Below, piece after piece: positions 1-64,000 of a DNA stretch of 64,000 nt; positions within the stretch are counted from its first letter, which is position 1; each line of letters opens with the position of its first letter. The notes beneath the pieces were generated by a model. It had not been told where the DNA came from. It worked only from the letters and a program-made list of their open reading frames with translations, and did no database searches. Position numbers and translations under genes: made by a program. This DNA comes from Raja brachyura (lineage: Eukaryota): contig OY740805.1 in assembly GCA_963514005.1 (NCBI GenBank), positions 42,284,001 to 42,348,000 of the forward strand, read 5' to 3'.

Positions 1-1075
1 CTACAATGGTGGGGAGTGTGGTCTGTGTGGGACTGGGCCACATCTACAATGGTGGGGAGTGTGGTCTGTGTGGGACTGGGCTACATCTACAATGGTGGGG
101 AGTGTGGTCTGTGTGGGACTGGGTCACATCTACAATGGTGGGGAGTGTGGTCTGTGTGGGACTGGGCTACATCTACAATGGTGGGGAGTGTGGTCTGTGT
201 GGGACTGGGCTCCATCTACAATGGTGGGGAGTGTGGTCTGTGTGGGACTGGGCTACATCTACAATTGTGGGGAGTGTGGTCTGTGTGGGACTGGGCTCCA
301 TCTACAATGGTGGGGAGTGTGGTCTGTGTGGGACTGGGCCACATCTACAATGGTGGGGAGTGTGGTCTGTGTGGGACTGGGCTACATCTACAATGGTGGG
401 GAGTGTGGTCTGTGTGGGACTGGGCTACATCTACAATTGTGGGGAGTGTGGTCTGTGTGGGACTGGGCTCCATCTACAATGGTGGGGAGTGTGGTCTGTG
501 TGGGACTGGGCCACATCTACAATGGTGGGGAGTGTGGTCTGTGTGGGACTGGGCCACATCTACAGTGGTGGGGAGTGGTCTGTGTGGGACTGGGCCACAT
601 CTACAATGGTGGGGAGTGTGGTCTGTGTGGGACTGGGCCACATCTACAATGGTGGGGAGTGTGGTCTGTGTGGGACTGGGCCACATCTACAATGGTGGGG
701 AGTGTGGTCTGTGTGGGACTGGGCCACATCTACAATGGTGGGGAGTGTGGTCTGTGTGGGACTGGGCTACATCTTCAATGGTGGGGAGTGTGGTCTGTGT
801 GGGACTGGGCTACATCTACAGTGGTGGGGAGTGTGGTCTGTGTGGGACTGGGCTACATCTACAATGGTGGGGAGTGTGGTCTGTGTGGGACTGGGCTACA
901 TCTACAATGGTGGGCAGTGTGGTCTGTGTGGGACTGGGCTACATCTACAATGGTGGGGAGTGTGGTCTGTGTGGGACTGGGCTCCATCTACAATGGTGGG
1001 GAGTGTGGTCTGTGTGGGACTGGGCTACATCTACAATGGTGGGGAGTGTGGTCTGTGTGGCACTGGGCTACATCT
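1..1075. repeat. 43-bp GT-rich minisatellite (~25 copies; unit ctacaatggtggggagtgtggtctgtgtgggactgggc(c/t)acat), intronic to BTN gene A
   Basis: Directly visible tandem array; it produces the three overlapping periodic + strand ORFs. Confidence 0.97.
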
Positions 1076-1289
1076 ATATCTTTCAGTAATTGCGATCTCG
1101 GCCAGACATGCTGAATGTCCTCAGTCCCCTAAGCAAGTAGAGACATTGGGTGACATATTAGGTGTAGCTTCTCTGTACTTGGTCCACAACAGATCACTGG
1201 GAATATTAACACCGAGATACATGAGGCTCTCACCCACTTGTACTTCGGCACCATTGATGCTGATTGGGGCGTGTACACCATCGGCATTC

Positions 1290-1470
1290 CTGAAATTAAC
1301 GCACAAACACGCACGTCTTCGGGATGTGGGAGAAAACCGGAGCAACCCGAGGAAACCCGTCACAAGGAGAACATACAAACTCCACACAGACAGCACCCGA
1401 GGTCAGGATCGAACCCGCGTCTCTGGGGCTGTGAGATATCAATTCTCGCAGCAGCGCCACTGTGTGGCCA
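1290..1470 (-). mobile_element. tRNA-derived V-SINE (HE1-like), next to a Rex1-like RT fragment (~1090-1290)
   Basis: Minus strand reads ggttcgatcctgacctcgggtgctgtctgtgtggagtttgtatgttctcc (B-box plus V domain). The adjacent peptide PISINGAEVQVGESLMYLGVNI resembles a LINE RT C-terminus. Confidence 0.7.
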
Positions 1471-1510
1471 TTCCTTCTCATTTGTGAATATTTCTATACT
1501 AAATTCTTAC

Positions 1511-1543
1511 CAAGTTCTACGATGGATTTGCGCCGTTCCAGCT
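1511..1543 (-). CDS. Gene A cytoplasmic heptad mini-exon (ELERRKSIVEL)
   Basis: tttctccttccag|AGCTGGAACGGCGCAAATCCATCGTAGAACTTG|gtaaga; 33 nt, phase 1-1; resembles BTN ELxWRK exons. Confidence 0.8.
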
Positions 1544-4500
1544 CTGGAAGGAGAAACCAGTGTTACATTTGAACAATGAGCATCAGAGACAATGACTATC
1601 AGAGTCAGAGGTCAATCCAAACAAGGCTGGAAATAAGTGCAGACAATGAGAGAAGTTCCGCGCGGGTCAGGCAGCTGCAGAGAGGAACACAATTCCTGGT
1701 TCACGTTGACAGGGTCTCATCAGGCCTGGACAATGTCAGATGGTGACAGGTGTGAGACAAGTGTAGCGGCAAATAAAGGCGGGAAAACAAATGTTGTGTA
1801 ACATGTGAAGGGCAGGAGAGGGGAATGACGAGGAACGGATCAGGTGAATAAATACACTGTGGGTCCGGGGACGTTTCAATGATTCACCCACGACCAACAG
1901 TTGCTGTAGGAAAATGTGAACACGGTGATCATTGTGTGAAACGGTTGAGGACAATGTTGAATCAGGAAGGCTGCGAGATGCCGGATTCAAAGGCGGGCGG
2001 TTCCCCAGCCTCTGCTCAGCCTCATTAGATCAGTGTAGGAGAGGGAGGGAGAGCTCACACTGGGACGGGACACGCAATGAAAGTGACAAGTGAGCGAAAG
2101 CTCAGGTTGACAACGGGGAACTGAACAGAGATGTTCATCCAAGTGATCACCTCATCTGTGACCCGTCTCTCCACAGTGGAGATCACATACAGGGAACAGA
2201 GACAAGTCCAAGTGACTCTGTGTCCGGTTAAATCTCCTCCCACGGCACCGCCTCATGCACACACAGATGTCACATCTGCCCCTTTACCCCATTATCCCCA
2301 CCTCCCGGGACACTGATACTCTGTCCAGGGGCAACAGTTACCGCTGGAAGGTGGAAGCCCCGCGGAGAGTGCTCTGGATTTCCACTGAAGTTACAGTGGG
2401 AATCTGGGAGAATCCCGCCCGGATTTCCTGACCTGCATCTTACGCTGTTCTTTAACTACCTTTAATGCGTCTGTTTAGTTTCACGTTCCAATAAAACACA
2501 GCAACGTGGGCGGCAATGAGAAGACAAATGGTGAGGACCAGCGGCAGGACCCAGTCAGGAACTCCAGCAGGGAAGATATCATCTGCAGAATGAAGATAGT
2601 GAACGGCGAATATAGTAAACTGTCTTTAAAAATCAGAGATCATTTCCCCACAGAAGTGAGATGTGGATAAATCATCAGTGAGAAACATGTGAGCACCTCA
2701 GTGAGCATTCTGGGCAGTCGGGGTTTCAATGCAATGTAAATCACCTTTATACTTCAATGATCAAACAGAAACGTTCACAAACCTGATATTTTGACGGTTG
2801 CCTCACGTTGTATGTTTAACCATCTGTATTCAACAACACACTTGAACTTGTTTGTTGACTGCCTCGTTACTGTCATGTTGCGCTCCACATTTACAAGACC
2901 ATCAGCATCTTCATGGTACATTGTTTCAGCTTGTGGTAAAACCTGTCCATCCCCGCCAAACCACAGCATCTCTGGTCCAGGATACCATCCACCGGACTTG
3001 CACACGAGCTGGATTCCATCTCCCTGGTATCCCTGCAGCCGAATCCGGGGCAAACTCCCCAAAGCTGCATCAGTGACAGATGTAGAAATAACAATAGTCA
3101 GGAAGAATAGCAACTTGGACCAAAAAGTCATTGTGCAGAAATGTCAACTCTGTTTCTCTCTCCCTAGATGCTGCCTGACATGCTGAATGTTTTCAGCATC
3201 TCGGTAATTAAATCCAGGCTGAGAGTGACAGGGTAAATGTCTGGGCCCTGGAGATTGTGGTGGAACGGAGATATCCAGGGGTCCGAGTATATGGCCACTC
3301 GCGGTCAATATTGGGAACATTGTTGTCATCGTCTACAACCAACCAATATTGACATTGAATGCCTATGGGGCAAGGACTTAGATGTGGCAGCATTTGTTCG
3401 AAACATCTAGGAGGGTTTCCTGACACACCAGGCAGTTAATCCATCGCTCGGTGTGATTTTACTTCGGAGTCATGTGAGTGACTACGTGAAGAGCCCGCCA
3501 GTCCGCATGCGCGTCATTATGTCTAACGCATGACGCAGTGACTGGCTGGCAGGCGCGCTGCTCCTCCAGCGGTAAGTTATAAATCCCACAGGTAAATTTT
3601 AAACTTACTTTTCAGGGTGTCCTTTGTTGCAGGAAACTCTTCTGGCAGAGTTTCCTGCGGGCTATTGCATACGGTAACCCGGGCGGACCGCGGGGAAACC
3701 AATTGGACCGCGGGGATGCAGGCTGCGGAGTGCAATAGGAGGGCAACTATGCGGAGTCAGAGAGTCCTGGGCTGGACGAGGCCGGCCAGGAGGGTTCCCC
3801 TCCGTCATTACGGCACGTTCTCGGACATCCTGCTATGGTCCACGGAGCAGGGCCATATCAGCGCAGGTCGGCGTGCGACTACGGCGGCGCCTGTTTTCAG
3901 GGCTGCTTACTATCTCCCCTCAGTGGAGAGGAGTGCAAGGGGTCAGTGTGTGTCTGCCCCCAACCCCGGAAATAATACACTATCCACGCACCTCCGCACC
4001 CTCCAAATCAAGAACGGGAATGGAACCTACATCAAGGGCCTTTGGGCTTACCTCAAGACCACCGGTATCTACGCAGGTACTTGAGTCTGGGTTTCCGAAA
4101 CATGGGTTGTGTGGTCTAGTTATAGTGTATTATTTCAAAGTATGCCATTTATTTAGTTGCCACTAGATCACGTTGTGCCTATAATAAACAAAAGAGAATT
4201 TTATTTTCACTTGCACCAACATATTGTGCAGTAGAATCGGACATGCCACAGCGGTCTAGATCACTGGCTTGTCGAGCCTTCTTGAGTATATCTTTCAGTC
4301 ACCTGTGCGAGCTATACATGGTGGTAATTCCGCTCATTAAGGAACTGTGGAAGATTCTTTCCCAAAACGCCGACTTATTCATATAAAGTAATCGAATCTC
4401 TGATTTAACTGGGATGGGCTTCTTCATTCATGTAAACGTCTTTGCCCATGACAAATAACAGGCAGGTTTTTGTTCCAGCATTTCTCCCACTATGTCTGAC

Positions 4501-7500
4501 TTACCGGGGGCCAGCGGTGCTCCAGTCCTACACTGTACACAGCATTGGCATCGGAAAGGAGCAGGATTCGGAGTCACTAGCACGTGCTGCCTGTTTGGGG
4601 AATGAGGATACCAACAGAGCATCGATTCACACAGCTAGTCCTGGCGGCTGTTGAAGGAAGCAACCTGATAGCCCCAACTCAGAGTGAGTGCCAAGTCTTG
4701 GGCATCTATGTCAGACAAGATTGCGAGTCGTCGCAGTCAAAAAAACGTGCCATCTAAAGGCATGTCAGGCAGCAGCTCCTGTTCAGGGTTGCACATTTCC
4801 TCCCACTCAAATGACGGAGTGGCGGAGAGAGTGCTAGAGGCGTATGCACATGTGCCTGAAGCAACGCCTGGTTCAGAGTTGCCATTCCCCCCACTCAGTT
4901 GAGCGCAGTGATGGAGATGGTGCTAAAATACATGCACATATGTCTGAGGCAGCTCCTGGTTCAGGTTGCATAAGTCCAACGATTCGGATGTATGAAGGAT
5001 GATGATGGTTGAGGCAACCCCTGATTCAGGTTGCATAAGTCCTCCCATTCGCATGTATAAAGGATGGAGACATATATATTACAAGACCATGGGAGTTGGT
5101 GTCGCAAAACATGCTTGGTACAGAGGCATGCACAGACACATTGAGGAGACGGATGGTGACACCTGGTTCAGGTGCAATTACTCCCACTCTATAAAGAGTG
5201 TCTAAGATTAGTATGGATTTACTCCAAACAGGAACACGAATGTGACAGTGCCGGGGTCCCATGCTTAATGCATAATGCACGACAATCGCATGAGGGAAAA
5301 CGGTGCTTTGCCTCTAAAATTGCTGCTCCGTCGGTGACGGACTAGCCACTACAAGTGAAGTTGGCCAGCAGCATCAGCGACCTAATGGAAATGACAACAT
5401 CGACAGAGTCTGCGAATGAAATTTCGTTGGAACTCCAGCAAAGGTAAGGGACCTGGAGTTAGAGACGCTGGTAAGTAGGTCTCGTTATTTACCTCCATGG
5501 AAGTCACTATGTTGGACGAACAGTATTCAGCATTGCTCCACTAACTTTTCCTCAGTAAATCGTTAGTTATATTACAAACTGATGCGAGTGCTTAAAGATG
5601 TGACATTACTAATACCATCTCTAGTTACGGAGGTGATGGGATTTGCATGAGTTGCCTATTTTTTCAGTTCTATGGTATCAACTACCTTTAGACAACAGGT
5701 GCATTCTATGGGTTAAGGGTTGTGCAAATATGCATAATCAGCATACTCAAGTCCAAGTTGATTCACTTTGGTGGTGTCATATGTTAATCACATGGGTGCA
5801 ATCAAGTCAAACTATCCGGGGATATTTTACCTAACCTCATTTGGCAGTGGTGTATCATCACGTAAAATCAATGTCAAAACAGAATGGATGTTGGATCACT
5901 AAGTATTTCATGACTTGGTGACTCATGGAACACTAAAGATCGAGATGTTGCATCCAGGCTCAATCACCAGTAGATATATATAGAAATATATATATGTGTG
6001 TATATGTGTGTATATGTATATATATGTATGTGTGTAGCATGGCTGTGGCGATAGATGCACTTTTGCTACACTGGGGAGGTTTGTCTTCCTCCATTTTGCA
6101 CATCAGCCGGGTCTGGCAAATATTCAGTAAATCCCGCTTCAGGCATTTTTGTAGGACTGGCCGATGCAGCCATGGTTCCCGTTGATGTTGGGAATGATAT
6201 AGAAACTTATATGGTTAATTCGAACATAGAATTGCTGGTTCAGTCCTTGACTCGGGCAACCATCCAATGCATGATAAAATCATTTCGTTGACATATATAC
6301 GGCACGGATATATCATCGTATTTCTGCAAGGAGCGGGACCCACTCTGTTGGGTCTCACCCTCTGATATCCAGATGCATGAAGGGTATCTTCAACTCACAC
6401 CTCCCAGGCCCAGGTACGCAAAGACATGGGGTGTTAACCAGGCACGTGCCGTGAGTAATTACTCAGGGCAGGCACTCAGTCCGCTTAAAAAAAATTAAAC
6501 CGCGCATGCGCAGATTGTTCTCTCCGTTAAATAAATAAATAAATAAAAACTGTGACATTTCAATTTGCCCAACGCTTCCTAGTCATAAACCAATTGGGGG
6601 AACAGTTCCTTTTACAGGGTGTAACGCTGCCAGTAACTCATTCACTCACCGCTGCCGCAGCTCTCCGGGCGCGAAGCCACGCACTGCAGCAGAACTGGCC
6701 GCCACTTCAGCACCTTCTGCCGGCCCGCTCACCTTTGGCAGTGCTCTCCGTCGGAACACCTGTCACCTGCTGTTCGCCGACTTCGCTCATGTCAGCGGCT
6801 TCCTGCAAATCCTTAAATTCCCACAGCCGAGTATGCTCAATCGCGCTGTCGGAATTTAAGGACATGAGTGAGGCCAGCGAGCGGCAGGAGAGAGATTTTT
6901 AGATGGAGAGCTGCCAGAGGTGAGCGGGGACCGGTAGAAGGAGCTAAGGTGGCGGCTGGTTCCGCTGTCCGGCCCGGCGGCCGCTCAGCCACCCGAGATA
7001 CTTCTCAACTCCTCCCCCCCCCCCCCCCCCCCCCCCGGCATTCCACACCTCCGTGCAAGGAGCGTCACAAGTGGCATTATCCCAATCCCCTCCTTCATAA
7101 CATTCGTGCCCTCCCCGCAACTTTACCCCGGGCCAGACTCCCCAAACGCTGTGAAAGGAGCTCTCCCCCCACCCCCCGGGAAATACGGTTTTTAAAAACA
7201 TAAACACAAAATGTACTTACCACATTTTTGGTACATGACAAACCATAGTTGAAAACCCCGCCAAGAAACTAGCGCTGCGCATGCGCATTATACTGATGCG
7301 CATGCGCAGTGCAGCAAAGGCAGAATTTCTGCTGCCTTCAGCCCCGCTTGAAACTGATGGCTTCAGGCAGCGCTGACGGCACGTGGGCTGCACAGAGCTT
7401 CCCGTGTTACAAGCACGGCGGATGAAAGGCACGGAGAATTATGCCTACCTACGAGATCGGTCTCTTACATAGGCATCATTCTCCCATGCCTATACTATTT

Positions 7501-10500
7501 ATATTTAGTTATTACTATGTTATAATTTTAGTCAGGGTAGGCAGTGCCTACCTTGCCTACCCTGACGGCACGTGCCTGGTGTTAACATTGTGCTGACGCC
7601 GCATCACCGGTGGGTTCCGGCTACATCCCTGTCCTCGGTCAAACTCACAAGTGGTTATGCTCATGGTACTGGTTTAGTGCAACGGGCCCAGTCATTGCAT
7701 AGCGCGACTGGACAGCATGGTTACATCTGCAGACAAATAACAAGTTATGTTCATGGCTTAGTCAAGCACAGCAGACCAGGGGCATCGGGTCTACTAGAAT
7801 TTGGGCATGGACCTTTGGTTGCCAGACCGGGAGTATTTGCCAACTCTATTTTAAGTTCTGTCTATAGTTTCCTCCCGGATAGGGGTTATTATTGTTATTA
7901 CTTGTTCATAAAAAAAGCATCAGCATGTCTATATCGATGTCATGTCTGAATGCATGATTAATGTTCACTCATCCTTGGTCAATTGATGCTGTGAGTGACG
8001 CATGGACTCGTGTCCACGGTATGAAATCACAGAGCTTTAAATCTTCACGTAGTCACTCGCGTGACTCCGAAGTAAAATAGTAAGACCTTACCAGTTCGAA
8101 GTTTGATCTTTATTTTATTAGGAGTTAGGATGAGGGATTACGTGCCCGCCGCTCCCAACCCTCTCTCATAAGATCAGCTGGTAGTTCTAGTTTCTCGAAT
8201 CTTACTATATTCAGTTCATCAACTGTTATCTGTGATTTCACACCACTGCTTTGAAGAATGTCGTGCATGCGTGCTGGCGGGGTCTTCACGTAACCCTTCA
8301 TCGTAACTCCTCATAAAATAAAGATCAAACTTCAAACTGGCACGTTCTGGTTTAATCTTACTATTATACTTGACCTTGATTTGGGAAATGAGCGCAACGA
8401 GGTGGAGTTTCAAAGGGAGAGTATAAAAATATATCTGTACATATATGCTGTATATGGCAAGTACATTTTTCCTTCAGTAAGGAGACAAAGACTGTGCACA
8501 TTGCCCCAGGTGAGGTCTCGCCAACATACTGTACAACTGTGATGAGGCTTCCCAAAATCTATTCTCCATTCCCCTCAATTAAAATCACTGGGACAGATGT
8601 GATGGAACTCCAGTTAAACACATTCCCATGGCTGCCCTTAATTTACTCAAAGGTAGACAAAAATGCTGGAGAAACACAGCGGGTGAGGCAGCATCTATCG
8701 AGCGAAGGAAACAGGCAACGTTTCTGGCCGAAACCCTTTCTCCATTTACTCAAGTTACTTTTCAATATAAACATTGCAACAGCACATTCTTAATTATGTA
8801 ATTATACATCAACATTGTTGATCGAACGCCCTTTACCATTTGTTCTTTTCACATTTATCGTCAACAATCGGTGTTTTACTTACTCACCACCAACTCGCAG
8901 TTGAGCTACAGATGCTTCATACTCGGCTCCCTCTGTAACTGAACATGTATATTTCCCTTCATCAAACCTTCTTACGTTCTTTATTCTGAGGGAAATGTTC
9001 CCTTTGGCCACTTCATCTTCAAACAGTTCGGCCCTTGCTCTGTAATCCTGGTGTTGAGCGAGGGTGTCATTTTGTCCATGTGTGTACACGAGGACTGGCG
9101 AGATGAGACCTGACTTCCTCCACTGCACGACCATGTTGCTGCTCAATATATCTGGGTCAAGCTGACATTCCAACACCACATCTCCACCTACAGTGGTTAC
9201 AAAACCATCGCCCGGTACAATAACGAGAAATCCACCTGCGGGTAAATTCAAATAATTGAAAAAATATTTATGTATGGAATCAATAAGGATGATCCCTTAT
9301 TGAAAGTCAAGTCGCAGGTAGATGAGGTGGTCAAAAAGGCCTTTGGCTCTTTAGCCTTCACCTGTCAGAGTATTGAGTACAGAACTTGGGAGGTCACGTT
9401 GCAGTTGTATCAGGTTGGTGAGAACGCATTTAGAATATTGTGTTCACTTCTGGGCACCATGTTGTAGGAAAGATATTGTCCAGCTTGAGAATGTTCAGAA
9501 AAGATTTACGAGGATGTTGCCAGGACTAGAGGGTGTGAGCTATAGGGAGAGGTTGAGTAGGCTGGGTCTCTATCCCTTCGAGCCCAGAAGGATGAGGGGC
9601 GATTTTATAGAGGTGTACAAAATCATGGGAGGAATAGATCGGGTAGATGCACAGAGTCGTTTGCCCAGAGTAGGGGAATCAAGGACCAGAGGACATAGGT
9701 TCAAGGTGAAGGGGAAAAGATTTAATAGGAATCCGAGGGATGACATTTTCTCATAAATGGTGGTGGGTGTATGGAACAAGCTGCAAGATGAGGCAGTTGA
9801 GGCTGGGACTATCACATCGGTAAGAAACAGTTAGACAAATACATGGAGAAGACAGGTTTGGAGGGAAATGGACCAAGCGCAGGCAAGGGGACCAACGTAG
9901 CCCGGACATTGTTGGCCGGTGTGGGCGAATGGGGCCGAAGGGCCTGTTTGCACACTGCATCACTCAACGATTATATTACTCTAATGGGGTTAGGGAGGGA
10001 GGGATAGATCAGCCATGATTGTATGGCGGAGTAGACTTGATAGGCGGAATGACCTGAATCTTCTTATTACCTTGTGATCTTATAATCCAGGGATGAAGCC
10101 AGGATATGAACATTTTCATTGGTTGTTCACGATTTATTTTTTATATAATGTTGGGGTCTCAACACCGATTCCCGTGGAACACCACTGTTTATACCTTGCC
10201 ACCCATTGAGAAAAACATTTGGCACCCACTCTCTGCTTCCGACTATCCTGATTATCCACGAATATGAAGTTACCTCCTACTCTTGCAGTCCCCATCATCG
10301 CCCACAGGGGGAGGAAGAACCTCCTACCTGATCGTATCAAGTGATGTGGACAACTGCATTAAAATGAGCGATTTTAAAATATGAATCTTCTGACACCATG
10401 AAGCCCCCTCCATGAGATAAATAAATAGACATCAGACCAGATGTTGTGGTCATTACCGTGGACTGAGCTGAGGATCCCGTGCAGTAACAACACAGCGCAG

Positions 10501-10514
10501 TGAACCACTCCCAT
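1511..10514 (-). CDS. BTN: Butyrophilin-like gene A (partial; 3' exons, probably including B30.2, lie beyond the window start). Exons 10514-10457, 9235-8888, 3064-2783, 2582-2460, 1543-1511
   Basis: All exons have AG/GT boundaries and phase-1 junctions, giving one open frame: signal MGVVHCAVLLLHGILSSVHG, IgV (348 nt), IgC (282 nt), TM, heptad ELERRKSIVEL. Symbol is family-level only. Confidence 0.9.
2460..2582 (-). CDS. Gene A transmembrane exon (DDIFPAGVPDWVLPLVLTICLLIAAHVAVFYWNVKLNRRIK)
   Basis: cattctgcag|ATGAT...ATTAAAG|gtagtt; 123 nt; hydrophobic helix followed by basic residues. Confidence 0.88.
2783..3064 (-). CDS. Gene A IgC exon
   Basis: ALGSLPRIRLQGYQGDGIQLVCKSGGWYPGPEMLW...FKCVV; B7/BTN C-domain motif CxSxGWYPxP; 282 nt, AG/GT. 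Confidence 0.93.
3456..8366 (+). mobile_element. Degenerate DIRS1-like tyrosine-recombinase retrotransposon in the IgV-IgC intron of gene A
   Basis: 3456-3492 is the reverse complement of ~8042-8078, and ~8090-8145 is complementary to ~8286-8340 (ITR/ICR architecture). Coding remnants: QTDAS (~5574), ASRLNHQ (~5950), PRY..TW (~6405). Absent from paralog D. Confidence 0.75.
6439..7578. mobile_element. Non-autonomous hAT-type DNA transposon nested in the DIRS element
   Basis: TIRs caggcacgtgccgt...acggcacgtgcctg with an 8-bp TSD gtgttaac (6431-6438, 7579-7586). Confidence 0.88.
8888..9235 (-). CDS. Gene A IgV exon
   Basis: FLVIVPGDGFVTTVGGDVVLECQL...VQWRK...YRARAELFEDEVAKGNISLRIKNVRRFDEGKYTCSV; 348 nt, cag|...|gtgagt. 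Confidence 0.95.
9290..9960 (+). mobile_element. CR1 LINE 3' fragment
   Basis: ORF 9373-9756: LVRTHLEYCVHFWAP...LENVQKRFTRMLPG. Confidence 0.85.
10457..10514 (-). CDS. Gene A signal-peptide exon (coding part; acceptor at 10534)
   Basis: MGVVHCAVLLLHGILSSVH-G|gtaatg; phase 1 joins IgV in frame; nearly identical to 54633-54690. Confidence 0.85.
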
Positions 10515-10954
10515 CCCAGTGGAGGGGTCAGTGCCTGTGGGAGAGAGAGAGAAGTGTTAGTCCTGTGATGGGCGGGAAGCTGTGATCCCCCCCCTCCGTC
10601 CCCGCTGTCGGTGTCCACCACTCTCAATCACTGTTGACCAGGGGGTGAAAGGTCACACCTTGTGCGAGGTGGCCAAAGGACTCCAGGCTCCGCACCGGGA
10701 CCCCGGCTCCCTTTACAATCTGTTCCTTGAGACCTGTCACCGGGGTCGGGTCCGGGACGAATCTTCTCCCGGGAATTTCTTCAGTCACCCTTCATCAAAC
10801 CTGTCAAAGGACAGAAAATGATTCTGAAGTCAAAAGATGTGGGAACAATGAAAAATAATCAGGGGGTGAGGTTATATTGTCCAGTGGAATAAAAGTGAAC
10901 GATGCATCCTAGACCTCTGTTCTCTCATTTGTTCTTGTTTCTCTCGTGATGACC

Positions 10955-11650
10955 AGCGATCACCCTGTACACCAGCACGATCCTGCACCCGAGGGACAAT
11001 TTTACAAATTTCCCCGACACCAATTGTCTACAAACCTGCCCGTCTTTGGCTTGTAGGAGAAAACTGGAGCACTCGGACAAAACCCACGCGGTCGCGGGGA
11101 GAACGTACAGACCAGGCACGTGCTGTCAGGGTAGGCAAGGTAGGCACTGCCTACCCTGACTAAAATTATAACATAGTAATAACTAAATATAAATAACAAA
11201 GGCATGGGAGAATTATGCCTATGTAAGAGACCGATCGCTTAGGTAGGTATAATTCTCCGTGCCTTTCATCCGCAGCGCTTGTAACACAGGAAGGTCTGTG
11301 CAGCCCACGTGCCGTCAGCGCTGCCTGAAGCCGTCAGTTTCAAGCGGGGCTGAAGGCAGCAGAAATTCTGCCTTTGCTACACTGCGCATGCGCATCAGTC
11401 TACTGGCACGCGCTGCGCAAGTTTCTTGGAGGCGTTTTCAACCATTGTTTGTCGGGTACCAATGATGTGGTAAGTGCGTTTTGCGTTTATGTTTTTAAAT
11501 ACCGTATTTCCCGGGGTGTGGGGGTGGGGGGAGAGCTCCTTTCACAGCGTTTGGCGAGTCTGGCCCGGGGTAAAGTTGCGGGGAGGGCACGAATGTTATG
11601 AAGGAGGGGATTGGGATAATGCCACTTGTGACGCTCGTTGCACGGGAACG
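10955..11650. mobile_element. V-SINE fragment (~10955-11112) plus a truncated inverted copy of the 6439-7578 hAT element (11113-~11645)
   Basis: 11113 begins caggcacgtgctgtcagggtaggcaagg, the reverse complement of the 7578 end; homology continues for ~530 bp. Confidence 0.8.
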
Positions 11651-11869
11651 TGCAATGACACCGCATTGAGGCCGGGGGGATCGGCTGCTGGATAAAGGTC
11701 AGCGGAGTTAAACATTAACCGACTAGATAGATCGGTCGTGAGAGATCGGGAGTTTCAGAAAATGTCTCTGAGCCACTCACTGCCCTTGTCCTTATCAGTG
11801 CCAGTGAGTGGCGGGGAACGGATATTTTAGACTGTGAACTCTCAGAGTCAAACACAGCAACCCGCTGTA

Positions 11870-12270
11870 TTCCATTTTCCACTTCTTTGCCCACTCTCCC
11901 AACCTGTCCACGCCATTCTGCAGCCTCCATGCTAACTCTACACAATTGGCCCCTCCACCTATTTTAATAGCGTCTGCAATTTTGTCCACACAGACACCAA
12001 TTCTCCCACCCAGCCCATTAACACATGAGGTGCAATGTAGCGGCCCCTACACTGACCCCCGTGGAACACCACTAGTCACCGGCAGCCAACCAGAAATGCC
12101 CCCCTTTATTCTCACTCGTTGCTTCTGCCCGTCAACCAATCTACTATCCACGCTGGAACCTTGCTTCAAATACCAGGAGCTCCAATCCTGTTTACTAGCC
12201 TCGCGTGTGGCACCTTATCGGAATTCTTCTGATAATCCATGCAAATAACATCCACTGACTGCTTTGTCGA
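11870..12270 (-). mobile_element. Old CR1 fragment shared by both duplicated arms (counterpart ~52860-53260, +)
   Basis: Degenerate VTSGVPRGSV and ADAIKIGG motifs at the mirror position in both arms. Confidence 0.7.
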
Positions 12271-12924
12271 TTCTCCTTTTTTGGTGATTCTTTACCGACA
12301 CACCACGAGACAGTTTATCCCCCAAATGGCGTTAATACAGAGTTGCGCACAACTTCATATTGTTCTAATGTTCCCATTGGTCAGTTACGTTGCAGTCTGG
12401 CCACAGTTATAGGAAACAAGTTAAAAGTGTCAGGAATATCCCTACCTTATTCTTAACTTTGGTTGTTCGTCGTCTCAATGCCTCCCTCACAGTCCTTCGA
12501 TTGTTAATGTGCAGTAAAAGCCCTTTGGACTACCTTTTATCTCGATCAGACCTTTGGATTCCTTTATGATTTTAGCCTGAATCTTTATCAGTTCTCTTTA
12601 GTAAAAGGAGCAAGCCAGACTTTGGACCATCACTGCCCAGAAAAGGCGCGGCGTGTTGTGTTTGCTGCTGAGAGGTTGAATATTTGCGAAGAGTATTAGT
12701 GTGGAGCATTTGTCCGGTTTCAAGCTCAAAGGAAGGCGTTTGTCCTGGGAGCAGATGTCAGGTTATAGCAGTCAGAGAAAGGAGTCATGTAAATCATCAC
12801 ATTGATCAGAAACACCTGAGGGGGGTGAACCAGTGGCCCAGCGGTTCTGAAATAGCAATCCATCCGGTACCAAACCCACAAACCTTTTCTGTAACGGGTG
12901 AATCGGTTTTTCTGTAACAGGTGA

Positions 12925-14815
12925 AACGGGCCGAAAAGATGAAGTACGAAGAGAAGCTTCCCAGGAATATAAAGAAGGATAGTAAAAGCTTCTTTAGATA
13001 TGTTAAGGGAAAAAGAGTAGCAATGTTAAATGTGGGCCCCTTGAAGGCAGACACGGGTGAAATAATTATGGGCAACAAGGAAATGGCAGAAGAGTTGAAC
13101 AGGTACTTCGGATCTGTCTTCACTAAGGAAGACACAAACAATCTCCCAGATGTACTGGAGGACAGAGGATCAACGGAGGTAGAGGAATGTTGATTAGGCG
13201 AGAAATAGTATTGGGTGGGCTAATGGGACTGAAGGATGATAAATCCCTTGGGCCTGATGGTCTGCATGCCAGGGTCCACAGGGAGGTGGCTCTAGAAATA
13301 GTGGACGCATTGGTGACCATTTTCCAATGTTCAATAGATTCTGGATCAGTTCCTGTGGATTGGAGGATTGCTAATGTTATCCCACTTTTCAAGAAAGGAG
13401 CGAGGGAGAAATCGGGCTATTACAGACAAGTTAGTCTGACTTCGGTGGTGGGAAAGATGCTAGAGTCAATTATTAAAGAGGTAATAATGGGGCACTTGGA
13501 TAGCAGTAAAATGATTAGTGTAGCTCAACATGGATTTATGAAAGGGAAATCATGCTTGACTAATCTTCTGGAATTTTTTGAGGATGTGATAAGTAAAATG
13601 CACGAAGGGGTGCCAGTGGATGTAGTGTATCTAGACTTTCAGAAAGCTTTTGATAAGGTCCCGCACGTGGGACTGGTGACTAAAACCAGAGCACATGTTA
13701 TTGGGGGTAGGGTGTTAACATGGATAGAAAATTGATTGGCAGACAGAAAGCAAAGAACAGGAGTGAACGGGTCCTTTTCAGAATGGCAGGCAGTGGCGAG
13801 TGGAGTGCCGCAAGGCTCGGTGTTGGAGCCGCAACAGTTTACCATCTATATTAATGATTTGGAAGAGGGTATTAGAAGCAGCACTAGCAAGTTTGCGGAT
13901 GACACAAAGCTGTGTGGCAGTGTGAACTGTGAAGAGGATGTTAGGAGGTTACAGGGTGACCTGGACAGGTTGAGTGAGTGGGAAGATGGGTGGCAGATGC
14001 TGTATAATATAGATAAATGTGAGGTTATCCATTTTGGCGGCAGAAACAAGGGGGCAGATCATTATCTCAATGGAGTTAGATTAGGTAAGGGGGAGGTGCA
14101 GCGAGACCTGTGCGTCCTTGTACATCGGTCACTGAAAGTTGGCGTACTGATGCAGCAGGCAGTGAACAAATCTAATGGAATGTTGGCCTTCATAACAAGA
14201 GGATTTCAGTATAGGAGTAAAGAGGTCCTTCTGCAGTTGTATAGGGCTCTGGTGAGACCACATCTGTACAGTTTTGGTCTCCGAATTTGAGGAATGATAT
14301 CCTTGTGATTGAGGCAGTGCAGCGTAGGTTCACGAGATTGATCCCGGCATGGCGGGACTGTCATATGAGGGAAGATTGAAAAGACTAGGCTTGTATTCAC
14401 TGGAGTTTAGAAGGATGAAGGGGATCTTATAGAAACATATCAAATTATAAAAGAACTGGACAAGCTAGATGCAGGAAAAATGTTCCCAATTTTGGGCGAG
14501 TCCAGAACCAGGGGCCACAGTCTTAGAATAAAGGGGAGGTCATTTAAGACTGAGCTGAGAAACACTTTTTCAGCAAGAGAGTTGTGAATTTGTGGAATTC
14601 CCTGCCACAGAGGGCAGTGGAGGCCAAGTCACTGGATGCGTTTAAGAGAGAGTTAGATAGACCTCTTGGGGCTAGTGGAATCAAGGGATATGGGAGAAGG
14701 CAGGCACGGGTTATTGATTGGGGACGATCATCCATGACACAATGAATGGAGGTGCTGGCTCGAAGGGTCGAATGGCCTCTTCCTGCACCTATTCTCTATG
14801 TTTATATGTTTCTAT
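12925..14815 (+). mobile_element. 5'-truncated CR1 LINE (ORF2 RT, disrupted)
   Basis: ORFs 12921-14290 contain [36 protein letters not shown] and FADD; ends in a ctatgttt-type tail. Confidence 0.93.
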
Positions 14816-16164
14816 GACATCTTTGTTGTGAGAAATCTTAACAATGTTGTTTTGTTTTGCTGTTTCTTGTGAAGGACAATAATTAATTCCGTATATTCCG
14901 GTTAGCGGGGTGCATCTTGCTCCACGGTCTGGGATAGTCTCGGGTGCTTTATATCATGTCCCTCTGTGCATGGACGCTGTATATTGACTTCTCATTGTTG
15001 CATTGTAAAGTGCAATGCTTATCTCCTTGCTTTGACCACAGCAATCGTCCTGCCTCTCTCATCGTCTCCGTTTCTCTGCAGCTAGGCTCAATGCACAATA
15101 GAACATAGAACACAGAACAACACGGGAACATGACCCTCGGCCCACAATGACCGTGCCGAACACGATGCGGAGACCAATGCCTAACTGCTGTCACACAATC
15201 CACCTCCCTCCACTCCCTGCATTAACGTTGTGTAATGTTCTGAATTTTCTGAAACTGAAGAGCAGTTTGCAAACTGCATTAGCGTTTAATGATAGTATTT
15301 TGCAAACACAAAGATAAAACACTCAGGGGCAAACTCTAGTAAAAACGACCAGCCTTGAACTTATGCATATTGTTGGACTCACGCCTTCTGTATTTGTCTG
15401 AAGTTATACCCTGTGGCGTTTTGCCAATAATTTATTTTATATTACCTGTTAAAATAGATTTCGTAAAATTAGTTAATTGTCTTAATTTAATAGCGATAGT
15501 GCTTTCCCTTTAAACACTGCCTCGATGTTCTATTTCCAGGTGAAACCAAGGAAGGAATTATTTCCACGATGAAGGGAGTAGGCTGCATATTTGAGCTGTT
15601 GCTTGTTCATGTGGTGACCAAGGTAATGGGACTATCGACGCGACTGGCACACACACCTTGCCGTGAATATTGGGCTACTTCACTTGTGCCTCAGCCGATC
15701 TATGGGATGTTCCGACTCACTCAGAGACTCTGTTAACAAAGTCCTGAGTCAGATGGTCGTGGGATCAAACCCCAATTTGGAGCATTCGAGCGACAGAGAT
15801 GTGTCGTTATTCTAATATGATTTTTGGAAGAATTATGAACCCTAAAATGGAAATGTTCCTGCTTTTGCTTAACTGCCACCCTACTCCCGAAAAAATGTAC
15901 GCAACTCGCCAATGTAAAAAGCTGAAATTTAAATATTTTATTTTTCCGGAGGAGATCTGTGTGATTTTGCCAGACTATCCGTTGGTGGCCATGGTGGGTG
16001 AAGATGCCCTATTGGACGGTCAGAAGGTAGCGGATACATCACTGGACGCTCTGGAGATCCGATGGTTTACAACGAGTCCGATGGTTTACATCGAGCAGCA
16101 TGTGAGGCTGGGAAAAAAAACCCTCGGACCCACAAACCCTCAGCATAGGAGCACCGCAAGGCTG

Positions 16165-17108
16165 CGTACACTCTCCTCTCGTTTAATCTCTCTACACCAA
16201 TGACTGCACCTCCACTGACTCCTCTGTCAATCTTCTCAAGTTTGCGGATGATACAATCCTGATTGGACTGATCCAGGATGGGGAGGAATCTTCCTACAGA
16301 CAGGAAGTGTCACCGCTGGCGTCCTGGTGCCATCGCAACAACCCGGAGCTAAATGCTCTTAAGACAGTGAAATTGATTGTAGACTTTAGGAGAGCCACCC
16401 TCCTCCGCCCCCCCCCCCCCCCCCTCACCCGCTCACCATCAACAACTCCACAGTCAAATCTGTGGAGTCTTTTAAGTTCCTTGGAACCATCATCTCCAAG
16501 ATCCTGAAATGGGGGCTACCATCGACTCCACAGTCAAAAAGGCACAACAAAGGTTGTATTTCCTGCGGCAGCTGAGGAAGCACAATCTGCCACAGGCAAT
16601 GGTGGCTATCGTAGAGTCTGTCCTCACCTTCTCCATCATGGTCTGGTTTAGCTCAGCCACCAAGCATGACATACAGAGGCTGCAGCGAATCGTCGAATCA
16701 GCTGAGAAGGTTGTTGGCTGACTAACTGTACACTGCATGGGCCAGGAAGCGAGCGGGTAAGATAATCTCTGGCCCCTCTCACCGTGGCCACAAACTCTTT
16801 GAATCACTTCCCTCTGGAAGGCGACTCCGGACTGTCAAATCTGCCACAGTCAGACATAAAAACTACTTTTTTTTCTACGAGTAGTACCTCAACTAAAAAC
16901 CAAAAATATGTAGCGTCCTTTTGCTCTGGTATTTTATTTCATTCACATGTTTAATCAATAATATTTTAATATTAATGTATAATGTTTTATGTGTAATTTC
17001 CAACTGTCACTGTATGGCATGTTGTCACTTGTGGGCGGAGCACCAAGGCAAATTCCTTGTATGTGAGTACTTGGCCAATAAACGTATTCATTCATCCATT
17101 CATTCATT
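16165..17108 (+). mobile_element. Rex1/Babar-like LINE 3' part truncating the IgV exon of B
   Basis: YTNDC...KFADDT, LASWCHRNNPELNALKTVKLIVDFRR, KKAQQRLYFLRQLRK; (attc)n tail at ~17086-17106. Confidence 0.8.
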
Positions 17109-17112
17109 GCAG

Positions 17113-17397
17113 GATTTGGCCTCCGGCCCTGGATCCGCTTGGAGGAAAGCACCACGCAAGGAGTGCGTGTGGTGTGTATGTCGGATGGATGGTTTCCAAA
17201 GCCGGAGATACGGTGGCTGGATGGGAGTGGACAGGATGTAACAGCGCGGTCTGACACACTGTTCACTGAGGACTCCAGCGGTCTGATCACTGTCCACAGT
17301 CACATCGATGTCACAAGTGAATCTGTGAACAGGTATTCCTGTTTCATACGAAGTAGGTCAACGGGGAAAACACGAGAGACACATCTCCGGATATCAG
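17113..17397 (+). pseudogene. Gene B IgC exon (open frame, dead donor)
   Basis: [35 protein letters not shown]...RYSCF, followed by gaacgt instead of gtatgt. Confidence 0.88.
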
Positions 17398-17919
17398 GAA
17401 CGTGGGCAGCTGGAAAACATTCCACAAAGGCTAAAGGCATTAACGTTCGCGTGGACCCGCCAGCACTCTGCTCCTCTGGTCTCATTCCCAAGGTACCGCT
17501 TTTCTTGTTTGTGCCCAGAGGGTCTCTAGCTGGAGAACTATCGGAGACCACGAATAGACACAAAATGCGGGAATTATGCTGCGGGTCAGGCAGAATCTCT
17601 GGTGAAAAAGGATGGGTGACGTTTCAGGTCGGAACACGTCTTCAGAGATGCTGCTTGACCCGCTGAGATGCTCCAGCATTTTGTGAATAAACCAGCATCT
17701 GCAGTTGCTTGTTATCTGCGGCCACACCTGCCCACTGTCTACTCTCCACCCTCCTCCATCACATCTGGGTCCAGGTCTTTGGCCACGTCTCCACTTTGCG
17801 CTGCCACTGATATCTAACTGGCCATACACCAAACACATGACCTGACACAATGACCACCTTGTAAAGTGCATGCCTTCTTTCTCAAGGCACTACGTCAATA
17901 TAAACGCTCATAGCCAATG

Positions 17920-18210
17920 ATAGAGTAGTTGCCTCACAGCGCCAGAGTCCCGGGTCATTCCTGACTACGGAAGCTGATTATATGGAGATTGTACATTGTA
18001 CTTGTGACCGCGTGGGTTTTCTCCGGTGCACCACTTTTCTCCCAATCCCAAAGACCAGTTGTCCCCACACATTAACACTTTGGAATGTAGGAGGAAATCT
18101 CGGAGAACGTTCAAATTCCGTACAGACAGGACCGGTAGTCAGGTTCGAACCCGGGTCACCGGCGCTGCATTCGCTGTAAGGCAGCAACTCTACCGCTGCT
18201 CCACCTTGCC
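17920..18210. mobile_element. Two V-SINE fragments in opposite orientation
   Basis: gcctcacagcgccagagtcccgggtc (+) and gtcaggttcgaacccgggtcaccggcgctg (-). Confidence 0.65.
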
Positions 18211-18464
18211 GCCCTGGAATCTCCTTGACCTGAGCGCCATTCAATTGTCGGTTATCAGGGACTGGATAGAGTAATGGAGTTATCGACTGTTTCGATGAAA
18301 ACCTCCGCTCAGTCCGTATGCTTTGTTGTTACATTCCCCTGGCTAACAATTATCTATCCTACCTTTTTCTTGATCTGCATCCCATTTCACCTCTCGTTTT
18401 CACACCTCACACTTTCTTATCTCCAGTTTCCTTTTCCTCTGACTCAGTCTGAAGAAGGGTCTCC

Positions 18465-20195
18465 AATGTTTTCTCGAATCTGGATTATTTCCTGTGGAAT
18501 GGAGGTTATCCAATGTAACTACACTTTTTAAGAAAGGGCGGAGAGACAAAACGGGGAATTGTAGACCACTTAGCCTTACATCGGTGGTGGGGAAGATGCT
18601 GGAGTCGATTATTAAAGATGGTGCAGCAGTGCGTTTGGACAGCAGTGATGGGATTGGTCAATGTCAGCATGGACTTATGAAGGGGAAATCATGCATGAAT
18701 AATCTTCTGGAATGTTTTGAGGGTGTAACAAGTAGAATGGAAAAGGGAGATGTGGTGCATCTGGACTTTCAAAGAGCCTTTGACAAGGTCCCACACGAGA
18801 GATTGGCGTGCAAAATAAGAGCACATGATATTGGGAGTAGTGTATTGACATGAATAGAGAATTGGTTGGCAGACAGGACGCAAAGAGTTGGAATTAATGA
18901 GTAATTTTCAGAATGACGGGGTGCCGCTAGGCTCGATGCTGGGACCCCCGTTATTTACAATATATCTAAACGATTTAATCGAGGGAATGAAATGTGTCAT
19001 CTCCAAGTTTGCGGATGACACAAACTGGGTGGCAGTGTGAACTGCGATGAGGATGATATGAGGCCGCAGGGTGACTTGGACAGGTTGGGTGAGTGGGCAG
19101 ATGCAATATAATGTGGATAAATGTGATGTTATCCACTTTGGTGGCAAGAACAGGAAGGCAGATTCTTATCTGAATGGTGTCAGATTAGGAAAAGTTGAGG
19201 TGCAACAAGACCTGGTTGTGCGTGTACACCAATCACTGAAAGCAAACATGCAGGTATAGCAGATAGTGGAGGACGCTAATAGCACGCTGCCTTTCATTGC
19301 GAGAAGATTTGAATTTAGGAGCAAGGAGGTCCTTCTGCAGTTGTAGAGGGCCCTGGTGAGCACGCACCTGGAATATTGTGTGCATTTTTGGTCTGCTAAT
19401 TTGAGGAAGGACATTCTTGCTATTGAGGGAGTGCAGCGTAGGTTCACCAGGTTAATTCCCGGGATGGCGGGACTGACATCGTCAAGGACCCACACCATCT
19501 TAGCCACACACTCATCTCCATGCTGCCTTCAGGTAGAAGGTACAGGAGCCTGAAGACTGCAACGACCAGGTTCAGGAATAGCCTCTTCCTCACAGCCATC
19601 AGGTTATTAAACCTGGCTCGGACAAAACTCTGAACATTAATAATCCATTGTCTGTTATTTGTCTGTTATCTGTCAGTTTATTTATTCATGTGTGTATTTA
19701 CGTATATAATGGTGTATGGACACACTGATCTGTTTTGTAGTCAATGTCCACTATGTTCTGTTGTGCTGAAGCAAAGCAAGAATTTCACTGGAATTCACTG
19801 TAAGATGAGAGGGGATCTTATCGAAACATATACAATTCTTAAAGGATTGAACAAGCTAGATGCAGGAAACATGTTCCCGATGTTGGGGGGAGTCTAACAC
19901 CAGGCGTCACCGTTTAAGAATGAGGGGTGGGCCATTTAGCTCTGAAACGGGGAAAATAATTCTCCCAGAGTTGTGAATCTGTGGAATTCTCTACCACAGA
20001 AGGCAGTGGAGGCCAGTTCACTGGATGTTTTCAAGACAATTAGATTTAGCTCTTAGGGCTAAACGAATCAATGGATATGGGGGGAAAGCAGAAACTGCGT
20101 ACCGATGTTAGATGATCAGCCACGATCATATTGAATGGCGGTACTGGCTCAAAGGGCCGAATATCCTATTCCTGTACATATTTGTCTATGTTTCC
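18465..20195 (+). mobile_element. Degenerate CR1 LINE with an internal ~300-bp LINE-tail insertion (~19478-19785)
   Basis: RT motifs in ORFs 18494-19553; the CR1 frame resumes at 19800 (RGDLIETY). Confidence 0.85.
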
Positions 20196-20315
20196 ATGAC
20201 CCGAAACGTCACCCATTCCTTCTCTCCAGAGATGCCGCCTGCCCCGCTGTTACGCCAGCATTTTGTGTCGATCTCAAATCATTGAGGTGTCCTTTGAAGT
20301 ACAATAACCGATCAT

Positions 20316-21710
20316 GAAACATAGAAACATAGAAAATAGGTGCAGGAGTAGGCCAGTCGGCCCTTCGAGCCTGCCCAGGCTGATCATCCAACTCGGTAAC
20401 CTGTACCTGCCTTCTCTCCATACGCGCTGATCCCTTTAGCCATAGGGGCCACATCTAACTCCCTCTTAAATATAGCCAATGAACTGGCCTCAACTACGGT
20501 CTGTGGCAGAGAATTCCACAGACTCACCACTCTGTGTGTGAAAAATGATCTTCTCATCTCGGTCCTAAAATACTTCCCCCTTATCCTTAAACTGTGACCC
20601 CTTGTTCTGGAGTTAACCAACTTCGGGAACAATCTTCCTGCATCTAGCCTGTGCAACCTCTTAATAATTTTGTAAGTCTCTATAAGATCCCCCCTCAAAC
20701 TCCTAAATTCCAGCGAGTAGAAGCCGAGTCTATCCAGTCTTTCTTCATATGGAAGTCCTGCCATCCCAGGAATCAGTCTGGTGAACCTTCTCTGTACTCC
20801 CTCTATGGCAAGAATGTCTTTCCTCAGATTAGGAGACCAAAACTGTACGCAATACTCCAGGTGTGGCCTCACCAAGACCCTGTACAACTGCAGTAGAACC
20901 TCCCTGCTCTTGTACTCAAATCCTTTTGCTATGAATGCCAACATACCATTCGCTTTCTTCACAGCCTTCTGCAACTGCAGGCTACTTTCAATGACTGGTG
21001 TACCATGACACCCAGGTCTCGTTGCATCTCCCCTTTTCCTAATCGGCCACCATTCAGATAATAGTCTACCCTCCTGTTTTTGCCGCCAAAGTGGATAACC
21101 TCACATTTATTCACATTATGCATCATCTACCATGCATTTGCCCACTCACCCAACCTATCCAAGTCACCTTGCAGACTCCTAGCATCCTCCTTACAGCTAA
21201 CACTGCCCCCCAGCTTCGTGTCATCCGCAAACGTGGAGATGTTGCATTCAATTCCCATTAATATATATTGTAAATACCTGGGGACCCAGCACTGAGCCTT
21301 GCGGTACCCCACTAGTCACTGCCTACCATTCTGAAAATGACCCGTTTACTCCTACTCTTTGCCTGTCTGCCATTCAGTTCTCTATCCACATCAATACTGA
21401 ACCCCCAATACCGTGTGCTTTAAGTTTGTATACTAATCTCTTATGTGGGACCTTGTCGAAAGCCTTCTGAAAGTCCACATGTAACACATCCACAGGTTCT
21501 CCATTATCCGCTCTACTAGTTACATCTTCGAAAAATTCTATAAGATTCGTCAGACATGATTTACCTTTCATAAATCCATGCTGACTTTGTCCATTGATTT
21601 CACCACTTCCCAAATGTGCTGCTATCCCATCTTTAATAACTGACTCTAGCATTTTCCCCACTACCAATGTTGGACTAACTGGTCTGTAATTCCCCGTTTT
21701 CTCTCTCCAT
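20316..21710 (-). mobile_element. CR1 LINE 3' part
   Basis: ORFs 20384-20974 and 21374-21667; gaaacatagaaacata tail at 20316. Confidence 0.92.
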
Positions 21711-22343
21711 TCCTCAGTCAGAAGTCAGAAGACATAAGTTGGTGTAATCACCACAAGCTCTCTCCGAGCAACGACCTGGCCCTGTTGTTTGAGAAAGGTC
21801 TGATCAAGTATAAACATTAGCATGAGAGCCTTAATGGCACTGTTGTATATTCCACATTGGTGTGACAAAACCCACAGGTTTACGACTGGGCCAACTGAAG
21901 GCTCCTCTGTTGGTTTCCTCGGCTCAGCACCGCAGCGATAGCTGGAGTTACGACTCGAGTTGCTGAAGCTCAACATTGCGACCGAGGCGAGAGGAGAAAA
22001 CCTCACTGAGCCACAGCAGATGGTGCAGAAAGGAAGTGGGAAAATCCCATTCACACAACCCGTGTGAAGGCTGTGGGATTCACGGCCTAAAGGGTGGAGG
22101 AAGAGCAAGCCTTGCCACATGGGGAAGGTTCTTGGAGGAAATCTCGGTGCGCAGTGTCCTTGCGGTCATTTGCAGGTGGAGTTTGTCTCCATCACCGTTC
22201 TCTCCGGCTCTGGTCAATGTGGGGTCCTTGTGCCCAACCTCCCAGCTCAGTATCTCAATCCAGAGGGCACCGTGTGAATTGTGCACAGCGTGGAACGTGC
22301 TGCCGGTCTCACTCACTGACATGTTCCTGCTTCTTGTTTTCAG

Positions 22344-22370
22344 AACTGCAGCTGTTTCTCTCTATGGAAG
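22344..22370 (+). pseudogene. Gene B 27-nt cytoplasmic mini-exon (ELQLFLSME)
   Basis: gttttcag|AACTGCAGCTGTTTCTCTCTATGGAAG|gtaaga; paralogous to 31449-31475. Confidence 0.82.
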
Positions 22371-22711
22371 GTAAGATATTTCCGAGACAGCAGAGGAACG
22401 GGCCATTCGGCCCAAACTGTCTGATTATGAGAGGCAACGATAGGATAGAGCGTCAACATCTTATTTCCCGCGGTAGATATGACGGGAGAGGACGATCCGA
22501 GGAGTGATGTTTTAACACAGAAAATGGTTTTGATATCTCAATCATGCTATCAGAGAACGTGGCGAATCTATGTCGAGTGACTAGTCTCAGAACAAAACAA
22601 AGAATATAGAACAGCACGGGAACTGATCCTTCAGACCACGAATGAACCCATTCCCTTTCTCCAGAGATGTTGCCTGTCCCGCTGAGTTACTCCAGCTTTG
22701 TGTGTCTATCC

Positions 22712-24200
22712 TAAACTCTCAGACTAGTGGAAACATCCTCTCCACATCCACTCTATACAAGCCTTGCATTATTCTGTAAGTTTCAATGAGGTCCCCCCCT
22801 CATTCTTCTAGACTCGAGCGAGTGCAGGCCCAATTCGGCCGAACGCTCATCATAGGCTAACCCAATCCTGTGATCATTCTTTTAAACCTTCCCTGGACCC
22901 TCTCCATAGCCGGCACATCTAACCTCAGATATGGGGCACAAAATTGCTCCAAATGCGGCCTGACAAGCACCTCAGCATTACATCCATGTTTTTGTATTCT
23001 AGCCCTCTAGAAACAAATGCTGGCATGCGTTTGCTTTCTTCACTACCGATTCAACTTGCAGATTGACGTTTGGGGAATCATGCACCAGCATTCCCAAGTC
23101 GCTCTGCACCACCGATTTGTGGATTATCTCCCCATTTAGAAAATAGTCTGCATCTTTATTCCTACTACCAAAATGCATGACTCCACACTTTGCTACGCTA
23201 TATTCCATCTGCCACTTCTCTGCCCACTCTCCCAAGCTGTCCAGGCCCTTCTGTAGAGTCCCTGCTTTCTCTACACTTCCTGTCCCTCCACCTATTTTCG
23301 TGCCATCTGCAAACTTGGCCACAAAGCCTTCTATTCCCTCATCCAAATCAGTAATATACAACGTGAAGAGTAGCGGCCCCAGCACCGACCCCACAGAACT
23401 CCAATAGTCACTGGCAGCCAACCAGAAATAACCTCATTTATTGCTACTCTTTGCCTTCTTCCATCCAGCCAACCTGCTATCCATGCTGGTATCTGCCCTT
23501 TGATACCATGAACTCTCATCTTCCTGAGCAGCCTCACATGTGGCACCTTATCAAAGGCTTTCTGAAAATCTAGATAAACAACATCCACTAACTCTCCTTT
23601 GTCTGTCGTGCTGTTTACTTCTGCAAAGTATTCCTGCAGATTCGTCAGGCAAGACCTCCCCTTCACAAAACATAGAAACATAGAAACATAGAAAAATAGG
23701 TGCAGGAGTAGGCCATTCGGCCCGTCGACCCTGCACCGCCATTCAATGTGATCATGGCTGATCATCCAACTCAGTATGCCGTACCTGCCTTCTCTCCATA
23801 CCCCCTGATCCCTTTAGCCACAAGTGCTACATCTAACGCCCTCTTAAATATAGCCAATGAACTGGCCTCAACTACTTTCTGGGGCTGAGAATTCCAGAGA
23901 CTCACCACTCTCTGTGTAAAGAATGTTTTCCTCATCTCGGTCCTAAAGGAATTCCCCCTTATCCTTAGACTGTGACCCCCTTGTTCTGGACTCCCCCAAC
24001 ATCGGGAACAATCTTCCAGCATCTAGCTTGTCCAACCCCTTAAGAATTTTGTAAGTTTCTATAAGATCCCCCCTCAATCTTCTAAATTCCAGCGAGTACA
24101 AGCCGAGTCTATCCAATCTTTCCTCATATGAAAGTCCTGACATCCCAGGAATCAGTCTGGTAAATCTTCTCTGTACCCCCTCTATGGCAAGGATGTCTTT
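22712..24200 (-). mobile_element. Two adjacent CR1 fragments (~22712-23668 and ~23669-24200)
   Basis: ORFs 22999-23765 and 23771-24143 with CR1 RT and C-terminal motifs; tail at ~23669. Confidence 0.88.
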
Positions 24201-24384
24201 CCGCCGGGAAACATATTAGTCCATGGGATGTTGGCGGCGGGGGGGGGGGGGGGGGGGAGATATCGTCCAGCTGTTCGCCCGCCTGTGCCACAGACCTAGT
24301 GCCCTCTCCCCTGGTCCCGGGCCCGCGCTGCCCAAACTCCGCCCGGTCCCCGGGGACTCTCTGATTCTCTGCTTCTCCCCCCAA

Positions 24385-24822
24385 TCCCCGTCACCCTGGA
24401 TGTGGAGACAGCGTGTCTGAGGATCGGAAGAGGGTTGGAAGGACCCGGGCCCGGAGTAGTTTCCCAGACATCGGGGAGAGGTTTACAATTTGGGCGTGTG
24501 TGCTGCGATCGAAGGGATTCACATCGGAGAGACTTTACTGGGAGGTGGCGGGGAGTGAGTGGTGGAGTCTGGGAATTGCCGCAGAGTCTGTGGAGAGGAA
24601 GAGAGGAGTCACACTGACCCCAGATACTGGAGTCTGGAGCATCTGGCGGTGGGATAACGGGTTTAATGCAGTCAACTCCCCACCATCCCCCCGAACATAC
24701 TATTCCCAGGAGGGTGGGAGTTTATCCCAGTTACGAGTCCGGGACAGTTTCATTTTACGATGCGGACACCAAGTCCCATCTCCACACCTTCACTGGGAAT
24801 ACATTCACGGAGAAACCTGATC
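24385..24822 (+). pseudogene. Gene B B30.2 (PRY-SPRY) exon, frameshifted and truncated
   Basis: PVTLDVETA / SEDRKRV...KGFTSERLYWEVAGSEWWSLGIAAESVERKRGVTLTPDTGVWSI / [30 protein letters not shown] in different frames. Confidence 0.9.
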
Positions 24823-24824
24823 CT

Positions 24825-25425
24825 TTCCAGACAGGAAGTGTCACAGCTGGCATCCTGGTGCCGTCGCAACAACCGGGAGCTCAATGCTCTTAAGACAGTG
24901 GAATTGATGGTAGACTTTAGGAGAGCTCCTCCTCCCCTCACCCCACTCACCATCAACAACACCACAGTCACATCTGTGGAGTGTTTTAAGTTCCTGGGAA
25001 CCACCATCTCCAAGGACCTTAAGTGGGGGGCTACCATCGACTCCACAGTCAAAAGGGCACAACAGAGGATGCACTTCCTACGGCAGCTGAGGCAGCACAA
25101 TCTGCACAGGTAATGATAGTCCAATTCTACACGGCCAACGTAGTCTGTCCTCACCTTCTCCATCATGGTCTGGTTTGGCTCAGCCACCAAGCACGACACA
25201 TGGAGGCTGCAGCGAATCGCCCGATCAGCAGAGAAGGTTATTGGCTGCAACCTTCCCTCCATTGATGAACTGTACACTGCTAGGGCCAGGAAGCGAGCGG
25301 GCAAACTTATCTCTGACCCGTCTCACCCTGGTCACAAACTCTTTGAATCACTTCCGTCTGGAAGGCGACGCCGGACTGTCAAAGCTGCCACAACCAGACA
25401 TAAAACAGCTTTTATCCACGAGTAA
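24825..25425 (+). mobile_element. Rex1/Babar-like LINE fragment
   Basis: RQEVSQLASWCRRNNRELNALKTVELMVDFRR...; same family as 16165-17108. Confidence 0.82.
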
Positions 25426-26420
25426 TTGCAATGTCTTTGCCTGATTCTGCGGAGCTCCAGCTTGATTTGCTTTGTACTTTCTCCAGGGTGATCATGTTGT
25501 TGTTGGTGAAAGGATCCCATACGGCTCACAATACTCCAATTTGGGCCTGACCAAGAACTTGTTGGCATTCTTTTTGACGGATGTACTACATGCGTGAAAA
25601 TGTATTTTAAGAAGACCGAGAGTTCTATTTGCTTTGTTGGACACTTGACTAATATGCGTCGCCCAACTTAAATCTTTGCTTAATTCGACTCCCAGATATG
25701 GGTGGTGGTCGACAGCAAGCATTGTGTAGCTACCCTTGTTGAATTCTGATAAACGTGGTTTGATCTTGTGTGAGACATGCATGGTATGACATTTGGTTGT
25801 ATTGAATGACATCTGACAGGGTTTTCTCCACTCACAGAGTTCATCCAGATTCATCTGTGCGGACAAGCTGTCTTCTGGTGATTTAATCTCTCTATAAATT
25901 ATGGCATCATCTGTGAAGCGTCGAACTCTGGATGAAACTGCATTTGGAATGTCATTGATATACACTGGGAAGAGCAATGGACCCATGACAGTCCCCTGTG
26001 GTACACCTGATGTTACAGAGTTTTAATAGACGTCTCTCCCTCCAAGTGAATTCGCTGGTGTCCCCTGGTCAAAAATATCTCAATCCATTTTAAGGGGTTG
26101 CTGTCTATTCCTACATGGTTGAGCTTGTACAGGAGCCACTGGTGGGGAACCTTATCAACAGCCTTACTGAAGTCTAATATAATCAGGTCAGTCTGAGCCT
26201 TGTTATCGTGTGACCTGGCTAGATGATTGATGAGTCACGCCAGTTGGGTTTCACATGATCGACCCTGTCTAAAGCCATGTTGGTGGTTTGTTAGTACCTG
26301 GTGGAAGTCAATATGGTTCATAATATGTCCGTGGATTATATGTTGGAGAATCTTGCATGGTATGGAGGTCAGTGAAACTGGCGATAATTTGCAAGATTTA
26401 TCCAATCTCCTTTTTTATAT
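25425..26420 (-). mobile_element. Divergent CR1/L2-group LINE RT fragment, unlike the other CR1 copies here
   Basis: ORF 25492-25986: GPLLFPVYINDIPNAVSSRVRRFTDDAIIYREI...HPYLGVELSKDLSWATHI...KANRTLG...LVRPKLEY. Confidence 0.8.
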
Positions 26421-27437
26421 ATGTCTCAACCCGATCACTCCTTCTCCCCTCTCCCATCAGGCAAGAGGTAGATAAGTGTGAAAACGCACAACTCCATTGA
26501 CGAATAGTTTCTTCCCAGCTGTTATCAGGCAACTGAATCATCTTACCAGCACCTAGTGAGCGGACTTGACCTCCCATCTACGTTATTAGAAACCTTTGAC
26601 CTATTTTTAATCGGACTTTATCAGACGACAATGTTATATCTTGCAATAAGTGTTATAATCTGCGCACTGTGGACGGCTTGATTGCAATCATGTATAATCT
26701 TTATTTTGACTGGATAGCACGAAAACTACAAAGCTTTTCACTGTACCTTGATACACGTGACAACAATAAACCAAACTAAAATGGACATTGTTGAAATTTG
26801 ACTCAAAGGTCTCGACCCAAACGTCACCTATTCCTCTCTCCAGAGATGCTGCCTGATCAGCTGAGTTACTCCAGCACATTGTGTCTTTCTTCGGTGTAAA
26901 CCAGCATCCGCAGTTCCTTCTTGCACATAGGTCTCACACGTCTGGGACTCAGTTCCGCATTTGCATGCAAAATCCGCTCACCCGCATGCACTGCATGCAT
27001 CAGCATCTTATGTGCATGCAGGGATTGCGACTGATGCCAGCAAATCAGAATGATGCAGGACGGCATTGGTGGAATGAAAGGAAGCAAAGTGATCGATCAT
27101 CCTCCTGCACTCCAAGGAATGAAGTCGGAGCCTGCCCAACCTCGCCCTATAGCACAACCCCTCAAATGCTGCCAGCATTCTGCTAAAACAAATCTTATTG
27201 AAGAATCAATGTACCTGCTTACTCTTCCTGGAAGGATCTTGTAAAACAACATTTCTAATTCATCCTTCTCCAGGAGCGAGGTTTATATCAGGTTTTACAC
27301 TGGCGGTGGTTTCAGCATTTAACAGCGGGTTCAGGGCAGGCACCAATGGATAAGAGCTCCTGCCCAGCCTTCCCAGTTCAGGGAACAGAGTGAAGAATGG
27401 AAGCAGAAGGATAGCGGGTCCGGACTGAGAGACTGGG

Positions 27438-27696
27438 NNNNNNNNNNNNNNNNNNNNNNNNNNNNNNNNNNNNNNNNNNNNNNNNNNNNNNNNNNNNNNN
27501 NNNNNNNNNNNNNNNNNNNNNNNNNNNNNNNNNNNNNNNNNNNNNNNNNNNNNNNNNNNNNNNNNNNNNNNNNNNNNNNNNNNNNNNNNNNNNNNNNNNN
27601 NNNNNNNNNNNNNNNNNNNNNNNNNNNNNNNNNNNNNNNNNNNNNNNNNNNNNNNNNNNNNNNNNNNNNNNNNNNNNNNNNNNNNNNNNNNNNNNN
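27438..27696. other. Assembly gap (N run)
   Basis: Run of n characters. Confidence 1.
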
Positions 27697-29097
27697 AAAT
27701 CGACAGAAACAGCTACAATTACAAATATGAACAACATTTTAAAATACCTTCGGTCCCGACCCGCATCGTCACCTATTTCTTCTCTACAGAGATGCTGCCT
27801 GAGCCGCTGAGTTCCTGCTGCTTTTTGTGTCTACATTCGAAAACAAACTGTCTTCACTGCACTAGGGACCTCGGGCTGGTGTTTTGATTTGGGCCAATAT
27901 TATTTATTTTATTTACTGAACGTCTTTGTTTGTGTCTGATGTTATCTATTGACTATTGTTTCCACATACCTGTTTTGCTGCTGCCAGTAAGAATGTAATG
28001 ATTAATTGTTATATAAATAACTTGCTTTGAAGAAGGGCCCCGGCCCGCAAGCAGAGATTCTGCCTCTTCTCAAGGCCAAGGTCATTTTATTGTCACATAA
28101 ATCAATTGAGGTACAGTGAAATTCGATTTACCATACAGCCATACTAAATAAAACACGACAGTCAACTACATAAAAGTTAACACAAACATCCAGCGCAGCG
28201 GATTCCCCACATTCCTCACTGTGATGGAAGGCAATAAAGTAGTATCTCTTTCCCCCTTATTCTCCCGCAGACGGGGCCGTCGATCCATCCGCAGTCGGGG
28301 CGGTTGAAGCTCCCGCAGGCGGCGATCGAAACTCCCGCGTCGGGGCGATCGAAGCTCCTGCGGCTTGGAGCTCCTGAAGTCGGACTCTAAGCAGAGACCG
28401 TGAGCTCCATGATGTTAAAGTCCACAGGCTGCCGCGGTCGGAGCTCCCAGGTCGATCTCCCACAGGGATCCCAAGATCAACGTTGGTAAGTCCGCAGGCT
28501 CCCACGGATGGAGCTCCGGGAGTCGGTCTGCAGCAAACTTTGCCAGCTCCTCGTTGTTAGGCCGCAGTGCGGACGGAGATACGATACGGAAAATATCGCA
28601 TCTCCGTCGAGGTAAGAGATTTAAAAAAAAAATCCCCCTGATCTCCCCACCCCCACCCCCCGCGTAAAACCATCTCAAGAAGACTAAAACATCCATTTAA
28701 CACATAGTAAAAAACACTAAAGCAGGAAGGGACCGTTGGCGAAGCAACAATTACTGGCGCCACCCGGTGGTTACTTCTGTTGAATTACTCCAGCACTTTC
28801 TGCCTTTTCGTTTGCAAACCAGCATCTGCAGTTCATTATTTTTACTCATAATGTCATTGTTCCGTTTCGGTGCAAATTGCAATGAAACACTATTGAACAA
28901 GTGAGGGAAGGAGAGACCCGGGCCGCTGTATTCGCTTTTTACCGCGGCCTTCGACTGAATTTACATCTGCGCTCGCTGGGGTTTTATGACGTGGAATTTG
29001 AGGATTCAACGGGACTCATTCAGCACCGACCGATGGCAAGTGTGATGTCTATCCCACAGTCATGGCCCGCGCTCCTGACGCCAGTCCCTGGTCCCGA

Positions 29098-29633
29098 CTA
29101 CTTTAAGGCGCAGAGTGGAACTTGGCAGATTCTCAGTAAATGGTTTATGTCCCAAGTGGCGAAGAAAGGATAAAGTTTCTCCGTGAATGTATTCCCAATG
29201 AAGGAGTAGAGAAAGGACTTGGTGTCCGCGTCGTAGAATGAAACTCTCCCGGACTCGTAACTGAGATAAACCCCCACCCTCCCGGGGATGGGACGGATGG
29301 GGAGATTGGATTCCGGTAAGCCGTTTACATAAAACCTGTCTCCCGAGCGCTCCAGGGACCATACTCCAGTCTCCGGGGTCAGTTTCACCGTCACCTTCCT
29401 GTCCACAGACTCGGCGGCGACTCCCAGACACCAGCCCCGACTCCCCGCCACCTCCACCTCCCAGTAATGTCTCCCCGATGTGAATCCCTTCGATCCCAGG
29501 AGAGAAGACCAGTATGTAAACCTCTTCCCAGTGTCAGGGAGACTCCTCTCGATCCCGATATTTCTCACTCCCTCGCGATCCTCAGACACCTCGAGCCGCG
29601 GATGCGCTGTTTCCACATCCAGGGTGACGGAGA
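29098..29633 (-). CDS. Gene C B30.2/PRY-SPRY exon
   Basis: [19 protein letters not shown]...[13 protein letters not shown]...[16 protein letters not shown]...LYPFF...CALK*; acceptor tttctcccccag. Confidence 0.95.
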
Positions 29634-32600
29634 CTGGGGGGAGAAACAGAGAATCAGAGAGTCCCCGGGGGTCGGGGCGAGACGCCTGCAGAGCGGCCCC
29701 GGGACTGAGAGAGGTCCGAGTGGGATTGAAGGACAGAGTGAGGGGCAGGTGGGTCCGGGGGGTGTGGAGCGAGGGGGGAGTGGACGTGTCAAGGGCAGGA
29801 GGGCGAGCTGCTGTGAAGAGCAATTGGTGCTGAGCAGAGTGAGAACGGGGTGCGTCGACCCGTGCGGCAAGGGTGAGAAGGGGGAGTACAAATGGGCAGG
29901 GGCGCGTCACTTTAGAGATACAGCCCACCCAGTCCGCACCGGCCAACGATCACCCCGTACACTACAGTATCTTACAACGTGGGATAATTTACAGTGGACA
30001 ATTGATCCTCAAATTAAAAAATCATCTTTGTAGTGTGGGAGGAAACCAGGACACCTGGAGATAACTAACGAGGTCACCGGGAGAATGTAAAGCTCCGCAC
30101 CGGCAGTACCCATATTCAGGATTGAACCCGTTCTCAGGCGCTGTGAGGCAGCAGCTCTACCCTCTGCTCCACTGTGGCGCCCGAAATGGCAGTGGTGGGA
30201 TGAGCGGCAGAGGAGACGGCAGATGGGGTGAGAAAGGGGAAGCGCGTTGTGGAGCGGATTGGGCAGAGGATGCAGCGGGGCAGAAATGGGATAGCAGGAT
30301 TTTGAGAAGAAAGAGGGGCAAAGATAGGAAGTAAAAGAGCGCGAGGCACGGGGGCGAGCAAGTTGGGCGGGTGGCGGAGTGGAGGAAAGGTGGTAGGAAG
30401 TGAGAGAGGTAGCGGTGGAGACGAAAGTGACAGTGCAAGCGTGAGCACGAGGGATAAAGAGGAGAGCAACGTCACATTACCGAGGTATATGTGACAATAA
30501 CGCGAATGGGTCACAAAACATTAGTGGCAGAATGGGATGGCTCTGTGAGCCGGAATAGAATGTGAAATAGTACAAATTATTGGCATGCAGAATTATCTGT
30601 ACTTACCGTATTCAATATCCATATCATCATAACCTGAAAAAAACAGAAATACTACACTTCAAAACTTTCATTGTTAGCTGATGGATGATTCAAAGTAGAA
30701 ATGAAAATGTCCACAAGATAGGTTATAGTCCACAATAACAGCACAGATCAAATGGTCTATTCATCTCTAACCATCCAGCCGAACATCTTGAAGCAAGCTG
30801 GGCGGAGGTCACAGAGAGCGAGCTCTTCCTGACGCCCAGACTGTAATCAGTAAGGACAACCAACAGAGCATTTTCCATGACAATTCTCAACGTTGCTGTT
30901 TCTCAAGGCTGCATCTTCAGCCCCTTTTAATACCGCCTGAGACTCATGATTTCCCGATGTTAAAATAATGGAACTGCAAAGAGGCAAGAAGAATTTGTCC
31001 CAAATAAACCATAATCTGGGTGTATATTTGCAAATTTCACTGAAACATAGTTGGCTTTTCATGTGGGTTTCTTCCAAATTGTATTCAGACATTCACAATA
31101 ATTATTTGACCAATTCTGTTAGAGATATAAATTAATAAGAACATTTTTTAATCTCGTTCACCAAGGGATTCCAAGACACAAAATGACTAAACAAAGTCCA
31201 TTCAACTGCGGTTTGAAAAGTGAGAAGGATGGAAAGAACGAGAGACTTGGTGGCGACTGGAATAGAAGAGGAAGATAGAACGATGCAGCACAGGAACAGG
31301 CTCTTTGCCCCACAATGTCTGTGCCGAACATGACACTAGGATTAGTGGAAGGTGGACCACGGAGACGGGAGAAGGGATGTGAAACGACATTGAACATTTC
31401 TCGATCAGTCGTTGTAAATTGGAGTCGGAATTCTCCGAAATATCTTACCTTCTAAAGTGCAAAACAGCTGGAGTTCTGAAAATAAGAGCAAGTATAATGA
31501 CCGTGTAAGTCACTGCGCACAGACAGAGAACAGTGCAGGCGGTGCTCTCTGGATTCAGACACTGTTGACAGTAAACGAGCGCACTATCTAAACTACTTGC
31601 CGAACATGCCCATGGATCTGCAGACTATGGGTTGAAATAATTTCCCCAGATCCCCTCTAATCCTCCTGCCCAGAACCTTCAACCTATTGCCCTTAGTTAT
31701 TGGTCTGACAGTTCATGGAAATACCTTCCCAATGGCTCTATCCCATTATTCCATACACCAGGGCATCTTCCCTTGGTGGCTTCACCCATCACCCTGGATG
31801 AGAAAACATTTCCCCTAAGGTTTGTATTAAATCTTTCCCCGCTCACCGTAAACTGATGCCTTCTAATTCGTGATTCACTGCCCTTGGTAAACTACTCTGT
31901 GCACTCACCTTATCTATTCCCTTCATGAATGTGTACATCTCTATAATATCGCCCGCTCATTCCCCAGCGCCCCTTCTCACCTTGAATGCTTCTGTCTTCG
32001 TATCTGTGGATCATTATATTGAAAGCAGCAGCTGTGACCACAAGGCCGGCAAACACCCAGAATATCGGCAGCCAGATGTTGAACTCGTTAACTTTATTGA
32101 TGAACATATCTAGAAGGGAAATGCGTACACTCGTATCAGATGTCCCAGCGCTTGAGAACCGGAGCTACGGCGAGATATTCGGCATCTGACTTTATTCCTT
32201 GGAGAGCAGGAGGCTGAAGGGTGATCTTATAGAGGTGTACTAAACCATGACGGGAATAGAGAGGGTGAGTGTACAATCTTTTACCCAGGATAGGGGAATC
32301 AAGAATTAGAGGGCGCGGCTTAAGGTGAGAGGGGCAGGGTTTAACGCAAATCTCAGGGGCAACGTTTTCACACAAAGGATGTTGGGAATATGAAACCAGC
32401 TGCCAGAGGAGGTAGTTGAGGCAGGTACTATAATATCATTTAAAAGGCAATTGGACAGGGTTGTGGATAAGAAAGGTTTGGAGGGAGTTTGAGTTTTTAT
32501 TTTACCAGTAGCATTTTGTCTGGCGAGCTGGTGTTGGAGCCGTTTCTGTGGTGAAATGTGCGCGGATCAGGGAAGCGCCCTCGACCGCTATCCCCGCCAA

Positions 32601-35600
32601 CGGGTGTCACGGGGACAGCGGTTTAGAATGAGAAAGGTCCATCTTCTCATTACGCAGGGCCAGATTAGGAAGGGTTCGTATCACTTCACAGCCTGGCCGT
32701 GTAGTGATATGTCCTATTAACTCGCACAAGAACCAACTCACACAAGTAGCGGGTTTGTTGAGATCTCAGCCGCTGCTATGAACTTTCGACAAGGTCCCAC
32801 ATAAGAGATCAGCATACAAACTTAAAGCACACGGTATTGGGGGTTCAGTATTGATGTGGATAGAGAACTGGCTGGCAGACAGGAAGCAAAGAGTAGGAGT
32901 AAACGCGTCATTTTCAGAATGGCAGGAAGTGACTAGTGGGGTACCGCAAGGCTCAGTGTTGGGACCCCAGCTATTTACAATATATATTAATGATTTGGAT
33001 GAGGGAATTGAATGCAACATCGCCACGTTTGCGGATGACACGAAGTTGGGGGGCAGTGTTAGCTGTGTGGAGGATGCTAGGAGGCTGCAAGGTGACCTGG
33101 ATAGGTTGGGTGAGTGGGTAAATGCATGGCAGATGCAGTATAATGTGGATAAATGTGAGGTTATCTACTTTGGCGGCAACAACAGGAGGGTAGACTATTA
33201 TCTGAATGGTGGCCGATTCGGAAAAGGGGAGATGCAACGAGACCTGGGTGTCGTGGTACACCAGTCATTGAAAGTAGGCATGCAGGTGCAGCAGGCTGTG
33301 AAGAAAGCGAATGGTATGTTGGCATTCATAGCAAAAAGGATTTGAGTACAAGTGCAGGGAGGTTCCACTGATGGTCTTGGTGAGACCACACCTGGAGTAT
33401 TGCGTACAGTTTTGGTCTCCTAATCTGAGGAAGGACATTCTTGCCATAGAGGGAATACAGAGAAGGTTCACCAGACTGATTCCTGGGATGGCAGGACTTC
33501 CATATGAAGAAAGATTGGATTGACTCGGCTTGTACTCGCTGGAATTTTGGAGCTTGTGGGGGGATCTTTTAGAGACTTACAAAATTCTTAAGGGGCTGGA
33601 CAGGCTAGATGCAGGAAGATTGTTCCCGATGTTGGGGAACTCCAGAACAAGGGGTCACAGTTTAAAGATAAGGGGGAAGTCTTTTAGGACCGATATGAGA
33701 CGATCATTTTTCGCACAGAGAGTGGTGAGTCTGTGGAATTCTCTGCCACAGAAGGTAGTTGAGGCCAGTTCATTGGCTATATTTAAGAGTGAGTTAGATG
33801 TGGCCCTTGTGGTTAAAGGGATCAGGGGGTATGGAGAGAAGGCAGGTACAGGATACTGAGTTGGATGGTCAGCCATGATCATACTGAATGGCGGTGCAGG
33901 CTCGAGGCACCTATTTTCTATGATTCTATGATTCTAACTGACATGAAACACATAAAATAATGTGTAGATTTCATCTTCAGTGGTGACACAGCACAGCAGC
34001 AGACTTCCGGGTCCGATATCGCCCCTGTCACGAGCATTTGAATAAGTTGATGGAAATGACTGCTGTTAGGTGGTGGGGTGGGAGGGGGGGGGGGGGGGGG
34101 GGAGTCATATTCTGAACAAGCATCTGCAGTTCCTTGTTTCCTCATTTGGACACTCTGGAAAGGCGTTGAACTTGCTCCCACTAAGACAGGAGGAGCCGGA
34201 GGTGGAACAGAATCTATCAGCTGTCCCAACGGACTAGTGGTCTCCTCCCACCGGCACCGAGTCTATAACCCCATCTCCCCACCCACAGTAGCAACAACCA
34301 GCCCCAGCTGCCCATCACTTGCTGAATGTTGGGGTTCATTCCTGAGGTATCCCACACCTGGAGATCAGTTATAGACCCTGTGTGCAGGAGGGAACTGCAG
34401 ATGCAGGTGAACACCGCAGATAGACACAAAATGCGGGAGTAACTCGGCGGGTCAGGCAGCATCTCGGGAGAGAAGGGACGGGTGACGTTCAGGGTCGAAA
34501 CCCTTCTTCAGACTGAGAGTCGGGCGAGAGGGAGACCGGAGATATAGAAGAATAAAGTGTGAAAACGGCAGATCAAAGCAGACATTGATCAAGGAAATGT
34601 AGAATGGTTCATTGTTAGCGGAGGGGATGATGACAATGAGGCATCCAATCAGCAAAATTATTCAGGACGGTGAAACTCGTCGAAGAACTAGGGTGGGGAG
34701 GGATGGAGAGAGACGGAAAGCAAAGGTTACTAGGTTTACTGAGTGTATGCCTCCTGCAGTTCCGTGTGTCAACTTCTCTCATTTCTGTGGGGATTTCCAG
34801 GTTCCCACATACCTGATATCTGGAGATGGGCCTTTTGTGTTTTTCGCAGTCTTTTACTTCGTATGTAACAGGAATACCTGTTCACAGAATCACTTGTTAC
34901 ATCGATGTGACTGTGGACAGTGATCAGCCCGCTGGAGTCCTCAGTGAACAGTGTGTCAGACCGCGCTGTTACATCTTGTCCACTCCCATCCAGCCACCGT
35001 ATCTCCGGCTTGGGAAACCATCCATCCGACATACACACCACACGCACTCCTTGCGTGGTGCTTTCCTCCAAGCGGATCCGGGGCCGTAGTCCAAATCCTG
35101 CAATCGGGACGTAATCGGTAAACACGATTGTTGCACATGTATCTCGGCATGGAAAGGGCTTTCCGTGTGTCGGGTCAGTGAGCAGCTGATGATGCTGGAG
35201 CCTGAAGAGCCACAGAAAGAGCAGCGGTGGGAACTCCAACGATCATTGGTTGGGTGACCGGGTAGCGCCGCGTTACCGCCCCATCGCCTCATTGCCACCT
35301 TCCCCTTCAGCTAACAATGATCCGTTCTACATTTTCCATGAACCGCGTCCCCTTTGCTTTATATTTTTCACACCTTACCCTTCCATATGTCTAGACTCCA
35401 TCTCCCATTCTAAGTCTGAAGAAGGGTCTCGACCCGAAACGTCACCCATTCCTTCTCTCCCCACACGTTGCCTGTCCCGCTGAGTTACTCCAGCATTTTG
35501 TGTCTGCATTCGGTGGAAACCTGCATCTTCAGTTCCTTCCTACACACAACCTCGCGGTTGCCATTCCGTTCCGGGCCGTGTCAGTCCCAGCCTGTGCCGA

Positions 35601-38133
35601 GGCACAGTGGCGCACCTACATTTTTGGGGCCCTGAAGCTTGAGCTGTTATGGGGGCCCCTTCGCAACCAACAACAAGGTCTGGGTAATCACTGTTATCTT
35701 CTTCAATGGGGTTGTTCCACGACACATAAACACACATTTCATTTTTTTGTCATAAATGTTAAGTGTTTTAAATTATTTATAATTATTTTATATGAAATAT
35801 ATTTAGAATGAAACATCCTTAATTTGAACGTTTTTTCGTTTACGACTGGACTACATGATAATTTAATAACCTTTTAATTTAATTTTAACTATTAATTCAT
35901 ATTTAATTATACTATATTATTACTATAATTAATACCCCCCTTCTCATGCAGAAGACCACAAATTGTTTAATCTATGTGGGCTGAACAAGATATTTGCCTC
36001 CAGAAAAAGAAGGAGGAAGTGTTGGCCAGGGGTCCAGGTTGCTGGTTAGGCACCCGGTGGGGTCCAGGGGAAGCGCCCCGGTTGGGGGTTCAATGGGCAA
36101 CGCCCCCTGAAGCTCCTGCATTTTTAATAAATTGAAAGCGATTCTCAAGCTTTGTGCTGGTAGTTTACGTAACAGAAGCTTGGAATTTTTCTAACACGTA
36201 AGCAGTAAAATGACCCCCAAAAGGTATATATTTCATGAAATAGACCTAAGGTGCAGGGGTAGGCCATTCGGCCCTTCAAGCGACCACCACCATTCCATGT
36301 GATCATACCTGATCATCCCCAAACAGTACCCAGTTCCTGCCTTCTCCCCATATCCCCCGACTCCACTATCTTTAAGAGCTCTATCTAGCTATCTCTTGAA
36401 ATTATCCAGAGAATTGGCCTCCACCTCCCTCTGAGGCAGAGAATTACACAGATTCACAACTCTTTGCGTGAAAAAGTATTTCCTTCTCTCCGTTCCAATT
36501 GGGTTACCCCTTATTCTTAAACTGTGGCCCCTGGCTCTCGACTCACCCAACATCGGGAACATGTTTCCTGCCTCTAGCGTCTCCAAACCCTTAATAATCT
36601 TATATGTTTCAATAAAGGGCCTCATACAGCTAAAAATGTCTTTACAAAAAATGTTAATTGAAATGTCTTTTTCCCTCGCACTGTGATGAGAAAAAACGTT
36701 TTCACCCAGAGTTGCAAATTTGTGGTATTCTCTGCCACAGAAGGCAGTGGTCTCGGCTCCTTCAGCAGCACCTCAGACACCCACTTGTGGTCATCTCACC
36801 TTCGCTCACTTCACCTCACCTACACACGTACACCTCGACTAATCCCCTCGCCTCACTAAACCCCTCGCCTCGATGATACCACACTCCAACTTCTCCCCGC
36901 ACCTAAACCTCGCCTCTACTAAACCGTACCCCACTAAACCTCGCCCCTCAAATAAACCTCACACCTTAACCCCACCTTACCTTAACGAACCCGCGCCTCG
37001 ACTAATCGGGGCCGAGCGCGGAGAGCGGCGCAGACGCATTGCCCTGGAGAGCACGTGGGAGGGGACGGGCGTACGCGCGCTGACGTTGATGTGGAGCCAT
37101 CCCCCCCCCCCCGCCACCACCACCCGCGGCGGCCGCAGCCCCTCCCCGCGGGGAGAAGCGGCGACTAGTCGAGGCGGGGATTAGGTATGAGGTGGAGTTT
37201 AGTCGTGAGGTGGGAGGTTTAGTCGAGGCGAGGTTTAGTGGGTTGAGGTTTAAGTGTGAGGTGAAGTTTGGTCGAGGCGAAAAATCAGATTAATTCGGAA
37301 TTCCGATTTAAATCGGAAGAACAATTGGACTAAAGTCGCTTCTGGAACCCGTCCAGGATTAGGGGCCTTGAAGCGGAAGTTTCATTAGTTTCATAGTAGA
37401 TCCGCTCCTGCCGAGGCAGCGGTCTGCATTGTCAGTATCCCTTGAACTTCCCAGTGAATTCCTACTTTCCAGTCTCAGAGGCCGCTTCCTGACATTCCCG
37501 GTGTAAACCCTGGTGTAAACTCTGTGCAGAGGGGCTCACCTTCAACCTGCAGCCGCAGCTCCTCCTGCTGACGGGACGTGGAGGTGCTGATGGAACACGT
37601 GTACATTCCAGCATCTGATAAATTGACGCTCTTCAGTTTAAGGGAGGCGTTTCCACGGGGAAACTCTTCCCGAAAGAGTTCCGTCCTCCCTCGATAAGCC
37701 CCGTCCTGCACCTCAGCTCGGTCCTGGCCGCCGGTGTATAAATGTACCGGTGACCCCGGGTTCGTTGTAAACCATCGGACCTCCAGAGCGTCCAGTGATG
37801 TATCCGGTACCTTCTGACATTCCAACACGGCATCTTCACCCAGCATGACGACCACCGGATAGTCCGGTACAATCACAACGAATTGCTCTGGAAAAATACA
37901 ATATTTAAACTTCAGCTTTTTACATTGGCGAGTTGTGTAAATATCGGGGGTTAGGGTGGCAGTTAAGCAAAAGCAGGTACAGTCGGAAATCATCCAATAG
38001 ATCCGCTAAAGCGGTGGAGTAGCACAATATTCACGGCAAGGTGTATGTGATAGTCGCGTCGATGGTCCCATTACGTACCCATAGTCACTGCATGAACAAG
38101 CAACAGCACAAAGATGCAACCTACTCCCTTCAT
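29098..38133 (-). CDS. BTN: Butyrophilin-like gene C, complete: exons 38133-38079, 37887-37540, 35097-34813, 32109-31981, 31475-31449, 30633-30607, 29633-29098 (1407 nt, 468 aa)
   Basis: Seven exons with canonical AG/GT and all phase-1 junctions join into one open frame: signal, IgV, IgC, TM, two 27-nt exons, B30.2. This is the canonical BTN architecture. Symbol is family-level only. Confidence 0.93.
29960..30180 (-). mobile_element. V-SINE (HE1-like)
   Basis: Minus strand gcgccacagtggagcagagggtagagctgctgcctcacagcgcc...ggttcaatcctga (A/B boxes). Confidence 0.7.
30607..30633 (-). CDS. Gene C second 27-nt mini-exon (GYDDMDIEY)
   Basis: tgtttttttcag|GTTATGATGATATGGATATTGAATACG|gtaagt. Confidence 0.82.
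31449..31475 (-). CDS. Gene C first 27-nt mini-exon (ELQLFCTLE)
   Basis: ttattttcag|AACTCCAGCTGTTTTGCACTTTAGAAG|gtaaga; conserved with 22344-22370. Confidence 0.87.
31981..32109 (-). CDS. Gene C transmembrane exon ([43 protein letters not shown])
   Basis: ttcccttctag|...ATTCAAG|gtgaga; 129 nt; hydrophobic segment. Confidence 0.88.
32175..33935 (+). mobile_element. CR1 fragments (~32175-32490 and ~32782-33935) in a gene C intron
   Basis: ORFs 32851-33345 and 33530-33859 with [11 protein letters not shown] and FADD. Confidence 0.88.
34380..34730 (-). repeat. Penelope-type short repeat with hammerhead-like core
   Basis: Reverse-complement homolog of 35290-35548 (ctgaagaagggtttcgaccctgaacgtc). 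Confidence 0.65.
34813..35097 (-). CDS. Gene C IgC exon
   Basis: [35 protein letters not shown]...RYSCYI; 285 nt, cag|...|gtatgt. Confidence 0.93.
35290..35548 (+). repeat. Penelope-type short repeat containing a minimal hammerhead-ribozyme-like motif (35416-35443)
   Basis: CTGAAGA-A-GGGT(CTCG)ACCC-GAAAC-GTC matches CUGANGA / stem II / GAAA / GUC. Confidence 0.7.
35605..37410. mobile_element. hAT-type non-autonomous element with a nested CR1 fragment (~36250-36750)
   Basis: Imperfect TIRs cagtggcgcacctac / gtagatccgctcctg (11/15) and a perfect 8-bp TSD ccgaggca (35597-35604, 37411-37418). Confidence 0.78.
37540..37887 (-). CDS. Gene C IgV exon
   Basis: [24 protein letters not shown]...VRW...VHLYTGGQD...YRGRTELF...[16 protein letters not shown]; 348 nt. 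Confidence 0.95.
38079..38133 (-). CDS. Gene C signal-peptide exon ([18 protein letters not shown]; acceptor at 38162)
   Basis: Hydrophobic leader, G|gtacgt phase-1 donor; paralogous to 15569-15622. Confidence 0.85.
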
Positions 38134-38504
38134 CGTTGAAAGAAATCCTTCCTTGGTTTCACCTGGAAACAGAACGTCGAGATAATGTTTAAAGGGTAAG
38201 CACTACCTCGCTGAAATTAAGACCACGAACTAATTCTATAAATTCTATTGATCTATTTATGGATTTATTTATTTTCAAAAATATTTTAATTCGAACCATG
38301 TATACAAATACGTACATGGAAATGGGGAAATGCAACGAGACCTGGGTGTCATGTGCACCAGTCATTGAAAGTAGGCATGCAGGTGCAGCAGGCAGTGAAG
38401 AAAGCAAATGGTATTTTAGCATTCATAGCGAAAGGATTTGAGTGTAGGAGCAGGGAGGTTCTACTGCATTTGTACAGGGTTTTGGTGAGACCACACCTGG
38501 AGTA

Positions 38505-41233
38505 GTGGTCAGGTGTGATAGAATTGGAGGGGCAAGAGGTGGAGGTGTTGCATTGCTAGTCAGGGAAGATATTACAGCAGTGATAGATTGGAGGGCTCAT
38601 CTAGGCAGGCTATTTGGGTGGAACTGAGAAGTGGGAAAGGTGTAGCAACACTTATAAGGGTATATTATACACCGCCAAATGGGGATCGAGAATTGGAAGA
38701 GCAAATATGTAAAGAGATAGCAGATATTAGTAGTAAGCACAAGGTAGTGATTGTGGGAGATTTCAACTTTCCACACATAGACTGGGAAACACATTCTGTA
38801 AATGGGCTGGATGGTTTGGAGTTTGTAAAATGTGTGCAGGATAGTTTTTTGCAGCAATACATAGAGGTGCCTACTAGAGGAGGGGCAGTGCTGGACCTCC
38901 TGTTCGGAAATGAGACGGGACAGGTGGCGGAGATATGCGTTGGGGAGCACTTCGGGTCCAGTGATCACAATACCATTAGTTTCAATATAATTATGGAGAA
39001 GGACAGAACTGGGCCTAGGGTTGAGATTTTTGATTGGAGAAAGGCTAACTTTAACGAGATGTGAGATGATTTAAAAGGAGTGAACTGGGACATTTTGTTT
39101 TATGGGAAAGATGTAGAAGAGAAATGGAGGACATTTAAAGGGGAAATTTTAAGAGTATAGAATCTTTATGTTCCTGTTCGGTTCAAAGGAACCAGTAAAA
39201 ATTGGAAAGAGCCCCGGTTTTCAAGGGAAATTGGGCATCTTGTTCGGAAAAAGAGGGAGATCTACAATAATTATAGGCAGCATGAAGTAAATGAGGTGCT
39301 TGAGGAGTATAAGGAATGTAAAAAGAATCTTAAGAAAGAAATTAGAAAAGCTAAAAGAAGATATGAGGTTGCTTTGGCAAGTAAGGTGAAAGTAAATCCA
39401 AAGGGTTTCTACAGCTATATTAATAGCAAAAGGATAACAAGGGATAAAATTGGTCCTTTGGAGAGACCGAGTGGACAGCAATCTGCAGAGCCAAAAGAGA
39501 TGGGGGAGATATTGAACAATTTATTTTCTTCGGTATTCACCAAGGAGAAGTATATTGAATTATGTGAGGTAAGGGAAACTAGTAGAGTAGCTATGGATAC
39601 TCTGAGTTTCAAAGTAAAATAAGTAAATGACACTTTTGAAAAATATAAAAGTGGATAAGTCTCCAGGTCCTGACAGGATATTCCCTACGACAGTGAGGGA
39701 AGTTAGTGTAGAAATAGCCGGGGCTATGACAGAAATATTTCAAATGTCATTAGAAACGGGAATAGTGCCCGAGGATTGGCGTACTGCGCATGTTGTTCCA
39801 TTGTTTAAAAAGGGTTCTAAAAGTAAACCTAGCAATTATAGACCGGTTAGTTTGACTTCAGTGGTGGGAAAATTAATGGAAAAGATACTTAGAGATAATA
39901 TATATAAGCATCTGGATAAACAGAGTCTAATTAGGAACAGTCAACATGGATTTATGCCTGGAAGGTCATGTTTGACTAATCTTCTTGAATTTTTTGAAGA
40001 GGTTACTAGGGAAATTGACGAGGGTAAAGCAGTGGATGTTGGCTATATGGAATTTAGTAAGGCCCTTGACAAGGTTCCTCGTGGAAGGTTGGTTAAGAAG
40101 GTTCAACTGTTGGGTATAAATGCAGGAATAGCAAGATGGATTAAACAGTGGCTGAATGGGAGAAGCCAGATGGTAATGGTGGATGGCTGCTTGTCGGGTT
40201 GGAGGCAGGTGACTAGTGGGGTGCCTCAGGGATCTGTGTTGGGTCATTTGTTGTTTGTCATGTACATAAATGATCTCGATGAAGGGATTGTAAATTGGAT
40301 TAGTAAGTATGCAGATGATACCAAAATAGGGGGCGTTGTGGATAATCAAGAGGATTTCCAAAGTCTACAGATTGATTTAGGCCATTTGGAAGAGTGGGCT
40401 GAAAGATGGCAGATGGAGTTTAATGCTGATAAATGTGAGGTGTTGCACCTTGGCAGGACAAATCAAAATAGGACGTACATGGTAAACGGTAGGGATTTGA
40501 AGAATACAGTTGAACAGAGGGATATGGGAATAACCGTGCATAGTTTCTTGAAGGTGGAATCTCATATAGATAGGGTGGTAAAGAAAGCTTTTGGTATGCT
40601 AGCTTTCATAAATCAGAGCATTGAGTATAGAAGCTGGGATGTAATGTTAAAATTGTACAAGGCATTGGTGAGACCAAATCTGGAGTATGGTGTACAATTT
40701 TGGTCGCCCAATTATAGGAAGGATGTCAACAAAATAGAGAGGGTACAGAGGAGATTTACTAGAATGTTGCCTGGGTTTCAACAGCTAAGTTACAGAGATA
40801 GGTTAAATAAGTTAGGTCTTTATTCTCTGGAGCGCAGAAGGTTAAGAAGGGACTTGATAGAGGTCTTTAAAATGATGAGAGGGATAGAAAGAGTTGATGT
40901 GGACAAGCTTTTCCCTTTGAGAATAGGGAAGATTCAAACAAGAGGACATGACTTTAGAATTAATGGACAAACGTTTAGGGGTAACATGAGGGGGAACTTC
41001 TTTACTCAGAGAGTGGTAGCGGTGTGGAATGAGCTTACAGTGGAAGTGGTGGCGGCAGGTTCGTTGGTATCATTTAAAAATAAATTGGATAGGCATATGG
41101 ATGAGACAGGTATGGAGCGTTATGGTATTAGTGCAGGCAGGTGGGACTAAGGGAACAAGTTGTTCGGCACGGACTTGAAGGGCCGAGATGGCCTGTTTCC
41201 GTGCTGTAATTGTTATATGGTTATATGGTTATA
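38505..41233 (+). mobile_element. CR1 (tatggtta-tail family), endonuclease plus RT, inserted in another CR1 (38318-38504 + 41234-41800)
   Basis: ORFs 38588-39064 (VIVGDFN, SDH) and 39627-41150; the host CR1 is split at HLEY|YCVQF. Confidence 0.92.
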
Positions 41234-43365
41234 TGAGTATTGCGTACAGTTTTGGTCTCCAAATCTGAGGAAAGACATTCTTGCCATAGACGGGGTTCAG
41301 AGAAGGTTCACCTGATTGATACCTGGGATGTCGGGACTTTCAAATGAAGAAAGACCGGATAGACTTGGCTTGTACTCACTGGAATTTAGAAGATTGAGGC
41401 GGGATCTTATAGAAACTTACAAAATTCTTAAGTGGTTGGACAAGCTAGATGCAGGAAGATTGTTCCCGATGTTGGGGGGGGGGGGTCCAGAACAAGGGGT
41501 CACAGTCTAAGGTTAAGGGGAATTCCTTTAGGACCGAGATGAGGAAAACATTCTTTACACAGAGAGTGGTGAGTCTCTGGAATACTCTGCCACAGAAGGT
41601 CGTTGAGGCCAGTTCATTGGCTATATTCAAGAGGGAATTGGATGTGGCTCTTGTGGCTAAAGGGATCACGGGGTATGGAGAGAAGGCAGGTACGGGATAC
41701 TGAGTTGAATGATCAGCCATGATAATATTGAATGGCGGTGCAGGCTCGAAGGGCCGAATGGCCTATTCCTGCACCTATTTTTCTATGTTCTAAGTTTCTA
41801 AATAGTAGTAAGCGGCAATGTAATTACAGATTTCTTACATAGCTTCACTTTTTAATTTGTTTTAAGTATAATGATAAAGAAGGAAAAATAAAAGATAAAC
41901 TATAAATTAATGGAGAGAAAAAGAAGACGAAAATATAAGTTACAAATAACAAGATTGTGGAGATAGATCCAGGAGATGTTGAGTATAACTATTCATCCAA
42001 TCCCATACTCAGGTTCCACACTGATTTTTTGTTAAACCAATACAGTTTTTTAAAATTCAATAAATGGAGACCATATTCTAACAAATAATTCTGGTTCGTC
42101 AATGGAGTAAATGAGGTGCTCGAGGAGAATAAAGAATGTAAAATTAATCTTAAGAAAGAAATTAGAAAAGCTAAAAGAAGATATGAGGTTGCTTTGGCAA
42201 GTAAGGTGAAAGTAAATCTAAAGGGTTTCTGCAGCTATATTAATAGCAAAATGGATAGAATTGGTTCATTAGATTGTCAGAGTGGACAGCTATCTGCAGA
42301 GCCAAAATAGATGAGTGAGATATTGAACTACTTATTTTCTTCGGTATTCACCAAGAAGAAGGATAATGAATAATGTGCGGTAAGGGGAACAAGTAGAGAA
42401 GCTGTGGAAACTGTGAGGATCAAAGAAGACGAAGTACTGACACTTTTGAAAAATATAAAAGTGGATAAGTCTCCAGGTCCTGACAGGATATTCCCTAGGA
42501 CATTGAGGGAAGTTAGCGTAGAAATAGCAGGGGCTATGACAGAAGTATTTCAAATGTCATTAGAAACGGGAATGGTGCTGGAGGATTGGCATCCTGCGCA
42601 TGTTGTTCCATTGGTTAAAAAGGGTTCTAAGAGTAATCATAGCAATTATAGACCTGTTAGTTTGACGTCAGTGGTGGGCAAATTAATGGAAAGGAAACTT
42701 AGAAATAATATATATAATCATCTGGATAAACAGGGTCTGATTAGGAACAGTCAACATGGATGTTTTGCCTGGAAGATCATGTTTGACTAATCTTCTTGAA
42801 TTTTCTGAAGAGGTTACTAGGGAAATTGATCAGGGTAACGCGATGGATATTGTCTATGTGGACTTCAGTAAGGCATTTGACAAGGTTCCACATGGAAGGT
42901 TGGTTAAGAAGGTTCAATTGTTGGGTATTTATAGTGGAGTAGCAAGATGGATTCAACATGGGAAATACCAGAGTGTAATGGTGGATAACTGTTTGTCAGG
43001 TTCGAGGCCGGTGATTAGGGGGGTGCCTCGGGGATCTGTGTTGGACCCACTGTTGTTTTTATTATACATCAATGATCTGGATGATGGTGTGGTAAATTGC
43101 ATTAGTAAGTATGCAGATGATACTAAAATAGGTGGTGTTGTGGATAATTAAGTAGATTTTCAAAGTCTACAGCGAGATTTGGGCCATTTCGAAGAATGGG
43201 CTGAAAGATGGCAGATGGAGTTTAATGCTGATAAGTGTAAGGTGCTACATCTTGGCAGGACAAATCAAGCTAGAACGTACATCCTAAATGGTAGCGAATT
43301 GAGGAATGCAGTTGAACAGAGGGATCTAGGAATAACTGCGCATAGTTCCCTGAAGGTGGAATCTA

Positions 43366-45620
43366 ATTATCCATAATTATGGAGAAGGACAGAACTGGGC
43401 CTAGGGTTGAGATTTTTGATTGGAGAAAGGCTAACTTTAACGAGATGCGAGATGATTTAAAAGGAGTGAACTGGGACATTTTGTTTTATGGGAAAGATGT
43501 AGAGGAGAAATGGAGGACATTTAAAGGGGAAATTTTAAGAGTACAAAATCTTTATGTTCCTGTTCGGTTGAAAGGAACCAGTAAAAATTGGAAAGAGCCC
43601 TGGTTTTCAAGGGAAATTGGACATCTTGTTCGGAAAAAGAGGGAGATCTGCAATAATTATAAGCAGCATGAAGCAAATGAGGTGCTTGAGGAGTATAAGG
43701 AATGTAAAAAGAATCTTAAGAAAGAAATTAGAAAAGCTAAAAGAAGATATGAGGTTGCTTTGGCAAGTAAGGTGAAAGTAAATCCAAAGGGTTTCTACAG
43801 CTATATTAATAGCAAAAGGATAACAAGGGATAAAATTGGTCCATTGGAGAGACCGAGTGGACAGCTATCTGCAGAGCCAAAAGAGATGGGGGAGATATTG
43901 AACAATTTCTTTTCTTCGGTATTCACCAAGGAGAAGGATATTGAATTATGTGAGGTAAGGTAAACTAGTAGAGTAGCTATGGATACTATGAGTTTCAAAG
44001 TAAAAGAAGTACTGGCACTTTTGAAAAATATAAAAGTGGATAAGTCTCCAGGTCCTGACAGGATATTCCCTAGGACATTGAGGGAAGTTAGTGTAGAAAT
44101 AGCCGGGGCTATGACAGAAATATTTCAAATGTCATTAGAAACGGGAATAGTCCCCGAGGATTGGCGTACTGCGCATGTTGTTCCATTGTTTAAAAAGGGC
44201 TCTAAAAGTAAACCTAGCAATTATAGACCGGTTAGTTTGACTTCAGTGGTGGGCAAATTAATGGAAAAGATACTTAGAGATAATATATATAAGTATCTGG
44301 ATAAAGAGGGTCTAATTAGGAACAGTCAACATGGATTTATGCCTGGAAGGTCATGTTTGACTAATCTTCTTGAATTTTTTGAAGAGGTTACTAGGGAAAT
44401 TGACGAGGGTAAAGCAGTGGATGTTGTCTATATGGACTTCAGTAAGGCCTTTGACAAGGTTCCTCATGGAAGGTTGGTTAAGAAGGTTCAACTGTTGGGT
44501 ATAAATGCAGGAATAGCAAGATGGATTCAACAGTGGCTGAATGGGAGAAGCCAGAGAGTAATGGTGGATGGCTGTTTGTCGGGTTGGAGGCAGGTGACTA
44601 GTGGGGTGCCTCAGGGATCTGTGTTGGGTCCTTTGTTGTTTGTCATGTACATCAATGATCTGGATGAAGGGGTGGTAAATTGGATTAGTAAGTATGCAGA
44701 TGATACCAAGATAGGGGGTGTTGTGGATAATGAAGAGGATTTCCAAAGTCTACAGAGTGATTTAGGCCAGTTGGAAAAATGGGCTGAATGATGGCAGATG
44801 GAGTTTAATGCTGATAAATGTGAGGTGCTACACCTTGGCAGGACAAATCAAAATAGGACGTACATGGTAAACGGTAGGGAATTGAAGAATACAGTTGAAC
44901 AGAGGGATCTGGGAATAACCGTGCATAGTTCCTTGAAGGTGGAATCTCATATAGATAGGGTGGTAAAGAAAGCTTTTGGTATGCTAGCTTTTATAAATCA
45001 GAGCATTGAGTATAGAAGCTGGGATGTAATGTTAAAATTGTACAAGGCGTTGGTGAGACCAAATCTGGAGTATGGTGTGCAGTTTTGGTCACCCAATTAT
45101 AGGAAGGATGTCAACAAAATAGAGAGGGTACAGAGGAGATTTACTAGAATGTTGCCTGGGTTTCAACAGCTAAGTTACAGAGATAGGTTAAATAAGTTAG
45201 GTCTTTATTCTCTGGAGCGCAGAAGGTTAAGAAGGGACTTGATAGAGGTCTTTAAAATGATGAGAGGGATAGACAGAGTTAATGTGGACAAGCTTTTCCC
45301 TTTGAGAATAGGGAAGATTCAAACACGAGGACATGACTTTAGAATTAAGGGACAGAGGTTTAGGGGTAACATGAGGGGGAACTTCTTTACTCAGAGAGTG
45401 GTAGCGGTGTGGAATGAGCTTCCAGTGGAAGTGGTGGCGGCAGGTTCGTTGGTATCATTTAAAAATAAATTGGATAGGCATATGGATGAGAAGGGTATGG
45501 AGGGTTATGGTATGAGTGCAGGCAGGTGGGACTAAGAGAAAAAAGTTGTTCGGCACGGACTTGAAGGGCCGAGATGGCCTGTTTCCGTGCTGTAATTGTT
45601 ATATGTTATATGGTTATATG
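43366..45620 (+). mobile_element. Young CR1 (tatggtta-tail family); ORF2 broken only by two in-frame stops
   Basis: Co-linear ORFs 43379-43963, 43979-44791, 44798-45535; nested in an older CR1 (42101-43365, resuming at ~45625). Confidence 0.93.
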
Positions 45621-45961
45621 GTAATGTAGGATGGTAAATCAATCTTTTGGTATTCTGGCCTTTATACATCAGAGCATTAAGTATAGAAGTTGGGATGTAA
45701 TGTTAAAATTGTACAAGGCATTGGTGAGGCCAATTCTGGAGTATGGTGTACAAATTTGGTCACCAAATTATAGGAAAGATGTCAACAAAATAGAGATAGT
45801 ACAGAGGAGATTCACTAGAATGTTGACTGGGTTTCAGCACCTAAGTTAGAGATAACGGTTGAACAAGTTAGGTCTTTATTCTTTGGAGCGCAGAAGGTTA
45901 AGGGGGCACTTGATAGAGGTCTTTAAAAATATGAGAGGGATAGACAGATTTTACATTTGAC

Positions 45962-47068
45962 ATTTGTGGATAGAGAACTGGCTAGCAGACAGGAGGCAAA
46001 GGGTAGGAGTAAACGGGTCCTTTTCAGAATGGCAGGCAGTGACTAGTGGGGTGCCGCAAGGCGCAGTGCTGGGACCCCAGCTATTTACAATATATATTAA
46101 TGATTTGGACGAGGGAATTCAATGCAACATCTCCAAATTTGCAGATGATACCAAGCTGGGGGGTATAGTTAGGTGTGAGGAGGATGCTTGGAGGCTGCAG
46201 GGTGATTTGGATAGGCTGAGTGAATGGGCGGATGCATGGCAGATGCAGTATAATGTGGATAAATGTGAGGTTATCCACTTTGGTGGCAAAAACATGAGGG
46301 TAGACTATTATCTGAATGGTGGCAGATTAGGAAAGGGAGAGATGCAACGAGACCTGGGTGTCATGGTACACCAGTCATTGAAAGTAGGCATGCAGGTGCA
46401 GCAGGCAGTGAAGAAAGCAAATGGTATGTTAGCATTCAAAGCAAAAGGATTTGAGTATAGGAGCAGGGAGGTTCTACTGCAGTTGTACAGGGTTTTGGTG
46501 AGGCCACACCTGGAGTATTGCGTACAGTTTTGGTCTCCAAATCTGAGGAAAGACATCCTTGCCATAGAGGGGGTACAGAGAAGATTCACCAGACTGATTC
46601 CTGGGATGTCAGGACTTTCATATGAGGAAAGATTGGATAGACTCGGCTTGTACTCGCTGGAATTTAGAAGATTGAGGGGGGATCTTATAGAAACTTACAA
46701 AATTCTTAAGGGGTTGGACAAGCTAGATGCTGGAAGATTGTTCCCGATGTTGGGGGAGTCCAGAACAAGGGGTCACAGTCTAAGGATAAGGGGGAATTCC
46801 TTTAGGACCGAAATGAGGAAAACATTCTTTACACAGAGAGTGGTGAGTCTCTGGAATTCTCTGCCACAGAAGGTAGTTGAGGCCAGTTCATTAGCTATAT
46901 TTAAGAGGGCGTTAGATGTGGCACTTGTGGCTAAAGGGATCAGGGGGTATGGAGAGAAGGCAGGTACGGGATACTGAGTTGGATGATCAGCCATGATCAC
47001 ATTGAATGGCGGTGCAGGCTCGAAGGGCCGAATGGCCTACTCCTGCACCTATTTTCTATGTTTCTATG
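45962..47068 (+). mobile_element. Young 5'-truncated CR1 (ctatgttt-tail family)
   Basis: Uninterrupted 337-aa ORF 45964-46977. Confidence 0.93.
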
Positions 47069-47261
47069 TGAGCTTTTTCCATTGAGCGTCGGGAAGATTC
47101 AAACAAGAGGACATGATTTGAGAATTAAAGGAAAATATGTTTAGGGGTAACGTGAGGGTAACTTCTTTACTCAGAGAGTGGTAGCTGTGTGTAATGAATT
47201 TCTAGTGGAAGTGATAGAGGCAGATTCGATTTTATCATTTAAAAATGAATTGGACATGGAT

Positions 47262-50200
47262 ATAGGGGAGGGACTCAAATAGAGAAAGCTAGCCCAGTGT
47301 GTGAGGCAGGATGCAGAGAAGGGAAGCACTCAGACCCAACATGTAGGGGAGAAAGAAGAAAAATATAATAAACAGAGAATAAGAGGTGGTGGGTTTCTTA
47401 AATATATAAGCAGAGGGAGAGGAGTGCAAAATGAGGGTAGAAGCAATATTTCGCAAAGTGAAAAGTAAAAGTGGCAGGCATAAAAATCCAAGGCAAAAAT
47501 CAAAAAGGGCCACTTTTCAACATAATTGTATAAGGGGTAAGAGTGTGGTAAAAACAAGCCTGAAGGCTTTGTGTCTCAATGCAAGGAGCATTCGTAATAA
47601 GGTGGATGAGTAGAATATGCAGATAGTTATTTATGAATATGATATAGTTGGGAACACGGAGGCATGGCTCCTGGGTGACCAATGCTGGGAGCTGAACATC
47701 CAGGGATATTCAATATTCAGGAGGGATAGACAGAAAGGAAAAGAAGGTGGGGTAAAGTTGCTGGTTAGAGAGGAGATGAACGAAATAGAAAGGAAGGACT
47801 AGCTTGGAGGATGTGGATTCGATAGGGTAGAGTTGCGAAAGACTAAGGGGCAGAAAACGCTAGTGGGAGTTGTGTACAGGCCACCCAGCAGTAGTAGTGG
47901 AGTTGGGGATGGCAGCAAACAGGAAATTAGAAATGCGTGCAAAGGTAAAACAGTAATAAATGATTTGAGTATAGGAGCAGGGAGGTTCTACTTCAGTTGT
48001 ATAGGGTCTTGGTGAGGCCACACCTGGAGTATTGCGTACAGTTCTGGTCTCCAAATCTGAGGAAGGACATTATTGCCATAGAGGGAGTGCAGCGAAGGTT
48101 CACCAGACTGATTCCTGGGATGTCAGGACTGTCTTATGAACAAAGACTGCATAGACTCGGTTTATACTCTCTAGAATTTAGGAGATTGAGAGGGGACCTT
48201 ATAGAAACTTACAAGATTCTTAAGGGGTTGGACAGGCTAGATGCAGGAAGATTGTTCCCGATGTTGGGGAGGTCCAGGACAAGGGGTCACAGCTTAAGGA
48301 TAAGGGGGAAATCCTTTAGGACCGAGATGAGAAGGAATTTTTTCACACAGAGAGTGGTGGGTCTCTGGAACTCTCTGCCACAGAGGGTAGTTGAGGCCAG
48401 TTCATTGGATATATTTAAGAGGGAGTTAGATGTGGCCCTTGTGGCTAAGGGGATCAGAGGGTATGGAGAAAAGGCAGGTACGGGATACTGAGTTGGATGA
48501 TCAGCCATGATCATATTGAATGGCGGTGCAGGCTCGAAGGGCCGAATGGCCTATTCCTGCACCTAATTTCTATGTTTCTATAATAATTGGTCACTTCAAT
48601 CTACACATAGATTGGGTGAATCAAATTGGCAGGGGTGCTGAGGAAGAGGAAGGGGATTTATTGGAATGTATGCGGGATAGTTTTACAAACCAACACGTAG
48701 AGGAACCAACGAGAGAACAGGCTATTCTAGACTGGGTATTGACTAATGAGGAAGGGTTAGTTAGTAGTCTTGTTGTGCGTGGCCCCTTGGGCAAGAGTGA
48801 CCGAAATATGGTTGAGTTCTTTATTGGGATGGAGAGTGACATTGTTAATTCAGAAACAAGGGTTCTGAACGTAAAGAAATGTAACTTTGAGGGTATGAGA
48901 CGTGAATTGTCCAAGACAGACTGGCAATTGATTCTTAAAGCGTTGACGGTGGAAATGCGATGGAAGGCATTTAAAGACTGCTTGGATGAACTACAACAAT
49001 TGTTCATCGCAGTTTGTCAAAATAATAAATCAGGGAAGGTAGTGCATCCGTGGATAACAAGGCAAATCAGGGATAGTATCAAAACAAAAGATGAAGAAGA
49101 CAAATTAGCCAGAAAAAGCAGCCTGCCAGAGGACTGGGAGAAATTCAGTCGAACGGAGGAGGGCAAAGGGCTTAATTAGGAAAGGGAACATAGATTATGA
49201 AAGGAAATTGGCAGGAAACATAAACACTGACTGCAAACGTTTTTATAGATCTGTGAAGAGAAAAAGATTAGTGAAAACAAATGTAGGTCCCTTGCAGTCA
49301 GAAACGGGTGATTTGATCATGGAGAACAAGGACATGGCAGACCAATTGAATAACTAATTTGGTTCCGTCTTCACTAAGGAAGACATAAATATCTGCCGGA
49401 AAGAAGGGGACCCGGGGTCAAATTAGATGAGGGAACGGAGTTAACTCCAGGTTAGCCGGACAGTGGTGTTAGGTAAATGGAATGGATTAAAGGCCTATAA
49501 ATCCCCAGGGCCACATAGGCTGCGTCCCACATTACTTAACGAAGTAGCCCCAGGAATAGTGGATGTATTAATGATAATTGTTCAAAACTCTTTAGATTCT
49601 GGAGTAGTACCTGAGGATTGGAGGGTAGCTAATGTAACCCCACTGTTTAAAAAATGAAGGGAGAGTTAAAACGGGGAATTACAGACCAGTTAGTCTAATT
49701 CGGTAGTGGGGAAAATGCTAGAGTCGGTTATTAAAGATGGGATAGCAGCACATTTGGAAAGTGGTGAAATCATTGGACAAAGTCAGCATGGATTTACGAA
49801 TGGTAAATCATGTCTGACGAATCTTATATAATTTTTCGAGGAATGTAACTAGTTGACTGGATAAGGGAGAACCAGTGGATGTGTTATATCTGGACCTTCA
49901 GAAGGCTTTCGACAAGGTCCCACATAACAGATTAGTACGCAAACTTAAAGCACACGGTATTGGGGGTTCAGTATTGATGTGCACAAAGAACTGGCTGGCA
50001 GACAGGAAGCAAAGAGTAGGAGTAAACGAGTCATTTTCGGAATGGCAGGCAGTGACTAGTGGGGTACCGCAAGGCTCAGTGCTGGGACCCTGTTTGCAAT
50101 ATATATTACTGATCTGGACGAGGGAATTGAATGCAACATCAAGTTTGCGGATGACACGAAGCTGGGGGCAATGTTAGCTGTTAGGAGGATGCTAGGAGGC

Positions 50201-51252
50201 TGCAAGGTGACTTGGATAGGTTGGGTGAGTGGGCAAATTTATGGCAGATGCAGTATAATGTGGATAAATGTGCGGTTATCCACTTTGGTGGCAAAAACAG
50301 GAAAGAAGACTATTATCTGAATGGTGGCCGATTAGGAAAAGGGGAGATGCTACGAGACCTGGGTGTCATGGTACACCAGTCACTGAAATTAGGCATGCAG
50401 GTGCAGCAGGCAGTGAAGAAAGCGAATGGTACGTTAGCATTCATAGCAAAATGATTTGAGTATAGGAGGAAGAAGGTTCTACTGCAGGTTACACAAAAAG
50501 CTGGAGAAACTCAGCGGGTGCAGCAGCATCTAAGGAACTTTTGTGTCCTTCGCTCCTTAGATGCTGCTGCACCCGCTGAGTTTCTACAGCTTTTTGTGTA
50601 ACCTTCGATTCTCCAGCATCTGCAGTTCCTTCTTTAACACAAGGTTCTACTGCAGTTGTACAGGGTCTTGGTGAGACCACACCTGGAGTTTTGAGTACAG
50701 TTTTGGTCTCCTAATCTGAAGAAAGACATTCTTGCCATAGAGGCGGTACAGAGAAGGTCCACCAGACTAATTCCTGGGATGTCAGGACTTTCATATGAAG
50801 AAAGACGGAATAGACTCGGCTTGTACTCGTTAGAATTTAGAAGATTGAGGGGGGATCTTAGAGAAACTTATAACATTCTTAAGGGGTTTGACAGGCTAGA
50901 TGCAGGAAGATAGTTCCCGATGTTGGAGAAGTCCAGAACAAGGGGTCACAGTTTAAGGATAAGGGGGAAGTCTTTTAGGACCGAGATGATCAAAACATTA
51001 TTTCAGAGAGTGGTGAATCTGTGGAATTCTCTGCCACAGAAGGTAGTTGAGGCCAGTTCATTGGCTATATTTAAGAGGGAGTTGGATGTGGCGCTCGTGG
51101 CTAATGGGATCAGGAGGCATGGAGAGAAGGCAGGTACAGGATACTGAGTTGGATGTTCAGCTATGATCATATTGAATGGCAGTGCAGGCTCGAAGGGCCG
51201 AATGGCCTACTCCTGCACCTATTTTGTATGTTTCTATATGTCTATGTTTCTA
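47262..51252 (+). mobile_element. Long degenerate CR1 (ORF2 start LCLNARSIRNK) with a nested CR1 (~47962-48580) and a Penelope-type hairpin (50488-50640)
   Basis: Endonuclease and RT motifs across ORFs 47431-51147; the endonuclease VII..FN motif is split by the inner CR1. Confidence 0.9.
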
Positions 51253-54200
51253 TATAGACGGGAAAGGAATGGAGGGTGATGGGCTGAGTACAGGTAGATG
51301 AGACTAGGTGAGAGTACGTGTTCGACATGGACTAGAAGGGCCGAGGTGGCCTGTTTCCGGGCTGTAATTGTTATATGGTTATATGGTTATCAGACAAATC
51401 TTATTTTTTTCCAAATGCAATGTCTCAGTCTATAAATTCTATTTGAACAGGTAATATAAAATAAATTATTGGCAAAACGGCACAGGGTATAACTTCAGAC
51501 AAATACAGAAGGCGTGTATGCAATAATATGCATTTTCAAGGCTGGTCGTTTTTACTTGAGTTTGCCCCTGAGTGTTTTATGTTTGTGTTTGCAAAATACT
51601 ATCATTGAACGCTGATGCAGTTTGCAAACTGCTCTTCCGTTTCAGAAAATTCAGAATATTACACAACTTTAATGCAGGGAGTGGAGGGAGGTGGATTGTG
51701 TGACCGCAGTTAAGCATTGGTCACTGGGTCGTGTTCGGCACAGACATTGTGGGCCGAGGGTCATGTTCCTGTGTTGTTCTGTGTTCTATGTTCCATTGTG
51801 CACTGAGCTTAGCTGCAGAGAAACGGAGACGATGAGAGAGGCAGGGAGATCCCTGTGGTCAACGCCACGAGCTGGGCTACAGTATGAAGTCAAGATACGG
51901 CGTCCATTCACACGGGGACATGATATGAACCACGCGAGACTATCCCAGACCGTGGAGCAAGATGAACCCCGCTAACCGGAACATACGGAATAAATTAGTG
52001 TCCTTTAGAAGAAACAGAAAAACAAAACAACATTCTTGAGATTTCTCACCGCAAAGATGTCCAAGTTGCTTGTCTTTGAAAATGGCGGCGTTGATTCAAT
52101 TTAACATTCCAAGATTAGGAAGGAAAATTATTTGAAAAATAACATGCAGACAATTTGGTCACTGTTGGTAAAAGTTGGGATATTGAAACGCACAGAATAA
52201 ACGGCTGATGAAAAAGACGATTCACCTGTTACAGAAAAGGTTTGTGGGTGTGGTACCGGATGGATTGCTGTTTGTGACAGCCAGCGCTGGGCTACTGGTT
52301 CAGTCCCCTACTGAGATTCTGGTCAATGTGATGATTTATATCAGTCCTTTCTCTGGCTGCTATAACCTGACATCTGCACCCAGGACAAACGCCTTCCTTT
52401 GACCTTGAATCCGGACAAATGCTCCACACTAATACTCTTCGCAAATATTCAACCTCTCAACAGCAAAAACACGACGCCGCGCCTTTTCTGGGCAGTGATG
52501 GTCCAAAGTCTGGCTTGTTCCTTTTATTAAAGAGAACTGATAAAGATTCAGGCTAAAATCATAAATGAATCCAAAGGTCTGATCGAGATAAAAGGGAGTC
52601 CAAAGGGCTTTTACTGCACATTAGCAATCGAAGGACTGTGTGGAGGCAGTGAGACGACGAACAACCAAAGTTGGGAATAAGGTAGGGATATTTCTGACAC
52701 TTTTAACTTGTTTCCTATAACTGTGGCCAGACTGCAACGTAACTGACCAATGGGAACATTAGAACAATATGAAGTTGTGTGCAACTCTGTATTAATGCCA
52801 TTTGGGTGATAAACTGTCTCGTGGTGTGTCGGTAAAGAATCACCAAAAAAGGAGAAACGACAAAGCAGTCAGTGGATGTTGTTTACTTGGATTATCAGAA
52901 GGATTTTGATAAGATGCCACACGCGATGCTGCTAAACAGGATTGGAGCTCCTGGTATTTGAAGCAAGGTTCCAGCGTGGATAGTAGATTGGTTGACGGGC
53001 AGAAGCAACGAGTGAGAATAAAAGAGGGCATTTCTGGTTGGCTGCCGGTGACTAGTGGTGTTCCACGGGGGTCGGTGTAGGGGCCACTACATTGCACCTC
53101 ATGTGTTAATGGGATGGATGGGAGAATTAGTGGCTTTGTGGACAAATTTGCAGACGATATGAAAATAGGTGGAGGGGCCAATTGTGTAGAGGAAGCATGG
53201 AGGCTGTAGAATGGCGTGGACAGGTTGGGAGAGTGGGCAAAGAAGTGGAAATGGAATACAGCGAGTTGCTGTGTTTGACTCTGAGAGTTCACAGTCTAAA
53301 ATATCCGTTCCCCGCCACTCCCTGGCACTGATGAGGACAAGCGCAGTGAACTGCTCAGAGACATTTTCTGAAACGCCCAATCTCTCAGGACCGATCTCTC
53401 CAGTCGCTCACCTTTCCCCAGCAACCGATCTCCGCTGAGAGTCCAACCATCCCCAAAGTAGATAATGTCTGGGACTCACGTCACACTGAGAATCTGACCG
53501 CTGATCTCCCACCTTCTCCCCATAAAACGTGAGCACGTCCACGTCGGCTGTTGAAAAACGTTCACTGTTTCAGGAATGACAGGTCGTGTCAAGGTGAGCT
53601 GCTCCAGATCGGTGGCGCTTTGCTGGTCCGTTACTAAACCCTCTACCAGTGGTAGAACAAGGGCAACAAATGTCCTTCTGTTTAATCAGGGCTCAACTAC
53701 TCAAACCTGGAACGTACAATGGAACAGGGGAGGCGACCACCTGGACCAGGGGTTATTCCGTATTGACTCCACACTGCTCTGTGCGGCCAGGTGTGTGTTG
53801 GGATGGTCAGCCCTGGAGATGTAACTCCGCTCGTTCCCTCCGCTTCTTTCACCAATGACCTCAGGGCGACTCCTCCGCTCACGGCCCTCCGGCCACAGGG
53901 CCCACTTCCCCATCCTTTACCGGGCCGACCCGTCCCCATTCCGAGCCCCTCCATTCAAATCCTGGTCATCGTGAGAGAAACAAGAACAATTGAGAGAACA
54001 GAGACCTGGGAGGCATCGTTCACTCTTTATTCCACTGGAAAATATAACCTCACCCCCTGATTATTTGTATTTCTCCCACAACTTTCGACTTCAGAATCAT
54101 TTTCTGTTCTTTGACAGGTTTGACGATGGGTGACTGAAGAAATTCCCGGGAGAAGATTCGTCCCGGACCCGACCCCCGTGACAGGAGACTCAATGAGCAG

Positions 54201-54265
54201 ATTGGAAAGGGAGCCGGGGTCTCGGTGCGGAGCCTGGAGTCCTTTGGTCACTGGTTACCCTTGGT

Positions 54266-54481
54266 CACCCCGCACAAGGTGTGACCTTTCACCCCGCACG
54301 AGGTGTGACCTTTCACCCCGCACAAGGTGAGACCTTTCACCCCGCACAAGGTGTGACCTTTCACCCCGCACAAGGTGAGACCTTTCACCCCGCACAAGGT
54401 GTGACTTTTCACCCCGCACAAGGTGTGACTTTTCACCCAGCACAGGGTGTGACCTTTCACCCCGCACAAGGTGTGACCTTT
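54266..54481. repeat. 24-bp minisatellite, 9 copies (caccccgcacaaggtgtgaccttt), upstream of the gene D signal exon
   Basis: Directly visible; a single unit at the paralogous site (~10644-10670). Confidence 0.95.
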
Positions 54482-54632
54482 CACCCCTGGTCAACAGTGA
54501 GTTGGGGGAGGTGGACACCGGCAGCGGGTACCGTGCGGGGGGGGGGGGGGGTCACAGCTTCCCACCCATCACGGGTCTAACACTTCTCTCTTTCTCTCTC
54601 TCTCTCCCTCAGGCACTGACCCCTCCACTGGG

Positions 54633-57600
54633 ATGGGAGTGGTTCACTGCGCTGTGGTGTTACTGCACGGGATCCTCAGCTCAGTCCACGGTAATGACCA
54701 CAACATCTGGTCTGATTTATATATATTTATCTCATGGAGGGGGCTTCATGGAGTCAGATGATTCATATTTTAAAATCGCTCATTTTAATGCAGTTGTCCA
54801 CTTAATACGATCAGGTAGGGGGTTCTTCCTCCCTCTGTGGGCGATGATGGGGACTGCAGGAGTAGGAGGCAACTTCATATTCGTGGATAATCAGGATAGC
54901 AGGAAGCAGAGAGTGGTTGCCGATCGTTTTTCTCTGTGGGTGGCAAGATGTAATGAGTGGTGTCCCACGGGGATTGGTATTGTGACCCCAATGTTATATA
55001 AACATATAATCGTGAACTACCTGTGAACATTTTCATATCCTGTTTTCATCCCTGGATTATAACGTCATAAGTGATAGGAGCAGATGAATGTCATTCCGCC
55101 CATCAATTCTACTCCGCCATTCAATCATGGCTGATCTATCTCTCCCTCCCTAACCCCATTAGAGTCATAGAGTGATACAGTGTGGAAACAGACCCTTCGG
55201 CCCAAGTAACCCACACCGGCCAACAATTTCCCCTCGGCGCTAGTCCCACCTGCCTGCGCTTGGTCCATATCCCTCTAAACCTGTCCTATCCATGTACTTG
55301 TTAAACGATGGGATAGTCCCAGCCTCAACAATCTCCTCTGGCAGCTTGTTCCATACACCCAGCACCGTTTGTGTGGAAACGTTGCCTCTCGGATTCCTAT
55401 TCAATCTTTTCAATTAATTAAATCTATTAAATTTGCTATCTATTCGGCTCTCTCTCCTTGGATCCCATGCGATCTAACCTTCCAAAGCAGCCTACCTTGC
55501 GGAACCTTCTCGAACGCCTTATTGAAGTCCATGTACACAACATCTAGAGTTCTGCCTTCATCAATCTGTCTGGTCACGTCTTCAAAAAAATCAACCAGAT
55601 TTGTGAGACGTGCTCTCGTGTACAGAACCATGCTAATAATCCCCACTCAGCCCTGGCCCATCCAGATGCTTGTATATCACATCCCTCTACAGATGTTATG
55701 CTCACCGGTCTATAGTTCCCAGCATTGTTTCTGCAGCACTTCTTGAAAAGATTGCAACGTTTGCCATCCTCCGGTCTTCCAGCACCTCTCCTGTTTTGAA
55801 GGACGACTCGTAAATTACATCCGGGGCTCCCGTAATTTCCTCTCGAGTTTCCCACAATATCCTCAGATATATCAGATCATTCTCCTGCCTTCTTCTCATT
55901 ACCCCTGACACCCGTACTAATCAAGAATCACTGTCTGAAAAATATCTATTGACTTGACCTCCAGAGCCTTCTGTGGCAATGAATTCCACACATTCACCAC
56001 CCTCCGCTTAAGAAATCCATCCTCAACCCCCTCCTAAATAAATGTCCTTTAGTTCTGAATATACGACCTAGAGTCGTATCCTCTCCCACGAGTGGAAAGA
56101 TCACAATACTCCAAATACGGCCAGACCTGCGCCTTATAGAGCCTCAGCATTACATCCCTGTTTTTGTATTCTAGCCCTCATGAAACAAATGAAATTGGGC
56201 TTTGTGCGTGCAGAACGATGCAAACTTTACTAACATTCATTTTGTTTTCTATTTTTCCGTATTGATTCCTTAAATAATCATGTTTTCACTTATTTAAATT
56301 GACCCGCAGGCGAATTTCTCGTTATTGTATCGGACGATGGTTTTGTAGCCACTGTAGGTGGAGATGTGGTGTTGGAATGTCAGCTTGTCCCAGATATATT
56401 GACCAGCAACATGGTCGTGCAGTGGAGGAAGTCAGGTCTCATCTCGCCAGTCCTCGTGTACAGACATGGACACAATGACGCCCTCGCTCAACACCAGGAT
56501 TACAGAGCAAGAGCCGAACTGTTTAAAGATGAAGTGGCCAAAGGGGACATTTCCCTCAGAATAAAGAACGTAAGAAGGTTTGATGAAGGGAAATATACAT
56601 GTTCAGTTACAGAGGGAACTGAGTATGAAGCATCTGTAGCTCAACTGCGAGTTCGAGGTGAGTAAGTAAATACATGGATATTATGAACGTTAAATGAATG
56701 TGATTGTCTTTATAAATCGTTTATCTTGGTGTAAAGATAGAATTGCTGTTCAATTAATACAATATTCACAATATTTCAAGCGTCTTACACTTTCGCTGCT
56801 CCCAAGGTTGAGCCAGTGAATTCCTCAGGATCTGCATATTGTATCCAGTGATACAGTTGAACAGAGGGATCTGGGAATAAGCGTGCATAATGCCTTGAAG
56901 GTGGAATCTCATATAGATAGGGTGGTAAAGAAAGCTTTTGTTATGCTAACCTTTATAAATCAGAGCATTGAGTATAGAAGCTGGGATGTAATGTTAAAAT
57001 TGTACAAGGCATTGGTGAGACCAAATCTGGAGTATGGTGTACAATTTTGGTCGCCCAATTATAGGAAGGATGTCAACAAAATAGAGAGGGTACAGAGGAG
57101 ATTTACTAGAATGTTGCCTGGGTTTCAACAGCTAAGTTACAGAGATAGGTTGAATAAGTTAGGTCTTTATTCTCTGGAGCGCAGAAGGATAAGGGGGGAC
57201 TTGATAGAGGTATTTAAAATGATGAGAGGGATAGACAGAGTTGATGTGGACAAGCTTTTCTCTTTGAGAATAGGGAAGATTCAAACAAGAGGACATGACT
57301 TTAGAATTAAGGGACAGAAGTTTAGGGGTAACATGAGGGGGAACTTCTTTACTCAGAGAGTGGTAGCGGTGTGGAATGAGCTTCCATTGGAAGTGGTGGC
57401 GGCAGGTTCGTTGGTATCATTTAAAAATAAATTGGATAGGCATATGGATGAGAAGGGTATGGAGGGTTATGGTATGAGTGCAGGCAGGTGGGACTAAGGG
57501 AAAAAAGTTGTTCGGCACGGACTTGAAGGGCCGAGATGGCCTGTTTCCGTGCTGTAATTGTTATATGGTTTACATGGTTACATAGTTATAGGAGCTGGTT

Positions 57601-60600
57601 ACACAACAGTGAATCACGACTTGAAGATAAATGTAAAAATAACAGTTTGTAATCAACAATGTAGCAATGTTACAAATTTTTGAGATTTAAAAAATCAAGT
57701 CTGCAATTTATCCCATCAGATAAAGCATAAAAAGAAGTTTAATTTGACACCTAATTTACTTTCATATCTGCAGTATTAAGAAAGTTATGGCCATTTTCAT
57801 ACTCGGAAATTAGCATCTTGCTCCCCATTGCCTTTCAATTTACTTAACTCAAAAGCTGTGATCTAGAACCGTTAAAAGCCCATAACTTTCTTAAAAATTA
57901 ACATAACTCAATGAAATTTTCAGTTATTATAGATTGAAGCATTCTGAAACAAATATTAAACAATCTTACTTGGATTACCTGAAATTAAAGCATATAATTA
58001 GTTAGTTATCTAATTGTAGCTAATTACAAAATTCAATGAGTAGATCTAAACATCTATCAATTTCTTAAGAAAAGCTAAACTTTTTAAAAATTGCCTGTGT
58101 CCAAATAACATTCACACAATAATCCACAATATAACATAATTTTAAAATATCATTTTCATGAATTTCTGGGCCAAATGGAAGGAATTTAGTGTTTGATTCC
58201 TGTAAATTAATGGACATTTAAATGAACTAGCGAGTGGGTTTTCGTGGAATGCGGTGGATTGGAACGTTGCGGTTAGATGTGAAGTCGATAGGAACAATAC
58301 TGTTTGTTCATACATTTTTGGGACCCCATTTCGCAACATAAAATATTATTAAAGCCTCCCGAAAAAACAACTTTTAATATAAAAATAAACTTTTTACCTT
58401 TTTTTCTCCCCTACCGAAAATCCTTCCTGTTGTCGGCACTCACGGCTTTTGAAGGTGATTTTTAAATTACTCTAGTTAATAAATAATTTAGAGTAATTTA
58501 AAAATACCTTCATTGATGAAATGTCGAAGCGATTTTTCTTCCGCAACGAAATCGCCCGACATTCATCGATTATCCCAGTCTGTCGAAAAACGGCACTTTA
58601 AGCACGCCCCCCTCTGAAAGGCGCCAAAGTCACGCACACGGGGAGCGGCAGAACTGCAGCGCCGCTAAAGTTGCAACATACCTAAACAATGTTGATTTAT
58701 AATTACATAATTACAAATGCTTTCACAAAGCATTTGATAATGTCCCACATAGGAGATTAATGGTCAAAATTTGGGCACATGGTATTCGGGGTAGAGTGCT
58801 CAACATGGATAGAAAATTGGTTGGCAGACAGGAAAAGAGTAAGGAATAACGGGTGCCTTTCAGAATGGCAGGTATTGACTAGTGGGGTACCGCAAGGCTC
58901 GCTGCTGGGACCGCAACTATTTACAATACACATCAATGATTTGGATCAAGGGATTCAAAGTAACATTACCAAATTTGCAGATGACACAAAGCTGTGTTGT
59001 GGAATGAACTGTGAGGTGGATGCTTTGAGAATGCAAGGTACCTTGAACTGGTTGGGTGAGTGGGCAAATGCATGGCAGATGCACTTTAATGTGGATAAAT
59101 GTGGGGTTATCCACTTTGGCAGCAAAAACAAGAAGGCACATTGTTATCTAATGGTGTCAAATTGGGAAAAGGGGAAGTACAGCGGGATTGGGGGTCCTTG
59201 TTCATCAGTTAGTGGAAGTGAGCCTGCAGGCAGAGCAGACAGCGAAGAAAGCGAATGGCATGTTGGCCTTAATAAGAAGAGAAGTTGAGTATAGGAGCAA
59301 ATATGTCCTTCTGCAGGTGTATAGTGAGATCCTAGTGAGACCACACCTGGAGTATAGTGTGCAGTTTTGGTCCCCTAATTTGAGGAAAGACACTCTTGTT
59401 ATTGAGGGAGTGCAGCGTAGGTTCACAAGGTTAATTCCAGGGATTGCGGGACTCTCATATGCTGAGAGAATGGAGCGGCTGGACTTGGACACTCTGGAGT
59501 TTAGAAGGTTGAGAGGGGATAGTATTGAAACATATAAGATTATTAAGGGTTTGGACACGCTAGAGGCAGGAAACGTGTTCCCGATGTTGGGGAAGTCCAG
59601 AACCAGAAGCCACAGTTTAAGAATAAGGGGTAAGCTATTTAGAACGGAGATGAGGAGAAACGTTTTCACCCAGAGAGTTGCGAGTCTATGGAATTCTGTC
59701 TCAGAGGACAGTGGAGGCCGGTTCTTTGGATACTTTCAAGACATAGCTTGATGGGGCTCTAATAGTCAAGGGATATGGGGCGAAGGCAGGAACGCGGTAC
59801 TGATTGTGGATGATTAGCCATGATCACATTGAAAGGCTGCGCTCGCTCGAAGGGCCGAATGGCCTTTTCCTGCACCTATTGTCTATTGTCTATAATTAAG
59901 AACATTATGTTGCGATGTTATATTCAGAAGTAACTTGAGTAAATGGAAGGCAGCCATGGGAATGTGTTTAACCGGAGTTCCATCACATCTGTCCATGAGT
60001 TATTTATTGAAGAGGATGGAGAATGGGATTTGGGAAGCCTCATCACAGTTGTACAGCAGGTTGGTGAGACCTCACCTGGGGCACAGTGTACGGTCTTTGT
60101 CTGCTTACTGAAGGAAACGTGGAGTTGGCACGATTAATACTCTCTCGGTTGATTCCTGGGTGAAGGAGTTGTCTTGTGAGGAGATTTGCTGGTGTTACTT
60201 GGGAGGGATTAATCCTGCGTGACAGGGGGTGGGAAACAGCAGATGCGTGACAGGGGGTGGGAAGCAGCAGATGAGAGATTGAGAGGAATGTGGAGGTTGG
60301 GTGAAGTAAGTCTGGAAGTACGGTCGGGCAGGGCCAAGTTAATGAACACGGCGGGGCTGAAAAGCCTGTTTATTTATTTTGTTAAAGGCATATTATAATA
60401 AGGCAGATGGACTTAGTGCATGAACCATGAGATTGTGGCCATGACAGAAACAGATTGGTTGTAGAGGATTAATTTCCCCGATTTGCCCAATATTCACCGT
60501 GAGTGCCTTGGGGGCAAGGGTTTAGATGTGGCAGCATTTGGCTGCATCCAGGAGGGTTTTCTGACACATTGTGCAGTTCATCCAACCATGGATTGGACTA

Positions 60601-61955
60601 TACAGGACATTGATTTGGAAAATGAGCGCAGCCAGTTGGAGATTCAAAGGGAGAGTATTTTGAGAACAGTGATCATAATTCAATAAATGTTCAGCTAGTT
60701 GTGGAAGTGATAAGTGGACCTCGATAAAGCTTAATTAGGGAAAGACTATTTTCAACAGTATCAGGCTGGAAACAAAATGCTGGAGAAACTCAGCGGGTCA
60801 GGCAGCATCTCTGGAGAGAAGGAATGGGTGACGTTTCACAGAATGCTGGAGTAACTCAGCGGGACAGGCAACACCTCTGCAGAGAAGGAACGGGTGACGT
60901 TTCGGGTCGAGACCCTTCTTCAGTATCAGGCTGGAGTTGGGGAGAGTAGATTTGTAGAAGTCAATATCAGACGAGTGAGGTTTGTTAAAGGCCAGTGATC
61001 AGAATGCAGGAACAACATGTCATTGTGAGGAAGAAAGCCAAGGATAGATACATCTGAGCACTTGGATGACAAGACATGTTGCAAATTTGGTCAAAAGTGA
61101 AATAAAGGAAGCATATGAAATATTCAGGTCATCCCAAAGCTTCATAGGCTCCCTGTGAATCTTTCCTGAACCCCTTTCAGCTTGAGGGCAGTCTCCCACT
61201 GGTCAGGTGAGCAGAACTATGGACAGTTTTCCATGTGTGGTCTCAGCGATGCCTTGTACAGTTGTAGCACAACATCCCGACTCTTGTCCTCAATGTCCTG
61301 ACCGATGGAGACAAGCATGACAAACACCTTTTTCACACTTTGTAATTAGTGTTGCTACTTCCAGGTGGCCATATACTCGGACCCCGAGATATCTCCGTTC
61401 CACCACACTCTCCAGGGCCCAGCCTTTTACCATGTAACCCCCACCCTGGCTTAATTTACCGGGATGCTGAAAACATTCAGCAGGTCAGGCAGCGTCTGGG
61501 GAGCGAGAAGCAGAGTTGACATTTCTGCTCAATGACTTTCCATGGGAACTAAAAATAATTAGAAATTGTATAGGAATTGTTGCAAGAGGATTGAGTACTT
61601 GAACAAAATGCTGTTTGGTCCAAGTTGCTATTCTTCCTGGCTATTGTTATTTCTACATCTGTCCCTGATGCAGCTTTGGGGAGTTTGCCCCGGATTCGGT
61701 TGCAGGGATACCAGGGAGATGGAATCCAGCTCGTGTGTAAGTCCGGTGGATGGTATCCTGGACCAGAGATGCTGTGGATCGGCGGGGATGGACAGGTTTT
61801 ACCACAAGCTGAAACAATGCACCATGAAGATACGGAAGGTCTTGTAAATGTGGAGAGCAACGTGACAGTAACGAGGCAATCAACAAACAAGATCAAGTGT
61901 GTTGTCCGGAGCAGACGATTGAACGTAAGACATGAGGCAATTGTTAAAATATCAG
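54633..61955 (+). CDS. BTN: Butyrophilin-like gene D (paralog of A; partial): exons 54633-54690, 56310-56657, 61674-61955
   Basis: Signal MGVVHCAVVLLHGILSSVHG, IgV 348 nt and IgC 282 nt, all open with canonical phase-1 splice sites; TM exon not seen in the window. Confidence 0.88.
55400..55870 (-). mobile_element. Degenerate CR1 fragment
   Basis: LTNLVDFFEDVTRQIDEGRTLDVVYMDFNKAFEKVP. Confidence 0.8.
56310..56657 (+). CDS. Gene D IgV exon
   Basis: cccgcag|GCGAATTT...GTTCGAG|gtgagt; near-identical to the gene A IgV. Confidence 0.94.
56851..57590 (+). mobile_element. Young CR1 3' fragment (tatggtta-tail family)
   Basis: ORF 56883-57497 is nearly identical to the C-terminal part of 44798-45535. 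Confidence 0.92.
57662..58684. mobile_element. AT-rich non-autonomous DNA transposon with TAG...CTA termini (hAT-like)
   Basis: Imperfect TIRs tagcaatgttacaaattt / aaagttgcaacataccta; flanking duplication aacaatg; empty site at ~8805-8822 in the left arm. Confidence 0.65.
58725..59892 (+). mobile_element. Degenerate CR1 LINE
   Basis: ORFs 58779-59288 and 59188-59751. Confidence 0.9.
60771..60920 (-). repeat. Tandem Penelope-type repeat with hammerhead-like core (60896-60923) and 15-bp TSD
   Basis: cagtatcaggctgga at 60756-60770 and 60921-60935; minus strand ctgaagaagggtctcgacccgaaacgtc. Confidence 0.72.
61674..61955 (+). CDS. Gene D IgC exon
   Basis: gatgcag|CTTTGGG...ATATCAG|gtttgt; 282 nt. 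Confidence 0.93.
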
Positions 61956-63202
61956 GTTTGTAAACGTTTCTGTTTGATCATTGAAGTATAAAGGTGATTT
62001 ACATTCCATTGAAACCCCGACTGCCCAGAATGCTCACTGAGGAGCTCACGTGTTTCTCTGTGATGATTTATCCACATCTCACTTCTGTGGGGAAATGATC
62101 ACTGATTTTTAAATACAGTTTACCATATGCGCCGACCCTGCTGCTTTACTGCCTTTTAAATCTGTAACTGCATGGAAGGCCAACTGTGTCCACAACTTGT
62201 CCAACCAGGTTGGACATCGACACAAACACTTTCAATTCCCTGACGCTCTCCTAAAGAGTCTTAAATGGACAAACCATGAGCACTCCCAGAGCATTGACAC
62301 GCACGACCCCGTCACACTGACCACATGGGAACTATTGACACCACTAGGACAGGGATGAAGCTCTACTGAAGGAGACGTCATGGTCCGATTACAAAGCAGA
62401 ACCGTGAAGGAACCGGTGTGTGGGTGACTACCCGAGACCTGTGTAAATTGGCCCCTGGCGAATGAGGTCATGCAGTTACCATATGTGTCCACAATCATTG
62501 TGAGAGAAATGGGTTCCAATTCCTGAGGTGGAATTCCCAGTGGAGGGGGGGAGAGAGGAATCAGTTCTATTGGGTTGGGCTTCACTTGAATCGCCCTGAG
62601 ACCAGTGTCTGAGTAAATCACATGACTGAGAATGTAGATGAAGCTTTGACCTGAATAGTTGTGGGGATGCGGTATAAACAGAAGCGTTTACCTCTAACGT
62701 TGTCTTTTCACAACTAGCCCACATTGGAGGCTCTCTGTCTAAGTCTGCAAGGATAACCCATGAGGGTCTAATTAGCCGTCACTTTAATCCTCCATCCCGC
62801 CGCCGCTCTGCCCGCTGAGAGAGAGACGTTCCACATGTGCGTGTCGGGATGCACCACATTGTAAACCACTGCTGCCATCCCATCGAAAGGAAGACCAGCA
62901 ATCTGTGGCGTGGTCCGGCATGGACCATGTTGGGGCAACATCTAGACCAAGTGGTTGGTTCGTTGCACCCGTCCTAAAATCCAACCTTCGGCTTAGATTA
63001 AAATGTAATTGTGTTGCTCAGTGCCAGCGTTGGAACTCGTGGCTTTCCTCAGACAGCGACAACGTAAACACCAGTGGCATGGGAGAAGTTCTCAAGCGTC
63101 CATTAACTCCAACTGGCCATTAGCAAACCCCAGCGCTGCCGTTGCTGGCTCTTCCAGTGAACCCTTACATCACGGAAGGGAATATACCAATATCCAAATA
63201 CC

Positions 63203-63414
63203 NNNNNNNNNNNNNNNNNNNNNNNNNNNNNNNNNNNNNNNNNNNNNNNNNNNNNNNNNNNNNNNNNNNNNNNNNNNNNNNNNNNNNNNNNNNNNNNNNN
63301 NNNNNNNNNNNNNNNNNNNNNNNNNNNNNNNNNNNNNNNNNNNNNNNNNNNNNNNNNNNNNNNNNNNNNNNNNNNNNNNNNNNNNNNNNNNNNNNNNNNN
63401 NNNNNNNNNNNNNN
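63203..63414. other. Assembly gap (N run)
   Basis: Run of n characters. Confidence 1.
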
Positions 63415-63555
63415 AGCATATATATCAGTATATTTGTACAGACACAAAATGCTAGAGTAATCTCTAGAGTAGAGCATCTCTGGAGAAGAGGAATGGGCGA
63501 CGATACAATATAAACACAATATGTACACACACATACACACTATATATATATAAAT

Positions 63556-64000
63556 GAACCCTTGAACGTTTCCACATTTTGTCACGTTACAACCACAAAC
63601 GTAAATGTATTTTATTGGGATTTTATGATAGACCAACACAAAGTGGCGCATAATTGTGAAGTGGAAGGAAAATGATACATGGTTTCAATTATTTTTTTTA
63701 CAAATAAAAAACTGAAAAGTGTGGCATGCAAACGGATTCAGCCCCCTTTACTCTGATACCTATAAATCAAATCCAGTGCAACCAATTGCCTTCAGAAGTC
63801 ACCTAATTAGTAAATAGAGTCCACTTGTGTGTCCATTTGTATGTCTGAAGAAGGGTCTCGACCCGAAACGTCGCCTATCCCCTTCGCTCCTTAGATGCTG
63901 CTGCACCCGCTGAGTTTCTCCAGCCTTTTGTGTACCCTGTGTGTAATCTAATCTCAGTATAAATGCAGCTGTTCTGTGAAGGCCTCAGATGTTTGTTACA
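63556..64000 (+). mobile_element. Left end of a Tc1-like transposon, interrupted by a Penelope-type repeat (~63833-63935; hammerhead-like core 63845-63872)
   Basis: cccttgaacgtttccacattttgtcacgttacaaccacaaac...attcagcccc...ccaattgccttcagaagtcac...ctgttctgtgaaggcctcag recalls fish/amphibian Tc1 5' regions (recognition from memory). Confidence 0.7.

What the first reader, a model, noticed from the sequence alone, without database searches (positions are those of the whole stretch)
1511..61955. Head-to-head pair of two divergent butyrophilin types, duplicated as a unit: candidate BTN heteromer system in a cartilaginous fish
Seen: two clearly different BTN types (A/D and B/C differ in leader, IgV, IgC and TM) sit 5'-to-5' in both copies (A<- ->B; C<- ->D). 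Removing the 13.2-kb insertion leaves the C and D start codons ~3.3 kb apart. Established: mammalian BTNs act as partner pairs (BTNL3/BTNL8, Btnl1/Btnl6, BTN2A1/BTN3A1) that engage gamma-delta TCRs, and cartilaginous fish have gamma-delta T cells. Inference: this is a co-regulated two-gene module, possibly on a bidirectional promoter, encoding a heteromer. That would be an ancient or convergent counterpart of BTN-gamma-delta regulation.
Basis: partly seen in the sequence, partly recalled or inferred. Interest (0 to 1): 0.8.

Follow-up and report, generated by a model that had tools for sequence, protein, structure and literature searches.

The report
Mirrored pair of skate butyrophilin genes
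Two ancient kinds of butyrophilin (B7-like immune surface) genes lie head to head in a skate genome and the pair was copied once in mirror image, but one copy is dead and nothing here shows that the two proteins act as partners.

Summary
The window carries four butyrophilin (BTN) genes, A<- ->B and C<- ->D. A and D are one type and B and C another, and the two units are mirror images with arms 75-96% identical.

- B is a pseudogene.
- Only C is complete.
- A runs off the window.
- D loses its match with A 22 bases before the membrane-anchor (TM) exon's acceptor.
- The 13.2-kb LINE nest lies inside C's first intron, not between the genes. The first exons of each pair are at most about 1.7-2 kb apart.
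- The N gap sits between the 3' ends of B and C and touches no exon. Only the mirror placement of the two units depends on it.

New here:
- Both types are old lineages found in sharks and in rays (IgV and IgC trees, support 96-99).
- Their juxtamembrane segments carry opposite charge: type 1 basic with an EWK motif, type 2 acidic.

The heteromer and gamma-delta T cell reading stays untested. There are no usable RNA data. The spread of the two types across species is uneven.

This scan had already noted decayed BTN clusters elsewhere in this genome, and BTNs are already published for cartilaginous fish. This is an ordinary gene-cluster segment that yields one testable idea.

The parts
1511..1543 (-). 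Gene A (type 1) juxtamembrane micro-exon, 33 nt, encoding ELERRKSIVEL. The rest of A, including B30.2, lies off the window to the left.
   Evidence: Regex and translation with cag|...|gtaaga splice sites. It matches the Rhinoraja type 1 proteins.
2460..2582 (-). Gene A membrane-anchor (TM) exon
   Evidence: tblastn gives 86-90% identity to skate type 1 proteins. Splice sites are canonical.
2783..3064 (-). Gene A IgC exon
   Evidence: Pfam PF22705, E 1.4e-22. Splice sites read.
8888..9235 (-). Gene A IgV exon
   Evidence: Pfam V-set. PDB hits to CD276, MOG and BTN2A1. Splice sites read.
10457..10534 (-). Gene A leader exon (ATG at 10514, MGVVHCAVLLLHGILSSVHG, donor gtaatg)
10659..10802 (-). Probable 5'UTR exon of gene A. 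Its 3' end is at 10659. Its 5' end is not mapped, and about 10740-10800 is only a lower bound.
   Evidence: One contig of run X1 (depth 691) skips 10534-10657. The skipped ends read GT..AG on the minus strand, and the acceptor lies 20 nt before the ATG.
12755..12897 (+). Gene B (type 2 pseudogene) non-coding exon 1
   Evidence: tblastn of residues 1-52 of the Leucoraja model P0132. Donor read.
12912..14815 (+). LINE fragment found only in the left arm, inside B's intron 1
   Evidence: Self-BLAST. RVT_1 ORFs. Very high repeat depth.
15540..15622 (+). Gene B leader exon (ATG at 15569)
15949..16085 (+). Gene B IgV fragment. The acceptor is CAG->CGG, the canonical Cys is replaced by Gly, and the 3' half is replaced by a retroelement.
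   Evidence: No Pfam hit. Sequence read. tblastn covers only residues 19-62.
17113..17397 (+). Gene B IgC exon. The reading frame is open but the splice donor is GT->GA.
22332..22387 (+). Gene B relic of the ELQLF..EG micro-exon
   Evidence: blastn gives 86% identity to C's micro-exon.
24413..24827 (+). Gene B B30.2 relic, frameshifted and cut off by a repeat
   Evidence: Two tblastn pieces in different frames. Partial PRY/SPRY.
27438..27696 (.). Assembly gap between the 3' ends of B and C. It touches no exon.
   Evidence: N run located. Exon map. The gap was not filled or looked up.
29098..29633 (-). Gene C (type 2) B30.2 exon, including the stop codon
   Evidence: PRY and SPRY domains. Best PDB matches are the BTN2A2 and BTN3A1/3A3 B30.2 domains, E about 1e-38.
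30607..30633 (-). Gene C 27-nt micro-exon (GYDDMDIEY)
   Evidence: tblastn to P0132 and canonical splice sites.
31449..31475 (-). Gene C 27-nt micro-exon (ELQLFCTLE). This exon is skipped in the Leucoraja model P0132 (labelled isoform X2), which runs from the TM exon straight to GYDDTDIEY.
31981..32109 (-). Gene C TM exon
34813..35097 (-). Gene C IgC exon
   Evidence: Pfam PF22705. Splice sites read.
37540..37887 (-). Gene C IgV exon
   Evidence: Pfam V-set. PDB hits to CD276, BTNL8, MOG and BTNL3. Sequence read.
38079..38162 (-). Gene C exon 2, carrying the leader (ATG at 38133, [19 protein letters not shown])
38250..51434 (+). 13.2-kb nest of non-LTR retrotransposons, inside C's intron 1
   Evidence: Present only in the right arm. 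Endonuclease and RVT_1 ORFs. C's exon 1 maps beyond it.
52226..52373 (-). Gene C non-coding exon 1. Its 5' end is not mapped.
   Evidence: 81% match to residues 1-52 of the Leucoraja model P0132, E 4e-24. In-frame stops show it is untranslated here. The donor is CAG|GTGAAT.
54117..54298 (+). Probable 5'UTR exon of gene D, placed by homology with A's. It is followed by a 24-nt minisatellite that repeats the donor motif.
   Evidence: A/D alignment. There is no direct RNA evidence for D.
54613..54690 (+). Gene D (type 1) leader exon (ATG at 54633)
56310..56657 (+). Gene D IgV exon
61674..61955 (+). Gene D IgC exon
   Evidence: Pfam PF22705, E 4.9e-24. Sequence read.
62134..62135 (+). Point where D stops matching A, 22 nt before where the TM exon's acceptor lies in A. 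No TM exon is found in 62135-64000, which includes a second gap at 63203-63414.

Best explanation
This is a segment of a large, partly decayed butyrophilin gene cluster in a skate. It contains two mirror-image copies of an inherited two-gene unit.

Each unit holds one type 1 gene and one type 2 gene. They are transcribed away from each other, from first exons at most about 1.7-2 kb apart. Both types are old elasmobranch lineages.

Each type encodes a B7-like type I membrane protein with these parts:
- an IgV domain and a BTN-type IgC domain outside the cell
- one membrane helix
- short 27-33-nt juxtamembrane exons
- a cytosolic B30.2 domain

After the duplication the copies decayed independently:
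- B became a pseudogene.
- LINEs swelled C's first intron by 13 kb.
- D lost its match with A just before its TM exon.

Most likely the two lineages do different, non-redundant jobs as immune cell-surface ligands or sensors. Their closeness then reflects duplication history, perhaps with a shared control region, rather than an obligate heteromer.

Shown here: the exons, their state, the duplication and the two lineages. Inferred: the function and any co-regulation.
For: - Domains.
- Exon maps and splice sites.
- B's lesions (lost acceptor, Cys->Gly, retroelement in IgV, lost IgC donor, no TM exon, frameshifted B30.2).
- Mirror duplication with arm-specific LINEs.
- Type 2 exon 1 lies beyond the LINE nest.
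- Type 1 5'UTR intron.
- Two clades, each holding sharks and batoids, in the IgV tree (support 96 and 97) and the IgC tree (99 and 99).
- Type 2 is 65-73% identical between sharks and rays and has few copies. Type 1 is 50-60% identical and multi-copy.
- Uneven spread of the two types across species.
- Other notes of this scan describe decayed BTN copies nearby in the same genome.
Against: Several features fit a functional pairing better than mere neighbourhood:
- Both lineages have been kept since before the shark-ray split.
- RefSeq accession numbers for a type 2 and a type 1 protein are consecutive in Leucoraja (same 104-kb scaffold), Cetorhinus and Mustelus.
- The unit was duplicated whole.
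- The juxtamembrane segments carry opposite charge.

Function was not tested at all.
Confidence: 0.55

Rival explanations
1. Type 1 and type 2 are a co-regulated partner pair. They assemble into a heteromer at the cell surface, like BTNL3/BTNL8, Btnl1/Btnl6 or BTN3A/BTN2A1, and regulate gamma-delta or other T cells. Because elasmobranch BTNs form their own clade, this would be an independent origin of BTN heteromery.
For: - Two old lineages are retained in sharks and in rays.
- The first exons diverge and lie at most about 2 kb apart in both arms.
- The unit was copied whole.
- Accession numbers are consecutive in three species and close in two more.
- The juxtamembrane segment is basic in type 1 (median net +3; EW[KR] in 20 of 29 proteins). 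It is acidic in type 2 (median -3; EW[KR] in 0 of 18).
- An EWK motif near the B30.2 domain is functionally indispensable in BTN3A1, and the related DWR is conserved in BTNL3/8 and Btnl1/6 (PMC5798315).
- Run X1 holds a spliced type 1 5' end and also type 2 IgV-like contigs.
Against: - There is no expression, interaction or receptor evidence.
- B is dead, so unit A-B has lost its partner gene.
- Copy numbers do not match. Five Rhinoraja type 1 proteins were found, against one type 2-like protein.
- No canonical type 2 was found in Hemitrygon, Hypanus or Mobula birostris, and no type 1 in Narcine. The search is limited, so this is weak.
- Accession numbers are far apart in Pristis, Stegostoma, Heterodontus, Carcharodon and Amblyraja.
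- The Hemiscyllium model P0123 implies a same-strand arrangement.
- BTNs persist in squamates, which lack gamma-delta T cells (PMC12841164).
- There is no CpG island between the genes.
Confidence: 0.2
2. The mirror duplication is an assembly artefact. The two contigs on either side of the gap would then be two haplotypes of one locus, scaffolded next to each other in opposite orientation, and only one head-to-head pair would exist.
For: - The two units meet at a scaffold gap (27438-27696), and they are fully collinear in mirror image.
- Immune gene clusters are prone to haplotype duplication in assemblies. This point rests on general knowledge.
Against: - The arms differ by 4-25% (non-coding K is 0.07-0.21). 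They also differ by a 13.2-kb LINE nest and a 1.9-kb LINE, and one type 2 copy is a pseudogene while the other is intact. That is far beyond ordinary allelic difference.
- In the IgC tree, A and D each sit next to different Amblyraja proteins, as paralogues would.
Confidence: 0.05

Closest known systems
Mammalian BTN/BTNL partner pairs (BTNL3/BTNL8, Btnl1/Btnl6, BTN3A1 with BTN3A2 or BTN2A1)
   Same: - The same domain plan: IgV, BTN-type IgC, TM, short juxtamembrane exons and B30.2.
- Two distinct paralogues are encoded side by side in one cluster.
- Type 1 carries an EWK motif just before the B30.2 domain, as BTN3A1 does (PMC5798315).
   Different: - No orthology. PDB matches are spread evenly over CD276, MOG, BTNL and BTN1/2/3, and a published phylogeny finds BTNs to be class-specific (PMC12841164).
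- Nothing is shown here for pairing, ER retention, surface co-dependence or TCR binding.
- From my own knowledge, not checked here: the human pairs lie in tandem on one strand, not head to head.
Human extended-MHC BTN2A/BTN3A cluster
   Same: - From my own knowledge (Rhodes et al. 2001, cited in PMC6790196), not checked in the text: a unit of two different BTN subfamilies was duplicated as a block, leaving a pseudogene (BTN2A3P).
- IgV exons were homogenised between the BTN3A copies (PMC6790196). Here the A/D IgV dS of 0.039 against an IgC dS of 0.214 looks similar.
   Different: - The duplication here is inverted and the genes are divergent.
- The lineage split is elasmobranch-wide rather than within mammals or primates.
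Annotated elasmobranch BTN genes (RefSeq 'butyrophilin subfamily 1/3 member A1-like'; PMC12841164)
   Same: C is 79-93% identical, exon by exon, to Leucoraja XP model P0132. A and D are 74-87% identical to skate type 1 models. So these are members of gene lineages that are already annotated.
   Different: In the library searched, I found no paper that separates the two lineages, or describes their divergent pairing or the opposite juxtamembrane charge.

Membership tests
Butyrophilin (BTN/BTNL) family | N-terminal B7-like IgV (V-set) domain | tested here: met
   V-set is found in A, C and D. Best PDB matches are CD276, MOG, BTNL8/3 and BTN1/2/3. B's IgV is broken and gives no hit.
Butyrophilin (BTN/BTNL) family | Membrane-proximal IgC domain of the BTN type | tested here: met
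   PF22705 (C2-set_3, BTN3A2-like Ig-C) is found in A, B, C and D, with E from 2e-17 to 5e-24.
Butyrophilin (BTN/BTNL) family | Single TM exon followed by short in-phase juxtamembrane exons | tested here: met
   C has a TM exon plus two 27-nt exons. A has a TM exon plus one 33-nt exon. All have canonical splice sites and keep phase 1. D's TM exon is not in the window.
Butyrophilin (BTN/BTNL) family | Cytosolic B30.2 (PRY/SPRY) domain | tested here: met
   C has PRY (E 1.9e-14) and SPRY (E 3.7e-19). Its best PDB matches are the BTN2A2 and BTN3A B30.2 domains. For A and D this exon lies outside the window, but their closest relatives have it.
Butyrophilin (BTN/BTNL) family | One-to-one orthology with a named mammalian BTN or BTNL gene | tested here: inconclusive
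   No mammalian subfamily stands out in the PDB searches. I built no tree with tetrapod sequences. PMC12841164 reports class-specific clades.
BTN heteromer partner system | Two distinct paralogues encoded in one cluster | tested here: met
   The types are about 35-42% identical to each other, form separate clades, and are adjacent in the window.
BTN heteromer partner system | Co-expression in the same cells | tested here: inconclusive
   No run is on record as RNA. The contigs laid are dominated by repeats. One spliced type 1 5' end and type 2 IgV-like contigs occur in run X1, whose tissue is unknown.
BTN heteromer partner system | Physical association, and mutual dependence for leaving the ER and reaching the surface | not testable with these tools
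   This needs co-transfection or multimer modelling.
BTN heteromer partner system | Engagement of a gamma-delta TCR | not testable with these tools
   No receptor data.
BTN heteromer partner system | EWK/DWR-type motif between the TM and B30.2 domains (PMC5798315) | tested here: inconclusive
   EW[KR] is present in 20 of 29 type 1 proteins and in 0 of 18 type 2 proteins. A's own copy of that exon lies off the window.
Bidirectional-promoter gene pair | Divergent orientation | tested here: met
   A(-)/B(+) and C(-)/D(+).
Bidirectional-promoter gene pair | Transcription starts less than about 1 kb apart (the usual definition, from my own knowledge) | tested here: inconclusive
   The known first exons are at most about 1.75 kb apart for C-D and at most about 2.0 kb apart for A-B, which includes a 530-bp repeat. 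The true starts are not mapped.
Bidirectional-promoter gene pair | CpG island between the genes (common but not obligatory) | tested here: not met
   CpG observed/expected is 0.4-0.7 in the unique parts of the interval, at GC 0.46-0.56.

The most novel reading that the evidence does not exclude
Type 1 and type 2 are an obligate heteromeric butyrophilin pair. They have been kept side by side since before sharks and rays split. They are driven from one short divergent control region. Oppositely charged juxtamembrane segments help hold them together: basic with EWK in type 1, acidic in type 2. This would be an independent invention of BTN heteromery outside mammals, and a handle on how cartilaginous fish select or regulate innate-like T cells.
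Probability: 0.15. Interest if true: 0.8.

Novelty: new member of a known kind. Interest (0 to 1): 0.4.

Why it matters
In mammals, butyrophilins shape gamma-delta T cell compartments as pairs of partner proteins. How old that principle is remains open.

This locus gives a concrete, cheap test outside bony vertebrates. It offers two named lineages, exon maps, a short divergent control region, and a charge-complementarity prediction that charge-swap mutants can test.

As it stands, it is an accurate annotation of an ordinary, partly decayed immune gene cluster. It corrects the picture of the 13-kb insertion, which is intronic and does not separate the two genes' 5' ends.

Tried and rejected
- **Synteny in other species.** I used RefSeq accession order as a weak stand-in. 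The result was mixed: consecutive in 3 species, near in 2, far in 5.
- **Expression.** The look-up of sequencing runs returned no run on record as RNA. It was swamped by LINE and repeat contigs. It yielded only one spliced type 1 joint and type 2 IgV-like contigs, with no contig on B's leader.
- **Bidirectional promoter at 3.3 kb.** I first rejected this as too far apart. I revised that once type 2's exon 1 was found.
- **D's TM exon.** I searched 62135-64000 by pattern, tblastn and sensitive blastn and found nothing.
- **dN/dS.** The A/D IgV value of about 1.2 rests on only 15 differences, too few to claim selection.
- **Failed query.** One PDB query was sent in the wrong frame and failed.
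  - The exons were searched and treed one by one.
  - The N gaps were not filled or looked up.
  - The large representative-protein search was not used, because the family was not in doubt.


Full report
**What is there**

ORF listing and Pfam show B7/butyrophilin-type exons on both strands:
- V-set IgV domains.
- The BTN-specific Ig-C domain PF22705.
- PRY/SPRY.

The IgV exons match CD276, MOG, BTNL8/3 and BTN1/2/3 in the PDB, with no favourite. C's B30.2 matches the BTN2A2 and BTN3A B30.2 domains best, at E about 1e-38.

A word search with C's B30.2 found only elasmobranch proteins among its best 120 hits. Most of these were skate proteins, and none was identical. So the window is from a skate whose copy of these genes is not in the protein collection.

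**Exon maps**

I used tblastn with full-length elasmobranch BTNs and read the splice sites directly.

| Gene | Strand | Type | Exons seen in the window |
|---|---|---|---|
| A | - | 1 | leader (ATG 10514), IgV, IgC, TM, and a 33-nt micro-exon ending at 1511; then it leaves the window |
| D | + | 1 | leader (ATG 54633), IgV, IgC (ending at 61955) |
| C | - | 2 | leader (ATG 38133), IgV, IgC, TM, two 27-nt micro-exons, B30.2 with its stop codon at 29098-29100 |
| B | + | 2 | leader (ATG 15569) and decayed remains, listed below |

- All of A's visible exons are open, with canonical splice sites.
- D's visible exons are also intact. But D stops matching A at 62134, which is 22 nt before the acceptor of the TM exon in A. 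No TM exon is present in the remaining 1.9 kb.
- C is complete, and every splice site is canonical.
Whether they belong to D is unknown.

B is a pseudogene:
- The IgV acceptor is CAG->CGG.
- The canonical Cys is Gly.
- The 3' half of the IgV exon is replaced by a retroelement.
- The IgC donor is GT->GA.
- No TM exon is found.
- One micro-exon relic remains.
- The B30.2 is frameshifted and truncated.

The exons were searched one by one. I did not build, search or fold a joined coding sequence.

**The gap**

The N run at 27438-27696 lies 2.6 kb beyond B's last relic and 1.4 kb beyond C's stop codon. No exon or reading frame crosses it. Each head-to-head pair lies inside uninterrupted sequence. 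Only the claim that the two units sit tail to tail in mirror image rests on the scaffold join.

**The duplication**

Self-BLAST gives collinear inverted matches between the arms, at 75-96% identity. Non-coding K is 0.07-0.21.

- The right arm alone carries a 13.2-kb nest of non-LTR retrotransposons at 38250-51434, with endonuclease and reverse-transcriptase ORFs.
- The left arm alone carries a 1.9-kb LINE.
The A-B distance is about 3.15 kb after removing its LINE.

The picture still changes. The Leucoraja RefSeq model P0132 begins with 52 residues that match the window at 52373-52218 on the minus strand (81%, E 4e-24) and at 12755-12928 on the plus strand. Both matches end at a good splice donor. 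In the window they contain stop codons. So type 2 genes have a non-coding exon 1, and the LINE nest lies in C's first intron.

For type 1, one contig of run X1 skips 10534-10657. The skipped ends read GT..AG on the minus strand, and the acceptor lies 20 nt before A's ATG. That indicates a 5'UTR exon from 10659 upward.

The known first exons are therefore:
- at most about 1.75 kb apart for C-D;
- at most about 2.0 kb apart for A-B, which includes a 530-bp repeat.

Transcription starts are not mapped, and there is no CpG island.

**Two old lineages**

I ran word searches with the ectodomains of a Pristis type 2 protein and a Rhinoraja type 1 protein. I then built separate trees for the IgV and IgC exons. 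Both trees give two clades with support 96-99, and each clade contains sharks and batoids.

- B and C fall in type 2. A and D fall in type 1.
- Type 2 is well conserved, at 65-73% identity between sharks and rays, and has few copies.
- Type 1 is more diverged, at 50-60%, and is multi-copy in batoids.

The juxtamembrane segments differ consistently:
- Type 1 is basic, with median net charge +3. EW[KR] occurs just before the B30.2 in 20 of 29 proteins.
- Type 2 is acidic, with median net charge -3, and has no such motif in 18 proteins.

An EWK motif at that place is functionally indispensable in BTN3A1 (PMC5798315).

A and D have nearly identical IgV exons (dS 0.039) but more diverged IgC exons (dS 0.214). 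In the IgC tree they also sit next to different Amblyraja proteins. This suggests an older duplication whose IgV exons were later homogenised, as described for hominoid BTN3A genes (PMC6790196).

**Is the pairing conserved elsewhere?**

RefSeq accession order is a weak stand-in:
- Type 2 and type 1 proteins are numbered consecutively in Leucoraja (same 104-kb scaffold), Cetorhinus and Mustelus.
- They are numbered closely in Scyliorhinus torazame and Heptranchias.
- They are far apart in Pristis, Stegostoma, Heterodontus, Carcharodon and Amblyraja.

A Hemiscyllium model splices type 2 exons to a degenerate type 1 IgC exon, so those exons are on the same strand.

The searches also gave an uneven spread across species. 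They found no canonical type 2 in Hemitrygon, Hypanus or Mobula birostris, and no type 1 in Narcine. These absences depend on a length-limited word search, so they are weak.

**Expression**

No public run is on record as RNA for this locus. Apart from the spliced type 1 joint, it showed type 2 IgV-like contigs in the same run and nothing on B's leader. The tissue is unknown.

Two indirect signs suggest that type 2 is transcribed in skates:
- The UTR exon in RefSeq model P0132.
- A 1,013-nt Logan contig encoding 307 residues of a type 2 protein, P0137.

Co-expression is not established.

**Reading**

- An old, divergently transcribed two-gene unit is real.
- A heteromer, or a link to gamma-delta T cells, is untested.
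- BTNs are already reported in cartilaginous fish. They are described as class-specific expansions, and they persist in squamates, which lack gamma-delta T cells (PMC12841164). Any pairing here would therefore be convergent.
- The library searches found no paper on the two lineages or their pairing.
- Other windows of this genome were already noted as decayed BTN clusters, which fits birth-and-death evolution.

I put about 0.55 on an ordinary cluster segment that carries an inherited unit, about 0.2 on a true partner system, and about 0.05 on an assembly artefact.

Noticed in passing
window 52226-52373 (-) and 12755-12897 (+): Type 2 genes have a non-coding first exon. The 13.2-kb LINE nest therefore lies in C's intron 1, which is about 14 kb long, and not between the genes.
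   Followed up: yes
proteins P0068-P0225: The juxtamembrane segment is basic with an EWK motif in type 1 and acidic in type 2. This holds across sharks and rays, so the two could be electrostatically complementary.
   Followed up: partly
window 8888-9235 vs 56310-56657, and 2783-3064 vs 61674-61955: The A/D IgV exons (dS 0.039; 12 of 15 differences change the amino acid) are much more alike than the A/D IgC exons (dS 0.214). This looks like IgV exon homogenisation by gene conversion, perhaps with diversifying change.
   Followed up: partly
window 54255-54520: A 24-nt minisatellite of about 9 copies lies in D's 5'UTR intron. Each copy repeats the splice-donor motif CACAAG|GTGTGA, which occurs once in A.
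   Followed up: partly
window 1-1487: An 86-bp tandem array, with copies about 96-97% identical, lies in A's intron just beyond the 33-nt micro-exon. It produces long spurious ORFs in three frames.
   Followed up: no
window 7051-7580 and 11111-11645: A pair of 530-bp repeats in inverted orientation (92.5% identical, high-copy by read depth) brackets A's 5'UTR, leader and IgV exons. This is a possible substrate for the kind of IgV-exon inversion noted elsewhere in this genome.
   Followed up: no
P0123 (Hemiscyllium ocellatum), P0163 (Rhinoraja longicauda), P0121 (Amblyraja radiata): Three RefSeq models look odd. P0123 has type 2 exons spliced to a type 1 IgC exon. P0163 is a type 1 protein with two B30.2 domains. 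P0121 has three type 2 IgV domains in a row. These are either read-through or merged models, or real multi-domain variants.
   Followed up: partly
window 29098-29633: C's B30.2 domain is 70-77% identical to B30.2 domains of a very large skate TRIM family (A33-like, TRIM39-like; more than 1000 hits). This suggests exchange between BTN and TRIM B30.2 exons, or a recent common expansion.
   Followed up: no
Stingrays and mantas show many type 1 proteins but no canonical type 2. The electric ray Narcine shows three type 2 proteins and no type 1. The search is limited, but this is worth checking in the genomes.
   Followed up: partly
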